A stretch of 64,000 nt of DNA from an uncultured Planctomycetota bacterium (GTDB lineage: Bacteria; Planctomycetota; Planctomycetia; Isosphaerales; Isosphaeraceae): positions 4,288,001-4,352,000 of the forward strand of contig CAVTTN010000002.1 in assembly GCA_963737655.1 (NCBI GenBank), in the 5' to 3' direction. The notes under the pieces are model-generated. The model saw only the letters and a program-made list of their open reading frames with translations, had not been told where the DNA came from and ran no database searches. A program made the position numbers and the translations under genes. This document shows positions 1-64,000 of this stretch, in pieces. Numbering within the stretch: position 1 is the first letter of the stretch; every line of letters begins with the position of its first letter.

Positions 1-33
1 CCCCTCACCCGGGCCTCTCCCCCGAGGCGGGGG

Positions 34-123
34 GTACGTGTTTAGCGCCTCGAATCGCGGTTTTTGTAGGGTCCGCTATTGCGGACCCTACAAAAACCGC
101 CTTCTCACCCGCTAAACACGTAC
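34..123. mobile_element. 90-bp MITE with IS66-like ends carrying a GTAG-REP hairpin
   Basis: Perfect 14-bp TIR GTACGTGTTTAGCG / CGCTAAACACGTAC. The right end matches the IS66 right end at 20559-20572 (CGCTAAACACGAAC) at 13/14. Internal hairpin at 57-100 (GCGGTTTTTGTAGGGTCCGC-TATT-GCGGACCCTACAAAAACCGC). Confidence 0.75.
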
Positions 124-252
124 ATGAGAGTGGGGACGGGTAGTGCGGGGTTATCACCGATCCCGACTTCGTTGCGATTCGCCGTGAACGAATACGAGGC
201 CCGAACCTGTCTGGGTTATGGCCAAGCCTCCGGATCGAAGGGAGGGAGATGG

Positions 253-1407
253 GTGGCAACTGATTCCATCGACTGCGGCAGGATCGCCGAGGCGGCCGAC
301 CTGCCCGCGATCCTGGCGGCCGAGGGGATCGACCTCCGCAACGGGGTGGGATTTTGTCCGTGGCACGATAACACGAGGACCCCGGCCCGAAGCGTCTACC
401 TCCGGGACGGCCGATGGCGGTTCCAGTGCCACAACCCGGCGTGCGGGGTCTCCGGGACGGCGATCGACTGGATCATGCTTCGCGATAACGTGACGGCCCC
501 CGAGGCGGCCCGGAAGCTCGACCCGGCCCTGGCGCCGGCCAAGACGCCCCGGCCATCGAAAAGGACCGCCCCTCCGTCCTCGCCGATGGCGCCGAAAGAG
601 GAGCCCGCCCGCAAGCCGGGCGTGGCGGAGACGTCGGATGAGTGGGAGCTCGAGGCGGCCCGGCTCATCGAACGGGCGGGGGAGGCGCTCTGGCGGCCGG
701 AGGGCCAGGACGCCCTGGGCTGGCTCCGCTGGCGCGGCCTGGACGACGCAACCATCAGGCGGTTCCGGCTCGGATACGTCGCCGACTGGACCCAGACGCG
801 ACCGCTGGCCTGCCTCGACGACGGGAAGGGTCCCGAGCCGATCCGGGCGCCTCGCGGGGTGAGCTTTCCCTGGCTCGGCCTTGCCTCTCACTACGGCCGA
901 CGCGATCCCGAGGACCCGGGGGACGGCGACGCGGTCTTCGTCGGCTGCAACGTCCGGCGCCTGATGCCCGATGTCCGCGAGGCCCTCCCCAAGAAGGTCG
1001 GCAAGTGCATGGCCTTCGCGGGATCGACGCGGGGTTACGCCTACCCTTGCCCGGACCTCGTCCCGTCGCAATCCGTCCTGCCGGCCCTGATCCTGGAAGG
1101 CGAGATCGACCGCCTGCTCGCGGTCCAGGAGGCCAACTGGCTCGTCCACGCCCTGACGCTCGGCGGGTCGAAACAGGCCCCGCATCCCTCGGCCCTCGCG
1201 GTGCTCGACGCTTGCGATCACCGGCTGATCGCCACCGATCACGATGCCCCGGTCCAGGAGGCCGCGAAGCGTCTCGCGGCGATGGCCCCGGCCAAGGCCC
1301 GTCGCCTCTACCTCCCCCACGGCAAGGACGTCGGCGAGTTCGTCCAGGCCGGCGGCGACCTGGCCGGATGGCTGGAATCCGAGCTCGCCCGCCTCGGCCT
1401 GTCCTGA
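253..1407 (+). CDS. DnaG-like primase of mobile-element type (CHC2 zinc finger + Toprim)
   Basis: CPWHD...FQCHNPAC zinc finger; FRLGY motif; Toprim motifs ILEGEID, TDHD and GKDVGE. GTG start at 253 follows the SD GGAGGGAG. Confidence 0.8.
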   Translation: MATDSIDCGRIAEAADLPAILAAEGIDLRNGVGFCPWHDNTRTPARSVYLRDGRWRFQCHNPACGVSGTAIDWIMLRDNVTAPEAARKLDPALAPAKTPRPSKRTAPPSSPMAPKEEPARKPGVAETSDEWELEAARLIERAGEALWRPEGQDALGWLRWRGLDDATIRRFRLGYVADWTQTRPLACLDDGKGPEPIRAPRGVSFPWLGLASHYGRRDPEDPGDGDAVFVGCNVRRLMPDVREALPKKVGKCMAFAGSTRGYAYPCPDLVPSQSVLPALILEGEIDRLLAVQEANWLVHALTLGGSKQAPHPSALAVLDACDHRLIATDHDAPVQEAAKRLAAMAPAKARRLYLPHGKDVGEFVQAGGDLAGWLESELARLGLS

Positions 1408-1515
1408 TCGATCGATCGATCGCGGGGCCGAAAACCCGACGTCGCCGGCCCGGACCTCCCGGCGCCGATGTTCGACCGTTCCTTATTCTCGTACATTCAT
1501 CAATGGATATCGCAA

Positions 1516-2273
1516 TGAGATTGCGCGAACAGGTCGCCGCGCTCACGGCGTCGGTGGACAAGCTCTCGCGGGCGGTGAAGCCGGGCCCGGGCGGCGGGTC
1601 GTCGGCCCCCGGGCCGTCCGGCGGCCCGCCCGGGTCGTCGCCGTCCTGGCGGTCGGCCCTGGCCCCGGTCCTCAAGGCGGTCCAGGCTCAGTCGCCGGGG
1701 TTGACCGCGTCGTTCTCGGGGCTGGCGGCCTCCCTCAAGGCGGCCCGGGCGACCGGTCCGGCGATCCGAGCGTCGGCGGGTTCCTCGTCGCTGGCGAGCC
1801 TGCCTCGGTCCTCGTCGTCCGCCCGTTCGCCGGACCTCACGACGCTTTTCCGACCGTCGCGGGACCGCTCCCGGGATGCCTCGGTCGCGTCGCCGTTCAC
1901 GCCCCCGCCCCCGCCCCCGGCCGACGCGCCGCCCCCCCGGGTCCATCCCTCGGCCCCCCCGTCCTCGCTCGATGCGGTCCGCCGCTCGGCGATGGCCTGG
2001 CGAGCGTCTCCGTCGATGGCGGCAGGCTCGCCGGGCGGGCCGCGATGGCCCGGGACTCGGGCCGGATCGAGTTCGGCCCCCGGGATGAACCCCGGCGACT
2101 CGGGCGGGATGGCCTCGCGGTTCGCCCGGTCGCTCAAGACTCGGCCAGGCGTTCGAGGCGTTCCAGGCAGCGGATGCGGGCCTCCCCGGGGAGTCCGTCG
2201 AGCCAGGCGACGATCGGGGGCCGCTCCTCGCCGCTCTCCTGGTAGAGGACGACATCGACTTGGGGCATGGTGA
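1516..2273 (+). CDS. Hypothetical low-complexity (Pro/Ser/Gly) protein, probably truncated or chimeric near 2135
   Basis: ATG after an AT-rich leader (MRLREQVAALTASVDKLSRAV...). The 3' part runs antisense through the toxin fragment. Confidence 0.3.
2134..2268 (-). pseudogene. N-terminal fragment of a RelE/ParE (HigB/Gp49-like) toxin
   Basis: MPQVDVVLYQESGEERPPIVAWLDGLPGEARIRCLERLERLAES* matches the N-terminus pattern of this family. It stops before the usual GxxELR segment, and no antitoxin follows. Confidence 0.7.
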
Positions 2274-2327
2274 TGACCGGTCCATCCTCGGTGCGGACCG
2301 ACGGCCCGTCTCGCCGACCCGGTCCCG

Positions 2328-2355
2328 ATTGTATCGCAATATTGCGATCAGGCAA
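2328..2355 (-). promoter_or_regulatory. Sigma70-type promoter with palindromic operator for the toxin fragment
   Basis: Minus strand TTGCCT-16 bp-TACAAT. The perfect palindrome ATCGCAATATTGCGAT (2333-2348) fills the spacer. Confidence 0.6.
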
Positions 2356-2734
2356 GGAGAGTTCTTGCACCTCCCCTGCCCCGTGCTCGGCGTGACGCGG
2401 GCCGCTGGCGGTACACGCCCCACGACCTGCCCCCCCGGGACACGGTCCACTTCTTTTCCCGCCGGTGACGGCTCGGTCAGGACCTGCTGACCACGCCCAA
2501 CGGCCGGGCGAGCCGACGGATGCTGCTGGAGAAGGTTCCGCCGCAGGGATTACACTGGGCGACCGTCGAGAATTTGCAAGGGCTGTCGGATCGTCGGGTC
2601 CATGGCCTATTTCATCGTTTATGGTTATAGTTTCTGCTGGTCCGTGCGAACGCCGACCGAACGGGATGTCGAAGGACGGCTTCGCACAACGGCGTTGAGA
2701 CACCACCGATCATCCTTACGAGAGGAATACACGG

Positions 2735-4087
2735 GTGTCAGACGAGGTGGAGCGCCAACTCGCCCTGCTGAAGCCTGGCGATCACATCTGCCCTATTTAC
2801 AGCAGCATCGTGGAGCAGATGGCCGTCGCGGTGCCCTTCGTGAGAGACGGGTTGAGCCGAGGAGATCGTTGTATCTACGTTTCGGACGGCGCCGTCAAGG
2901 GATTCGTCGAAGCCCTCGATGCCGCCGGGATCGATGTCGCTCGCGAGTGCGATCGGGGGCGGTTGCTGCTCCTGACCAAGAGCGATTCGTACCTCCTCGG
3001 GGGTACCTTCGCTCCCGAGGCGATGATCGGCTTTCTGTGCCAGGCGGAGGCCCAGGCGCTCGCGGACGGATTGTCGGGCTTGCGGTTCGCCGGCGAGATG
3101 ACCTGGGCCCTTGGTCCGGAGCCCGGTTACGCCCGGTTGATCGAGTACGAGGCACTGCTCAACCGCTTCGTGGCAGGAGGCCGGTCGGTGATCCTCTGCC
3201 AGTACGACCGCTCTCGCTTCGACCCGTCCTGCATTCATGACGTCCTGCTGACCCACCCGCTGGTCGTTCTTGGCACCCTGGTCTGCCCGAACCCCTACTA
3301 CGAGCCGCCGGAATTGGTCTTATCCCCCGACCCCGAGGCTTCCGCCGAGTTCAAGGCGAAGCGGGTCGACTGGTGGATTGCGCAACTCAAGCGGGCGCGG
3401 GACGATTCCCAAGAACGCGAGAACATGTTCATGAATTTGCAGGCTCTTTCCCGACAGTTGATCGGAGTCCAGGAGTCCGAGCGTCGCCACCTGGCTCGCG
3501 AGCTTCATGATGAGATCGGCCAGGCGTTGACGGGCGTCAGATTGCTCGTGCAATCCAGGGAGGAGCTGCCGACGGGCGAGGTCAAGGCGAGGTTCGAGCA
3601 GGTGCGAGGCATCGTCGACGAGCTCCTGGAGCGGATCCGGCGGCTCTCGTTCGACCTGCGACCCTCCGCCCTCGACCAACTCGGGCTCTTACCCGCGCTG
3701 CTGGCGCTCTTCGAGCGGTTCACGAGCCAGACCGGGATTCTGGTCCATTTCAAGCACGAAGGGATCGAGGGGCGATTCGCGCCTGAAGTGGAGACGACCG
3801 CCTACCGGATCGCGCAAGAATCGTTGACGAACGTTGCCCGCCATGCCGGGGTGCGCGACGCGACGGTCCGGGTCTGGGCGACCGCGGATACGCTGAACGT
3901 CCAGATCGAGGATCGGGGATGCGGATTCGATCCGGAGGTCGCCCTGGCGGCGCCAACATCCATCGGCCTCGCCGGCATGCGGGAACGCGTCACGCTGCTG
4001 GGCGGCCACCTGAGCATCGAATCCGGCCGGGGATCCGGGACACAATTGACGGCCCACTTACCACTGATCGGCATAAATGTTGAGTAG
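2735..4087 (+). CDS. MEDS-domain sensor histidine kinase (HisKA_3/NarX-like)
   Basis: GDHICPIY...GLRFAGEMTW...LCQYD MEDS motifs; ERRHLARELHDEIGQAL H-box; QESLTNVARHA, DRGCGFD and GLAGMRER. Confidence 0.92.
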   Translation: MSDEVERQLALLKPGDHICPIYSSIVEQMAVAVPFVRDGLSRGDRCIYVSDGAVKGFVEALDAAGIDVARECDRGRLLLLTKSDSYLLGGTFAPEAMIGFLCQAEAQALADGLSGLRFAGEMTWALGPEPGYARLIEYEALLNRFVAGGRSVILCQYDRSRFDPSCIHDVLLTHPLVVLGTLVCPNPYYEPPELVLSPDPEASAEFKAKRVDWWIAQLKRARDDSQERENMFMNLQALSRQLIGVQESERRHLARELHDEIGQALTGVRLLVQSREELPTGEVKARFEQVRGIVDELLERIRRLSFDLRPSALDQLGLLPALLALFERFTSQTGILVHFKHEGIEGRFAPEVETTAYRIAQESLTNVARHAGVRDATVRVWATADTLNVQIEDRGCGFDPEVALAAPTSIGLAGMRERVTLLGGHLSIESGRGSGTQLTAHLPLIGINVE

Positions 4088-4091
4088 ATAA

Positions 4092-4745
4092 ATGGCAATA
4101 CAAATTGTCTTGGTCGACGATCATCCCGTCGTGCGCCGCGGGATGCAGGCCCTCCTGGAGGCCGAGCCGGACTTCTCCATCGTGGGCGAGGCGGGCGACG
4201 GGCTGGAGGCGGTCCGACTCGTCGAACGCTTGCACCCCGACGTGCTGGTCCTCGACCTGATGTTGCCGAGCCTGAGCGGCCTGGAAGCCATCCGGACCAT
4301 TCGCCAACGCTCGCCGCAGACTCGCGTCGTGGTCCTCTCGATGCACAACATCAGCGCGTTCGTGGCGTCGGCGCTCAAGGACGGTGCCCTGGGATACGTC
4401 CTCAAGGGGAGCGAGGAGGAGAACCTCGTCCACGCGGTCCGAGAGGCCGCCGCCGGGAGGCGCTTCCTGAGCCCGCCGGTTACGGAGCGCGCCATCGACG
4501 CCTACATCGAGCAATCCAGGGCGGTCCGGATCGACCTTCACGAGACGCTCACGGATCGAGAGCGCGAAGTGCTGCAACTGTCGGCCGAGGGGAAGGCCGG
4601 GTCGGAAGTCGCCTCGAAGCTCCACATCAGCCATCGCACGGTCGAAAACCACCGCGCAAGCCTGATGCGGAAGCTCGGGCTCAAGAATCAGACCGACTTG
4701 GTCCTCTATGCCCTGCGACGCGGGATCATCCCCCTGGAGGAGTAA
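4092..4745 (+). CDS. NarL/LuxR-family response regulator
   Basis: LVDDHPVVR, VLDLMLP and GYVLK receiver motifs; LTDREREVL...TVENHRASLMRKL HTH. Confidence 0.95.
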   Translation: MAIQIVLVDDHPVVRRGMQALLEAEPDFSIVGEAGDGLEAVRLVERLHPDVLVLDLMLPSLSGLEAIRTIRQRSPQTRVVVLSMHNISAFVASALKDGALGYVLKGSEEENLVHAVREAAAGRRFLSPPVTERAIDAYIEQSRAVRIDLHETLTDREREVLQLSAEGKAGSEVASKLHISHRTVENHRASLMRKLGLKNQTDLVLYALRRGIIPLEE

Positions 4746-5139
4746 GGGCCGCGGGAGGGACTCGCCGACCGGAGGTGACGGGCCCCGAACGTCCCGGTCG
4801 CCGCCGAGAGTCGTGAGGATTTGGCCCGGAATCCAGGTATTTGCCCGGATGGTCGATCCCGAGAACGCCCCTACCATAGAACGAGCCTGAGCCGTTGGGC
4901 GCGAGCCACGGTGGCGAGGGCTCAAAGGTCGACGCCCGATTCGGTCGAGCCCGGCGCGTCCCTCGCGTCGCGGCGAGACCGGCGAGCGACGGGCGGCGAG
5001 CCGAGCGACGATGAGGTCGCGAGGCCAAGGCACGATGACCATGCCCGCCGTCCGTAGCTCGGGGATCTCACCTCGGTGAGTGTCGGCCCAGGAGACCTGG
5101 ACACCGCACCGCGACAGACAACTCTCGGAATCCCTCACG

Positions 5140-5415
5140 ATGAATTCGCCCCCGACCGACCAGCCGGCCCCACGTCCCCTCGACGGGATTCGCGACGAAG
5201 GAGATCGACCGTTGCTCGGCCTGCTCCTCGCATTGTACGCCACCCTCGACCGCCATCGGGATGGCAATCCGCCAGCCAACCCGGACGTCTACCAGCCCGA
5301 GCAGTGGGAGGACCACGAGAACATCTACCTCGAGTTTGTCATCCCCGATCTGTTCGATCGGGATGTCGATATCTCCACCCAAAACGGCAGGACCCTGATC
5401 CGCTCCGGGAGATGA
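5140..5415 (+). CDS. Small hypothetical protein with a partial Hsp20-like C-terminal motif
   Basis: ORF with GC-biased third codon positions. EDHENIYLEFVIPDLFDRDVDISTQNGRTLIR resembles alpha-crystallin beta-strands. Confidence 0.45.
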   Translation: MNSPPTDQPAPRPLDGIRDEGDRPLLGLLLALYATLDRHRDGNPPANPDVYQPEQWEDHENIYLEFVIPDLFDRDVDISTQNGRTLIRSGR

Positions 5416-5449
5416 GCGATCCCGGCCGAGGAGTACACGAGGACGAGCA

Positions 5450-7752
5450 ATGTCCCAGTCAGCCGACAGAGGCCACGACGGAGAAAGGCCAAACTCCGAA
5501 GCCGTGCTCGACTCCCTTGCCGACCACATCGCGATCCTCGATGATTCCGGCGTGATCGTCTCCGTGAATCGACCCTGGCGCGAGTTCGCCGCGGCCAACG
5601 CGCCGGTTGGGGCCGATGTTTGCGAGGGCACCGGGTACCTCCGCGTCTGTGACAACGCCCGAGGCAACGGCGCCGAGACCGCGAGGGCGGTCGCCCAGGG
5701 TATCCGCGACGCGCTCGCCGGCCGCCGCGCCGAGTTCTCCTGCGAGTACCCTTGCCATGCCCCGGGCCGTCGACGATGGTTCCTGGTCCGGGTGACGCGC
5801 CTCGGCGCGACGGTCGCTCCGGGGTCGTCGTCTCCCACCAGGACATCACCGAGCGGAAACTCGCGGAGCAGGTCCTCGTCCGGAGCGAGTCGCGGCTCCG
5901 GGTCGTGCTGGATCACGTCCAGGCGGCCATCTTCCTCAAGGACCTCGAGGGCCGCTATCTGATGGTCAACCGGCGGTTCGCCGAACTCTTCGGCGTGTCC
6001 GAGGAGCAGATGGTCGGCAAGACCGACGACGACTTCCTCCCGGCGGATCTCGCCGACACGTACCGGCGGAACGATCGGAGGGCCCTGGATACGAAGGTGC
6101 CGATCGAAGTCGAGGAAGTCGCCCCATCCGCCGACGGCCCTCGTACGTCGATTGTCATCAAGGCTCCCCTGCTCGACGCCGACGGCGCGCCCTGGGCCGT
6201 CTGCGGAATCGCCACCGACATCACGGAACGGAAGCGGTCCGAGGAGGCATTACGCCGAAGCGATGGGCGGCTGCGCGTGGCCCTGGAAGCAGCGAAGATG
6301 GGGGCGTGGGACTGGGACATCCCCGCGAACAAGTTGATCTGGTCGGACAACAGTGAGGCGGTCCTCGGTCTCGCCCCCGGCAACTTCGACGGCACGTTCG
6401 AGGGCTTTCAACGGCTCATCCACCCAGATGACCGGCAGGCCGTGGGGCATGCGATCGGCCGTGCGATCGAGGCACGATCGAACTACGAGGCCCAATTCCG
6501 ACTCGCCCGGCCAGACGGCTCGATCCGCTGGATCGAAGGTAAGGGGCGGATTCACTACGACGACCGTGGGCACCCGGCACGCTTGCTTGGGGTCGGCATG
6601 GACATCACCGGGCGCAAGCGCGTGGAGCAAGAAATCTTCGTCCTGAACGCCGAACTGGAAGCCAAACTGGAACGGATCAACGCCTTGCGTGCGATCGACC
6701 TGGCCATCACCAGCAGCCTCGACCTGCCGCTGACGCTGGGGATCGTCGTCGACCAGGTGCTCTCCCAGCTGGAGGTCGATGCCGCCGGCATTCTCCTCTG
6801 TAGCCCGCAGATGCCGGCCCTTGAGTATGTTGTCCGCAAGGGCTATCGGGACGTGGGGGCACCCGGCTACTTGCAGAGGCTCAACGAGGGGCCGGCCGGC
6901 CGCGCGGTCCTGGTCCGACGGACCCAGTATGTCTCCAAGCCGCGCGTCGTCTCGGCGATGCCGGAAGAGCCTTCTCTGCCGGAGGGGTTCGTCACCTACT
7001 GGGCGGTGCCGCTGACGGCCAAGGGCCGGGTCAAGGGTGTCCTGGAGGTTGGAAATCGTTCTCCACTCACCCCCGAGCCCGACTGGCTGGAGTTCCTGGA
7101 GGCCCTGGCCAGGCAAGCGGCCATCGCCATCGACAACGCCGAGTTGTTCGGCGACCTGCATCGCTCCAACTTGGAATTGTCCCTCGCCTACGACGCCACC
7201 ATTGAGGGATGGTCGCGGGCGGTAGACCTGCGCGACCATGAGACCGAAGGACATTGTCGGCGGGTCATGGAGATGACACTCCGCCTGGCCCGGGCGATGA
7301 ACGTCGCCACGGCGGAGATGGTCCATCTTCGCCGAGGGGCCCTGCTGCACGACATCGGCAAGATCGGCATCCCCGATCGCATTCTCCTCAAGCCGGGTCC
7401 GCTGACCGACGAAGAGTTCGCCCTCATGCGTCGCCATCCCCAATACGCCCTGGAGATGCTCGCGCCGATCGCCTTCCTCCGCCCGGCGTTGGACATCCCC
7501 TACTGTCACCACGAGAAGTGGGACGGGACCGGGTATCCCCGCGGCCTGAAAGGCGAACAGATCCCACCGGCGGCGAGGATGTTTGCCGCCGTCGACATCT
7601 GGGACGCCCTGATCTCCGACCGCCCTTACCGCCGGGGATGGCGACCCGAGGCGGTCTTCGAGCATCTGCGTTCCTTGGCGGATACCCACCTGGATCCAAA
7701 CGTGGTTGAGATCTTCCTGAGGCTCCTCGCCGGAGAATGGCCCGACTCATAA
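5450..7752 (+). CDS. PAS-PAS-PAS-GAF-HD-GYP cyclic-di-GMP phosphodiesterase, one frameshift near 5805
   Basis: The first PAS domain (AVLDSLADHIAILD...WFLVRVTRL) continues in the next frame as DGRSGVVVSHQDITERK. LLHDIGK and HHEKWDGTGYP motifs are present. Confidence 0.9.
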
Positions 7753-7833
7753 CGATCGACAGGGGCCGATTTCGGAGAGCGGGCTAAACCGGATGCACCC
7801 TTGGGGCCGGCCCGCAGCACGAGGACGCCAACC

Positions 7834-8086
7834 GGGGTCACGCCTCGGAATGGACGAAATCGCACGTTAAGGGACTCCGAGGGGGGTGGCGGAGAACCCC
7901 TCCGCAAGAATCCCTTGAAACCCGGCGATTCCGGGCGTTTCCGCCCCATCTCAAGGCGTGGCGGGAATCTTTAATTTCCCGCCACGCCCACTCGTCGGGC
8001 GAAGACGCAAAGCCGGTTTCCTGTTCGGGTTCAATCCCGGCAAAGCGGCTTGGCGTACGATTTTTTCCGTTCCGAGGCGTGACCCC
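7834..8086. mobile_element. Tn3-family miniature element (TIME-like), 253 bp
   Basis: 38-bp IRs GGGGTCACGCCTCGGAATGGACGAAATCGCACGTTAAG and GGGGTCACGCCTCGGAACGGAAAAAATCGTACGCCAAG (32/38). Internal hairpin at 7955-7988. No 5-bp TSD. Confidence 0.85.
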
Positions 8087-8139
8087 AGCTTGCCAGGACG
8101 CGGAGTTGCGAGACGGAGATTCCGCGACCGTGGGCGGAC

Positions 8140-8697
8140 TCATTTCACGCTGCTGGGATGCTTCGCGTCCCCGGTCGGGGCCGAGCCGCCCGCCGGGGTG
8201 TCGATGATGCGTGCCGTCGGGGGGACGGCCAGGTGGTCGATGACCCGCTCGACGCCCCGGGTGTCGCGGACCAAGCCCACGGCCGTGTCCTTCTGGGCGG
8301 GGCTGGAGACGAGCCCTCGCAGGACGGCCGTGCCGTCCTCCTCGACCTCGACGACGATGCCCGTGGCGTCGAGCCGCTTGTCCTGGCAGAGGCGGGTCTC
8401 GATCTGCTGGCCCAGCCCCAGATTCCGCACCGAGGATGAGCCCTGCGAGGAGGAGTCGCGGACCGAAGCCGCCGTGTAGCGGAACCCTTTGAGGAGCGTG
8501 CGATAGGCCCCACGCACGCTGCCGAAGAACCCCGGAGCCTCTCCATATCGCTCGGTCCCGCCCGCGGCCCAGCCCGCCAGGAGCAAACCGACGATCAGTC
8601 CGGCGAAGGAGCATCGCGTCCGGGCGAAGGGCCACTTCCTGGGCCGGTCGGGGTTCGCCTGTCCCGCATCCCGACCGTCCCGCTGGGGGGTGCTCAT
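8140..8697 (-). CDS. BON-domain membrane/periplasmic protein
   Basis: Hydrophobic N-terminal segment, then IETRLCQDKRLDATGIVVEVEEDGTAVLRGLV...GVERVIDHL (BON pattern). Confidence 0.85.
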   Translation of the reverse strand: MSTPQRDGRDAGQANPDRPRKWPFARTRCSFAGLIVGLLLAGWAAGGTERYGEAPGFFGSVRGAYRTLLKGFRYTAASVRDSSSQGSSSVRNLGLGQQIETRLCQDKRLDATGIVVEVEEDGTAVLRGLVSSPAQKDTAVGLVRDTRGVERVIDHLAVPPTARIIDTPAGGSAPTGDAKHPSSVK

Positions 8698-8959
8698 CGA
8701 CTCGCCTCGTTCGAAGGGGTGCGTGGGGTCCGCCGTGTTTCGGTGAGCTCGCCCCGCGACGTCGCGACTACATCGACGAGGCGATGTGGAGTCCATCCCG
8801 GGGGCCGGGGAACGAGCGGCGGGACAATAGGCGGAGACCGTGTGCCCGTCAATACGAGCCATGGGGTCAGCTGGCCGGAATCCGGGATCGACCCTCCGAC
8901 GTCCAAAGGGCCAGCCCGGTCTGGCCCTGCCCCCGGCCACGATCGCCGGCGACGGACCG

Positions 8960-9060
8960 CCACCGCCGACCCTTGCCCAGGTCGTCCGCGTGGTCGACGG
9001 CGATCCGGTCGTCTTGGCGATCGATGGCCGCCAGGAGAAGGCCCGGCTCATCTCCCTGGC
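8960..9060 (+). pseudogene. Thermonuclease (SNase-like) N-terminal remnant
   Basis: AQVVRVVDGDPVVLAIDGRQEKARLI resembles the V..V.DGDT...VRLIGID motif, then the similarity ends abruptly. Confidence 0.5.
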
Positions 9061-9261
9061 GATGACGCAGCATCGCCCGATCCAGCCTCCGGTTCGGGAC
9101 AGGTCTTCGTCCTCGTAAAACATTGACCCGCCGAAGGACCGATGCAGCATCCTCAAGTGATGCGCCCGCGCTTTAACCCAGGCGAAGCCGAGAGCGACGG
9201 CCGCGATGAGAAGCATCGCGTGCGCGAGCGAAGCCCTCGGATGTTGACGAAGAGTCGGCAT
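9060..9261 (-). pseudogene. Truncated gene-cassette ORF (membrane-anchored hypothetical)
   Basis: ATG with a GAGG SD about 30 bp after the attC core GTTAGGC: MPTLRQHPRASLAHAMLLIAAVALGFAW. No downstream attC is visible. Confidence 0.45.
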
Positions 9262-9290
9262 GGCGCCTCGAAGGATCGACAGGCCCCGCC

Positions 9291-9387
9291 GCCTAACGAC
9301 CAAGCTCACCTGCCCGGCGGGCGCGGGGAGCTATGAACTCCAGAAAGCCTACATGGCCGCCGGGTCAGGTGCAGCGCCTGGTTCGGC
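9291..9387 (-). other. attC site (97 bp)
   Basis: Minus strand R'' GCCGAAC, L'' GCTGCACCTG ... L' CAGGTGAGC, R' GTTAGGC; imperfect inverted repeat. Confidence 0.85.
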
Positions 9388-9897
9388 TGTCGTCATCTCT
9401 CTCGGGTCGAGGGCATAAAGGGTGATCCGCAGCAACCCTCCGGCCGCCACCAGCCGAGCCAGCGTCCCGGGCGACAGGTCGTGGCGGACCGAGAACGGCT
9501 TTGTCCCGCAGTAATACCCGAGGTCGAAGACCCGCTGCGAGCAGCCATCCCAGGCCGCCCTGGCGGGCGGGTCGAGCGCCTCGACGGCCGCCAGCAGGGT
9601 CGCGACCTCGGGCTCGGGGTGGTCGTAGAATTCCCCACAGTCAGCGTTGAACATCCAGAGCCACTGCGGCTCGGCGATCCGGTGCCACTCCGTCTCGTCG
9701 ATCCGGAGTGCGCGATAGCGAGCGATCAACCCCCGAGCCTCCAGGGCTGCCGCAAGCGCCGTCAGATCCTCGGTCGAGTAAAGGCCGAGTTCCGTGGTGG
9801 AGTAGCTCGTGATCTCGTCCCAGGGCGACCCCTGCTCAGGCTGGCAGGACACATCGTCAGCCGACCGAACGACTTCTGGGTTATCGGCGTCTGCCAT
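9349..9897 (-). CDS. Integron gene-cassette protein of unknown function
   Basis: ATG about 20 bp after an attC core. The C-terminus reads into the next attC (AEPGAAPDPAAM). Confidence 0.75.
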   Translation of the reverse strand: MADADNPEVVRSADDVSCQPEQGSPWDEITSYSTTELGLYSTEDLTALAAALEARGLIARYRALRIDETEWHRIAEPQWLWMFNADCGEFYDHPEPEVATLLAAVEALDPPARAAWDGCSQRVFDLGYYCGTKPFSVRHDLSPGTLARLVAAGGLLRITLYALDPREMTTAEPGAAPDPAAM

Positions 9898-9914
9898 TCC
9901 CGAAGCCCTCCGGG

Positions 9915-10013
9915 GCCGAACGCCGAAGCTCAGCGGACCCACCCGCACGAGCGACCTTGAATAGCACGAAAACCGCCGCGGCGGGCGGGGTCCGCTGCAG
10001 CGCCAGGTTAACC
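9915..10013 (-). other. attC site (99 bp)
   Basis: Minus strand GGTTAAC-CTGGC-GCTGCAGCGGACCC ... GGGTCCGCTGAGC-TTCGGC-GTTCGGC. Confidence 0.85.
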
Positions 10014-10505
10014 ATCCTGCGGCCTTCGTCCGCTCCCGACGGGGCGTGAACGGGGGCCGGGGACGACTTGCCCGCCGGCCCGGCGCGGCGTAGCCTGAGT
10101 GTGGCGCGGGCCTCCCGGCCGTCTCCACCTTGGTGCTCCCTGCCCGTAGGTTAGCCTGGCCCGAGAGGTCGTGATCCGGTCATTGGCGACGCCCCGCGAG
10201 CCGACTCGCGGGGATGTTCCCGTCGAAGAGACTGCAAGCGTAACCGACTCCCCTCTCGGCCCGCGCCTCGTCCGCCGCTCTTGAATCCGTCGGATCGCCA
10301 CCCGGACCTCGCCGCTGCCCAGCCACAAAGCCTGGGGTTGGGGTAGTGTCGCGCGTCGATGGCCGTTCCAAGCCAAAGAGTTCACGAAGAGGCGGCGTTC
10401 AGAGGCTGTCGGTAAGCTCTGTTCTGAAAATGGGACCGACCGGATTGCCAGATCGCCGACACCCTGCCCATTGTCATGGTCTCAGGGTGCCGCTCGCGGC
10501 ATGGC

Positions 10506-10604
10506 GACTAACACAGAAGCCCAGCGGGCCGGGCCGCCGACTTGTCGATGATAACACGAGAAGCGCCGCCGCAGTGCGGGTTCCGCCGCGGCGCGAGGTT
10601 AACC
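10506..10604 (-). other. Degenerate attC site (99 bp)
   Basis: Minus strand GGTTAAC-CTCGC-GCCGCGGCGGAACC ... GGCCCGCTGGGC-TTCTGT-GTTAGTC. Same length and layout as the site at 9915-10013. Confidence 0.65.
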
Positions 10605-10726
10605 ATTCCGTCCGCTGCGCGGACCCCCCGGGGTGGGGAACTGGCGGCCGGGGACGCGGAGCATCTCGCAAAGGGGACTCGCGGTGGACCGACCGGCCCC
10701 GGCGCGGAAACCGGGGCCGAAGGCAC

Positions 10727-12375
10727 CTACCTCCCGGCGAGGTTCATCGCCTTCCTCACCAACTCGGCGAACTCGCGACGGTAGCCCCTGGGGTCGTCGG
10801 CCTCGCTGGTCTCGGCGAGTTCCAGCGCGGACGCGAACGTCGCCTTCCCCGGGTGCGGGGATTTGCGGAGGAGCATCCCGAATTCGGCCACGGCCGCGGC
10901 GAACCGGAAGTCGGACGAGGCGGAGGAGGCATCCTTGCCCTCGTCGATCACGCCCTTCTCGACCTCGCGGCTGTCGTCGGCGTCGGGGGCCTTGAACCGG
11001 AGTTTCACGGTCATCAACTCGTTGCTGGTCCCGGCGGCCGGCGGGGCGGCGGGCGCCTCGGAGGGCTTCTGCTGATATTTCAGAGGGCCCGGGTCGATGC
11101 CGGGGACGACCTCCTGACCCGGCGGCACGATCTCGTAGAGGGCCGTGACCGAATGCCCCGCGCCGATCTCCCCGGCGTCCTTCGTGTCGTCGCGGAAGTC
11201 CTCGTTCTTCAGGGCGCGATTCTCGTAGCCGATCAGCCGGTAGGCGGCGACGCGGGCCGGGTTGAACTCGACCTGGATCTTGACGTCCTTGGCCACCGTG
11301 ACCAGCGTCCCGCCGACCTGTTCGACGAGGACCTTCCGGGCCTCCTGCAGCGAATCCAGATAGGCATAATTGCCGTTCCCCTTGTCGGCCAGCGCCTCCA
11401 TCTTCCCGTCCTGGAGGTTCCCCTGCCCCACCCCGAGGACGCTCAGGAAGACGCCCGTCTTGCGCTTCTCCTCGATCAGGCGCACGAGCTCCGCTTCGCT
11501 CGTCACGCCGACGTTGAAGTCGCCGTCGGTGGCGAGGATCACGCGGTTGACCCCGCCGGGGATGAAGTTCCGGATGGCCACGTCGTAGGCGAGCCGGATG
11601 CCCGCGCCGCCGTTGGTGGAGCCGCCGGGCTGGAGGCCGTCGAGGGCCGAGAGGATTTCCCCCTTGTTCTCGGCCGAGGTCGAGGGTAGGGCCAGCCCGT
11701 CGGCCCCGGCGTAGACGACGATCGCCACCCGGTCGTTCTCGACGAGGTTCTCGACGAGCATCCTCATGGCGGGCTTGAGCAGCCCCAGCTTGTTCGGCGC
11801 GGCCATCGACCCGGAGACGTCCAGCAGGAACACGAGGTTCGACGCGGGCCGCTTCGTCGCGTCGACCTCGCGGGCCTTCAGGTTGATCCGGGCCAAGCGA
11901 TGCCCGGGGCTCCAGGGGCACCCGGCGACCTCCACGTTCACGCCGAAGGAGCCGCCGGCGGGCGGCGCGGGGTCATGATAGGGGAAGTAATTGATCATTT
12001 CCTCGACGCGGACGGCATCGGGCGGCGGCAGGGCGTTCTGGGTCAGGAACCGCCGGACGTTCGCATAGGAAGCGGTGTCCACGTCGATCGAGAACGTGGA
12101 GAGCGGGTCCTTCGCCACGGTGCGGAAGGCGTGATCGGCGACCTTCGCATACGACTCGCCGGACGGCTGCTCGGCGACACTCCCGGAGAACTTCTCGTAA
12201 GCCTCCTTGGACGATTTGGGGGCGGAGGCCGTGGCCATCCCGCCTTCGGGGGCCGGGCCCGCCCCGGGAGTGCCCTTCATCATCGCCTTGTCGTTGAGAC
12301 CCTCGCCGCACCCCCCAGGATCGACGCGAGGCCGATCAGGGCCGCGACAGCCATCGGCCGGGCGCTTGCGTGCAT
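10727..12375 (-). CDS. YfbK-like von Willebrand factor A lipoprotein (vWF_A + VWA + DUF3520), frameshift in the G-run near 12313
   Basis: [20 protein letters not shown] (MIDAS), [19 protein letters not shown]. One extra G restores the signal peptide and lipobox [23 protein letters not shown]. Confidence 0.9.
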
Positions 12376-12555
12376 GGACGTTTCCCCCGGGTCCGAATTC
12401 GAGATGAGATGATGACGCCTCCGACGGCCGGACAGGCCGAAAGGGTTCGGAGGCCAACCTCAGGGTACGGAGTCGATCGGCCGGCCCGCGAATGATTTCC
12501 CTCGAATTTCGGGGGCGACTCCGCCCGAGGTCCAGATCAGCCGCTCGGCCCGTCA

Positions 12556-12834
12556 TCATCGCCGAGACGGCTTCTCGGGCGCCCGGTCCTTGAGCAGGGC
12601 CAGCACGACCAGGCCGATGAGCGACAGCAGGCCCATGAGTCCCCAGGCCGGACTCCGGCCCTTCGCCTTGGCGTACATCGCCAGGCCGGAGATGAGCAGC
12701 ACCGTCCCGACCAGGAGCACCACGACCCCGAGGGTCTCCTGGTCGGGATTGGCCCGCATCAGGTTGCCGGCGATCTGGAGGATCAGGCCCGGGATGCCCA
12801 GGGCGAGGCTGATGTTGTTGTAGCGAGCGATCAC
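12556..12834 (-). CDS. Small three-TM membrane protein
   Basis: GTG start after [35 protein letters not shown] motif. Confidence 0.75.
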
Positions 12835-13033
12835 GCGACCCGTCCTCCCGAGGCCCTCGGCCCCACGGCCGCCGGACGGGTCAACGCCGTCGCATTCGCC
12901 GGACCGGGGGGGAAAGGCGGGGCTTATCCTGATGCGAGAGGGCCGACGGGTCAATGGCCCTGTGCCCATACCCCCCGTGCCCGGCCTCCGGCCTCGACCG
13001 ACGATGGCATCGGCGATGGAGTCGAAGCGGAGG

Positions 13034-14478
13034 CTTAGTGCTACTCCGTTAGCTGCTTTGGAGGGTCTGCGGACCGGCAGTATGGGCAATCATGCCGGCA
13101 GATCGGCACCAGCAGCCTCTGGAGCCCGCGACGGATCGCCGGCACCGTGATCACCGGCTCGGGATCCCCTTTTTTCCCGGCCGGGCCGGGGCACGCTTCG
13201 CTCGCAGCCGCTCCAACGCCAGGAAGCCGTAGGCCGGCATCACCGGGCAGGCGTGGTGGTGGAACCCCCGCCACGAGCGGCCCTCGAAGTGGTCCAGCCC
13301 GAGTCCCTCCTTCATCTGCTGGTCGCCCTGCTCGACCGGCCAGCGGCTCCGCCACAGGCGGACCGCCGCGATCCGGGACGTGCCCGCCGGCAGGTTGCTG
13401 AAGGCGTATTTGATCTGGCCGTCGGCCTGCTCCTCGATCAGGAGCCAGATCGGCCCGGCCCCGGCGCACTCCCCCGTGGCCCAGCCCCCGGCAGGCCGGA
13501 CCCGCAGCCAGGAGAAGCGGCCTGACATCGGGCCCTTGGTCCCCTCGCGCCACGTCACCTTGGGCCGGGGCGTCTGCCCGGCCAACTCCTTGAGGCTGAC
13601 CGGCCGCGGCGACTCGTCGGTGAGCCGGCGTCGCTTCTGCGGGCGGCCGCCGGCGGCGGCCTTCGGCTCGACCCAGCGCGGCTCCTCGGCGAAGACGACC
13701 ATCTCGTCGGTGACGCCGACGACGTCGTGCAGGCCCCGCTCGGCCAGGCCATCGCGGAACGGCCCCGAGACCCCGTAGCCGGAGTCCGCCACGACGACCT
13801 GCCCCGGCAGGCCCTCGGCGCGGGCCTGGTCGAGCAACTCCAACGCGATCTGCCCCTTGCTCCGGGGGCGGCGGGCCTCCTCCGGGACGCCGGCCCGGTC
13901 GAGGCGATCCGGCTCGGCGAGCCACGACTCGGGCAGGTAGAGCCGCATGTTCAGCGGGTAGTGCCCCTCCGGGGCGACGTCGTGCACCGAGACGGCGCAC
14001 TGGCAGTTGGCCGTCTCGCCCAGGGCGCCGCAGTACTGCCGCTGAACGCCGACGGAGTGCTTGCCCTGCTTGGGGAAGGTCGTGTCGTCGATGACGAAGA
14101 TCCCCGCCGGGTCGGCGAATGCCTCGGCCATCCGCGCGCGGTAGCGTCGCCACACGGCCCGGTCGTCCCAGGTGCTCTGGCTGACGAACTGCTGGAGGGC
14201 CTGGTCGGGGTCGGCGACGGTGAGGCCGGCGGGCAGCGGGACGGCGCGGGCCATCGGCTCGATGCTCTTGCGGTCGGCGTCCTGGAGCAGGCCGCGGAGG
14301 TAGACGCCGCACCACTGGCCCTGGCGGGGCCGGTTGAAGTCGTCGCGGAATCCGGCGGCGTAGTCGCCGAGCCGGTCGAGCACGTCGGGGTCGAGTTCGG
14401 GGGTGTAGGTCCGGTTCGTACTATCGGTACGAACCGGACCGGCGAACCGTTCGTAGGATCTAACGGAGTAGCACTAAG
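13034..14478 (-). mobile_element. IS701-family insertion sequence
   Basis: Perfect 19-bp IR CTTAGTGCTACTCCGTTAG at 13034-13052 and 14460-14478 (includes the target TA bases), flanking a DDE transposase. Confidence 0.92.
13151..14419 (-). CDS. IS701-family transposase (start codon appears as ACG; -1 frame extension to 13041)
   Basis: RKSIEPMA, VIDDTTFPKQGKHSVGVQRQYCG, VVADSGYG, RWPVEQ..LGLDHFEGRSW. Confidence 0.9.
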   Translation of the reverse strand, partial: TNRTYTPELDPDVLDRLGDYAAGFRDDFNRPRQGQWCGVYLRGLLQDADRKSIEPMARAVPLPAGLTVADPDQALQQFVSQSTWDDRAVWRRYRARMAEAFADPAGIFVIDDTTFPKQGKHSVGVQRQYCGALGETANCQCAVSVHDVAPEGHYPLNMRLYLPESWLAEPDRLDRAGVPEEARRPRSKGQIALELLDQARAEGLPGQVVVADSGYGVSGPFRDGLAERGLHDVVGVTDEMVVFAEEPRWVEPKAAAGGRPQKRRRLTDESPRPVSLKELAGQTPRPKVTWREGTKGPMSGRFSWLRVRPAGGWATGECAGAGPIWLLIEEQADGQIKYAFSNLPAGTSRIAAVRLWRSRWPVEQGDQQMKEGLGLDHFEGRSWRGFHHHACPVMPAYGFLALERLRAKRAPARPGKKGIPSR

Positions 14479-14715
14479 AAACGGGTCCGTGGTCCCGTTG
14501 TAGAGCTTCAAGCTCAACTGGACCGTGTCGGCGACGGCCGCCCGACCGTCGTTCTGCGGGTCCGCGTTCGGCTTGGTCTTGTCCTGCCGATTCTTCGCCG
14601 GGGCTGCCGCGTCTTGGGCCTTCACGCTCCCGGGCGTCAGCCTGACCAAGGCAAGAACGCCGAAGGCGGTCGCAAGGAGCACCGCCGCCAACCACGGGAA
14701 ACAACGACTGCTCAT
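14479..14715 (-). pseudogene. Secreted-protein gene interrupted by IS701
   Basis: Signal peptide MSSRCFPWLAAVLLATAFGVLALV...VKA-QD. The reading frame runs straight into the IS701 IR. Confidence 0.55.
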
Positions 14716-15144
14716 TGGGTCCTCCCGGAACGTCGCTCGAACTCGGACGAACCCGCCCCGGCCCCGAATCCGGGTACAGGCCAAGGCCCGCCCCGTCTGC
14801 CCGAGCGGCCGACGAGCGTTCCCGGAATTCCTTTGGATCTGCTCGACGCAGTAGGTGCCCGGCAGCCTCGAGGCGGGATCGCGAGGTCGGGACTCGCTCC
14901 CGGCCCATCGCCGGGAGCGAGTCACCGGCGATCCCCAACTGATACGGTCGGAGATGCGACGGGTCCGGCCTCCGATCGGGGGGCGCTTGGCCGGGGGTCG
15001 AACGTTGCTCGAGGAGGGGGCGGGGCACGACCATCTCGAAATCTCGCGGGTCCGCGCGGATTTCTTTTGCATCGGGGAAACACCCGTGCGATCGTGTGAA
15101 TACTTGAACACATTATTTTATAACAATATGTCACATAGACAGAT

Positions 15145-16214
15145 ATAAAGTCCGCTTCCCTCTGGGCCGCGCTCGCCGTCTCGGCCCTTGCCGCGCCGGC
15201 CTCGGCCGACTACGTCTTCACCCGCATCGCCGACACGAGCGGGGCCCTGGTCGACACGTCCTATGCCCCGAGCCTCAACAACTCCGGCACCGCCGCCTTC
15301 TACGCGGTCAGGAACGACGCCAACTACAGCCAGGCCATCTACACCGGCAGCGGCGGGGCACTGACGACCATCGCCCAGACCGGGGGCGCCTTCAGCCGCT
15401 TGCTCCGGGATCCCATGATCAGCGACTCCGGGACCGTGGCCTTCAATGCCACCCCGACAGCCGGGGGCGACGGCATCTACACCGGCAGCGGCGGGGGCCT
15501 GACGACCATCGCGACGACCAGCCCGACGATCCGGAGGTTCGGCGACCCGTCGATCAACGCCTCCGATACCGGCGCCTACACCGTGCTGCCTAAAGACTTG
15601 CGGTTCCAGTCGATCGTCACCAGCGACGGCAAGACCATCGCCGGCCCGACCGACTTCGGCGGCGGCTTCGAAGACCGCACCAGCATCAACGCCTCGGGCA
15701 CCGTCTCGTCGATCGGCAGCTACACCGACGCCCACGGCGTCTTCGTCTCGGCGGTCTTCACCGGCAGCGGCGGGGCGTTGACCACGATCGCCAGCAGCAG
15801 CCCCGGCCCGATCAGCTACTCGGGCCTGGGGCAGACCGCCATCAACGATTCGGGCGTCGTCGCCTTCACGGCCAAACTCACCGACGACTCGACCGCGCTC
15901 TACACCGGCAGCGGTGGGGCGCTGACCACGATCGCCACGACCGGGGCGACCGTCAACGGGATCTTCGGCGCGATGGGCAATCGGCTCATCGGCGCCGGGG
16001 ATGCGCTGGACGGCTCGACCGTCACGGGCCTCCAGTTCGGCAACAAAGGGCTGAACGACTCCGGGTCGTTCGCCTTCTCCGCCTTCCTGGACGACGGGCG
16101 GGTCGGGATCTATCGCGGGGCTTCCGGGCGGTCCCGGAGCCGACCAGCCTCGCCCTGCTCGCCGCCGGCGGCCTGGCCCGCCTCGCGCGTCGGCTCCGGC
16201 GGCCGAGGTCGTGA
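15145..16214 (+). pseudogene. PEP-CTERM surface protein with NxxGxxAF tandem repeats (start codon lost; frameshift near 16125)
   Basis: Signal peptide KSASLWAALAVSALAAPASA; repeats LNNSGTAAF, INDSGVVAF and YTGSGGALTTIA. AVPEPTSLALLAAGGLARLARRLRR* lies in a shifted frame. Confidence 0.8.
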
Positions 16215-16693
16215 AGCGGCCGCGATCCCGTCCCGCCAAAGCGTCCTCGATCCCCTCCCGGATCGCGTCCACCCTCGCGCCGTCGCCGGCCTCCCGGGTC
16301 GCGTCCTCGACCCCCGCCTCCGCCAGGATCGCGGCGACGATCGGCGCCTCCCTCGGCGAGAGCGACCCCGAATCGCGGAGCATGACCAGGGCGCCGACGA
16401 GGGCCGGGTCGGGGGCGACCCATCCCGCCTTGATCGCGCGGAGGGTCGATCGGAGGCCCGACCCCCGGTTCCCGGGGTGGCGGAGCCAGTCGAGGGCCGG
16501 CGGCAGTCCGACGGAGGGGCCGAGGCCGAGGGCCCGGGCCGGGGGGCGGGTCGCGAGCATGGTGAGGGGAGTCCGGAGGGTGGGAGGGGACCTGGCGGGG
16601 GCGCGGTGAGGGCGCGGAAAACGGGCCGATCGGGGATTTTTCGCGGGCCCGGGGTTTCCCTGAACGTCCAGGGAATCGCCCGGAGGAAGGCGG

Positions 16694-17017
16694 TCACTCC
16701 GGCTCGGGCGGGTCCGGCCCGACGGGGAGCCAGGGATGGCGAGCGGCCCGCTCGTATTTGGACCGCATGCCGACGCACCACTCGGCCCTCCGGCGAACCC
16801 GCTCAGCCTCCGGCCCGGTCGGGCGAGATTCGAGGCCGAGGGCCTGGGACCGGGCCCGCGCGACGGCCGCCACGACCTGTTCGCAGGCGTCGAACGACTC
16901 CGCCTTTTCGCGGAAGCGGGCGGCCCGGAGCTTCATGGCCGTGCCCCAGGCGACCAGCCCCGAGGCCGCCACCGCGACCATCAGCGACCGCACGGTGAGC
17001 CGGAATCGGGGCTTCAT
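16694..17017 (-). CDS. Small membrane-anchored protein, 'KYERAARxPWLPVxPDPP' family
   Basis: RFRLTVRSLMVAVA N-terminus and KYERAARHPWLPVGPDPPEPE C-terminus; paralogue of the adjacent gene. Confidence 0.8.
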   Translation of the reverse strand: MKPRFRLTVRSLMVAVAASGLVAWGTAMKLRAARFREKAESFDACEQVVAAVARARSQALGLESRPTGPEAERVRRRAEWCVGMRSKYERAARHPWLPVGPDPPEPE

Positions 17018-17021
17018 GGCG

Positions 17022-17354
17022 TCACTCCGGGAAGGGCGCCGGCAAGGGAGGGTCGGGCGCCACCGGGAGCCAGGGACGGCGGGCCGCCCGCTCGTACTTC
17101 CGCCGCATCGCGTCGAAATAGTCCCGCCGCCGCTCCATCTCCCCCCGGATGGCCCTGTCGATCATGGCCAGTTCCTCCGCCGTCTCCGCCACCGGCCCCG
17201 CCCTGACGACGATCGGAACCCGGGCGGCCCACCGCGAGGCCGTGGCCCGATGGCCCAGGGAGGTCCGACACATCCGCTCCCCCCAGAGGCCGACGGCCGC
17301 GACCGCCACGGCGACCATCAACCATCGGATCGTGAACCGAATTCGGAACTTCAT
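17022..17354 (-). CDS. Small membrane-anchored protein, same family
   Basis: RFTIRWLMVAVAVAAV ... KYERAARRPWLPVAPDPP. Confidence 0.8.
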   Translation of the reverse strand: MKFRIRFTIRWLMVAVAVAAVGLWGERMCRTSLGHRATASRWAARVPIVVRAGPVAETAEELAMIDRAIRGEMERRRDYFDAMRRKYERAARRPWLPVAPDPPLPAPFPE

Positions 17355-17394
17355 CGCCTCGCTTCGGCTCGGTAGGGTCCGGCTCGACCGGCGG

Positions 17395-17727
17395 TCAGGG
17401 GCGGCCGGGGAGATCCCCGCACACATGCCTCCTGGCGTACCGGGCCGTCGGGGACTCGCGGAGCGGTGGCGGCACGAGCCAGGACCTCCGGGCCAGGGCC
17501 TCCCAGTGGCCTCGCTCCTCCTCCAGGAGCGAGCGGACGGCCGGCCCGTCGCGGCCGTCGCCACGCCGCTCCATCTCGGACAGGACCGCAAGGCGTCGCA
17601 TCGTCGACTCCAGCCGGGGGCGGGCTTCCCTGGCCTGCACCTCCCAGCGAGACCAGGCCAGGGCGAGGGCCTGGATCGCGGCCAGCGCCATCCACGAGCG
17701 GACGGTGAACCGGAAACCGGGCATCAT
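17395..17727 (-). CDS. Divergent third member of the tandem family
   Basis: FRFTVRSWMALAAIQALALAW N-terminus; degenerate C-terminus. Confidence 0.55.
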   Translation of the reverse strand: MMPGFRFTVRSWMALAAIQALALAWSRWEVQAREARPRLESTMRRLAVLSEMERRGDGRDGPAVRSLLEEERGHWEALARRSWLVPPPLRESPTARYARRHVCGDLPGRP

Positions 17728-18084
17728 GGCCTCGCTCCGAGGGGCCGCGTCGACACGCCGGGGCGAGGATCGCCGATCGGCGGCATCGGGTCATCGGCGA
17801 TCCATCCCTCACGAAGATGCCCCCCTCGGCCGGACGCCCCGATCGGCCAGCCACTGGCGGAGCGAGCCCAGGCGATCGTGAGGGATGGCGGGCCGAGGCG
17901 GGGCCGCGAGGCTGGGCGGGGGTGACGGCATCGGACCCCGATCCTTGATCGCATCGCCCGAGCCTCTCTGCTCCCGACAATCCCGGCCCACGATGTTGAG
18001 GATCGCCCCTGACGCCCGTCCGATCCGCCCATCCCCCGAGCATGCGCCCGGATCTGAACTGGCGTCGACGCTACTGGCCGGGGG

Positions 18085-18459
18085 TCAGGGGCCGAAGATC
18101 CCGGCGGCGGCCTGCTTCGCGAGGTGGCCCAGGACCGCCTTGAGGACCTCGATCGTCAGAGGCACGCCCTTGTCCCGGATCGCGCCCTTGGCCTTCTCCC
18201 ACAGCCCCTTGTCCCTCGCCTCGTCGAGGAACTTGTGGCCCTCCCAGGTCAACGCCGTGGCCCTCCAATCGAATCCGCCGCTGGTCGTGCAGTCGGTGGC
18301 CCCGATCAGCCCAGCGCCCGCCAGGAGCTTGATGTGATACGAGACATCCCGGAACTCGCGTCCCGGGATCTCGACCCGCGCGAACCCTGTCCCGTCGGCC
18401 TCGGGGTCGGCCTCGACGACGAGCAGGATGTCCCGGACCAGGTCCATATCGAGCTTCAT
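18085..18459 (-). CDS. DUF2513-family protein
   Basis: MKLDMDLVRDILL...YHIKLLAGAGLI...LTWEGHKFLD...WEKAK. Confidence 0.85.
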   Translation of the reverse strand: MKLDMDLVRDILLVVEADPEADGTGFARVEIPGREFRDVSYHIKLLAGAGLIGATDCTTSGGFDWRATALTWEGHKFLDEARDKGLWEKAKGAIRDKGVPLTIEVLKAVLGHLAKQAAAGIFGP

Positions 18460-18639
18460 CGGTGGCATCTCCCGGGGGCCTCGGTCGGATCGACGGATGC
18501 GGCCGGGGAGAATGCCAGACCGACGCGCCCGGGACAATCCCAATACGCCCGCCCACGGTTCACGCGAGGGAAGAGCCGGGAGGGGGCCTGAGCCGCGTCG
18601 CCCCCGGGTCCGATAATGGGGATTATGCTGATGTTGCCG

Positions 18640-18973
18640 GGGTGTGGCCGCGGATTCATGTTGTAACCGTCGCGATCGTCACGCCGCGATCGGGAATCCC
18701 GAGCGGTCGATCCGCGACCAGAACTGGTCCCACCTCCCCGCCGTGTACGTCAGGCAACGCAGCGACAGCACCGCCGCCGCCCCCCGCTCCTTCCACCGCA
18801 TGCCCGGCCCGCACAGCCGCTGCTTGACCAGCACCTGGCACGCCGCCTCGGTCACCCCCGAGCGGATGATCGCGGCGGGCATGGCGGGGGCTCCGGCGTC
18901 GGCGTGGGGGCGGCACAGCCCGCACGAAAACCGGCGGAACCGGCAAACTCTACATGATTCCGCGGCCACACCC
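18640..18973 (-). mobile_element. Internally deleted ISKra4-family element (334 bp)
   Basis: 21-bp TIRs GGGTGTGGCCGCGGAWTCATG (20/21) and 6-bp TSD TTGCCG (18634-18639, 18974-18979). Retains the transposase C-terminus SGVTEAAC..LVKQRLCGPGMRW...WDQFW. Confidence 0.85.
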
Positions 18974-19017
18974 TTGCCGAATCGACCAGGTGGCCGATCT
19001 GGCCGGCGGGGTGGATC

Positions 19018-20564
19018 ATGACTGCCTCTCAGAGGCTATCCGGGAAGGAGATTTCCGACCGCGACGAGGGGTAAAGTAGGTCCGACTTCAGTCGGGCCTA
19101 CCCAAAGAACTCCGGGATGTAGGCCCGACTGAAGTCGGACCTACTCATCCTTCGATGTTGGAAGCCCCTTTCCGGATAGCCTCTCAGCGGGCGATCCTCG
19201 AGCAGCTCCGGCAAGAGAACCAGGTGCTCCGCGCCCGAGTCGTCGAGTTGGAGCAGACGGTCCGCGAGGCCCTCGACCGGAACCGGCAGCCCCAGGAGAA
19301 GCTCGATGAGCAGGCGCGTGCGGCGGCCCGCCAGGCCGCCCCGTCCCGCCGCCGCGAGTCCAGGAAGGTCCCTGACGGGTCCAAGAAGCGGCCCGGGCGA
19401 CCCGAGGGCCATCTCGGGGTTCACCGCCCCGTCCCTGACCACGTCGACGACGATGCCGAGGTGCCGCTGGCCGGCTGCCCCGCCTGCGGCGGCCCGGTGG
19501 CCGCCGTGGAGCCGATCGAGCAGTTCATCGAAGAGATCCCCCCGATCCGGCCCCGGGTCACGCGCCTGGTCACCTACCGGGGCGTCTGCCCGGCCTGCGG
19601 CGAGGTCCACAGCTCCCACCCCTTGCAGACCTCGACGGCCACCGGCGCCGCCAGGGCCCAGCTCGGCCCCCGCGCCCATGCCCTGGCGGCCGCCCTGAAC
19701 AAGCAGTTCGGGCTGACCATGCGCAAGGCCTGCCGCGTGCTCCGGCTCCTCGCGGGCCTGAGGCTCAGCCCCGGGGGCCTGGCCCAGGCCGTCCGGCGCA
19801 CCGCCGCGAAGGTCCTCCCGGCCTTCGACGGCCTGGTCGCCGAGGTCCGCGCCGCCGCCGCCGTGTTCGCCGACGAGACGAGCTGGTACGTCGGGGCCCC
19901 GGGGTACTGGCTGTGGACCTTCACGACCGCCGACGCCACGGTCTACCACGTGGACCGGAGCCGCGGCCGGCGGGTAGTGCTGGACATGCTCGGCGAGGAG
20001 TTCGCCGGCGTCCTGGTCAGCGACTGCCTGGCCAGCTACGAGAACCTGCCGTACCGGACGCACAAGTGCCTCGCCCACCACCAGCGGGCGATCGCCGAGG
20101 CGCGGCGCGGCCGGACACGAGCGACCCGGGGCTCCCTGGACGAGTGGAAGCTGCTGTTCACGATGGTCAACGCGCCGTGGAAGCACCGCGAGGCATTGGG
20201 CGAAGGGGAGTTCGCGCGGCAGCGGGGGGCGCTGGAGTCGTGGCTGGACCGGCTGCTGGCCGAGCCGGGGGACGAATCGATCCGGAAGCGGATCGGCAAG
20301 CGTCGCGGGGTGGTGCTGGGCTGCCTGGACGACCCCGCGGCGGAGCCGACGAACAATCGCGCGGAGCGGTCGCTGCGCGACCCCGGGGTGATCGCGCGGA
20401 AGGTCTCGTGCGGGAACAAGACCGAGGCGGGGAAGATCGCGTGGGAGCGACTCGTCAGCCTGGCGATGACCTGCCAGAAGCGAGGTCATGACTTCGTCTC
20501 CTGGCTGGCCGGTTGCTTGCCCCTGGACGCCTCAGCGGTCCCCGTCCCCGCCCCTACCCGCTAA
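19018..20564 (+). CDS. IS66-family transposase, 5' end interrupted by a MITE (alternative start 19155)
   Basis: Coiled-coil N-terminus, KKRPGRPEGH, CPACG zinc finger, ADETSW, LVSDCL, PTNNRAERSLR. The IS end lies at 20559-20572. Confidence 0.9.
19032..19183. mobile_element. 152-bp MITE (IS5-like ends, TCA TSD) carrying a REP doublet
   Basis: TIR GAGGCTATCCGGRAAGG (16/17); TSD TCA at 19029-19031 and 19184-19186. Removing it restores ATG ACT GCC TCT CAG CGG (MTASQRAILE). Confidence 0.88.
19076..19144. repeat. GTAG-type REP doublet (REPIN-like)
   Basis: GTAGGTCCGACTTCAGTCGGGCCTAC and its exact inverse. A second copy of the core lies at about 47417-47484. Confidence 0.85.
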
Positions 20565-20572
20565 ACACGAAC

Positions 20573-21011
20573 TCAGGGCCGCCGCCGGCAGGGCCTCCAG
20601 GCCGCCGGTGGCCGCCATCACGACCAGGGTCGGGGCGGCGGCCGCGAGCCGGCGGACCAGCCCGGCGACGGCCTGGTCGGTCCGCGCGACGGCGAAGGGC
20701 GGCTCGCCGTCGAGGGCGACGTCGAGCCGATCCTTGGAGACGTCGATGCCGACGAAGCGCTCGGCCGGGGCCGGGGTGGGGGTGGGGGTGGTGTCCACGG
20801 CCTGCTCCGGGGTGGGGGTCGGGCCGACCTGCCCTGCCTTGCGTTCCGGCCTCGGGGGCCGAGCGACTATCCGGGCTTGGGTCGGGCGCCTGGGACGGGG
20901 CGGCGACCCGGGCTCTCCCGCGGCCTCCGACGACCTGAGGGCAGACGGCCTGCCGCCCCGTGTGCTCTTGCCTAGTTTGTCCACCACGACCCCCTTGTCT
21001 CAAGATACAAG
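20573..21011 (-). mobile_element. IS110-family remnant: left non-coding end plus truncated transposase (GTG at 20798)
   Basis: FVGIDVSKDRLDVA...VVMAATGGLE (DEDD N-terminus, E changed to A), cut by the IS66 end. The ~210-bp leader begins CT-TGTATC. Confidence 0.85.
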
Positions 21012-21174
21012 GGTAAGCTCCGCCTCAGAATGAAGAAGCGATCGACCCTGACGCTGGGGACGATCCAGGTTCGAGAGCAACCCCCACGGAGCCCGATTCG
21101 CCTTGGTGAATCGCCCCCCCGTCGGTACGATCCCCATCCCCCCGACGACCCCGGCCAGGGAGGGCCGCCGCCCG

Positions 21175-22229
21175 ATGGTCCCCGATCCGATCTGCCCGGC
21201 CTGCGCCTCGACGTTGCGACCGGGCCTCTCAGTCTGGTCGTGCCCCGGTTGCGACTCGCGGTTCCCGGCCCTCCGGGGCATCCCCGACCTCCGCACGGCC
21301 GACGACCTCTTCCGATCCAATCGCGACGACTGGGCGTTCGCCCGAGAGCTCGATTCGGCCTTCGACCGGCTGGACTTCCGGGGCCTGCTCGACCTGTATT
21401 TCGACCTGGAACCCGAAGTCCCGCCGGGGCTTCGCGATCGGCAGATCGGCCACATCCTCACGGCGCCCGGCCGGGCCGGTCAGTGGGTCGAGGCCCTGGG
21501 CGAATCCGGGCGAATCGGCCCGATCCTGGACCTCGGCTGCGGCTCGGGATCGTTCCTGGCGGCCCCGGCCGCCCGGAGCCTGCCGGCCGTCGGCGTCGAT
21601 ATCGCGCTGAGATGGCTCGTCGTGGCCCGGAAACGCCTGGACGAGGACGGCCTGGAGGCGGTCCGGCTCGTCTGCGCCTGCGCCGAACGCCTGCCGTTCC
21701 GCGACGCGGGCTTCTCCGGGATCGTCGCCGGGGACTCGATCGAGCACGTGGAGTCGGCCGAACGGACGATCGCCGAATCGCACCGGGTCCTCCGACCGGG
21801 AGGCCTCCTGGTGATGGCCACGCCGAACCGATTCAGCCTGGCGCCCAGCCCCACGTCGGCGCGTGGGGGGTCGGCTTCTTGCCAAGGCGTTTGATGGCCC
21901 CTTACGTTCGTTTTACGCGAAGAATGAACTTCCAGGCGATCCACACGCGGGGCCAGGACGAATGGAAACGTCTGCTGGAGCGGAGCCCGTTCGGAGGAGG
22001 CACGATCACCCCTCCGCCGATCCCCTCCGAGGACGTCCGCCGATTCGGCCCCGTGAAGCGTCGGCTCGCCGGCCTCTATCATGAGGCGATCGGCTGGAAG
22101 CCGGGACGGGCGCTGGCCCTGCGGTTCGGCCCTCTGTTCCACATGGCCTGCGAACGTCCGACCGGGCCGGTCCCGCGACCCACCCGAGCCACTCGCCGAC
22201 GGTCCACGCCGTCAGGAGCGCCCCGGTAA
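21175..22229 (+). CDS. Class I SAM-dependent methyltransferase with N-terminal zinc ribbon, frameshift near 21848
   Basis: CPAC..CPGC, ILDLGCGSG, AERLPF, RVLRPGG, TPNRFS. Continues as PHVGAWGVGFLPR in another frame. Confidence 0.85.
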
Positions 22230-23004
22230 GCGCCCCGGCATCGAAGAAGGCCCCTCCGCACCGTCGCTTTCGGAAAAGCGTCGCGATCAATCGAACGACC
22301 TGGGAGGCGAGCATCGCGGCCCCCAGGACGACCCGAATCCACCCGGAAATCCGCGAAGATCGGCCTGCCGAGAGCCTCCCGAAGCCGAACCCGAGCCGCA
22401 ACCGGTCATCGATCGCCTGTCGGAGAGGAATCTCTCGACGATGGATCACTCGGGCGCCCGGGAGCTCGCGGCACCCGCCTCGGAGGCCGGCGGCGACCTC
22501 CGATTCGTGAACGTCTCCGGGGCCGAGACGTCCCCGGCGGACCGCGAAGTTGTTCCCGGCCAACCGCGACGCGTCGCCTGGCCCGGTGGAATCCGCCAGG
22601 AACGGGGCATATTCGCAGAAGAACACGGCCCAATCGACGATCCCCGCTTCTTCTCGATGCCCGACCGGCCCCGAGGCGGCGAGGGTCGTCGGGTCCCGGA
22701 ACGCCTCGACCCAGGAATCGGCCCAGCCCGGCCCGACGTCGCAGGAATCCTCGGTGAACGCCACGACGTCGGCCGTCGCGAGTTCCAGCCCGAGGCGGCG
22801 AAGGCGGTGGGCGTCGTCGCGAGCCCCGCCGACGACGGCCCGGGCCCCCGGGATCGCTCGGCCGTCGGCCAGGCCGCCGCGGATCGCGACGATCACTTCC
22901 ACTCTCGGCGAGGGTCGTCCAATCGACTCGACGGATCGCCGGGCGGCGTCGGCCGATTCGGTCGCGGCGACGATCACGGACAACGCGGCCGTTCCCCCGG
23001 TCAT
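22006..23004 (-). CDS. Glycosyltransferase family 2 protein
   Basis: LSVIVAA, VAFTEDSC, WAVFFCEY, LAGNNFA. Paralogue of the upstream gene; start overlaps its stop. Confidence 0.8.
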   Translation of the reverse strand: MTGGTAALSVIVAATESADAARRSVESIGRPSPRVEVIVAIRGGLADGRAIPGARAVVGGARDDAHRLRRLGLELATADVVAFTEDSCDVGPGWADSWVEAFRDPTTLAASGPVGHREEAGIVDWAVFFCEYAPFLADSTGPGDASRLAGNNFAVRRGRLGPGDVHESEVAAGLRGGCRELPGARVIHRREIPLRQAIDDRLRLGFGFGRLSAGRSSRISGWIRVVLGAAMLASQVVRLIATLFRKRRCGGAFFDAGALTGALLTAWTVGEWLGWVAGPARSDVRRPCGTEGRTAGPAPVPASSRSPHDRGRRADASRGRIGGRPRRGSAEG

Positions 23005-23909
23005 TCCACCTTCGCCAGGCTCGAACCCGGGCCGATCAGGTAGCCGACCATCTCGCCGACCGCGCCGACGGTCAGGAACAGGGCGATCAGGGGTGAACAG
23101 ACGGCAAATTTGCCGAGATGTCTCCGTTTCGCCAGGGCGTTCCGGGTGACCCGGGCCATCAGCAAGCCGGGCAAGGCCGCCGAGCCGAAGCCGTAGACCA
23201 GCCGCTTCGCCCACGATTGATCCGGCCGCCTCATCCCGGCGTAAGACCGGGCGAAATGGAACCTCTGGGCGAGGAAATAGCCGAGGCGAAACGGCTTGAT
23301 GTGCCTCACGGCCGCGGCATTGGTCGAGGCGATCGGGACGCCGTCGGCGCGGAGGCGATCGTTGATCCAGGACTCCCATTTCCCCTCGTCCAGGACCTGC
23401 GCGTGCCTGAGCAAATGAGGGCGCTTGTACGCGATGTTGTTCCCCGGGAGGTCGGCGGCGGCGCCCTCGACGACGGGCCTCATGTAGGGGGTGTATTCGC
23501 AGAAGAAGACGGCCCAGTTGACCAGGCCGTCCCGGCCGTTCTCGACCGCCCCGCCGACGGCGCCCCAGGGGCCGTCGTGGGCCCGGATCATCGCGGAGGC
23601 CCATCCGGGCTCGACCTCGGCATGGTCCTCGATGATCGCCACGAGCGGGCCCGAGGCCCGTTTCACGCCGAGATACCGCAATCGGGGGATCGGCAAGCGG
23701 GTCGGCTGCTCGACCACCAGGACCGGGGGGTCCCGATCCGCCAGGCGATCGCCCAGGGTCCCTCCCGAGGCATCCACGACCACGACCTCGATCTGGTCCC
23801 GCTGGGCCAGGGCGTCGAGCGAGTCGAGCGTCGGGCCGAGGACGTCCCAGCCGTTCACGGCGGCGATCACGACGGATAGCGAGGGCTCGGCGATCGGCAT
23901 GGGTTCCAT
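23001..23909 (-). CDS. Glycosyltransferase family 2 protein
   Basis: LSVVIAA, EVVVVD, AIIEDH, WAVFFCEY, LPGNNIAY. Confidence 0.88.
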   Translation of the reverse strand: MEPMPIAEPSLSVVIAAVNGWDVLGPTLDSLDALAQRDQIEVVVVDASGGTLGDRLADRDPPVLVVEQPTRLPIPRLRYLGVKRASGPLVAIIEDHAEVEPGWASAMIRAHDGPWGAVGGAVENGRDGLVNWAVFFCEYTPYMRPVVEGAAADLPGNNIAYKRPHLLRHAQVLDEGKWESWINDRLRADGVPIASTNAAAVRHIKPFRLGYFLAQRFHFARSYAGMRRPDQSWAKRLVYGFGSAALPGLLMARVTRNALAKRRHLGKFAVCSPLIALFLTVGAVGEMVGYLIGPGSSLAKVE

Positions 23910-23998
23910 CCCGGGGGGCGAGGGATCAATCCTGGCGGACGGGCATCCTACCGACCGGCTCGATCCTCGGCAACGCGAGCTGGGGATGGCCGAGGGCC

Positions 23999-26797
23999 TC
24001 AGGCCTTGGCCACGGCCTCGGCGGTGAACCTGGCGGCGGAGGCCCTGGGCCGCGTCAGCGGCTTCAGCGGGAGGTGGACCCGGAACGTGGTCCCCTGGCC
24101 GGGCGTCGAATCGACCTCGATCGTCCCCCCGTGGTCCTGGACGATCCCGTAGCTGATCGACAGGCCCAGGCCCGTGCCCACGCCCACCGGCTTGGTGGTG
24201 AAGAAGGGGTCAAATATCCGCTCGCGGACCGCCGGCTCGATCCCGGTCCCCCGGTCCTCGACCTCGATCAGCACCCCTCCGGACTCGACGTTGGTGCGGA
24301 TCGTGACCACCCCGGCCTCGTGGCTGGCGTCGATCGCATTCGACAGCAGGTTCATGATGACCTGGTTGATTTTCGCCGGATAGCACGTGACCAGGGGGAG
24401 GGGGTTGAGCGCCTGCTCGATGGTGACCTGCTTCTTCTTGGCGTGCCCCAGGACGATATTGATCGTCGAGCCCATCCCGGCGTTGAGGTCCACCTCGTTG
24501 AGGTCCGACTCGTCGAGCCGGGCGAAGACGCGGAGGTCCTTGACGATCTGCTGGATCCGGTTGAGGCCCTCTCGGGTCCGGGAGAGGAGGCCGGGGAGGT
24601 TGTGGAGCGTGTAGTCCAGGTCCACGCGGTCCCAGAGCTCGCGGACCCGGGCGAGGACCTCCGGGTTGCAGGCGGCGAGGCTGTCGTCGGCCTGGCGATA
24701 GAGGGCGATGACCTCCTCGACGTCGGCCAGGTCGCGCTGGAGGACGCAGACGTTGTTGCTGACGAAGGCCAGGGGATTGTTGATCTCGTGGGCCACCCCG
24801 GCGACCATCTCGCCCAGCCCGGCGAGCTTGGCGGTCTGGACCATCCGGCTCTGCGCCTGCTTGAGCTCCTGGTGGGCCCTCCGTTCGGATCGGGCCATCT
24901 CCTGGAGCTGGAGGTTCTGCTCGCGGAGCTTCTCCTCGGAGTCCTTCCTCAGGGTGATGTCCGACAGCGAGCCGGCCATCCTCGTGGCCCGGCCCGAGGG
25001 GTTCCAGACCGCCTGCCCTCGGGCCTGGTACCAGAGGTATTCGCCCGATCGGGTCTTCGCCCGGTATTCCACGTCGAACGGGGCGTGGAGCCTCAGGTGG
25101 GCCCGGATCCTCTGATCGAACCGCTCTCGGTCGTCGGGGTGGATCCGGCCGTGGTGGGCCTCGACGGTGTTGGGGAACTCCTTGTCGGGGAAGCCCAGGA
25201 GCTCCTTGAATCGGGGGGAGTAATAGATCTCGTCGGTCTCCACGTTCCAGTCCCAGAGGCCGTCGTTGGAGCCCCGGACGGCCATCGCGAACCGCTCCTC
25301 GCTCCGGGCGAGCTCCTCCTCGGCCCGTTTCTTGCCGGTGACGTCCCAGAAGATCCCCTGGATCCCGGCCACTTCGCCGTGGGAATCGACCACCGGGGCC
25401 TTGATGACCTGGACGTAGTGGGTCTTGCCGTCCGGGGTCACGTGGCGTTCCATCGCCTCCAGGGGCAGGCCGCTCTCGATGACTTTCAGGTCGTCGCCCC
25501 GGTACTTCTCGGCGAGCTCGGGCGGGAAGAAGTCGAAGTCGGTCCGGCCGATGACCTCGTCTCGGGTCCGGCCGATCGTGGCGCAGAACCGGCCGTTGAC
25601 GAAAGTGAACCGCTCGTCGCATCCCTTGCGGAAGATGTTCTGGGGGAGGGTCTCGACCAGCGAATGATAGAGGGCCTCGGAGTCCTTCCGGGCCGTCTCG
25701 ACCCTCTCCCTCTCCTCGAACTGGGACTGCAGGCCGGTCTGGAGCCGGGACAGGCGTCGATTCAGGCGGACCACGTAGGCCGTGGCCCCGGCCAGCCCCA
25801 GGATCAGGACCAGGGCCGAGAGCACCCACCAGCGATGAGACCGGACGGCCTCGGCCAGGGTGATCTGGCCCACGGTGTCGTAGGGCGGCAGCTTGAGCTC
25901 GCGGAGGGCCTCGTGGACCGGCCGGTAATTCTGGGGGATCGTCCAGCCCGCCGACTCGGCGGCCTTCGACGCCGGGTCGGCCGGCGAGAGCTTGAGCAGG
26001 GCGATGGTGACCTTCTGCGCCAGGTCGTCGGGCGTCCCCCGGACCGCCGCCAGGGGCCACTCGGGGTAGAGCTCGGTGGACCGGGGCAGCGGATAGCTCG
26101 CGTCCGGCGGCTGCCGGTTCAGGATGCGGAACTTGCTCGCGTCGATCCGTTCCAGCTCGTCGGACCGGACCGTCCCGGCGTCGGCCTTCCCATCGAGGAT
26201 CGCCTGCGTCACCCCCCCGTGGGTCCCTTCCCAGAGGAGCTCGCGGAAATCCCGCTTCGGGTCGATCCCCGCCCGGGCGATCTCGCGATACGCCAGCAGC
26301 CAGCCGCCGAACGACCCGGGATCGACGGCCGCGAACCGCTGGCCCTTGAGGTCGGAGAGGCGGACCAGGTCGGTCCGGTCGGCCCGGGCCAGGATCACCG
26401 CCCCTTCCAGCTTGCAGGCGATGCCCGCGTGGAAGGTCTGGAGGGTCAGGATCCTCATCGCCTGGTGCCGGGTCTCGTAGATGATGTACTCCCACGGGTT
26501 GGTCAGGACGAAATCGACCCGGCGCTCGGCCACGGCCGAATCGACCTCCTCGAACCGCAAGGGGACGACCTCGAACCTCTCGGTGGGGATCTCCGATTCG
26601 AGGTAGCGGGCCGTCGGCTCCCACATCTGCCTGGCCTTGTCGACGCCGAGGTGGGCGAGGAACCCGAGGCGGACGGGGCGGCGGGGCGGCCCGTCCTGGC
26701 CGAAGGCGGCCGGGCGGATCGCGGCGAAGGCCAGGAGCAGGAGAAGGGCGGTCCTCATGAATGCAAGCGCTCGGGGACCCGGAGCCGGGCCGGTCAT
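23999..26797 (-). CDS. Sensor histidine kinase with PhnD-like periplasmic binding domain and two PAS domains
   Basis: Signal peptide, VDFVLTNP, SFGGW, YPEWP, TM helix, 2 PAS domains, AGVAHEINNP, NLLSNAID, FDPFFTTK, GTGLGL. Confidence 0.92.
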   Translation of the reverse strand: MTGPAPGPRALAFMRTALLLLLAFAAIRPAAFGQDGPPRRPVRLGFLAHLGVDKARQMWEPTARYLESEIPTERFEVVPLRFEEVDSAVAERRVDFVLTNPWEYIIYETRHQAMRILTLQTFHAGIACKLEGAVILARADRTDLVRLSDLKGQRFAAVDPGSFGGWLLAYREIARAGIDPKRDFRELLWEGTHGGVTQAILDGKADAGTVRSDELERIDASKFRILNRQPPDASYPLPRSTELYPEWPLAAVRGTPDDLAQKVTIALLKLSPADPASKAAESAGWTIPQNYRPVHEALRELKLPPYDTVGQITLAEAVRSHRWWVLSALVLILGLAGATAYVVRLNRRLSRLQTGLQSQFEERERVETARKDSEALYHSLVETLPQNIFRKGCDERFTFVNGRFCATIGRTRDEVIGRTDFDFFPPELAEKYRGDDLKVIESGLPLEAMERHVTPDGKTHYVQVIKAPVVDSHGEVAGIQGIFWDVTGKKRAEEELARSEERFAMAVRGSNDGLWDWNVETDEIYYSPRFKELLGFPDKEFPNTVEAHHGRIHPDDRERFDQRIRAHLRLHAPFDVEYRAKTRSGEYLWYQARGQAVWNPSGRATRMAGSLSDITLRKDSEEKLREQNLQLQEMARSERRAHQELKQAQSRMVQTAKLAGLGEMVAGVAHEINNPLAFVSNNVCVLQRDLADVEEVIALYRQADDSLAACNPEVLARVRELWDRVDLDYTLHNLPGLLSRTREGLNRIQQIVKDLRVFARLDESDLNEVDLNAGMGSTINIVLGHAKKKQVTIEQALNPLPLVTCYPAKINQVIMNLLSNAIDASHEAGVVTIRTNVESGGVLIEVEDRGTGIEPAVRERIFDPFFTTKPVGVGTGLGLSISYGIVQDHGGTIEVDSTPGQGTTFRVHLPLKPLTRPRASAARFTAEAVAKA

Positions 26798-27551
26798 CGG
26801 CCGTCGGCCTCGGGGTCCGGGGAATAGTAGCGGATGTCCTCGCCGGAAAGGACGCGATCCACGGCTTCCTGGACGGTCCTCAGGAGATCCACCGTCGCCG
26901 GGTCGGCGGCGAGGAGGGCGGGCCCGTCGGTCAGGAGCACCTGTCCCTCGAATGCCAGCCGGTGGAGGGCGTAGGCGAGCCCGCGATCGAGCCGATCGGC
27001 CTCGCGGAGCTGCCCTTCCAGCCCGGCCAGGGCCCGGAGCAACTCGGCCGCCTCCTCGGGAGCGACCCTCTCGCCCCGGCGAAGGCTGGGCAGCAGGGCC
27101 GACGGGTCCGAATCCCCCGAGGCCGCGTGGCGGAGGATGATCTCCTGAGCGGTCTCCGGGCCGTCGGACGAGCCCGGAGCCCCGGCGCCACGAACTTCGG
27201 GGCCTCGTCGTCGGCCTTCCGGGCCGAGGCGGACCATTCGGCGAGGTAATCCGGGTCGCTGGCCAGGGCGTCCAGGCTCCGGAGAGGGCCTCGACGGACC
27301 TCCTCTTCCTCGGCCTTGACCTGCCCCTCCTCGGCCTCGATCGCCCTTCGGAGCAGGTCTTCGCAGAACGATTGGACCGTCCGATGCCCGCCCCTCATCG
27401 CCAGGGCCTCCGCCGCGTCGAGGGTGCGCCCCGGGAGGTACAGCGAGAGCAATTGCGGCTCGGCGTGGGGGTCGGGCGGCCTCTTCTCCCCGGTCCGGTA
27501 GATGCCGGGGAGCCTGCGGAACCGGGAGAATCGCGGGCGATTGGGCGGCAC
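26794..27551 (-). CDS. Hypothetical protein, frameshift near 27182
   Basis: Two abutting protein-like frames (…LDALASDPDYLAEW… and …LAYALHRLAFEGQVLL…) that join at a G-run. Confidence 0.6.
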
Positions 27552-27609
27552 GGGTCGCTCCGAAGGAATCGGATCGGACAACCGACGCTCCGAACGATCC
27601 GGGCGGGGC

Positions 27610-29073
27610 TCAGGCCGACGCGCGATGGCCGGGCGTCTTCTTCTCCAGGCAGGCCGAGCCCGAAGGCAGCATCTTCTCCGGGCTGCACCGCCCATCCGGG
27701 TTGAACACCGACCGCAGGGCGGCCATCGCCGCCAGGTCGTCGGGGGAGAACAGTCGGGTCATCAGGCTGATCTTCTCCACGCCGATGCCGTGCTCGCCGG
27801 TCACGCTGCCCCCGCAGGCGATGCATTCCTCCAGGATCTCGTGGCTGGCCTCCAGGACCCGCCGGACCTGCTCGGGGTCTCGCTCATCGAAGAGTAAGAT
27901 AGGATGGATATTCCCATCCCCGGCGTGAAAAACGTTGGCGATCCGCAGGTTGTGGAACTCGCCGATCCGGGTGATCTGGCGGAGGATATGCGGCAGCTTC
28001 GTCCGCGGGACCACGCCGTCCTGGGTGCAGAACGTCGGGCTCAGGCGGCCGATGGCGCCGAAGGCCGATTTGCGGCTCTTCCAGATCGCCACGTATTCCG
28101 GCTCCTTCCGGGTCCTCCAGGGGATCGATTTCTGGACGGACCCGCCGTTCTGGCGGACGATCTCGGCGATGGCGTGGGCCTCGCGGTCCAGGCCCGCCTC
28201 CAGGCCGTCGGTCTCGATGATCAGGACCGCGCCGGCCTCGGTCGGGAAGCCGAACCCGAACGCCTGCTCGATGGCCCGGATCATGAGGTTGTCGAGCATC
28301 TCCAGGGCCGCCGGGACGATCCCCGAGCCGATGATCCCGCTGACGGTGGCCGTGGCGTCGTCCACCGAGTCGAACACGCCGAGGAACGTCCGGCCCGCCT
28401 CGGGGTCCCTCGTGAGGTTCACGATCACCTTCGTCGCGATCCCGAACGTCCCCTCGTTGCCCACGACCAGGCCGGTCAGGTCGTACCCCGGAGGATCTTG
28501 CCCAAGCCCCCCCACCTCCAGGATCGAGCCGTCGGGCAGGACGAGCTCGACCCCCAGGACGTGGTTGACCGTCACCCCATACTTCAACGTGTGAGGGCCG
28601 CCCGAATTCGTCGCCACGTTCCCGCCGATCGTGCAGGCCGACTGGCTCGACGGATCGGGCGCATAGTGGAACCCCGAGCCGCCCAGGGCCCGGGTCAGCC
28701 ACACGTTCACCACGCCCGGCTCGACGATGGCGTAGCGGTCCCGGGTGTTGACTTCCAGGATCCGCTTCATCCGGGTCAGGCAGATCATCACGCCGCCGCC
28801 GACGGCCAGGGTCCCGCCCGCCAGGCTCGTCCCGGCGCCTCGGGGGACGAACGGAACGTCATACCGATTACAGAGTTTCACCACCTCGACGACGTGATCC
28901 CGGCAGGTGGGGAAGACCACCACGTCGGGCACGTTCTTCTCGATCACGAAGCCGTCGCACTCATACACGACGAGCTCGTCGTGGTCGTGAAGCAGATTCT
29001 CCGCGCCGACGATCGCCTCGAGGTCGGCCAGGAGGGATCGGCTCAGGGTCGACGGAGGAGGAGCGACGGACAT
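27610..29073 (-). CDS. glcD: FAD-linked oxidase, glycolate oxidase subunit GlcD
   Basis: PRGAGTSLAGG, APDPSSQ..CTIGGN, HAGDGNIHP, GEHGIGVEK. Confidence 0.9.
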   Translation of the reverse strand: MSVAPPPSTLSRSLLADLEAIVGAENLLHDHDELVVYECDGFVIEKNVPDVVVFPTCRDHVVEVVKLCNRYDVPFVPRGAGTSLAGGTLAVGGGVMICLTRMKRILEVNTRDRYAIVEPGVVNVWLTRALGGSGFHYAPDPSSQSACTIGGNVATNSGGPHTLKYGVTVNHVLGVELVLPDGSILEVGGLGQDPPGYDLTGLVVGNEGTFGIATKVIVNLTRDPEAGRTFLGVFDSVDDATATVSGIIGSGIVPAALEMLDNLMIRAIEQAFGFGFPTEAGAVLIIETDGLEAGLDREAHAIAEIVRQNGGSVQKSIPWRTRKEPEYVAIWKSRKSAFGAIGRLSPTFCTQDGVVPRTKLPHILRQITRIGEFHNLRIANVFHAGDGNIHPILLFDERDPEQVRRVLEASHEILEECIACGGSVTGEHGIGVEKISLMTRLFSPDDLAAMAALRSVFNPDGRCSPEKMLPSGSACLEKKTPGHRASA

Positions 29074-30059
29074 GAGTGGCGGCTCGCATCGGGAAAAGGG
29101 CCCGGACCTTCCCAGCGTATCACCGGGCCGGTCGACTTGCCAGGGGGAGACAATCGCGGGAAGGGTCGATCCATTGTTGGCGTCCGCAGGCACGCGGAGC
29201 GTGCAAGACGGCATTCCCACGCCGAGCGTGGGGACGAGGGAGTTCCGACGTCACCACCAATCCGGACTCATGAGCCAGGCGGACCCTGCGAAATTCATGG
29301 GCTTTTCTACCGAGCAATCCGACACCATTCCCCCCAGACCCGGGACCGCGAGGCGCCCGCGACGCTTCGCGTTACTCACGGATCATCGCGAGCGAGGCCC
29401 TCGACGATCACCAAATCCGTCGGCATCGCGCCTCCCATGATTCGAGTCATCATGTCAAGAAACTAAAGCTCGGTAATTCCTGGATGAATCGCGAGTCGCA
29501 GGGGCATGCGCGCTTTTTCGCGAAATCGGGGCCGATCGGGCCGCGGATCGATCCGCCGCATCTTGTTTCGGAGACAGAAATTGCGAATTTCAAAAACAAA
29601 TATGAAAACACGAGCGCTCATGCTCGCGCACGAGTCGATGCGCACGCGAATCCGGCCTGATTCCCGCCCTTTTCGCGATTTCCGGACGAAATGTGTAGTC
29701 AACTTCCCGGCGTCGAGGAATTGCGAATCTCTGATGAGCTTAAAAGTTGATCGCAAGAACACATTTTCCGAGCATTTCGCCTGTCGAGAATCCGGCCGGG
29801 TCCGCATGAATCAAGAAATTGCGCCTACCTAAAATTTCCTTGTTTCCTTGCACGTCCCTTCATTCGTCAGGCCAGACCTTGCCTGCCCCGCACGGACGTT
29901 CAACGGACTCTCCTCGATCGGTCCCCGTCCACGAAGCGTTCGACGGATGTGCCTGCGTCTCCTTGCAAGGTCAAGGTCGATGCAGGCTGCCCCATCCCCC
30001 GATCGTCCCGCCGCGAGGGCCGGACCCTGGGGCGAGGGGGAGACGCCGTCGTCGCTCCG

Positions 30060-31526
30060 TCAACTTTCGGACTCGCGGCAGCGGTCGCATCGGCCGCATC
30101 GGGCGAAGGAGCGCTCGTCGTCGAAGTAGTCGAGCAGGGTGGCCCATCGGCAGGCGGAGGTCTCGGCGAACTCGACCATCCGCCTCTGCTTGAGCTTGTC
30201 CATCTCGTCTCGCTCGCGATACGAGCCGGCGAGTCGCTCCAGCTCCGGGGGCGAGAGCCCGGGCTGGAGGAGCTTCAGGCGGCCGTCCTCGGTCTCCTCG
30301 ACGATGTCCCGGCCCTTGAACAGGGCGAGGGCGACCTTCATCCGGGTCTTCGCCAGGGGGGAGATGGCCTGGAGTTCGGCCGGAGAGGGCGGCTCGGGGC
30401 GGTCGGCCAGGCGTTTCAGGGCGTGGTGGGCGTTCACCAGGTCGTCGCCGGAGGGATACCGGCCGCCCTGGAAGAACTTCTGGAGCTTCGAATCCGCCGG
30501 GTCGAACAGGAGGGTGGCCCACGAGGGCAGGCCGTCGCGACCGGCCCGGCCGATCTCCTGATAATACGCCTCGATCGTCCCCGGCAGATTGTAGTGGATC
30601 ACGAACCGGATGTCGGGCTTGTCGATCCCCAGGCCGAAGGCGTTGGTGGCGACCATCGCCTTGACCTCCCCTCTCATGAAGCGGTCCTGGCTGGCCGTGC
30701 GTTCGGCGGGCCTGAGCTTGCCGTGGTAGGTGGCGACCTCCAGGCCGTTGCGGGCGAGGAACTCGGCGACCTCGGCCACGGCCTTGACCGTCGCGGCGTA
30801 GATGATGCCCGTGCCCTCGGACTTCGCCAGGGTCTTCAGGAGGATCGACTTGCGGTCCGGCCCGTCGGCGACGGGGATCACGGCCAGGTCGAGGTTCTCG
30901 CGATCGAACCCGGTGTGGACGACCTCCGCCTCGGGGATGTGGAGGCTCCGGCGGATGTCGGCGATCACGTCGCTGGTGGCCGTGGCCGTCAGGGCGAGGA
31001 CCGGGGGCCGCCCGAGCTCGCCGATGTACGAGCCGAGCGAGAGGTATTCGGGCCGGAAGTCGTGGCCCCACTGGCTCAGGCAATGGGCCTCGTCGACGAC
31101 GAACAGGTCGATCGTGTTGGTCTTCAACAAGGCCCGGAACTGGGGGTCGGCCATCCGTTCGGGCGTGGTGTAGACGAACTCGGCGCGGGCCTCGGCGATC
31201 ATGGCCTCGGCCTCTCGCCTCTCGGCCGCGCTCAAGGTGCTGTTGACCGTGGCGACGTCGACGCCCCGTTCGCGGAGGGCGTCGGCCTGGTCCTTCATCA
31301 GGGCGATCAGAGGGCTGACGACGACGGTCGTCCCGGGCAGATGCAGGGCCGGCAACTGGAAGCACAGGCTCTTCCCCGAGCCGGTGGGCATGATCACGAT
31401 CGTGTCGCGCCCCTCGATGGCGGCCTGGACGGCCCTCCTCTGCCCGGGACGGAACCGGCGGAACCCGAAATGGTCGCGCAGGATGTCCCGGACGTCCGTC
31501 CCCACCAACGCCGTCGCCTCGCTCAT
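30060..31526 (-). CDS. recQ: RecQ-family ATP-dependent DNA helicase (short form)
   Basis: [43 protein letters not shown]-terminal CR...CGRCDRC. Confidence 0.92.
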
Positions 31527-31649
31527 GATATCGCCCCGTCGCCGGATCGCGTCGTCCCGGGACGCATGGACGCAACTCCGGGGCCGGCCGGGCCGATTTT
31601 CGAGTTCGCACATCCTTTCTTGCTTTCCGGATCGATCCTTCCGGATCGA

Positions 31650-32354
31650 TCAGGAGAACCGCTCCTGGATCCACGGGTCGCCGTGGGTGTGGTAGCCGTT
31701 CTCCTCCCAGAAACCGAGGGCGTCCTTGTCGAGGAACTCGACGCCCCGGACCCACTTGGCGCTCTTCCACGCATAAAGGCGGGGGACGACCAATCGCAGG
31801 GGCCAGCCGTGGTCGGCGGGCAGGGGCTGGCCGTTGCGCGACCAGGCGAACAGGCAGTCTTCGCCGAGGAAATCCGCCAGGGGGAGGTTGGTCGTGAACC
31901 CGTGCTCGGCGTGGACGAGGACGAATCGAACGTCGTCTCGGATTTTCACGTGTTTCATGACTTCCGAGACGAGGACGCCCTCCCAGGTGTTGTCCAGGAG
32001 GCTCCAGCGGGTCACGCAATGCATGTCGGCGAAGACGCGGGCCGACGGCAGGGCGCGGAACTCGTCCCAGGTGAAGGATTTCGGCGCCTCCACGAGCCCG
32101 AACAGGCGTAGGTCCCAGGTCGCCAGGTCGACCGCTGGGGTCTTCCCCGCGTGGAGCACGGGCCATTTCTTCGTCTTGACCTGCCCCGGGGGGATGCGGA
32201 CTTCCCTCCGGGTGTCGGGGCTGATGACGTCGGCCTCGGCCGGATCTCCGGCCGGTTCGGGGGCCTTCCCGAACAGGGCGCTGGCGATCCCCCGGGCGGC
32301 GATCCGCCCTTTCTCGACCAGGCCCGCCGAGAGCTCGTCCTTCGATTCCGACAT
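31650..32354 (-). CDS. Sulfite oxidase-like molybdopterin oxidoreductase
   Basis: IPPGQ, DMHCVTRWS, HGWPLRLVVP, WKSAKW, GFWEENGYH. Confidence 0.92.
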   Translation of the reverse strand: MSESKDELSAGLVEKGRIAARGIASALFGKAPEPAGDPAEADVISPDTRREVRIPPGQVKTKKWPVLHAGKTPAVDLATWDLRLFGLVEAPKSFTWDEFRALPSARVFADMHCVTRWSLLDNTWEGVLVSEVMKHVKIRDDVRFVLVHAEHGFTTNLPLADFLGEDCLFAWSRNGQPLPADHGWPLRLVVPRLYAWKSAKWVRGVEFLDKDALGFWEENGYHTHGDPWIQERFS

Positions 32355-32390
32355 CGCGGCCTCCTCCGGGTTCAAGCGTTTCGAGATGAG

Positions 32391-33377
32391 TTACCCGCCG
32401 GATCGTTCGCCGACCAGCCCTCGCACGACCGCTTCCGAGACTTCCCAGCGCGTCCGGGCGATCCGTTGCCAGTCGAACCGGGCGAGCCAGTCGGCGGGAC
32501 GGCTGGGGACGGCCTCCCCGGCCATCCCCAATGATTCGGCCAGGACGCCGACGAGTCGCATGGGGTCGGCGCCGAGCTCCCGGAGCGTGGCGAGCTTGAT
32601 CGAGTCGTCCCTCTTGGCCAGCTTCCGGCCGTCGGCCCCGAACACCAGGGGGACATGGCCGAACGTCGGCGGCTCTCGCCGGAACGCCCGGTAGAGGAGG
32701 ATCTGGCGGGGGGTGCTCGTGACGAGGTCCTCGCCGCGGATCACCTGGTTGACCCCCATCGCGGCATCGTCGCAGACGACCGCCAGTTGATAGGCGGGCT
32801 CGCCCGAGGACCGGCCGACGACGAAATCGCCGCCGGATTCCCGGGGGTCGGCCCAGCTCGGCCCTCGGATCAAGTCCCACCAATCGACCCTCCCCGAGGG
32901 CACGCGGAACCTCCAGGAATAGGGCCGATCGCCGAGTGCCCGGGCGTCCCCGACCGATCTCCCGGAGCAGGTGCCGGGGTAGCTCGGGCCTTCATCCCCG
33001 GAGTGGGGGGCGGAGGCGGCCCGGGCGATGTCGGCCCGGGTGCAGGTGCAGGGATAGACCCGCTCGTCGGCCTTCAGGCGCTCCAGGGCCGCGTCGTACA
33101 GGGGCTTCCGCTCGGACTGGAGATAGGGCCCGAGAGGCCTCGGGCGGTCGGGCCCTTCGTCCCAGTCCAGGCCGAGCCATCCGAGGACCTCGGCCGCGTC
33201 GCCCAGGGCCTCGGGCCGGACGCGGGAGGCGTCGATGTCCTCGATTCGGAGGATCACGCGGCCCCCGGCCGACCTCGCCGCGAGCCAGGCGAGGAAGAAC
33301 GTCCGCGCATGGCCCAGATGGAGGCCGCCGGTGGGCGACGGGGCGAGCCGGCCGACTGTCGGCGATTCCGGGGGCAT
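32391..33377 (-). CDS. gluQ: Glutamyl-Q tRNA(Asp) synthetase
   Basis: RLAPSPTGGLHLGH, CTCTRADI, YQLAVVCDD, KLAKR; lacks an anticodon-binding domain. Confidence 0.9.
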   Translation of the reverse strand: MPPESPTVGRLAPSPTGGLHLGHARTFFLAWLAARSAGGRVILRIEDIDASRVRPEALGDAAEVLGWLGLDWDEGPDRPRPLGPYLQSERKPLYDAALERLKADERVYPCTCTRADIARAASAPHSGDEGPSYPGTCSGRSVGDARALGDRPYSWRFRVPSGRVDWWDLIRGPSWADPRESGGDFVVGRSSGEPAYQLAVVCDDAAMGVNQVIRGEDLVTSTPRQILLYRAFRREPPTFGHVPLVFGADGRKLAKRDDSIKLATLRELGADPMRLVGVLAESLGMAGEAVPSRPADWLARFDWQRIARTRWEVSEAVVRGLVGERSGG

Positions 33378-33519
33378 GGCGGGAAGGTCCGCGATCGGTT
33401 CGACTGGTCGCGACGGCCCCGCCAGAGTACCATGATCGGAGACCCCTCCGCCGCGCCGATCGCGGTGCCGAGGGGCGTCTCCGATCCCCGAGTCCCGCCG
33501 AGTCGAGAGGAAGCCCGCG

Positions 33520-34633
33520 ATGGACGCCGACCTGAAGAGAGACGCCCGGGCGGTCATCGACCGCATCGTTCAGCTCCGAGACTCTCTTTGACCTCGGCGA
33601 AAAACTCTCTCGACGGACCGAGCTGAGCAACGAGATGGAGGGCGGCGCCTTCTGGAACGACCAGGAGAAGGCCAAGGCCACCATCGCCGAGATGAAGTCG
33701 CTGAACAGCGTGCTGAAGCCGTTCGAGAGCCTCGTGGGGCAGTCCGACGACCTCGCCACCCTGATCGAGATGGCCGAGGAGACCGGCGACGACGGCCTCG
33801 ACGACGACATCCGCTCGACCGTGACGCAGGCGACGGCCGACTTCGAGGCGTTCGAGCTCCGCTCGATGCTCTCCGGCCCCAACGACCATTGCAGCGCGTT
33901 CGTGACGATCCACGCCGGGGCCGGCGGGACCGAGGCGTGCGACTGGGCCGAGATGCTCCTCCGGATGTACCTGATGTGGGCCGAATCCCATCGGTTCAAG
34001 ACCCACATCCAGGACCGCGAGGACGGCGGCGCCGCGGGCATCCAGATGGCCACGATCCACATCCAGGGGGAGTACGTCTACGGCTACCTCCGGGGAGAAA
34101 CCGGCGTCCACCGCCTGGTTCGGATCAGCCCGTTCGACTCCGCCGGCCGGAGGCAGACCTCGTTCGCCTCGGTGGACGTTTTGCCCGAGATCGACGAATC
34201 CATCAGCATCGAGATCCGCGACGTGGACCTCAAGCGGGACGTCTTCCGGTGCGGGGGGCCCGGCGGCCAGCACCAGAACAAGACCGAGTCCGGCGTGAGG
34301 TACACCCACCTCCCCACCGGGATCGCCGCCGAGTCCCGGACCGAGCGGTCCCAGCACAAGAATGACTCCAACGCGATGGCCTTGCTCAAGGCCAAGCTGA
34401 TCCGTCGCGAGGAGGAGAAGCGCGAGGCCGACTACGCCAAGAAGTACGACGAGAAGGGCGAGATCAGCTTCGGCAACCAGATCCGCTCGTACGTGTTGCA
34501 GCCGTACCAGCTCGTCAAGGACCTGAGGACCGGCCACGAGGTCGGCAACCCGAGGAGTGTCCTGGACGGCGGCCTCGACGGCTTCATCGACGGGTTCCTC
34601 CGCTGGAGGCTCTCCGGCGGGGAGGCGAGGTAA
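33520..34633 (+). CDS. prfB: Peptide chain release factor 2 with programmed +1 frameshift
   Basis: MDADLKRDARAVIDRIVQLRDSL then CTT TGA C at 33586-33592; SPF and GGQ motifs. Confidence 0.96.
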
Positions 34634-35267
34634 TGGGCGCGGTGACGATCGAGGAGGCGGACGGAGCGACCTCGATCGTCTCGCCGTCCTGCCGGCTGGT
34701 CTTCCATCGTCTCGGGGAAAGCTGGGCGCACTCGATCGAGATCGGCCGGGGACGAGCGACGTTCGCCCGGTCGATCGAGCCCGACCCCGACCGGGACGAC
34801 TCCCGGAACGTCGCCAGCCCGACCTATCAAGACCTGCACCTCCAGGCCGACGGCGACGATTGGCTCGCCCTCCTCGTCGGTCAGTTCGGCACCCGGCAGT
34901 ATTCCGCGTCGTTCCGGGTCTCGCTCCGCCACCGGGACCGGGCCGACGTGGAACCGACGACGAAGATCCACGTGGACGTCGCCGACCGCTGCCGAGACCC
35001 CGGCCGGGTCATGCGATCGTCCTACGAAGTCCTCGCCCCTCCTCGTTCGTTCAACGCCCGGAGCTCGGCGCCGCTCAACGCCGTCTGGGAACACTCCCTG
35101 CCGGGCGGGTCGGGCCCCTGGTCGATCTGTGGGTCTTCCACGGCGATTGCCCGGATGCCGAGATCTCGGTCGAGGACGCCGGCCCCCTGGGCTACCTCGC
35201 CCGGATCGAACGCCCCCTGATCCCGCCCCAACCCACGGGCCGATTGATCTACACCTGGATGATTTGA
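34633..35267 (+). CDS. Hypothetical protein coupled to prfB (possible frameshift near 35105; unshifted stop at 35220)
   Basis: TAATG overlap with prfB; protein-like composition that appears to continue in a second frame. Confidence 0.55.
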
Positions 35268-35416
35268 GACAGCCCGACGGCCTCGGATTTCGAGAAAACC
35301 GGGGGATGGTCCACCTCGGTCCCTCAAGCCGGGCGGACCGGGAAAACCACGACCGGTCGAGGGCTTCGACGGCGAACCCTCTTCGCGAATCCCCCCTGAT
35401 CGAAGGTCGCTCACCC

Positions 35417-36757
35417 ATGACGTCTCTCGACCGTTTCCGCGGGCTCCTGGGGATCGCGGCGATCCTCGGCGTGGCGTATCTCCTGTCCGAGAACCGGCGG
35501 AAGATCTCCCGTCGCGTGCTGTTCTGGGGCCTGGCGTTGCAGTGGGGGTTCGCCTTGCTGGTGCTGAAGGTGCCGGCCGGGGCCGCGGTCCTGGAACGCG
35601 CCGGAGAGGCGATCAAGGCGGTGCTGGACCAGGCGCTGGTGGGCTCGGAGTTCGTCTTCGGGCCGAGGCTCGTGGCGCCCGACGGCCCGGCCGGGTTCGT
35701 CTTCGCGTTCCGCGTCCTGCCGACGGTCATCTTCGTGGCGGCCCTGTTCGCCGTGCTCTACCACCTCGGCCTGATGCAATGGATCGTCCGAGGCTTCGCC
35801 TGGATCATGGCCAAGCTGATGGGGGCGAGCGGGGCCGAGTCCCTGAACGTGGCGGCGTCCCTGTTCCTGGGCCAGACCGAGGCGCCGTTGACGATCCGGC
35901 CGTACCTGCCTCGGCTCACGCGGTCGGAATTGCTGACCGTGATGACCTCGGGGATGGCCCACGTCTCGGGAGGCGTCATGGCGGCGTATTTCGCCTTCGG
36001 AGTCTCGCCGAAACACATCCTCACGGCCGTGATCATGACCGCTCCCGGGACGATCCTGCTCGCCAAGATGATCTGCCCCGAAACGGGCGTCCCCGAGACC
36101 CTGGGGAGCGTCCGCGAGGACGCGACGAGGCCCGACTCCAACCTCCTGGACGCGGCCTCTCGCGGGACGAGGGACGGCCTCCACCTCGCCCTGAACATCG
36201 CGGCGATGCTGATCTCGTTCCTCGCCCTGATCGCCCTGGTGAACAAGGGGCTCGGCCTGATCTGGTCGGGCCTGTCGCTCGAGACGATGCTCGGGACCGC
36301 CCTGGCGCCGGTGGCGTGGCTCCTGGGCGTCCCTTGGGTCGATAGCCGGGTCGTCGGCGGGCTCCTGGGGACGCGGACCGTGCTGAACGAGCTGATCGCG
36401 TTCGGGGAACTGGGGGAATGGATGGCGTTCGTCCCCGGCTCTCCCGGGCGGGCCTTCCTGGCGGCCCAGACCCTGCATCGCTCGGCGTTCGTCGTCTCCG
36501 GGGCGCCGGTCGGCGGCCTCCTGGCGATCGCGCCCGAGACGGTCGCCGTGGGGCACTTGCAGCCGAGATCGACGGCGATCGCCACGTTCGCGCTCTGCGG
36601 GTTCGCGAATTTCAGCTCGATCGGCATCCAGCTCGGCGGCATCGGCGCCCTGGCCGAGAACCGGAGGGCCGAGCTCGCCAGCCTGGGATTCAAGGCGCTC
36701 CTGGCCGGCACGCTCGCCAATTTCCTCTCGGCGTGCATCGCCGGGATCTTGCTTTGA
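35417..36757 (+). CDS. nupC: NupC/CNT-family nucleoside transporter
   Basis: FAFRVLPTVIF, FLGQTEAPL, ALCGFANFSSIGIQLGG. Confidence 0.93.
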   Translation: MTSLDRFRGLLGIAAILGVAYLLSENRRKISRRVLFWGLALQWGFALLVLKVPAGAAVLERAGEAIKAVLDQALVGSEFVFGPRLVAPDGPAGFVFAFRVLPTVIFVAALFAVLYHLGLMQWIVRGFAWIMAKLMGASGAESLNVAASLFLGQTEAPLTIRPYLPRLTRSELLTVMTSGMAHVSGGVMAAYFAFGVSPKHILTAVIMTAPGTILLAKMICPETGVPETLGSVREDATRPDSNLLDAASRGTRDGLHLALNIAAMLISFLALIALVNKGLGLIWSGLSLETMLGTALAPVAWLLGVPWVDSRVVGGLLGTRTVLNELIAFGELGEWMAFVPGSPGRAFLAAQTLHRSAFVVSGAPVGGLLAIAPETVAVGHLQPRSTAIATFALCGFANFSSIGIQLGGIGALAENRRAELASLGFKALLAGTLANFLSACIAGILL

Positions 36758-36818
36758 GACGCCCGGGATCGCAAGATCGGCCGAAAGGGGCAAGGGGAGG
36801 ACGAACCGAGGAGCCGCC

Positions 36819-37652
36819 ATGAGGACCCATCGACTCCACGAGAAGGCCGTCGAATCGGCTTTGGCGATCTCGGAGAGGCTCGACCCGTTCCCCTCGGCGG
36901 CCGTCGTGCTCGGCTCGGGCCTCGGGGCGCTGGTGGAGGGGCTGGACGAGCCGGTTTCGCTCTCGTACAGCCACATCCCCCACTTCCCGACTCCCTCCGT
37001 GGCCGGTCATCACGGCAACCTCGTGGTCGGCGGGATCGGCGATCGGCGGGTGGCCGTCTGGCAGGGCCGGTTCCACCATTACGAGGGGCACGACCTGGAC
37101 GTCGTCACGTTCCCGGTCCGCGTGATGAAGGCCCTGGGCGTCTCGACCCTGATCCTCTCGGCGGCCACCGGCGGGATCAACCTCGAATACAGGCCCGGGG
37201 ACCTCGTGGCCATCTCCGACCACCTGAACCTGATCGGCTCCAACCCGCTCAGAGGGCCGAACGACGACCGGCTCGGGACGCGCTTCCCCGACATGACCGA
37301 GGTCTACTCGCCCCGCCTCCGCGCCATCGCCTCCGAAGAAGCCGCCGCGATGGGTTTGCCCCTGCATTCGGGCGTTTATGCCTGCATGGGCGGGCCGAGC
37401 TACGAGACTCCGGCCGAGATCCGGATGCTCCGAACGCTCGGGGCCGACGTGGTGGGGATGTCCACGGTGCCCGAGGCGATCGTCGCGAGGCATGCGGGGC
37501 TGGAAGTCCTGGCGTTCGCCCTGGTTTCCAACGGCGCGGCGGGGACCTCGGGCGAGCCCATCACCCATGAAGAAGTCCTCGAAGCCGGCCGGCTGGCGGG
37601 GCCTCGCCTGGGGGAGCTGATCCGGCGGGTCGTGGGGCGGATGGCGGATTGA
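36819..37652 (+). CDS. punA: Purine-nucleoside phosphorylase (trimeric type)
   Basis: VLGSGLG, QGRFHHYEG, GPSYETPAE, VGMSTVPE. Confidence 0.95.
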   Translation: MRTHRLHEKAVESALAISERLDPFPSAAVVLGSGLGALVEGLDEPVSLSYSHIPHFPTPSVAGHHGNLVVGGIGDRRVAVWQGRFHHYEGHDLDVVTFPVRVMKALGVSTLILSAATGGINLEYRPGDLVAISDHLNLIGSNPLRGPNDDRLGTRFPDMTEVYSPRLRAIASEEAAAMGLPLHSGVYACMGGPSYETPAEIRMLRTLGADVVGMSTVPEAIVARHAGLEVLAFALVSNGAAGTSGEPITHEEVLEAGRLAGPRLGELIRRVVGRMAD

Positions 37653-38067
37653 ACCGCCAAGACGCCAATGGCGGATTGAACCGCCAAGACGCGAAGTTCG
37701 CCAAGGAAGAGGGGAGAGGAGAGGAGAGGAGAGAACGAGAGAGGTTCAAGAGAAAGAGAGAGTCAAGAGAAAGACGCATTCAAGAGAAATTCAAGAGGAA
37801 AAACCTCGAAACCTTTTGGGATTTTCTCTCCTCATCTCCCTCTTCCTTGGCGATCTTGGCGTCTTGGCGGTTAATCTCCCGCACCCCGATTCGTAAGCAT
37901 GTCTTCGGTCAGGCTCGATCTGAAGACATGCTTACGAAGACGTAAGCATGCCACCCGACAAGAGAGATTCGAGAGGAAAACCTCGGATCCTTTTAGGATT
38001 TTCTCTCTTCCTCTCCCTCTTCCTTGGCGATCCTGGCGTCTTGGCGGTTAATCTCCCGCACCCCGAT
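37641..38067. repeat. Composite repeat region between convergent genes
   Basis: AACCGCCAAGACGC...CTTGGCGGTT inverted elements; 25-bp tandem duplication (37641, 37668); ~108-bp direct repeat (37783-37890, 37961-38067); partial GGGTGGCATG-type REP at 37891-37956. Confidence 0.85.
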
Positions 38068-39373
38068 AGGCCCGATCCAGCAAATCCACCGGGTGGACCA
38101 CCGTCACGGCGCTGCCGCGTTCCTTGATTTTCCGGGCGATCTGGAGGATGCAGCCGACGTTGCCCGTGGCGACGATCTCGGCGCCGGTGTCCTGGATCCG
38201 GTCCATCTTCCGCCGGCCGAGCCGTTCGGACATCTCCGGCTGGGTCAGGTTGTACGTCCCGGCGGCCCCGCAACAAAGCTCGGTCTCCTCGAGGGGGACG
38301 AGTTCGAGGCCCGGGATCAGGCCCAGGAGCTTCCTAGGCTGAGAACGGATCTGCTGGCCGTGGCAGAGGTGGCAGGCGTCGTGATAGGTGACCTTCTTCG
38401 GCAGCGCGTGGGTGGGCGCGATCGGCCCGAGCTCGACGAGGTATTCGCTGATGTCGCGGACCTTCGCGACGAACGCCCTGGCGCGGTCGTGGTCGGCGCC
38501 TTCGAGGAGGTGGGCATAGTCCTTGAGCATCGCCCCGCACCCGGCCACGTTCACGATCACCGCGTCGATGTCGTCGCGGAGGAACGTCTCGATGTTCTTG
38601 CGGGCGAATTCGAGTGCCGGTCCCTCGACGCCCGAATGGTAGTGGATCGCCCCGCAGCAGACCTGCCCCGGCGGGATCACGACCTCGCAGCCATTGTGCT
38701 GAAGCACCCGGGCGGTGGCGGCGGTGGTCCCGGGATACATCGCGTCGGCCACGCAGCCGAGGAACAGGGCGACCCGGGCTCGCTTCGGGCCGATCGGCGG
38801 GAGGATTTCGGGGAGTTTGGACCCGCCCCGGAGCTCGGGCAACATCGCGTGCATCCGGCGGAGCGTGGGCGGCAGGAGCTTCGTCAGGCCGATCTTTTCG
38901 ACGAGCCCGAGGATTCCGGCCTTCTGGAGCAGGCGGGCCGGGATCAGGGCGGCCTTGACCCGCTTCGAATAGGGGAAAAGGTGTTCGAGGATGAGCCGTT
39001 GCAACCGGCTGGTCTTCGCCCCGGGGGGCGCGGACTGGTGGAGGGCCACCTTGAACGGCTCGATCAATCGGCCGTACTGGACGCCCGAGGGACACGCCGA
39101 TTCGCAGGCCCGGCAGTCCAGGCAGAGGTCCAGGTGCTTGCGGACGGCGGGCCCGGCGTCGAGGCGGCCGTCGGTCACGGCGCGCATCAGGTAGATTCGC
39201 CCCCTCGGGCTGTCGTTCTCGTCGCCGGTCTCGACGAACGTGGGGCAACTGGCGGTGCAGAGGCCGCAGTGGATGCAATCCTGGAACCGGCGATAGTCGA
39301 TCTTCTCGGACAGCCAGGCCAGGTCCACGCCCGAGGTCGGGGTCGGGGCCGGGGCCTTCGGTTCGGTCGCCAT
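38048..39373 (-). CDS. glcF: Fe-S subunit of glycolate oxidase
   Basis: CIHCGLCTASCP, CLDCRACESACP, two CCG domains, YHDACHL. Confidence 0.92.
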   Translation of the reverse strand: MATEPKAPAPTPTSGVDLAWLSEKIDYRRFQDCIHCGLCTASCPTFVETGDENDSPRGRIYLMRAVTDGRLDAGPAVRKHLDLCLDCRACESACPSGVQYGRLIEPFKVALHQSAPPGAKTSRLQRLILEHLFPYSKRVKAALIPARLLQKAGILGLVEKIGLTKLLPPTLRRMHAMLPELRGGSKLPEILPPIGPKRARVALFLGCVADAMYPGTTAATARVLQHNGCEVVIPPGQVCCGAIHYHSGVEGPALEFARKNIETFLRDDIDAVIVNVAGCGAMLKDYAHLLEGADHDRARAFVAKVRDISEYLVELGPIAPTHALPKKVTYHDACHLCHGQQIRSQPRKLLGLIPGLELVPLEETELCCGAAGTYNLTQPEMSERLGRRKMDRIQDTGAEIVATGNVGCILQIARKIKERGSAVTVVHPVDLLDRAYRGAGD

Positions 39374-39444
39374 GTCGGGGGCCGTCCTCGGAGAGAAGAG
39401 AGCGGAGAGGGGCGCGGGGCGGTCGGGTCTCGGCGGGTTTTCCC

Positions 39445-40698
39445 CTAGATTGTACCCACGAACCGCCCGGGATTCATCACCCCGGAGGGGTCGAAGGTCG
39501 CCTTGATCCGCTCCATGATCGCCCAGTCGCCCCGGCGAGGGCCCCAGACCTTCAATCGCGACTTCCACTCCGTGGGGCATCGCGACAGGACGGCGTGGCC
39601 GCCGTGACGGGCCGCGACCTCCCGGATCGCATGGAGGGCCGGGGCCATCGCGTCGAGCGTCCATTCGCCGAGGGCGTGGAGGTGGGCCACCCCGCTGCCG
39701 GAATGGGCCAGGAGGGACCATCGGCCCGGATCGAGCCCGGCCAGGAGCGTGGGCAGGGCCGAGGCGGGCGCCGCCGCCACCATCGAGACCGGGCCGAGCG
39801 GCATCGCCTGGAAGCCCGAGAGGAACTCCCAGAGCTTGTGGACCCGCCAATCCCGCATCTCGACGACCTCCCGGCCGGGGAACTCTTCCCGAATCCGGGC
39901 GAGCTGCCAGGTCACGGACGGGTTGTTGTCCTCGAACCCCACGGCGAGGGCGAACGCGGAGTCGGTCGAGTCCAGGAGGCCCTCGGCGCGTCCCATCGCC
40001 TGGCGGTTCAGGAGGTCCAGGGCCATTGGGCGGGTTCCCGACGTGTTCATCCGTTCGAGGGCTTCCGCCACGTCGTTCAGGTCGCGGAGGAGGACCACGG
40101 CGAACGCCGAATCGTCGGGCCGGGGGCGGACCTTCAGGGTCATCTGAGCGATCGGCCCGAGCGTCCCGAGGGAGCCGGTCAGGAGCTTCGGCAGGTCGTA
40201 GCCGGCGACGTTCTTGACGACCCGGCCGCCCCCGTTCACGGCCTTGCCGTCGGCGGTGACGAACGTGACCCCGAGGATCAGGTCCCGAGGACGGCCGGCG
40301 CCGAACCGCCTCGGGCCGCTGGTGTTCGTGGCGAAGATGCCCCCGAGCGAGGCGCGGTCGGCGAACGGGGCGTCCAGGGGGAGCCTCTGGTTCTCGGTCC
40401 CCAGGACTTCCTGCAGCGCCCCGAGCGTGATCCCGGGCTCGATCGTGATGGTCATGTCGGCGGCCGGGTAGTCGATCACGGCGTTCAGGGCGGTCAGGTC
40501 CAGCGCCACGCCGGCTCGCCGGGGAATCCCGCCGTAATCGAGGGCGGTCTTGCCGCCTTGAGGGTAGATCGCCAGCCCTTCGGAGCCTCGGCGAAGGATG
40601 GTCTCCTGGAGCGACTCGAGCGTCTCGGGACGGTCCAGGGCGACGGCGAATTGGCCGTCGCCCAGGGGCAGGGATTCGTCGGATGCGGGCCGGTCCAA
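39445..40698 (-). CDS. glcE: FAD-binding subunit of glycolate oxidase
   Basis: SGPRRF, GGGRVVKNVAGYDLPKL, FDPSGVMNPGR. Confidence 0.88.
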   Translation of the reverse strand: MDRPASDESLPLGDGQFAVALDRPETLESLQETILRRGSEGLAIYPQGGKTALDYGGIPRRAGVALDLTALNAVIDYPAADMTITIEPGITLGALQEVLGTENQRLPLDAPFADRASLGGIFATNTSGPRRFGAGRPRDLILGVTFVTADGKAVNGGGRVVKNVAGYDLPKLLTGSLGTLGPIAQMTLKVRPRPDDSAFAVVLLRDLNDVAEALERMNTSGTRPMALDLLNRQAMGRAEGLLDSTDSAFALAVGFEDNNPSVTWQLARIREEFPGREVVEMRDWRVHKLWEFLSGFQAMPLGPVSMVAAAPASALPTLLAGLDPGRWSLLAHSGSGVAHLHALGEWTLDAMAPALHAIREVAARHGGHAVLSRCPTEWKSRLKVWGPRRGDWAIMERIKATFDPSGVMNPGRFVGTI

Positions 40699-40800
40699 GG
40701 GCGGGACTCCGAAGGGCGATCGGGACGCTCGGCGGCCCTATCCTAGCGAGATGGGGACTCGGTTTCACCTGCTTCGACCCGGGGAACGCCCACGAGGACC

Positions 40801-40876
40801 GGGTGGCATGCTCGCGTCTTCGTGAGCATGTCCGGCGTGCGGAAGACATGCTCACGAAGCCGTGAGCAGGCCACCC
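40801..40876. repeat. REP-like palindrome (GGGTGGCATG family)
   Basis: GGGTGGCATGCTCGCGTCTTCGTGAGCATGTC...GACATGCTCACGAAGCCGTGAGCAGGCCACCC; homologous to 37891-37956. Confidence 0.8.
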
Positions 40877-40881
40877 GAACG

Positions 40882-42708
40882 TCACTTCGTCGGCATGGCG
40901 ATCCGGGGGTCGGGCTCGACGAGCTTGTGGGTCCGATCGACGTCGGCATGCTCGATCACGGTATCGGGGCCTCCGGCGGGCCATTTCACGACGATCTTGA
41001 CCTCTCTCGCCGCGCCGACGCCGATCAGGAGCCTCGGGTCGTTGGTCGATTCCATGCTGCCCCCGCCCTTCTGCTGGCGGGTGATCGTCTGGCCCTCGGC
41101 GACGACCTGGACCCGGGCGCCGATGGCGTCTCGGTTGCTCCGGGTGCCCCGGAGTTCCAGGCGGACCCAATGATTCGGGGTCTTCGATCGGTTCAGGAGG
41201 ACCCCGGGGGGCTTGTCCTTGTGATTGACCACGATGTCGGCCAGGCCGTCGTCGTCGAGGTCGCCGAACGCGGCCCCCCGGCCGACGTGGCCGGTCTCCA
41301 TGTAAGCCCCCGCGCCCTTCGCCACCGAGGCGAACTTCCGGCCCCCGCCGGCGCCTCCGCCGATGTTCCGGAACAACAGCGGAGGCTCGTTGTAGGGGAG
41401 GTTCGGGTTGCCGACGAGGTGGTGATTGTCGTCCACGTGGCCGTTGGTGATGAAGACGTCGGGCCAGCCGTCGTTGTCGAAATCGACCAGCCCGCAGCCC
41501 CACTTGACCCACTTCTTGCTCTCGGCCATCAGGCCGACGAACGCCGATTGCTCCAGGAACTGGCTGTCGCCGAGGTTCATATAATAGGACGTGGTCTCTT
41601 CCATGAAATTGGTGCGGATGATCTCCGGCTTGCCGTCGCCGTCGGCGTCCTCGGCATCGACGCCCATCCCCGATTGGGCCTGGCCGTTGTCGTCGAAGGC
41701 GGCGCCGTTCTCGAGAGTATCGTCGCGGAACGTGCCGTCCCCCTTGTTGATGAACGTGAATGCCGGGCACTGGTCGTTGGCGACATACAGGTCGATCTTG
41801 CCGTCGCCGTTGAGGTCGGTGGCGACCACGCCGAAGCCGTGGCCGTCGGTCCGGCCGACCCCGGCCGAGACCGTCACGTCGGTGAAGTGGGGGACGCCGT
41901 CCTTCGTGACGTCGTTGCGATAGAGGATGTGGCGGACGGTGGTGATCGTCCGGGGGGAGCAATACTGGCGGACCTCCGCCTTCTCGTCGGGGCACTTGCG
42001 CAGGCCGTCGGTCTTGATGTCCCAGGAGCCGTAATTGGCGATGTAGACGTCGAGGTCGCCGTCGTTGTCGTAGTCCAGGACGGCCCCCCCGGACGACCAG
42101 TTCGGCGAGGCGATGCCGGCCTTCACGCTCTCGTCGCGGAACGTGCCGTCGCCGTTGTTCAGATAGAGGACGTTCGACCCGAGGTTGCAGAGGATCAGGT
42201 CGGTATCGCCGTCATTGTCCAGGTCGGCGGCGATCACGCCGTGGCAGAACCCCCGGAACCCCACCCCGGCCTTCTCGGTGACGTCCTCGAACTTCCCGCC
42301 GCCCAGGTTCCGGTACAGGCGATTGGAATTCGCGGGCTTTTCCGCCAGGGGGAGCAGGTTGCACGAGGCGAAGTACAGATCCATCTTGCCGTCGCGGTCA
42401 TAATCCAGAAACGCCGCGCCCGAGCCGTTGGCCGAGGGGAAATGGCGGGCCGGGGTCATCCCCGAGACCTGGACGAAGTCGATCCCGGCCGATTTCGCGA
42501 CCTCCTCGAACCGGAACGGGCTGGCGACCGATTCGGCCGGACCGGCCGGAGGGGAGACGGCCGGAGCCGCCGAGGCCGAGGAGGGCGGAGGGGCCGTCGA
42601 GGCCGAGGGCGAGGTGGCCGAAGGCGGCGGCGTTTCGGAACAACCCACCATCAGGACCAGGAGCCCGAGGGCGGCCGACGCGCGACCGCTCGCAAGATGG
42701 CGACGCAT
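40882..42708 (-). CDS. CRTAC1/ASPIC-UnbV family lipoprotein with FG-GAP repeats
   Basis: Lipobox LMVGC; repeated DYDxDGxxD motifs; GRGAAFGDLDDDG; SNRDAIGARV. Confidence 0.92.
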   Translation of the reverse strand: MRRHLASGRASAALGLLVLMVGCSETPPPSATSPSASTAPPPSSASAAPAVSPPAGPAESVASPFRFEEVAKSAGIDFVQVSGMTPARHFPSANGSGAAFLDYDRDGKMDLYFASCNLLPLAEKPANSNRLYRNLGGGKFEDVTEKAGVGFRGFCHGVIAADLDNDGDTDLILCNLGSNVLYLNNGDGTFRDESVKAGIASPNWSSGGAVLDYDNDGDLDVYIANYGSWDIKTDGLRKCPDEKAEVRQYCSPRTITTVRHILYRNDVTKDGVPHFTDVTVSAGVGRTDGHGFGVVATDLNGDGKIDLYVANDQCPAFTFINKGDGTFRDDTLENGAAFDDNGQAQSGMGVDAEDADGDGKPEIIRTNFMEETTSYYMNLGDSQFLEQSAFVGLMAESKKWVKWGCGLVDFDNDGWPDVFITNGHVDDNHHLVGNPNLPYNEPPLLFRNIGGGAGGGRKFASVAKGAGAYMETGHVGRGAAFGDLDDDGLADIVVNHKDKPPGVLLNRSKTPNHWVRLELRGTRSNRDAIGARVQVVAEGQTITRQQKGGGSMESTNDPRLLIGVGAAREVKIVVKWPAGGPDTVIEHADVDRTHKLVEPDPRIAMPTK

Positions 42709-42966
42709 TGGGGAAACCCCGCGAGAAAAAGAAGAAATGGTCGGCCCGGACGGAAGGACGAGGATGGATGCGGGCCGATTTCGATCGTACCATGAAGGAC
42801 GAGGCCTGTCCCGACCCCCGTCTCGGGGGATTCTCGGCTCGAGACTGAAGATCCGCCCGGCGGATGCCGATGAACGAGGATACGGCCTCTCGATTTCCCC
42901 GAAGAATCCCGGGCGGCCGGCGAACCACCGAGTAGGCACTCCAGGAACGGCATCGCGGAGGGTGGG

Positions 42967-43725
42967 ATGGGGCTGGATATCGCTCTGGGCGTCGTGATCC
43001 TGGCGTCCGCCATCCGGGGCTGGTTCAAGGGATTCCTGCGGCAAGCCATCGTCCTGGCGGCCCTGGTCGGCTGCGTCTACGCGGCCGACCCGCTGCGCGA
43101 CCTCGCGCGACCGTACGCCGCGAAGAACTTCCCGTCGATCGCCGCGCCGGTGCTCGACCGCCTGCTCTGGTGGTCGGCGGCGGTGATCTCCTACTTCCTC
43201 GTCTCGGGGATCGGCCTGTCGATCCTCAAGTCTTCCCGCAAGAGGACTTACGGCGACCCCGAGCCGAACCGGAGCGACCAGGGGGCCGGCTTCACCCTCG
43301 GGGCCCTCAAGGGGGCGATCGTCGCCGCGTTCCTCGCCTCCGGGATCGCCCAGTACGCTCCGCCGTTCCTCAAGGGCAACCACTTCGCCGAGGAGCAGAC
43401 CGAGAGGTCCTACGCCCTGAAGTGGTCGGACCGATACCGGCCGGCCGAGCTCCTCTGGAACTCCCCGCCCGTCCGGTCGTTCGTGGCCAGGGTGAGAACC
43501 CGGGGGATGTGGGGTAGCCAGGAAACTCAGGAAGAACGCACCGAGACGGCCAAAATCGAACGCGACGCGTCCGAAAAAAAGGCCCGCCCCGCCTCCACCG
43601 AAGTCCCCCGGACCGCCTCGAACCGCACGAAGCCGCTCCAGATCCCCAGCCTCGACCCGGATGACCCCGAGTTCGCCCGGAAGCTCGAACGGGAGCTCAG
43701 GCGTGAGGGCCTGGAGCCTCGCTAG
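42967..43725 (+). CDS. CvpA (colicin V production) family membrane protein
   Basis: LDIALGVVILASAIRGWFKGFLRQ...DQGAGFTLGALKG. Confidence 0.85.
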   Translation: MGLDIALGVVILASAIRGWFKGFLRQAIVLAALVGCVYAADPLRDLARPYAAKNFPSIAAPVLDRLLWWSAAVISYFLVSGIGLSILKSSRKRTYGDPEPNRSDQGAGFTLGALKGAIVAAFLASGIAQYAPPFLKGNHFAEEQTERSYALKWSDRYRPAELLWNSPPVRSFVARVRTRGMWGSQETQEERTETAKIERDASEKKARPASTEVPRTASNRTKPLQIPSLDPDDPEFARKLERELRREGLEPR

Positions 43726-43816
43726 GCCATGGCCCGGGACTGACGTTGACCCCTTCGCCGCTCCGGGCGACACTTCGGCCCTTGAAGTCGTCCCCCGGCG
43801 CGGAGAGTGATCGAGG

Positions 43817-45742
43817 ATGGACCCTCGCGAACGTTTCGGCCGGTGGCCGCGCCCCTGGATGCTGCTCGTGGCCCTGGGCCTGTATCTGACCTGTCGCGGC
43901 TATCACAGCCGGGATGGCGACCAGGCGTATCGGCTCCCGCTGCTCCTCCACCAGCAAGACCCCTCGGTCTTCGCGGCCGACCCGTTCGTCGAGGCCCTCG
44001 GCCGGTTCAACCCCCATCGCGGCTACCTCGCGATCCTCGACGTGGCGAGCCGCCCTCTCGGGCTCTCCGCGGGCCTCTTCGGCCTGTTCGCGCTCACGTT
44101 TTTCGGCACCTGCCTTGGCTTCGATCGCCTGGCCCGGTCGGCCTGGCCCGAGGGGGGCGGCCGGGTCGGGGTCGTCGCCGTGGGATTGGTCCTGGCGACG
44201 AAGGCCGGCAACGTCGGCACGAATCACCTGTTCGAGTCCATGCTCCTGGATCGCTTGATGGCGCTGGCCCTGGGATGGCTGGCGATCTCGGCGGCCGTGA
44301 ATCGAGCGGATCGGCCGATCCTCCCCGCCTTGTGGATCGGGATGGCCGGATTCGTCCATCCGTCGCTCGGCCTCCAGCTCGGCGGGCTCCTCGCGGCCGG
44401 ATGGATCGGCTGGGCCGCGATCGGGACGCGATCGGGCGTGACGATCCGGTCGGCCTTGACCGGTTGCCTGGCGATCGCGGTAGCGCTTTCGCCCACGGTC
44501 CTGATGGCGGCGAGGGCCGGGTCGGTCCTCCTGAATGGCCTCCCCCCGGAGGACTATCTTCGGATCGCCGGTTACGTGCAAAGTCCTCAGCACATGATCC
44601 CTCACCTCTGGCGGATGCCCCAGTGGCTCGCGTTTTGCGCCTTCCCGGCGCTCGCGATCCTTTCGGCGTTCCGGATCGGCGAGGGGGATCGATCCGAAAC
44701 CCCGGCGAACGCCTCTCCCCAGAGGCTCCGGGTGGTTGTCCTCTTGATGGCCGCGATGGCGATCCTCGCCGGGTCGTGGGTGGCGATCGAGCCGCTTCGG
44801 AGCGTGAAAATCACCGTCTTCCAGCCGTTCCGGCTCGCCACGGCGGCCCGGGGCCTGGCGATCGTCCTGCTCTCGGGACGAGTCGTCCGGCTCTGGCGGA
44901 GGGGCGACCCGGCCGGACGGGTCCGCGCGGCCCTGATCGTCGCCGGGCTCTCGGGCGACTGGTCGATGGTCATCGCCGGAGGGGTGGAGATCGCCGTTTC
45001 GTTCGCCGGACGGTTCGACCGCAGGGCGGAACCGGCGGTCCTGGGGCTGGCCCTGGTCGCGGGCCTGATCTTCCTCGCCCGCCACGACACCGAATCGGGC
45101 CATGTTCGCCTGATCGCGGCCACGGGTGCTGGACTGGCAAGCTCAATCATCCGAATCCCGCTCGCCCGGTTCGAGCCGTCGCGGAGGAGGCTGGCGGTCC
45201 TCACCCTGGCGGCCTGGATCGTGCCGGTCCTGGCGGCGGCCTGGCCGAATTCCGGCCTGGCGGGGCATTGCCGGTTCGGCGAGACGCCGACCGACGACGT
45301 CGAGAGGCTGGCGGTCTGGTGCCGCGAACACACGCCGAGATCGGCCCGATTCGTGACCCCTCCGGGCCCGAAAACGTTCCGCCTCTGGTCGCGTCGCGAG
45401 GTCGCCTTCAACCGCGCCGCCAGTCCCTATCACGCCTCGGGCCTGGCCGACTGGGCCCGACGGTTCCGCGACCACGTCGGCTTCGAAGGAACCCTCGCCG
45501 GGTTCGCCACCGCGTACCTGCAAGACCGGCAAGCCCTCGAACACCGATTCGATTCGATGACCGACGCCGAAAAGGCCGGGCTCGCCCGCCGTCAAGGGGC
45601 CGAATTCGTCCTCGCCGCCCGTCCCCAAGACGGCACGTCCGCAAACGGGCCGCTACGCTGCCTACGGGTCTCCGGCCGCTACGCAATCTACGAGCTTCGT
45701 TCGGGATCGGTCGCGGGGAAGACCGGAACGATCCGCAGATGA
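43817..45742 (+). CDS. Polytopic membrane protein (DUF6798-like)
   Basis: Many TM segments; DQAYRLP, WCREHTP..ARFVTPPG, FRLWSRR. Confidence 0.7.
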   Translation: MDPRERFGRWPRPWMLLVALGLYLTCRGYHSRDGDQAYRLPLLLHQQDPSVFAADPFVEALGRFNPHRGYLAILDVASRPLGLSAGLFGLFALTFFGTCLGFDRLARSAWPEGGGRVGVVAVGLVLATKAGNVGTNHLFESMLLDRLMALALGWLAISAAVNRADRPILPALWIGMAGFVHPSLGLQLGGLLAAGWIGWAAIGTRSGVTIRSALTGCLAIAVALSPTVLMAARAGSVLLNGLPPEDYLRIAGYVQSPQHMIPHLWRMPQWLAFCAFPALAILSAFRIGEGDRSETPANASPQRLRVVVLLMAAMAILAGSWVAIEPLRSVKITVFQPFRLATAARGLAIVLLSGRVVRLWRRGDPAGRVRAALIVAGLSGDWSMVIAGGVEIAVSFAGRFDRRAEPAVLGLALVAGLIFLARHDTESGHVRLIAATGAGLASSIIRIPLARFEPSRRRLAVLTLAAWIVPVLAAAWPNSGLAGHCRFGETPTDDVERLAVWCREHTPRSARFVTPPGPKTFRLWSRREVAFNRAASPYHASGLADWARRFRDHVGFEGTLAGFATAYLQDRQALEHRFDSMTDAEKAGLARRQGAEFVLAARPQDGTSANGPLRCLRVSGRYAIYELRSGSVAGKTGTIRR

Positions 45743-46012
45743 CGCAGATGGACGCAGAGGACGGAGGAGTGATGCAGATTAATGCGAGGATGCATGATCG
45801 CGGAGTGACGCGATTGGGGTCAAAAACCAGGGCCTTCGGCAACCGCAGATGACGCTGATTATTGATTTTGAAATCATGTATTCTTAATCAGCGTCATCTG
45901 CGGTTGCCGACGGCCCTCCTTGATTCCACGGTCGAGATCGAAGCGCGTAACTCCCAGGAAATCTAGAAATCCATCTTATCTGCGCCAATCTGCGTCATCT
46001 GCGGGTCGTTCC
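45725..46012. repeat. Nested inverted repeats of the CCGCAGATGACGCAGAT family
   Basis: Outer IR GGAACGATCCGCAGATGACGCAGAT...ATCTGCGTCATCTGCGGGTCGTTCC; inner IR at 45829-45917; AT-rich spacers. Confidence 0.85.
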
Positions 46013-46034
46013 GCCTGTCATCGGCGGATCGTTC

Positions 46035-47288
46035 TCACGATGCGAGGACGACGTCGGCCGGGACGGGATAATCCTCGGCGAATTCGCGGATCTCGCCTCG
46101 GATGCGCTCGGAGACGGCCGAATCCTCGGGGGCCTTGAGGGCCTCGATGATCCAGGAGGCGACGCGGCGGAATTCGTCCTCGCGGAGTCCGCGAGTGGTC
46201 AGCGCGGGTGTGCCCATGCGGACGCCGCTGGGGTCGAGCGGCTTCCTCTTGTCGAACGGGATCAGATTCTTGTTCACGGTGATCCCGGCGCGACCCAGGG
46301 CGGCCTCGGCGACCTTGCCGGTCAGGCCCCGGGAGGTCATGTCGATCAGGATCAGGTGATTGTCGGTGCCTCCCGAGATGATCCGGAAGCCGGCCCGGGT
46401 GAGCTCCTCGCCCAGGGTCTTCGCGTTGGCGACGACCTGCGCCGCATAGGCCGCGAACTCGGGCCGGAGGGCCTCGCCGAAGCAGACGGCCTTGCCGGCG
46501 ATCACGTGTTCGAGGGGGCCGCCCTGCAAACCCGGGAACACGGCCGAGTCGATCTTCTTCGCCCAGGCTTCCTTGCACATGGTGATCCCTCCGCGAGGTC
46601 CGCGAAGGGTCTTGTGCGTGGTCGTGGTCACGAAATCGGCCAGGGGGACGGGACTCGGGTGCTGCCCCCCGGCCACCAGGCCCGCGATGTGCGCCATGTC
46701 CACGAACAGCAGGGCGCCGATTCCCCGGGCGATCTCGGCCATCCGTTCGAAGTCGATGATCCGAGAGTACGCGCTGGCGCCGGCGAGGATCAGCTTCGGC
46801 TTGTGCTCGTGGGCCAGGGCGGCCATCCGGTCGTAATCGATCCGCTCGGTCTCGGGGTTCAGGCCATAGCCGATGATGTTGTACCACCGGCCCGAGAAAT
46901 TGAGCTTCATCCCGTGGGTCAGATGGCCGCCGTGGGCGAGGTCCATCGCCAGGACCGTGTCGCCGATCTCCAGGGCCGCGTAATAAACGGCCTGGTTCGC
47001 CGTGGCGCCGGAGTGGGGCTGGACGTTCACGTGATCGGCGCCGAAGAGCGTCCGGGCGCGGGTGATGGCGAGCGTCTCGGAGGTATCGACGTGCTCGCAG
47101 CCGCCATAATAGCGGCGGCCCGGCAGGCCCTCGGCGTACTTGTTCGTGAGCACGGAGCCCACGGCGTCCATGATGGCCCGGCTGGTGTAGTTCTCCGAGG
47201 CGATGAGTTCCAGGTCGTCTCGTTGCCGCTCTTCCTCGGCGGCGATGGCGGCGAAGACCTCGGGGTCGGAGAGCTTCAGGGCGTCCAT
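46035..47288 (-). CDS. glyA: Serine hydroxymethyltransferase
   Basis: [33 protein letters not shown]. Confidence 0.98.
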
Positions 47289-47378
47289 GAGTCGGAAGTC
47301 CTTCGTCCAGGCCGCTTCGGGGCGAATGTCGCGGCGATGGGGTGATTATAGCCGTTCGATCGGCCGATCGCCTCCCAT

Positions 47379-47521
47379 TGCCCTGGAGAAAACCCCCTTG
47401 AGTATGAGGAAAACGAGTCGGTCCGACTTCAGTCGGGCCTACAAAATAAGACCTTCTTGTAGGCCCGACTGAAGTCGGACCGACTCGTTTTCTTCTCCAT
47501 CACCGGGTTTTCTCAAGAGCA
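47379..47521. mobile_element. 143-bp MITE carrying the same REP doublet as 19076-19144
   Basis: Imperfect TIR TGCCCTGGAGAAAACCC / GGGTTTTCTCAAGAGCA; 9-bp direct repeat GCCTCCCAT at 47370-47378 and 47522-47530. Confidence 0.8.
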
Positions 47522-47627
47522 GCCTCCCATCCTTTTCCCGTGGGTCGAAGCCACGGAGGCTGGCTCCGGGCGTGTTCAGCCGGAGCCAGTCCCCGTTATC
47601 TTTTCCCGAGGGCCAGAGCAAACGGGT

Positions 47628-48932
47628 TCAGAGCCGTTCCACGATCAAGGACGGCACCTCCGGCGCCTCGTCGCCGATCTGATAGGCGGATCGGATCATG
47701 TCGCGGGCCTGATCGAAGGCGGAATCCTCGGCATCGGCCAGGATCGTGCAGAGCGGCTCGCCCGTCTCGACGCGATCGCCGAGCTTCCTGAGCAGGATCG
47801 CGCCCACGGCCGGATTGATCGTCGAATCCACCCGGGCGCGGCCGGCGCCGAGGAGCATAGTCGCCACCCCGATCGGCCGGGCCGTGATGGCGGTCACGAA
47901 CCCGGATCGTTCGGCCACCAGGTCGCGGCGGATTTTCGGCCGGGGCAATCGCGAAAGGTCGTCGATCGCCGATGGGTCGCCCCCCTGGGCCTCGACCACC
48001 CGGCGGAACCGTTCGAGGGCCGATCCGTCGGCGATCGTCCGTCGGCAGAGCGCGCGGGCCTCGCCGATCGTGGCCGCCTTCTCGCCCATGACGACCATCT
48101 CGGCGGCCAGCTCGACGCTCAGATCCACGAGGTCCGGCGGCCCCTGCCCTCTCAGGCACTCGACGCTCTCGGCGACCTCCACCGCGTTGCCCACGGCCCG
48201 GCCGAGCGGCTGATCCATCCTCGTAATCAACGCGACCATCCGCTTGCCCAGCCCCCGGCCGATCGCGCACATCGCCCTGGCCAGCGCCCTCGAATCCTCG
48301 AGCCGTTCCATGAACGCGCCATTGCCGGTCTTCACGTCCAGGACCAGCCCATCAATCCCCTCGGCCAGCTTCTTGGACATGATCGAGGCCGAGATCAAAG
48401 CGATCGACTCGACGGTGGCCGTCGCGTCGCGGAGGGCATACAGCGTCTTGTCGGCCGGGGCGATCTCGGCCGTCTGGCCGATCAGGACGAGCCCGCATTC
48501 GTTCAAGACAGCCTTGTAACGCGGCAAATCGAGATCGACGCGGAAGCCCGGGATCGACTCCAGCTTGTCCAGAGTCCCGCCGGTATGCCCCAGGCCGCGG
48601 CCCGAGACCATCGGCACCGGCACCCCGCACGCGGCGGCGATCGGCGCGAGGATCAACGAGGTCTTGTCCCCCACGCCGCCGGTCGAGTGCTTATCGACCT
48701 TCAAACCGGGCGTCTCGGAGAGGTCCACGACGATCCCCGACCGCATCATCGAGTCGGTCAGCGCGGCGGTCTCCCCATCATCCATCCCCCGCCAGACCAC
48801 GGCCATCAATAAGGCGGAAAGCTGATAATCGGCCACCTCGCCCGAGGCGATCCCGCCGACGATCCAGTCGATCTCGGCCGGGTCGAGCCGGCCGCCGTCC
48901 CTCTTCTTGCGGATGATGTCAACGGCTCTCAT
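47628..48932 (-). CDS. pdp: Pyrimidine-nucleoside / thymidine phosphorylase
   Basis: DKHSTGGVGDK, SGRGLGHTGGTLDKLESIPG, SIMSKK. Confidence 0.95.
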   Translation of the reverse strand: MRAVDIIRKKRDGGRLDPAEIDWIVGGIASGEVADYQLSALLMAVVWRGMDDGETAALTDSMMRSGIVVDLSETPGLKVDKHSTGGVGDKTSLILAPIAAACGVPVPMVSGRGLGHTGGTLDKLESIPGFRVDLDLPRYKAVLNECGLVLIGQTAEIAPADKTLYALRDATATVESIALISASIMSKKLAEGIDGLVLDVKTGNGAFMERLEDSRALARAMCAIGRGLGKRMVALITRMDQPLGRAVGNAVEVAESVECLRGQGPPDLVDLSVELAAEMVVMGEKAATIGEARALCRRTIADGSALERFRRVVEAQGGDPSAIDDLSRLPRPKIRRDLVAERSGFVTAITARPIGVATMLLGAGRARVDSTINPAVGAILLRKLGDRVETGEPLCTILADAEDSAFDQARDMIRSAYQIGDEAPEVPSLIVERL

Positions 48933-48953
48933 GGTCGATCCCAGGGGCAGACG

Positions 48954-49085
48954 AACCGCCAAGACGCGAAGGACGCCAAGGGGTGCAGAGAACGCTTCGA
49001 GGCGAGAGAAACGCGAACCCTCCCTGCCCTGTCTCCTCCTCTCCTCTCCTCATCGATCCTTGGCGCCCTTGGCGCCTTGGCGGTT
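48954..49085. repeat. AACCGCCAAG-family inverted repeat element
   Basis: AACCGCCAAGACGCGAAGGACGCCAAG...CTTGGCGCCCTTGGCGCCTTGGCGGTT; same family as 37652-37872. Confidence 0.85.
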
Positions 49086-49097
49086 GGCTCTTCCTCT

Positions 49098-49733
49098 TCA
49101 ATCCCCGCCCAGAGTCGCAAACTGCCGATCGCCAGCGTCACCCAGCCCCGGATAGATGAAGCCGATCTCCGTGAGCTTCTCGTCGATCGCCCCGACGTGG
49201 ATGGGGACGTCGGGCATGGCTCTCGAGAACGCCTCGATGCCTTCGGGCGCGGCGATCAGGGCGAGGAGCTTGATCCGCGAGACCCCGCAGGCGCGGACGA
49301 TCTCGCAGGTCCTCACGGCCGACCCTCCGGTGGCGAGCATCGGGTCGACCACGAAGACGATCGAGGCGCGGATCCGGCCGTGGGTCTTGTTGTAATACTC
49401 GGTGGGGCGCAACGTGGCCTCGTCGCGGAAGAGGCCGACGTGCCAGACCTCGGCCTCGGGGATCAGGTCGAGCACGCCGTCGGCCATCCCCAGGCCGGCG
49501 CGGAGGATCGGGACGATCCCCACGCGGTCTTGCAAGACGCGGCTCGGGCAGGGGCCGAGGGGCGTCGTCACCTCGATCTGGCGGGTCGGCAGGTCGGCCG
49601 TGGCCTCCTGGGCGAGCAAGACGGCGAGGTCGCGGACCAGGCCCCGGAACGCGGGAGGCGCGGTCCCGACCGCTCGCAACGACGCGATCTTGTGGGCCAC
49701 CAGCGGGTGATTCGAGGCGAAGACGAGGGCCAC
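49098..49733 (-). CDS. upp: Uracil phosphoribosyltransferase
   Basis: VPILRAGLGM, DPMLATGGS, PGLGDAGDR. Confidence 0.97.
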   Translation of the reverse strand: MALVFASNHPLVAHKIASLRAVGTAPPAFRGLVRDLAVLLAQEATADLPTRQIEVTTPLGPCPSRVLQDRVGIVPILRAGLGMADGVLDLIPEAEVWHVGLFRDEATLRPTEYYNKTHGRIRASIVFVVDPMLATGGSAVRTCEIVRACGVSRIKLLALIAAPEGIEAFSRAMPDVPIHVGAIDEKLTEIGFIYPGLGDAGDRQFATLGGD

Positions 49734-49938
49734 GGCAAGGCTCTCCCCGGCGATCGGGCCCAGGTCGGGCGAGGGGTCGAAATTCGGCCCCGACCAGGAT
49801 ACCCGATCGGCCGATTCGCCGGCCCGAAAAACCGCCGAAATCCCGCCCCCGAGACGTCTTGCCCGATCTGGTTGACTTCCCTACACTATCTTCGGGCGGC
49901 GAGGGGCGGGCCCGCGTCACGGAGGGGAGTCCGAGCCG

Positions 49939-50871
49939 ATGTCCGTCCAGTTCACGGTTCTGGCCAGCGGCTCCCGGGGCAACGCCTCGCTGATCCGCTC
50001 GGGCGGGTCGGGCCTCCTGATTGACCTGGGCCTGGGGCCGCGAAGTCTCGCCCGGAGGATGGAGGGCGTGGCGGCCGGTTGGGGATCGGTGGCGGCGGCC
50101 GTCCTCACGCACACCCACGGCGACCACGTCCAGGATGCCTCCTTGCGGGGGCTGGCCCGGCACAAGGTCCCGTTCTACTGCCACGAGGGGCACCTCAAGG
50201 GCCTCGCCCGATTCCCCGGGTTCCTCCTGCTCGACGCCTCGCGGCTGGTTCGGACGTTCGACGAACGCCCGTTCCTCACGCCCGACGGCCTCCGGGTCGA
50301 GCCGATCACGCTGAGCCACGACGGCGGCCCCACCTTCGGCTTCCGGGTCGAGGCCCGAGCCCGGCGCCGGGGGAAATCGACGGCGATCGGCTACCTGGCC
50401 GACACCGGATGCTGGCACGACCGCACGGCCGACCACCTGGCCGACGTGGATTTGCTCGCCGTCGAGTTCAATCACGACGTTGAGATGCAGCGTCAATCGG
50501 GCCGGGCCCCGTATTTGATCGCGAGGAACCTGGGGGATCGCGGGCACCTGTCGAACGCCCAGGGGGCGGGACTCGTGTCGGCCGTCCTGGAGAGGTCGCG
50601 ATCCTCGGCGGTCCGCGACGTGGTCCTGCTCCACCTCAGCGAGCAATGCAACCGGCCGGAGATCGCCGTGATGGAGGCGAGGGGGGCGGTCCGCACCGCG
50701 GGTCGGAGGTCGCGAGTCCACGCGGCGAGCCAGTGGGCGCCGAGCCCGGATCTGGGCGTGACGGCCTCGTCGCGAGCCGCCCGGGCCGAGTCGCGGGCCC
50801 ACCTCTTCCCCTGGGAGGACGACGGATCGGCCGACGATGGCCTGTTCCGCCTCCGGTCCGAGAGCGCCTGA
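49939..50871 (+). CDS. MBL-fold metallo-hydrolase (YycJ/WalJ-like)
   Basis: LASGSRGN, THTHGDH, EFNHD, GHLSN, HLSEQCN. Confidence 0.9.
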   Translation: MSVQFTVLASGSRGNASLIRSGGSGLLIDLGLGPRSLARRMEGVAAGWGSVAAAVLTHTHGDHVQDASLRGLARHKVPFYCHEGHLKGLARFPGFLLLDASRLVRTFDERPFLTPDGLRVEPITLSHDGGPTFGFRVEARARRRGKSTAIGYLADTGCWHDRTADHLADVDLLAVEFNHDVEMQRQSGRAPYLIARNLGDRGHLSNAQGAGLVSAVLERSRSSAVRDVVLLHLSEQCNRPEIAVMEARGAVRTAGRRSRVHAASQWAPSPDLGVTASSRAARAESRAHLFPWEDDGSADDGLFRLRSESA

Positions 50872-50887
50872 GAGAGAGCCGCCGACG

Positions 50888-51586
50888 TTGGCCGACATTT
50901 TCTTGAGCGATGTTCATCTGAGGCTCGACCGACCCGACCGGGCCCGCCGGCTGGCGAGGCTGGTCGACCGGCTCGACCCGGCCGATCGCCTGGTGATCGT
51001 CGGCGACCTGTGCGACTTCTGGTTCGTCAGCCGGCAGGCCCGCTCCGGCGGCGACCGCTGCGAGGGGCTCCGCGCCCTGGCCGAGTTCCGCCGCCGAGGA
51101 GGCGAGTTGACGATCCTGCCGGGCAACCACGACGCCTGGCTCGGCGCGTTCTACCGCGAAACGCTCGGCGAGGGCTTCGCCGGGATCGGCCTCGAACGCC
51201 GATCGGGCGACCTCCGCATCCTGGCGACCCACGGCCACACGATCGGGGGTGCCCGCGCCCCGTGGAAGGGCGTGATGGAAGGCCGAGCCTTCCTCCGAGG
51301 CTTCGCCGCCCTGCCCCGGCCGATCGCCGAGGGCCTGGGCGTGTTGCTCGACAGCACCAACTCGGTCGGACGGGAGGCGATCGACGCCAAGCATCTGGCG
51401 ATCTATCGCCGTCATGCCGACACCCTGGCCGACTCGATCGACCTGGCGGTCTTCGGCCACATCCACGTGGTCCGAGACGATGCCGAGGGCCGCCCTCGGA
51501 TGGTCGTCCTGGGCAACTGGCACGACCGCGCGAGCTATCTCCGCGTCGATCACGCCGGGGCCGTGATGGTCGTCGAAGAGGATTGA
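50888..51586 (+). CDS. Calcineurin-like phosphoesterase (LpxH-like UDP-2,3-diacylglucosamine hydrolase)
   Basis: SDVHL, GDLCDFW, GNHD, HG, FGHIH, LGNW. Confidence 0.82.
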   Translation: MADIFLSDVHLRLDRPDRARRLARLVDRLDPADRLVIVGDLCDFWFVSRQARSGGDRCEGLRALAEFRRRGGELTILPGNHDAWLGAFYRETLGEGFAGIGLERRSGDLRILATHGHTIGGARAPWKGVMEGRAFLRGFAALPRPIAEGLGVLLDSTNSVGREAIDAKHLAIYRRHADTLADSIDLAVFGHIHVVRDDAEGRPRMVVLGNWHDRASYLRVDHAGAVMVVEED

Positions 51587-51627
51587 ACCGCCGGGCTGGG
51601 GAGGAGGCCCGACGGTTCCCGGACGTT

Positions 51628-53773
51628 TCAGGACTTCGGCGCGGTCGAAGCCAGGCCCTTCGACGCGTCGGCGGCCTTCTTCTCGTTGGCGAGGGCCTCG
51701 ACCTCCGCCTTCATCGCCTGGGCCCTGGCGGCGAGGGCCTGGACGCCCGGCGAGCGATCGGCCACGGCCTTGTCGGCGGCGGCCTTCGCGGCCATCGCGG
51801 CGGTCAGCTCGTTCTGGCGGGCGGGGACGGCCTGGGCCGTGGCATTCTCGGCCTGGCGGAGGCCGTTGAGCGGGGCCTCGGCCGCCTGGCGATCCGCCGA
51901 GGCCTTGGTGGCGACGGCCGATGCGGCCTCGGCGGAGGCGGTTGCCGTCTTCCGCCTCTCGGCCGATTCGGAGGCCTCTCGGGTGGCGAGCACGAGCACG
52001 GCGGCGGCCTTTTCGGAGACCAGACGCTCGCGCTCGGCCTTCGTCGCGGCCAACGCCTCGGCCGCGACCTTCGCGGCCTCGGCCTTCTCGGCCAGCATCT
52101 TCGCCGCCTCGTCGCTCATCGAGGCCATCCGGTCCCGCGTCCACGAGGCCAGCCACGACGCCGCGTGAGCGCCAGACTCGGCCCCGGCGCGTTCGCGATA
52201 GGTGTTCTCGGCCGCGTTCCGGGCGTTCGCGGCGTCGGCCGCCGCCTTCTTCGCCGCTTCGAAAGCCCCGCCCGAGGCGCCGACGGCCTTGCCCTTCGCC
52301 TCGGCGTCGGCCTGGAGGCTGGCCAGCTCCTTCGTCGCCGAGTCCGCCGCCGCCTGGGCCGCGGCGTATTCCGCCTGGGCCTTCGCCATCCGGGAGGCGA
52401 TCGGCGCCGGATTCGCCGCGAGGTTCGCGACCCGCTTGCCTTCCTTCAGCTCGAAGATGCGGACCTCGCCCGACCAGTCGCCGGCGATGACGGTCTGGTC
52501 GTCGTGGCCGAAGACGGCGCGGGTGGCGAGGTCGGGGAAGCCCTCAAACTGCCTCTGCTGGCCGCCGTTCTGGTCGAACAGCTTCGCCACCCGGTCGCGG
52601 CCCGCGGTGACGAGCCGGCCGTCCTTGGCGAACCGGACGGAGAGCGTCCCCCCGCCGTGGGCCCCGAAGCTCTTGACCTGGTTGCCGTTCTGCATCTCCC
52701 AGAGCCGGACCGTCGTGTCCTCGCTGGCCGACGCCACGAGGTTCGAATCCAGCCGCCAGGAAATATCCGTGATCGCCACCTGATGGCCGCGGAGGTCGTA
52801 GAACTCGCGGCCCGTGGGGGCCTCCCAGCACGACGAGCCCGCCGTTGCGGTCGCCCGAGGCGAGCAGGACGCCGTCGGGGCTGAACTCGATGGCCGTGAC
52901 CCACTCGGTATGCTTCTTCGACTCGTACACCAGCTCGCCGTCGGACGACCCGTAGACCTTCAGCACCTTGCTCGGCCCGCCGAGGGCGACGAGCGAGCGG
53001 TCCGGGCTGATGTCGGCCGCGAGCACGACCTCATATTCTTTCCCGACCTCGAAAAGCCGCTTGCCGGTCTTCACGTCCCAAACGACCACGCGGCCGGACT
53101 GCCCGCCTCGGCCGCCTCCCGCCAGGAGCATGGCGCCGTCCCGGGTGAACTTCAGGACGTGGACCGTCCCCTCGGGGAACGGCAGGACGCCGACGAGCCG
53201 CGAATTCTGGGTGCTGTAGATCAAGACCTGCTTGTGCCCCGAGACGGCCACGATCGGGGCCCACGGGCTGGCGGCCATCGCGGTGATCGCGTTCGGGCGG
53301 GCGCTGACGACCACCGGCTCGGTCGAGACGCCTTCGGGCATCGCGGGAGGGCCGACGGGCTTGCCGATGGCCGACGGGTCGAGCTTGAAATCCAGCTTCG
53401 GCTTGGCCGCGGCGACCGCGCTGCCGGACATCTCGGGCGCCCCGGCCTCGATCCACGCCTTGATGATGGCGATCTCGGGGTCGGGGATCTTGCCCGAGTT
53501 CGGCGGCATCTTGGGCTCGGCCGAGTGGGTCACGAGCTCGTACAGGCGGCTGCCTTCGAGGTCCCCGGGCTCGATCACCGCGCCGGAGGAACCGCCCTTC
53601 ATGGCGTTGCCGTAGCTGTCCAGGCTCAGGCCGCCCTTCTGCTTGTCGCTGTTGTGGCACGAGTTGCAGCGCGACTGGAAGATCGCCGAGACCTGGTCCT
53701 TGAAATTGACCTTCGCGGCCTTCTCGTCGGGAGGCGCGGCCACGGCGACCGCGAGGATCAGTGAGAACGGCAT
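51628..53773 (-). CDS. Planctomycete cytochrome c + WD40 repeat + Ala-rich coiled-coil protein, frameshift near 52829
   Basis: CNSCH heme motif, MPP..WIEAGA, WD40 repeats. Removing one base gives GGLVVWEAPTGREFYDLRGH. Confidence 0.88.
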
Positions 53774-53796
53774 GGGTCGGGCCTCGGGAGGGAAGG

Positions 53797-53883
53797 ATCG
53801 ATCCGCAGAGGACGCAGATTCGCGCAGATGATCATTTTCATTTGATATTTATCTGCGCGAATCTGCGTCCTCTGCGGATCGAT
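53797..53883. repeat. CCGCAGA-family inverted repeat
   Basis: ATCGATCCGCAGAGGACGCAGATTCGCGCAGAT...ATCTGCGCGAATCTGCGTCCTCTGCGGATCGAT. Confidence 0.85.
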
Positions 53884-53887
53884 TTCA

Positions 53888-56339
53888 TCAATGGTTGAAG
53901 AGGAATTCGCGGCTGTTGAGCAGGGCCCAGAACAGGTCCAGGAGGGCCTGCTGCTGGTCGGTCCCGGGGGCGAGGAGCGGGGTGAGCTTCTTCAGCTCCT
54001 CGTCGGTCGGCATCCTCGCGAGGGTGCGGAGGTAGAGGTCGATGATCCGCTCCTCGGGGAACTTCTTGGTCTCGACGAGCTTCTTGACCACCCCGCCCTG
54101 CTGGATCTTGCCGTTGACGGTGTCGCCGTTGAGGAGGTGCAGGGCCTGGGAGAGCGTCGGCTCCATCTTCACCTCGCACGAGCAGACCGTCTCTCGCGTC
54201 GCGCGGCCGAAGGTGGTCAGGAAGTACGTCGACGAGTTGCCGTCGGCGATCTGGACGGCCCTCGCGCCCAGGGGGAGGCCCTGGAACTTGTCCTTCGTCT
54301 CGGTGACCTGGCTGATCACGTCGAGCAGGTTCTCGGCCTTGATCCGCCGGAGGTTGGCGTGGGCGAAATTCTTCTCGTCGGTCTCGTTCGAGGCGTTCCT
54401 CCGGGTCGATCGCTGATACGTCCGCGAGTTGCAGATGTCGCGGACGAGCTTCTTCAGGTCGTACTTCGACTCGGTGAACCGCTTGCCGAGCTCCTCGAGC
54501 AATTCGGGGTTCGAGGCCGGGTTGCTCACGCGGAAGTCGTCCACGGGCTCGACGATCCCGAGGCCGAAGAAGTGGGCCCAGACGCGGTTGGCGAAGCTGG
54601 AGGCGAACCAGGGGTTGTCCTTCGACGCCAGCCACTTGGCCAGGATCACGCGGCGGTCCTTGCCGGCCACGTCGGGCTCGACCCCTCCGAGGAACTTCGG
54701 CTTCATCTGCCGGCCGCCGACGGGGTGCGCGACCTCGCCGCCCCCGGCGTTGAAGACGATGATCTCGCGGTAGTCCTCGCTCTGCTTCCGGCCGATCTGA
54801 GCGAAGAAGGCGGCGAAGCCGTAGTAGTCGTTCTGCGTCCAGCGGTCGAACGGGTGGTTGTGGCACTGGGCGCACTGGATGCGCATCCCCATGAACACCT
54901 GGGCGACGTTCTCCGTCATCAGGAGATTTTCATTGGTCCCCTGATAAAAGTTCGTCGCCGGGTTCTTGAACGTGCCGCCCGAGGCGCCCGAGGAGCTCCT
55001 GGACCATCTCGTCCATCGGCGTGTTCTTGGAGAGCTTCTCGACGAGCCAGTTGTAATAGAGGAACATCCCCTTGTACGAGACGCCGTTGGGGACGGTCCG
55101 GACCTGCAGGAGCTCGGCCCACTTGTTCACCCAGATCTCGACGAACTCCTTGCGTTCGAGCAGCTCGTCGATCAGCTTCGCCCGCTTGTCCGGCTCGGTC
55201 GAGGCGACGAACCTGGTGAACTCCTCGGGGGTCGGGAGGATGCCGACGATGTCGAGGAAGACGCGACGGCAGAACACCTCGTCGGTGCAGACCTCGGAGG
55301 GGGACATCCGCAGCTTCTTCAATTTCGCGGCGACGAACGCGTCCACGTAGTTCGCGTCGGCCTCGGCCGGGTACTCGAACTTCAGCCCCTTGGGCAGGAC
55401 GAGGACCTGCGAGCCGACGGTGAACGTCTCGAACCGGGCCATCACGAACGCCTCGCCCCGCTGGCCGGCGGTCACCAGGCCGTCGGGCGAGATCGCGGCG
55501 GAGCTTTCGTTGTTGGTGAGGAACACGGCGAGGCCGGTGACGTCGCGGTCCGAGCCGTCGGAGTACTTCGCCCGGACGGTCATCTGCTGGGTGGACTTCT
55601 CGCCGTCGAGCACGGCCTTCTTCGGGTAGAGGTCCACCGAGACGACCGTCGGGAGCTTGCTCACGTCATCGTTGACGGCGCCGGCGTCGATCCAGGTATG
55701 GATGGTCTTGTAGAGCTCGGAGTTCTCCTCGAACCGCTTGCCGCCGGTGTGCTGGACCGACCCGATGCTCTTTTCCAGGAGGGTGCTGTCGGCGGGGACG
55801 GCCAGGTTGATCCGGCGGCCGACCATCTCGCGGGTCAGGCGGTTGTAGTCGCCTTCGGGGTCGAACCCGAACAGGGAGATGCGGAAGCCGTCCTTGCCGC
55901 GGGCGGCCCCGTGGCAGGAGCCGGTGTTGCAGCCGGCCCTCATGAACACCGGCATCACGTCGAGCCGGAAGCTCAACGGGGGCTGGCTGGCGGCGCCCGA
56001 GACGGTCACGGGCACCTTCACGGCCTGGCCGCCGAACGCCACGTTGAGCTCGGTCTTGCCGTCGGCGACGGGCCAGAACGTGCTGCCGTCCCGGCGGACG
56101 AGCTTCGGGTCAGCCGGGGCGATCTCGGCCTCCCTGGTCACGTCGCGGGTGATCCCATCGGCATAGATGGCCTGGACCACCACGAGCTGGCGGTCCCGGG
56201 CGTTGTTCAGGTTCACGTCGGGCGGGAAGACTTCGAGCTTCGTCAACGCCGCCCCATCGGCCAGGGCCGAACCCGAGGCGGCGCCCGCGATCAAAGCGGC
56301 AAAGATCAGGCGGGGGAAGGCTCTCATGGGCGTGACCAC
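53888..56339 (-). CDS. DUF1549/DUF1553 protein with Ig-like domains, frameshift near 54988
   Basis: GCNTGSCHG, FCRRVFLD, CAQCHNHPFD, ANRVWAHFFG, WALLNSREFLFNH. Removing one G gives LGASGGTFKNPATNFY. Confidence 0.9.
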
Positions 56340-56409
56340 CTCGGGGGGCGGGAGGGATTCGGGGGTGTACCTGGCAAAGACTCAAGCTTGGTGAAGAAAA
56401 ATTCCCACA

Positions 56410-56652
56410 TCACCATTCGACCCGGTCGGAACACTCGCTCAAGGGGGTCGCGACGCCGTCTCGGATCGATTCGGCCATGCCGGGGATGCTCATCAAGGAG
56501 AGCGTTTCCTGGATCGCGTTCCAGTCCTCCTCCGAGACGAGCACGCCGGACGCCTGCTCGCCCCGGATGAAGATCGGCCGATCATCTTGCGAGGTCGCCT
56601 CCAGGAGGCTCCCCAGGATCTTGCCGGCTTCATCGACCGTGTGAATGTTCAT
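56410..56652 (-). CDS. Phd/YefM-family antitoxin (orphan)
   Basis: PIFIRG...VLVSEEDWNAIQETLSLMSIPGMAESIRDG. Confidence 0.88.
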   Translation of the reverse strand: MNIHTVDEAGKILGSLLEATSQDDRPIFIRGEQASGVLVSEEDWNAIQETLSLMSIPGMAESIRDGVATPLSECSDRVEW

Positions 56653-56663
56653 AATATGCGCCT

Positions 56664-59109
56664 CTACTTCTTCTCGGCCGCGGCCTTCGCCTTCTCGGCC
56701 TGTTCCAATCGGAGCTTCTCCAGGCGGGAGAGCACCTTCGGCGGCTGACCGGCGGGCGGGGGGGCGGCGGCGGCGCGGCGGCCGGCATCGGGGCCGCGGC
56801 GGGGGCGTTGACCTTCGGCGGGATGGGCACGTCCACGCGGAGCGCCCCGCTGCCGAGGTTGTGGACGATCGGCTCGTCGTTCATCGTCACGACGACCTGG
56901 CAGAACAGGTTCTGGTGGTTGCCGGCGGGGGTGGCGGGGTCGGTCTTGATGTGGAAGATGACTTCGGGCGTGTCCTTGGTGATCTTCTTCACGTCGGTGG
57001 ACGCCTTGTTCGGCAGGCCGATCAGGGTCATCGTGGCCTCGCCGGGGAAGTCGGCCTGCTTGGCGACCTTGACCACGAGGTCGGCGTCCTTCCCCTGCTC
57101 GGTCGCGGCGTTCTGGTAGGCGAGGCTCACGAACGGGGCGGCCACCGAGAGGTTGGCGAGCTGCGAGGAGACCATGATCGGCCCGCTCGGGACGCCCGAG
57201 GAGCCGTTGACGACGATCTTCCACGTCTTGATCTCGGCCCCGCCGTCGGCGTTGACCTGGATCACGGCCTCGTTCTGGCCCTCGGGGATCGTCACGCCTC
57301 CCTGCGAGCTGATCCCCGGCGGGTTCCACGGCAGGCCGATGGCGATCGGCGCCTTGAAGCCCTCCTTGCGGATCGCCTTGACCTTCAGGGCCATCGAGCC
57401 GCCCCGGACGATCGGCACCTTGGGCTCGACGATCTCGATCGAGTACGGGCATTCCTCGGTCACGGCGACGGCGAACGAATCGACGGTGCGGGTCCAGAAC
57501 GGGTTGTTGTTCTGGCCGTTGACGAGCTCGGCGACCTGGGAGAACTCCTGGGACGCCAGCTTCGTCTTGCCGTCGGTCGGCTCGCCGACGACCCTGGCCA
57601 GGCTGCCGGCGAGGGCCGCGTCGGGCTTGGCCACCAGGAGGATCGGGAAGGTGCCGACGTTGCCGGCCATCGTGTCGGCCTGGAGCTCGACGCCCGGCGG
57701 CAGGTTCTCGACATTCAGCTTCAGGTCGCCGCCGAAATCCTGCCGGGTCGCGCTCACGAGGATCGCCTGGCGGTTCCCCTTCGGCACGGCCGAGGCGATC
57801 ACGCCGGTCCCTCGCTGCATCCCCTCGTTCGGGACGCTCATCACGAGCTTCGGCTCGATCGTCGCGATCTCGATCCGGTAGGCGTAATCGGGCCCGCCCT
57901 TGCGGAGATGGTCGTGGACCCAGAGGACGTAATCGGTGTCCTCGGGCACGCCGAAGCGGATGTGGCTGTCGGGCCCGCCCTCGTCGTCGTTGCCGGCGAG
58001 GTACTGCGCCCCCTTCTTGGCGATGTGGAGGACCGGGTCCAGCGGCGAGCGGAGCGACCGGGCCCGCACCCAGATGTCGAACGCCTGGCCGGGCTTGCCG
58101 TGGAAGGTGTAGTAATCTTCATCCCCGGCCTTGTCGATCACGCCGTTCAGGGCGATCGGCGGGGCGAACGGGGTGGCCGTGGCCTGGTCGTTGTTCGGTT
58201 CCTTCTCCATCACGTTGCCGAACGGGGAGAGCCGGAAGAGGTTCGGGTAGGGCGAAGTGCCGCGGTCGTCCTGCCCGAAAATCCCGAAGTTCGCCTCCGG
58301 CTTCGCCGGCAGGGTGAATTCGGCGGTCTTCTCCCCGGCCACGTCGCCGATCATGCGGACGGCCACCTTCTCGCCCAGCTTCCCGCCGGCCGGGACCGTG
58401 GCCGAGAACCTCGGGAACTCGCCCACGTGGAGGCGATAGAGGCAATTGCCGTTGCCGGCATAGGCGCTCTCGCGGACCTGGATGACGTACTGGCCGTCGG
58501 CGGGCGCGAGGACCGAGGCGAAGCCGTCCTGCCAGGTCAGCGCGGCGTCGTCGGAGGAGGCGAGCTCGAACCTCTTGGCGTCCATGATCGCGACGTAGGG
58601 GTCGAACTGGGAGATCCCGACGCGGATGCCCTCGACCTCGGCCGAGATCCTCTGCCCCTTCTTCGCCTCGATCAGGTAGTAGTCCACGTCCTCGTTGTCC
58701 GCCACGCCGTTGACGGTGGTGTTCAACGAGACGACCTGGGGATGGGCGAAGTCATTATTCGGCTCGGCCTCCACGACTTCCTTGTAGGGCCCGACGCTGA
58801 ACGACCGCTGCTCGCTCACGCCGGAGGCGGTGCGGACGCGAAGGTCATGGATCCCGAGCGGGGCGTCCGGCGCGATCTTGATCCGGGCCTTGACGTGGTT
58901 GTCGTCCACCTTGGTGAGCGACACGGTGGAGATGCCCGGCTGATAGAAGAGGATCTCCTGGGCGTCGCCGAGGCGGGCGCCGAGGAGGCTGACCTCGACC
59001 TCCGTCCCCCTCTGCGCCGACGGGCGCAGGGCCCGAGGCTCGGCGAGGCGGCCCGGCTCGGGCCGGCGGCGAGGATCGTCAGCAGGGAGGCTAGCGCGAT
59101 GGCTCGCAT
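56664..59109 (-). CDS. Secreted PPC-domain protein, frameshifts near 59033 and 56770
   Basis: Signal peptide; QRGTEV; two ExEPNN repeats; DVDYY and DEDYY; C-terminal LSRLEKLRLEQ in a shifted frame. Confidence 0.85.
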
Positions 59110-59199
59110 GGCGGGGGGTCCGGTCGGGGGAGCGGAGGCGGGGTCTGTCGTCTCGAGACGGCCGAGGGGCCCCGGCCTTTCGATTCGGGTGGGGCGGGT

Positions 59200-60198
59200 T
59201 CAGCGGCTGGCGTCTTTCGCCTTGGCGTGGTTGGCGAGGCCGATATAGACGACCCGGGCGAAGTGGCTGCCGCGGAACAGCCCCTTGCCCCATCGGTCGT
59301 CGAGGGGCTTCGTGGGCTTCGCGGCGACGACCTCGTCGATCGTCTTGCCGGCCTCGACCATCGGGGCCATGGCGTGCCAGACCCGGTCGAGCATGTCGCG
59401 GGCGGCCTTCAGGTCGTCGCGGGTCGCGAGCGGGCCGTGGCCGGGGATGATCCTCGTTTTCGGGCCGGCGATGCCGAGGATCTTGTCGGCCGCCGCGACC
59501 ATCCCGCCGATCCAGCCCGCGGACGAGCCGTCGATGTTCGGGTAGAAGCCGTTCGAGAACAGGTCGCCGGCGTGGAGGACGTCCGCCTTGACGAAGTGGA
59601 TGTAGATATCCCCGTCGGTGTGGGCCGGGGGGACGTGGACGAGGCGGAGCTCCTCGCCGTTGAGGAACAGGCCGGCGTCCTCGCCGAGGACGATCACCGG
59701 CAGGGCCTTCTCCGGGGACGCCGGCATCTTGAGGTCGAACGCCTCGTTGTACTGGTCCGATCCCAGGCGGCTCCGGGTGTTCTGGTGCCCGAGGATCTTC
59801 GCGCCGGCCGAGGCCAGGGCGAGATTCCCGCCGGTGTGGTCGAAATGCCAGTGGGTGTTGATCAGCCAGGGGATCGGCCCGGGCGCGACCTTCGCCACGG
59901 CGGCCCGGAGGTCGGCGGACCTCTGGGGGATGAAGGAATCGACCAGGAGGGTGCCGTCCCCGCCGGTCAGGACGGCCACGTTCCCCCCTGGACCCTGAAG
60001 CAGTGTCAGCCCAGGCCCGAGCGGCGCGGCGGTGATCGGGACGGCCACCATCGCCGGCATCATGACCTTCATCAGCTCGGGAAGGGACAGGTCCGCCCCG
60101 GCCGGAGGGTCGTCGGCCCGGGAGGCCGGAGGGCCCGCGGTCGCCGCCAGGGCGGCCGCGCCGATGGTCTTCAGGGCCTCTCGCCTCGCAATCCTCAT
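59200..60198 (-). CDS. Tat-exported MBL-fold metallo-hydrolase (cyclase-like)
   Basis: ARREALK twin-arginine signal; NTHWHFDHTGGN, AHTDGD, IPGHG. Confidence 0.9.
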   Translation of the reverse strand: MRIARREALKTIGAAALAATAGPPASRADDPPAGADLSLPELMKVMMPAMVAVPITAAPLGPGLTLLQGPGGNVAVLTGGDGTLLVDSFIPQRSADLRAAVAKVAPGPIPWLINTHWHFDHTGGNLALASAGAKILGHQNTRSRLGSDQYNEAFDLKMPASPEKALPVIVLGEDAGLFLNGEELRLVHVPPAHTDGDIYIHFVKADVLHAGDLFSNGFYPNIDGSSAGWIGGMVAAADKILGIAGPKTRIIPGHGPLATRDDLKAARDMLDRVWHAMAPMVEAGKTIDEVVAAKPTKPLDDRWGKGLFRGSHFARVVYIGLANHAKAKDASR

Positions 60199-60262
60199 GA
60201 GCGTTCGCGCCTCGGTGACACTTCGAATCCGCCCCCGGGAGGGGGGCGGGGGCGGTTGGGGG

Positions 60263-60884
60263 TCAGGCGGTCCAGGTCGCCCCGTCGGCGGCCCGGACGA
60301 TCTCGATCGAGGAGTCCGCCGGGCCGGGCACAAGTCGGAACGACCGGCCGAGCACCTCGCTGGCCAGGGGCGCCGGTTCCGACGGTTCCGACGTCTCGGG
60401 CGGGGCCCAGCCGTCCCCGTCCCTCCGGTATAACTCCAGCTTCCAGGGCTTCCGATCCACGAACAGGAGCTCTCGGACACCGGTCTTCGCGTAGAATCCG
60501 AACTTCTCGCGGGATCGAGCGTGCTTGCTCACGATCTCCACGAGGAAGTCGGGGCCGCCGAGGAAGTGGGTCTCGCGTTCCTCGGCGGGGTTCCCGGGCA
60601 GGAACACCGCGACGTCGGGGCAGCGATAATTCGTGGTCCAGTCGAACGGGTCGTCGCTGACGTTCACGCCCGGATACACGACCGCCTCGGGAATCCCTTC
60701 CAGGGCCCGGTCCAAGGCGCGTCGTGAGTTTCCCGACCAGCTTCCGATGGTGGTTGTTCCCGAGGGGCATGACGACGTAGACCCCGTCCCAGACCTCGTC
60801 GCGCCGGTCGCCGCCCCAGTCTTGCCGCCTCTTCAGCCACTTCTCGAAGGCCGGACTGGCGAATGCGAACACGCGGTTCTTCAT
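60263..60884 (-). CDS. Uma2-family endonuclease-like protein, frameshift near 60720
   Basis: DEVWDGVYVVMP; YRCPDVAV, PDFLVEIVS, KFGFYAKTGVRE. Confidence 0.85.
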
Positions 60885-60938
60885 GGGAAGGGGCTCCAAC
60901 CGAGGGGGCGGGCCCATCGCCCGGCCCCCCATCCCATC

Positions 60939-62249
60939 TTACCCGAGGAGCTCGGTCCGCACCTTGCCGCCATCGACGATCTCGATCGGCCGGTTGCCCG
61001 GGGCCATCAGCTCCTTGTCGGCCACGATGCCGAGCTGGTGGTAGACCGTCGTGGCCAGGTCCTCGGGGCCGATCGGGTCGCGCTCGGGCTCGGTCGCGGT
61101 CGAGTTCGAGGCGCCGTGGATGTACCCCTTCTTCACGCCTCCGCCGGCGAGGACGACGCTGAACACCTTCGGCCAGTGGTCGCGGCCGGCGTCCTTGTTG
61201 ATCTTGGGCGTCCGGCCGAATTCGGAGGAGACCATCACGAGGGTGCGGTCGAGCAGGCCGCGCTGCGAGAGGTCGGTGATCAGGGCCGAGTACGCCTGGT
61301 CGAAGGCCGGCATCTGGGTCCTCATCCCGCCGGCGATCCCGGCGTGGAGGTCCCAGCCGCCGTACTGGAGGGCGACGAACCGGACGCCCGCCTCGACGAG
61401 CCTCCGGGCCATCAGCATCCTCTGCCCCGCGTCGTTCCGGCCGTAGGCGTCTCGCAGGGGGGCCGGCTCGGCGTTGATGTTGAACGCCTCGCGGGCCTTG
61501 GGCGAGGCGATCAGGCTATACGCCCTCTCGTAGAACGTGTCCATCGCCTGGAGGCCGTCGGACTTCTCCTTCTTGGCGAAGTGCTCGTTGACCGACTCCA
61601 GGACGCTCCGCCTCGTGGCGAACCGGGACTCGTTGATCCCGCCCGGGAGGTCCAGGTCCTGGACCCGGAACCCGGGGTTCGAGGGGTCGCTGCCCAGGGA
61701 GAACGGCGAGAAGCTCGACGACAGGTAGCCCGTCCCGGCATAGACGTTGGGCATCGAGGGGACGCAGACGTACGGCGGCAGGTTATTCTTCGGGCCGTAC
61801 TCGTGGGCGACGACCGACCCCATGCTCGGGTACTGGAGGGCCGGGCTGGGTCGATACCCGGTGAACATGTTGTGGGTGCCGCGCTCGTGGGCCGCCTCGC
61901 CGTGGGTCATCGAGCGGATGACGGTGATCTTGTCGGCGATCTGGGCGGTCTTCGGCAGGGTCTCGCAGAAGACCTCGCCGTCGAGCTTCGTCTTCACCAC
62001 GCCGAGCTCGCCGCGGTACTCCAGGGGGGCATACGGCTTGGGGTCGAACGTCTCCTGCTGGGCGATGCCGCCGGGCAGGAAGATGTGGATGACCGAGTCG
62101 GCCTTGGCGGCGATGGGCGCGTAATTCTTCAGGTCCGCCCGGGCCTTGAGACGGAAGAAGTCCGCCAGCGAGAGGCCGAAGCCGAACGTGCCGACCGTCA
62201 GGAAGCCGCGACGGCTGAACATCGGTCGCGGGGTCATGCCACCTGCCAT
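60939..62249 (-). CDS. DUF1501 domain protein (Tat signal)
   Basis: SRRGFL, IFLPGG..QETFDPKP, ARRLVEAGV, GWDLH, EFGRTP, GRDHWP. Confidence 0.93.
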   Translation of the reverse strand: MAGGMTPRPMFSRRGFLTVGTFGFGLSLADFFRLKARADLKNYAPIAAKADSVIHIFLPGGIAQQETFDPKPYAPLEYRGELGVVKTKLDGEVFCETLPKTAQIADKITVIRSMTHGEAAHERGTHNMFTGYRPSPALQYPSMGSVVAHEYGPKNNLPPYVCVPSMPNVYAGTGYLSSSFSPFSLGSDPSNPGFRVQDLDLPGGINESRFATRRSVLESVNEHFAKKEKSDGLQAMDTFYERAYSLIASPKAREAFNINAEPAPLRDAYGRNDAGQRMLMARRLVEAGVRFVALQYGGWDLHAGIAGGMRTQMPAFDQAYSALITDLSQRGLLDRTLVMVSSEFGRTPKINKDAGRDHWPKVFSVVLAGGGVKKGYIHGASNSTATEPERDPIGPEDLATTVYHQLGIVADKELMAPGNRPIEIVDGGKVRTELLG

Positions 62250-62724
62250 GAGCGATCTCCTCAGGAAGGAAGGCCGCCCGATCGTGTCGGACGAGGGCGG
62301 CGGTCGGGGGGCGAGGGAAGGCGAGGCTGGGGCCTCGGCGGGGTATTCTCTTCGTCGATCCGAGCGAGAAGGCAAGGCGGGCGAGGGCGGGCGGTGTCAC
62401 TCATGACGGTCGAGGGAGGCGGGCGGACGTCGGCCGACGGTCGGATTCTAACCCGTCGGCAGTCCTCACGCAACCGGCCGTGCAGTGATGGATACTTTCG
62501 GCCCACTTTGGCGACTTGTTTAACAATCTTCGGACGACTCGATAGCCTTCTACGCATGGGCAGTCCGAGACGTTGGCGCATTCCGGCCGGCCGGCCATTT
62601 TTTCGCCGCGACCGCGCCTGGTTTCGGCCCGCCGCGCCGATTAGGATGGTCCCCGGCCGGGTCGGGACGTCCTCTGGAAGGGGCGGCCGAGGCCCGCCGG
62701 GCGTCATTTCCGAAGGGGATCGCG

Positions 62725-64000
62725 ATGAAAACGGGTCTGGCCGGCCTCCTGGCCCTGGCGGCGATCGGCGGGACGTCCCTCGCGGCCGACGATCCCAGCC
62801 GGATCGATGTTCACTCCTTCAGCACCCCGGGCCAGGTCCGGGTGACCCATATTCAGCTCGACCTGACGGTCGACTTCGCGAAGAAGGAACTCTCGGGCAC
62901 GGCCATCCTCAACTTTACCCGCCCTCCCGGAGCTCCGAAGGACGCCCCGCTGATCCTGGACACCCGCGGGCTGACGATCGAGAGCGTCGACAACGGTTTC
63001 GGCGATCCCCATCTCCAGCGCCTCCTGAAATACACCCTCGGCAAGCCCGACCCGATCCTCGGATCTCCCCTGACGATCACCGTCGATGATGACTCCGGCC
63101 AGGTCCGTATCGCCTACAAGACCTCGCCGAAGGCCAGCGCCCTCCAGTGGCTCGACGCCCCCCGGACCGCCGGCAAGAAGCACCCGTTCCTGTTCAGCCA
63201 GTCCGAGGCGATCCACGCCCGATCGTGGATTCCTTGCCAGGACTCGCCCGCGGTTCGCGTCACGTACGACGCCACGATCCGGGTGCCCGAGGGCCTGGCC
63301 GCCGTGATGGCCGCCGACCGCGAAGGCCAGCAGGGCTCCGCCACCAGGTTCGCCATGAAGGAGCCGATCCCTTCGTACCTGATCGCCCTGGCCGTCGGCG
63401 ACCTCGTCTTCAAGCCCCTGGGCAAGCGCACCGGCGTGTGGGCCGAGCCCTCGGTCGTCACCGCCGCCGCCTCCGAGTTCGCCGACACCGAGAAGATGGT
63501 CGAGGCCGCCGAAACGATCGCCGGGCCGTACCGATGGGGCCGCTATGACATCCTCGTCCTCCCCCCGAGCTTCCCGTTCGGCGGGATGGAGAACCCCAAG
63601 CTCACGTTCGCCACGCCCACGGTGCTCGCCGGGGACAAATCGCTCGTGAGCCTGATCGCCCACGAACTCGCCCATTCCTGGTCCGGCAACCTCGTGACCA
63701 ACGCCACCTGGCGCGATTTCTGGCTGAACGAGGGCTTCACGACCTACCTGGAACGGAGGATCGTCGAGGCGCTCTACGGGAAGGACCGCGCGGCGATGGA
63801 GGGCGTCCTCGGCAAGCAGGAACTCCGCGCCGAGATCGACAAGTTCCCGGCGAAGGACGAGATCCTCCACATCGACCTCAAGGGCCGCGACCCGGACGAG
63901 GGCATGACCCGCGTCCCCTACGAGAAAGGTGCCCTGTTCCTTCAAACCGTCGAGAATCTCGTCGGCCGGGAGCGGTTCGACGCCTTCCTCCGAGGCTACT
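62725..64000 (+). CDS. M1-family aminopeptidase (leukotriene A4 hydrolase-like), runs off the window end
   Basis: Signal peptide MKTGLAGLLALAA; GGMENP; HELAHSW at 63661; WLNEGFT; YEKG. Not in the ORF track because there is no stop inside the window. Confidence 0.93.
   Translation, partial: MKTGLAGLLALAAIGGTSLAADDPSRIDVHSFSTPGQVRVTHIQLDLTVDFAKKELSGTAILNFTRPPGAPKDAPLILDTRGLTIESVDNGFGDPHLQRLLKYTLGKPDPILGSPLTITVDDDSGQVRIAYKTSPKASALQWLDAPRTAGKKHPFLFSQSEAIHARSWIPCQDSPAVRVTYDATIRVPEGLAAVMAADREGQQGSATRFAMKEPIPSYLIALAVGDLVFKPLGKRTGVWAEPSVVTAAASEFADTEKMVEAAETIAGPYRWGRYDILVLPPSFPFGGMENPKLTFATPTVLAGDKSLVSLIAHELAHSWSGNLVTNATWRDFWLNEGFTTYLERRIVEALYGKDRAAMEGVLGKQELRAEIDKFPAKDEILHIDLKGRDPDEGMTRVPYEKGALFLQTVENLVGRERFDAFLRGY

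Follow-up and report, generated by a model that had tools for sequence, protein, structure and literature searches.

REP doublets inside insertion sequence-derived shells in an Isosphaeraceae genome: genome-wide occurrence and unequal decay of core and shell

Results

Three short elements with REP hairpins

The 64,000-nucleotide stretch of an uncultured Planctomycetota bacterium (Isosphaeraceae) analysed here, hereafter called the window, harbours three short elements, E1, E2 and E3, which are given without strand, as are the hairpins and doublets inside them. E1 (19032..19183, 152 bp) is a MITE with IS5-family ends (shell B, TIR GAGGCTATCCGG) between 3-bp TCA TSDs (19029..19031 and 19184..19186, forward strand). 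It contains an R1 REP doublet (19076..19144) composed of two cores (19079-19101 on the forward and 19119-19141 on the reverse strand), with a 17-bp spacer and GTAG feet that point outward. E1 is inserted in codons 4-5 of an IS66 transposase gene (19018..20564, forward strand; NF033517 above cut-off), splitting it: the frame from the ATG at 19018 runs into a stop, and the downstream frame covers 19155-20564. The left end of the interrupted IS66 has decayed, and its right end (20559..20572, reverse strand) carries the same TIR as E3 with 1 mismatch in 14. A second copy of E1, 100% identical and with different flanks, is found at positions 234302-234453 of contig C2 of the same genome (G000).

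E2 (47379..47521, 143 bp), located between genes for a pyrimidine-nucleoside phosphorylase and SHMT, is a MITE with IS5-like ends (shell A, TIR TGCYCTKGAGAAAACCC) flanked by the exact 9-bp repeat GCCTCCCAT (47370..47378 and 47522..47530, forward strand). Its R1 doublet (47417..47484; cores at 47420-47442, forward, and 47459-47481, reverse; 16-bp spacer) carries the tag GTCG on both arms. E3 (34..123, 90 bp) is an IS66-type MITE (shell C; TIRs 34-47 and 110-123, GTACGTGTTTAGCG) around an R2-family REP hairpin (66..91) with a GTAG foot on each end. Folding z-scores of the three elements range from -11.9 to -13.6 against 200 shuffles each (computed on 19032-19181 for E1), and the window yielded no Rfam match.

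The sequence-only reading had located all three elements at these positions and recognized the same doublet core between different ends in E1 and E2; the 3-bp and 9-bp repeats that it reported are exact on re-inspection. Its description of the REPs as GTAG-type applies to the feet of E1 and not to those of E2. E3 does have IS66-type ends around a different GTAG hairpin, although it is devoid of a TSD and derives by central deletion from a 134-bp doublet element, of which a single hairpin is left. The same reading called the MITEs unrelated: the shells of E1 and E2 have no TIR sequence in common, but their partner transposases both score best as IS5 family. We take the 9-bp and 3-bp TSD types to be those of the IS903 and IS1031 groups.

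Genome-wide copies, shells and REP families

The R1 doublet occurs at 99 loci of G000, 81 in shell A, 8 in shell B and 10 in neither; only two doublets appear plainly bare. The tally thus places a TIR shell around 89 of 99 loci, and the shells are multi-copy, as expected if REPs travel on several MITEs. Head-out pairs are found at 80 of 101 loci, and spacers vary between copies. The foot tags of 186 R1 units comprise 132 GTAG, 37 GTCG, 4 GTGG and 13 others, GTMG being a tolerated REP tag variant (PMC3733652); the stem-loop has a z-score of -3.4. Shell C surrounds 14 E3-type R2 doublets with both TIRs. Both TIRs accompany 12 of 31 R2 doublets and a single TIR accompanies 7, the other 12 being without any. 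Altogether, MITE copies lie at unrelated sites, 81 for shell A, 8 for B and at least 14 for C, and at 90-152 bp they are too short for a transposase. REP-in-MITE composites are real and present across the genome.

A 9-bp flanking repeat with at most one mismatch borders 30 of 57 shell-A copies; moving the ends by 1-4 bp leaves no more than 1 of 57, and 0.9% of cross-paired flanks match in this way. Like the folding scores, these figures speak against a chance arrangement. The shell-A target reads AAAA-N2-[9 bp]-N2-TTTT, and a TIRYT-type motif is present in 25 of 57 flanks (6.6% at random). Among 18 shell-A copies without a TSD, 6 have inverted 9-bp flanks, and part of the TSD mismatches may thus reflect chimeric flanks. 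Of the 14 full-size shell-C relatives of E3, 5 have an 8-bp TSD with at most one mismatch.

Rough clustering of the other REP families of G000 indicated common upstream shells for R4 and mostly none for R3, R5, R7 and R9. The REPs and shells also occur in other combinations in other genomes: R1 sits inside a GGCTCATGA shell with an 8-bp TSD in G003, inside a TAGGAG shell with a 5-bp TSD in G064 and inside shell B in G135, and these three shells enclose other REPs at other places. Among the 17 loci viewed, none contained an autonomous partner for the GGCTCATGA or the TAGGAG shell. A 720-bp TAGGAG-shell element, considered as a possible gene carrier, turned out to be a stack of nested repeats. 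Spacer and linker likeness between shells is modest (z of 5.0 for linkers B and A and 0.9-3.5 for the others, against base shuffles only), and we rejected it as proof of a single ancestral unit for all shells.

Partner insertion sequences in relatives

Full-length ISs that match the elements in TIR and in TSD length, a check proposed by the sequence-only reading, are present in relatives for all three shells. The shell-A partner is an IS5-like element of approximately 970 bp with a TIR identical at 17 of 17 positions and a 9-bp TSD. Its TIR was found on 15 distinct ISs of 966-980 bp in 10 genomes, among the 30 loci listed; 5 of the 15 have an exact 9-bp TSD, and their target sites resemble those of the MITE. 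The single shell-A partner scanned matched NF033579 best, below cut-off (127.6 versus 140), and its nearest plasmid relative is annotated as IS5 family. The partner of shell B is an IS5 element of approximately 940 bp with a 3-bp TNA TSD, represented among 49 loci examined by 6 distinct ISs of 937-965 bp, 5 of them with an exact duplication; both transposases scanned scored above cut-off with NF033580. For shell C, the partner is an IS66 with the same TIR, the GTA/GTT-C ends of its family and a transposase above cut-off for NF033517; of 6 homologues in which both ends are present, 3 are flanked by an exact 8-bp TSD. At 7 of 9 IS66 homologue loci the gene start is unbroken, 72 bp inside an E3-like TIR; these homologues without the insertion represent the empty-site form of E1. 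For E2, the SHMT gene was found in 5 of 5 relatives, with upstream DNA that could not be aligned, and a look-up of sequencing runs gave none.

G000 itself harbours remnants or an interrupted copy in place of full-length partner ISs. No intact cognate transposase was found in its 88%-complete assembly for shell A, which has left a 23-residue remnant, or for shell B, the nearest protein being 47-50% identical and associated with another TIR. By eye, the likeness between ISs and MITEs ends at about the TIR. Because shells without a recognizable REP doublet occur in relatives (loci L068, L103, L108, L123 and L136), the REP is dispensable for MITE movement.

A candidate RAYT gene between R1 REPs

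The sequence-only reading linked GTAG REPs with RAYT transposases, and one of the seven Y1_Tnp loci of G000 indeed has perfect inverted R1 REPs on its two sides. This candidate R1 RAYT (contig C2, 4878651-4879181) scores above cut-off with PF01797, has HVH, WQ and Y---NP motifs in an open frame of 185 codons, and reaches 74.9 bits with NF047646 (cut-off 80). The same REP-RAYT-REP cassette, with identical REPs, is present in G064, from another genus, at the same locus between fadB and fadA; the two proteins are 61% identical. Both cassettes are bare, with neither TIR nor TSD. The congeners G001 and G002 are without the cassette at the fadB-fadA locus and are also without the REP. A sequence search of PDB with the RAYT gave no match, and a search of genome contigs gave 73 pattern matches, none of which was confirmed.

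Unequal decay of REP core and shell

We used 41 shell-A elements identified by their TIR pair and TSD alone, independently of the REP core. All 41 contain both REP cores. Mismatches amount to 0.6% in the core, 6% per copy in the TSD and 13% in the TIR, the last figure ignoring indels and being perhaps somewhat high. Across 1640 core sites there are 10 mismatches, whereas the TSD rate would predict 100. It is thus the best-kept part of shell-A elements, approximately tenfold less mutated than the TSD scars. So large a difference from the flanking TSDs makes it likely that the REP is kept up where it lies and is not a passive passenger. In G064, which has the RAYT, core and TSD show a weak contrast (2.5% versus 4%, 20 elements); in G003 the figures are 0% versus 3%, for 10 elements that were picked by their core.

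In 14 of 67 doublets the tag is altered in both arms together (shuffle mean 3.4, maximum 8, 5000 shuffles). These changes are spread over 6 linker combinations and do not cluster on the shell tree, where 11 rows take 11 changes (10.3 when shuffled). The resolution of this tree, built from 90 columns, is poor: 6 of its 54 branches are firm, and at least 5 changes are forced.

Discussion

The sequence-only reading proposed a two-tier selfish system in which either REPs hitch-hike on several DDE-mobilized MITEs or REP insertion turns IS ends into MITEs. This interpretation is supported by these analyses, and either route may have built the composites; the notion of passive cargo is at odds with the REP being the best-kept part. 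The MITEs likely spread the REP doublets, and we consider it probable that these composite elements are dispersed in trans by DDE transposases, with a REP that comes from, and is kept for, a resident RAYT. The doublet would likely originate from this tyrosine transposase and remain intact for recognition by it. Our scheme builds on the anatomy, copy numbers, TSDs, partner ISs in relatives, bare cassette, empty-site form of E1 and unequal decay, all of which are direct observations, and starts with a step that we infer, the joining of REP and shell: a RAYT-made doublet would have ended up between IS or small-MITE ends, separately for each shell. The cognate DDE transposases, of two IS5-family types and IS66, would then multiply the composite in trans. 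After insertion, the shell would decay, whereas each REP of the pair would be copied from the other, and selection or RAYT-driven overwriting would hold the REP to the RAYT-type sequence. Weighing against the scheme are the missing intact transposases for shells A and B in G000, the E2 site that could not be aligned, the weak contrast in G064, the doublets of G003 with no close RAYT found, the RAYT loci without R2 and the shells of relatives without a recognizable doublet.

A bolder version, which we put forward tentatively, is a two-enzyme life cycle in which DDE enzymes of several IS families disperse the doublets and the RAYT rewrites both arms in place. If the arms are rewritten at each locus, REP uniformity would result from overwriting and not from recent copying. 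The TSD would then be a built-in clock for each copy, and the cores would change approximately tenfold more slowly than neutral sequence. In-place overwriting of REPINs by RAYTs was suggested in the REPORTH preprint (10.1101/2024.10.14.618302), which also states that estimates of duplication rates presuppose neutral mutation in REPINs.

Alternatively, the elements might spread by DDE enzymes with the RAYT no longer relevant, the core being preserved jointly by arm-to-arm template switching and by selection in the host for the hairpin (for its structure as RNA or DNA, or for protein binding). The both-arm changes do demonstrate arm-to-arm copying. The cores are near-perfect in G003, whose 77%-complete assembly yielded no close RAYT despite approximately 35 doublets; R2 has no RAYT beside it (none of the seven loci of G000), and GTCG tags, which unpair the hairpin foot, are common. 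However, copying alone would fix mirrored changes neutrally, and just 3 such changes lie outside the tag in the 67 doublets. Moreover, the REP is identical next to RAYT genes whose products have diverged considerably, and the sole close RAYT homologue in 121 genomes sits in another REP-rich genome. We regard this explanation as unlikely.

It is still less probable that old, empty MITEs were invaded lately and singly by RAYT-moved doublets, whose cores would look young for this reason. Near-identical cores in old shells agree with such invasions, as do the related spacers of bare and shelled R2 doublets (best 23 of 26, shuffle maximum 15), but empty shells are absent from the core-independent set (0 of 41), the REP-REP spacers in its alignments have diverged as much as the shells, and nearly all shell-A copies have their doublet at a constant distance of 38-41 bp from the TIR. 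This explanation is already largely refuted. That a whole REP-RAYT-REP cassette was once the passenger of an IS, the MITEs being its internal deletions, is the most improbable reading: the doublet is head-out like the REPs around the RAYT gene, and a REP doublet of a different family occupies the fadB-fadA site of G135, but both cassettes found are bare, the printed ends (60-75 nt) of full-length ISs contain no REP, and the event would be needed separately for at least four shells.

With regard to known systems, the composite elements resemble REPINs and REP dimers in their GTAG-footed imperfect palindromes, inverted pairs and variable spacers (PMC3116915, PMC3337134, PMC6006769, PMC8266576, 10.1101/2021.07.10.451892). 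Also as in these REPIN-RAYT systems, the whole element folds as a hairpin and a predicted single-copy class-2 HUH protein (Y---NP) is flanked by the same REP; the difference is that nearly all R1 copies are inside IS ends with DDE-type TSDs. Because 89 of 99 R1 loci are TIR-shelled, we do not class them as plain REPINs. Bertels and Rainey (10.1101/2021.07.10.451892) describe REPINs as RAYT-duplicated, slow and long-lived and MITEs as IS-parasitic and short-lived, and keep the two classes apart, whereas here both are one element. The mechanism of REP dissemination has been called poorly understood (PMC8266576). The present elements, uniting two classes otherwise handled separately, address both the spread of REPs and their lasting uniformity, as each copy is dated independently by its own TSD and the core is kept beyond what that clock allows. 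They are ready test substrates, since their ends and partner transposases are known and there is one RAYT candidate.

REP dimers within long palindromes, which Di Nocera (2013, PMC3733652) noted as out of scope, are a passing precedent for this anatomy. The dimer is likewise at the centre of a longer conserved palindrome and empty palindromes were not found, but the accessible text makes no link to ISs: it mentions neither TSDs nor an IS family or an autonomous partner, and describes neither multiple shells nor differential decay. What is new is that the core-independent shells all carry the doublet and that its core has so few mismatches relative to TSD and TIR. No report linking REP doublets with IS-derived shells and TSDs was found in a search of largely open-access literature, although the supplements of PMC3733652 could bear on this; the accessible parts of PMC4853749 and PMC2817692 contain nothing on the subject. 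MITEs known from the bacterial IS5 and IS66 families (PMC3184786) similarly share 14-17-bp TIRs with full-length ISs, have family-typical TSDs, are non-coding and occur in many copies; here, by contrast, the interior is a REP doublet of a HUH system, better kept than the TIR.

The opposite nesting is known from ISs that target REPs (IS1397, IS621, IS1594 and ISPpu9; PMC3184786, PMC12288879), whereas in E1-E3 it is the IS ends that enclose the REP. The shell-A preference for TIRYT-type repeats is reminiscent of these ISs, and so are a shell C and one IS66 that we found inserted into REP hairpins, with 8-bp TSDs.

Census of the REP hairpin and its shells

The three small hairpin-bearing elements claimed for the window by the sequence-only reading, E1 (19032-19183), E2 (47379-47521) and E3 (34-123), were all found as described, with folding far beyond that of shuffled sequences. 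In the genome under study (G000; 7.63 Mb, 68.7% GC, rated 87.7% complete), where the window occupies C2:4288001-4352000, the 23-base core of R1, the REP hairpin common to E1 and E2, gave 185 matches with up to three mismatches at 101 loci, 80 of which are head-out pairs. A recount with a 20-base core yielded 186 units (one a duplicate call) at 99 loci: 81 have the E2-type TIR (shell A), 8 the E1-type TIR (shell B) and 10 neither, with chance rates of the TIR thresholds at random positions of ~0.1% (shell A) and ~0.04% (shell B). Two of these 10 loci adjoin a RAYT gene; judged by eye, six resemble degraded shells or lone arms, and the last two are doublets that look bare. R1 is thus not a REP that mostly occurs outside TIR shells, the pattern named in the sequence-only reading as speaking against REPs carried within MITEs. 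REP-in-shell composites are real.

Both A-type TIRs are present in 57 of 79 doublets, 30 of these 57 copies having a 9-bp TSD with at most one mismatch, compared with a maximum of 1/57 after shifting the ends and 0.9% after cross-pairing the flanks. All copies are distinct (nearest-neighbour identity: median 86%, maximum 93%). Their insertion target is AAAA-N2-[9 bp]-N2-TTTT, and a GGGGWC/GGTGTC repeat, of the kind described in PMC3733652 as flanking TIRYT genes, is found in 25/57 flanks versus 6.6% at random and 6/57 when the test position is moved 100 bp outwards. Of the 18 copies that lack a TSD, six are flanked by inverted repeats, presumably the outcome of deletion between two inverted target repeats. 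Of note, a shell-A element whose 9-bp TSD is exact interrupts the repeat downstream of a TIRYT-type Y1 gene (C2:804621-805550).

E1 breaks an IS66 transposase gene in codons 4-5, and an empty-site form is seen among IS66 homologues, where the gene start is intact, with no E1-like break, in 7 of the 9 homologous loci compared. Its twin at C2:234302, 100% alike with other flanks and the same TCA duplication, coincides with a gene's stop codon.

The IS66-type ends proposed for E3 (shell C, enclosing the REP R2) were borne out, as this TIR also terminates the window's own IS66 and IS66 homologues in relatives; E3 itself is a 90-bp deletion form, devoid of TSD, of a 134-bp element. Fourteen E3-type doublets harbour both shell-C TIRs, with 8-bp TSDs that are exact in 3 cases, have one mismatch in 2, two mismatches in 2 and are worse in 7. 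Hairpins are frequent targets of shell C; insertions into R1 arms are among them and have exact 8-bp TSDs. Among 31 R2 doublets, 12 have both TIRs, 7 have one and 12 have none (2 of the latter eroded-looking), and the spacers of bare and shelled doublets are related.

Full-length ISs and mixed combinations

The shell-A and shell-B TIR patterns occur in 20 and 33 of 121 genomes of the family, respectively, and full-length ISs with the same TIRs exist for both. For shell A, 15 distinct ISs (966-980 bp, 10 genomes) were identified among the 30 loci listed, with 9-bp TSDs exact in 5 and near in 2, and several are frameshifted. For shell B, the 49 loci examined yielded 6 distinct ISs (937-965 bp), with an exact TNA duplication in 5. 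One shell-A partner protein scored best with the IS5 family, below cut-off, and two scanned shell-B partner transposases matched this family above cut-off. In G000, only a 23-residue remnant of the shell-A transposase is left, its end being the TIR, and the transposase closest to the shell-B partners has 47-50% identity and a different TIR. The nearest named relative of one partner transposase (74.6%) is from a Paludisphaera plasmid, which makes a planctomycete host likely.

In relatives, R1 is found inside a GGCTCATGA shell in G003 (TIR pair at 22/31 loci viewed, recognisable 8-bp TSD at 10), a TAGGAG shell in G064 (26/35 loci; 5-bp TSD with at most one mismatch in 19 of the 24 loci having both cores) and shell B in G135, and 17 metagenome stretches show it in further shells, IS66-like ends among them. 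Hairpin families other than R1, in turn, are enclosed by the GGCTCATGA, TAGGAG, A and B shells in G000 and relatives. Some small elements of relatives have these ends and no recognisable REP, and therefore MITE movement does not need REPs. At 29257-29316 of the window, a shell-A TIR and a 10-bp linker precede half an R2-type hairpin split by a GGCTCATGA-shell element, an example of shell A with a core other than R1. Several groups of R4, another REP family of G000 (69 doublets), have common upstream sequences resembling further IS-type shells.

The RAYT gene and its REP

G000 has seven Y1_Tnp loci. One of them, at C2:4878651-4879181, is a RAYT gene with a perfect inverted R1 REP on each side and no shell. 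Its product harbours DHVH, WQ and Y---NP motifs, given as the class-2 signature in PMC6006769. G064, which belongs to another genus, has the same REP-RAYT-REP cassette in its fadB-fadA gap, with a 61% identical protein and identical REPs. In G001 and G002, fadB is directly beside fadA and R1 is absent. In the fadB-fadA gap of G135:C4 (L208), a doublet of a different REP occupies the place of the cassette. RAYT homologues (E<=1e-15) are present in 9/121 genomes, with >50% identity only in G064, and R1 in 6/121. G003 has ~35 R1 doublets; a close RAYT was not found in its incomplete assembly.

Preservation and origin of the composites

The REP cargo is the best-kept part of shell-A elements. All 41 elements picked by TIR pair and TSD alone, without using the core, have both cores; in the assembled sequences, 10/1640 core sites differ from the master (0.6%), versus 6.1% per copy for the TSD and 12.8% for the TIR. 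Two perfect cores remain in 19 of 26 elements with decayed TSDs. Because a TSD can acquire changes only once its element has inserted, and full-length ISs have an invariant TIR, the R1 core appears to have been preserved after insertion. The tag, the GTAG-type foot of the REP, is altered in both arms at once in 14/67 doublets. On a tree built from the sequence outside the REPs, itself poorly resolved, these changes do not cluster, a pattern that points to in-place rewriting. The contrast is small in G064 (core 2.5% vs TSD 4%), which counts against generality, as does the fact that the G003 copies behind the decay figures were chosen by their core.

In the most likely course of events, doublets derived from a RAYT ended up between IS ends several independent times; matching DDE enzymes would then have multiplied each composite, and afterwards the shell would decay around a REP pair that is held to the RAYT-type sequence. 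Host selection, with no RAYT role, may alternatively maintain the REP. That the RAYT was once a passenger inside an IS, or that REPs recently invaded empty shells, fits these data poorly.

Earlier descriptions exist of REPINs, RAYTs, MITEs and ISs that target REPs, and PMC3733652 mentions, as an aside, REP dimers within longer palindromes, with no empty form. Literature searches gave no account tying such shells to IS families, TSDs, multiple shells per REP or unequal decay. The TSD clock makes testable the questions of REPIN neutrality and overwriting, raised in the REPORTH preprint.

Neighbouring mobile elements

MITE stacks three deep, each element with its own TSD, are present at C2:417670-417998, 2544402-2544794, 3427680-3427960 and 4224387-4224774, with shell C in the REP of a shell D in the spacer of shell A, or D in C. 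A 1476-bp DDE IS is inserted in the genome's most abundant REP family at C2:3532412-3533887 and 3939597-3941073, with 12-bp TSDs; a third copy, at 896841, has a different target. The window harbours a 1437-bp IS with a DDE_Tnp_1 match and long TIRs (13038-14474; second copy at C2:17725-19161), and further long inverted-repeat families of REP/MITE type at 7827-8093, 37679-38067, 40800-40877, 45724-46013 and 53797-53883. Many such families occur in G000, the largest at ~136 loci. Beside E3, an open frame (79-1407) that weakly matches the CHC2 zinc finger and Toprim domains (DnaG-like) is possibly a mobile-element remnant.
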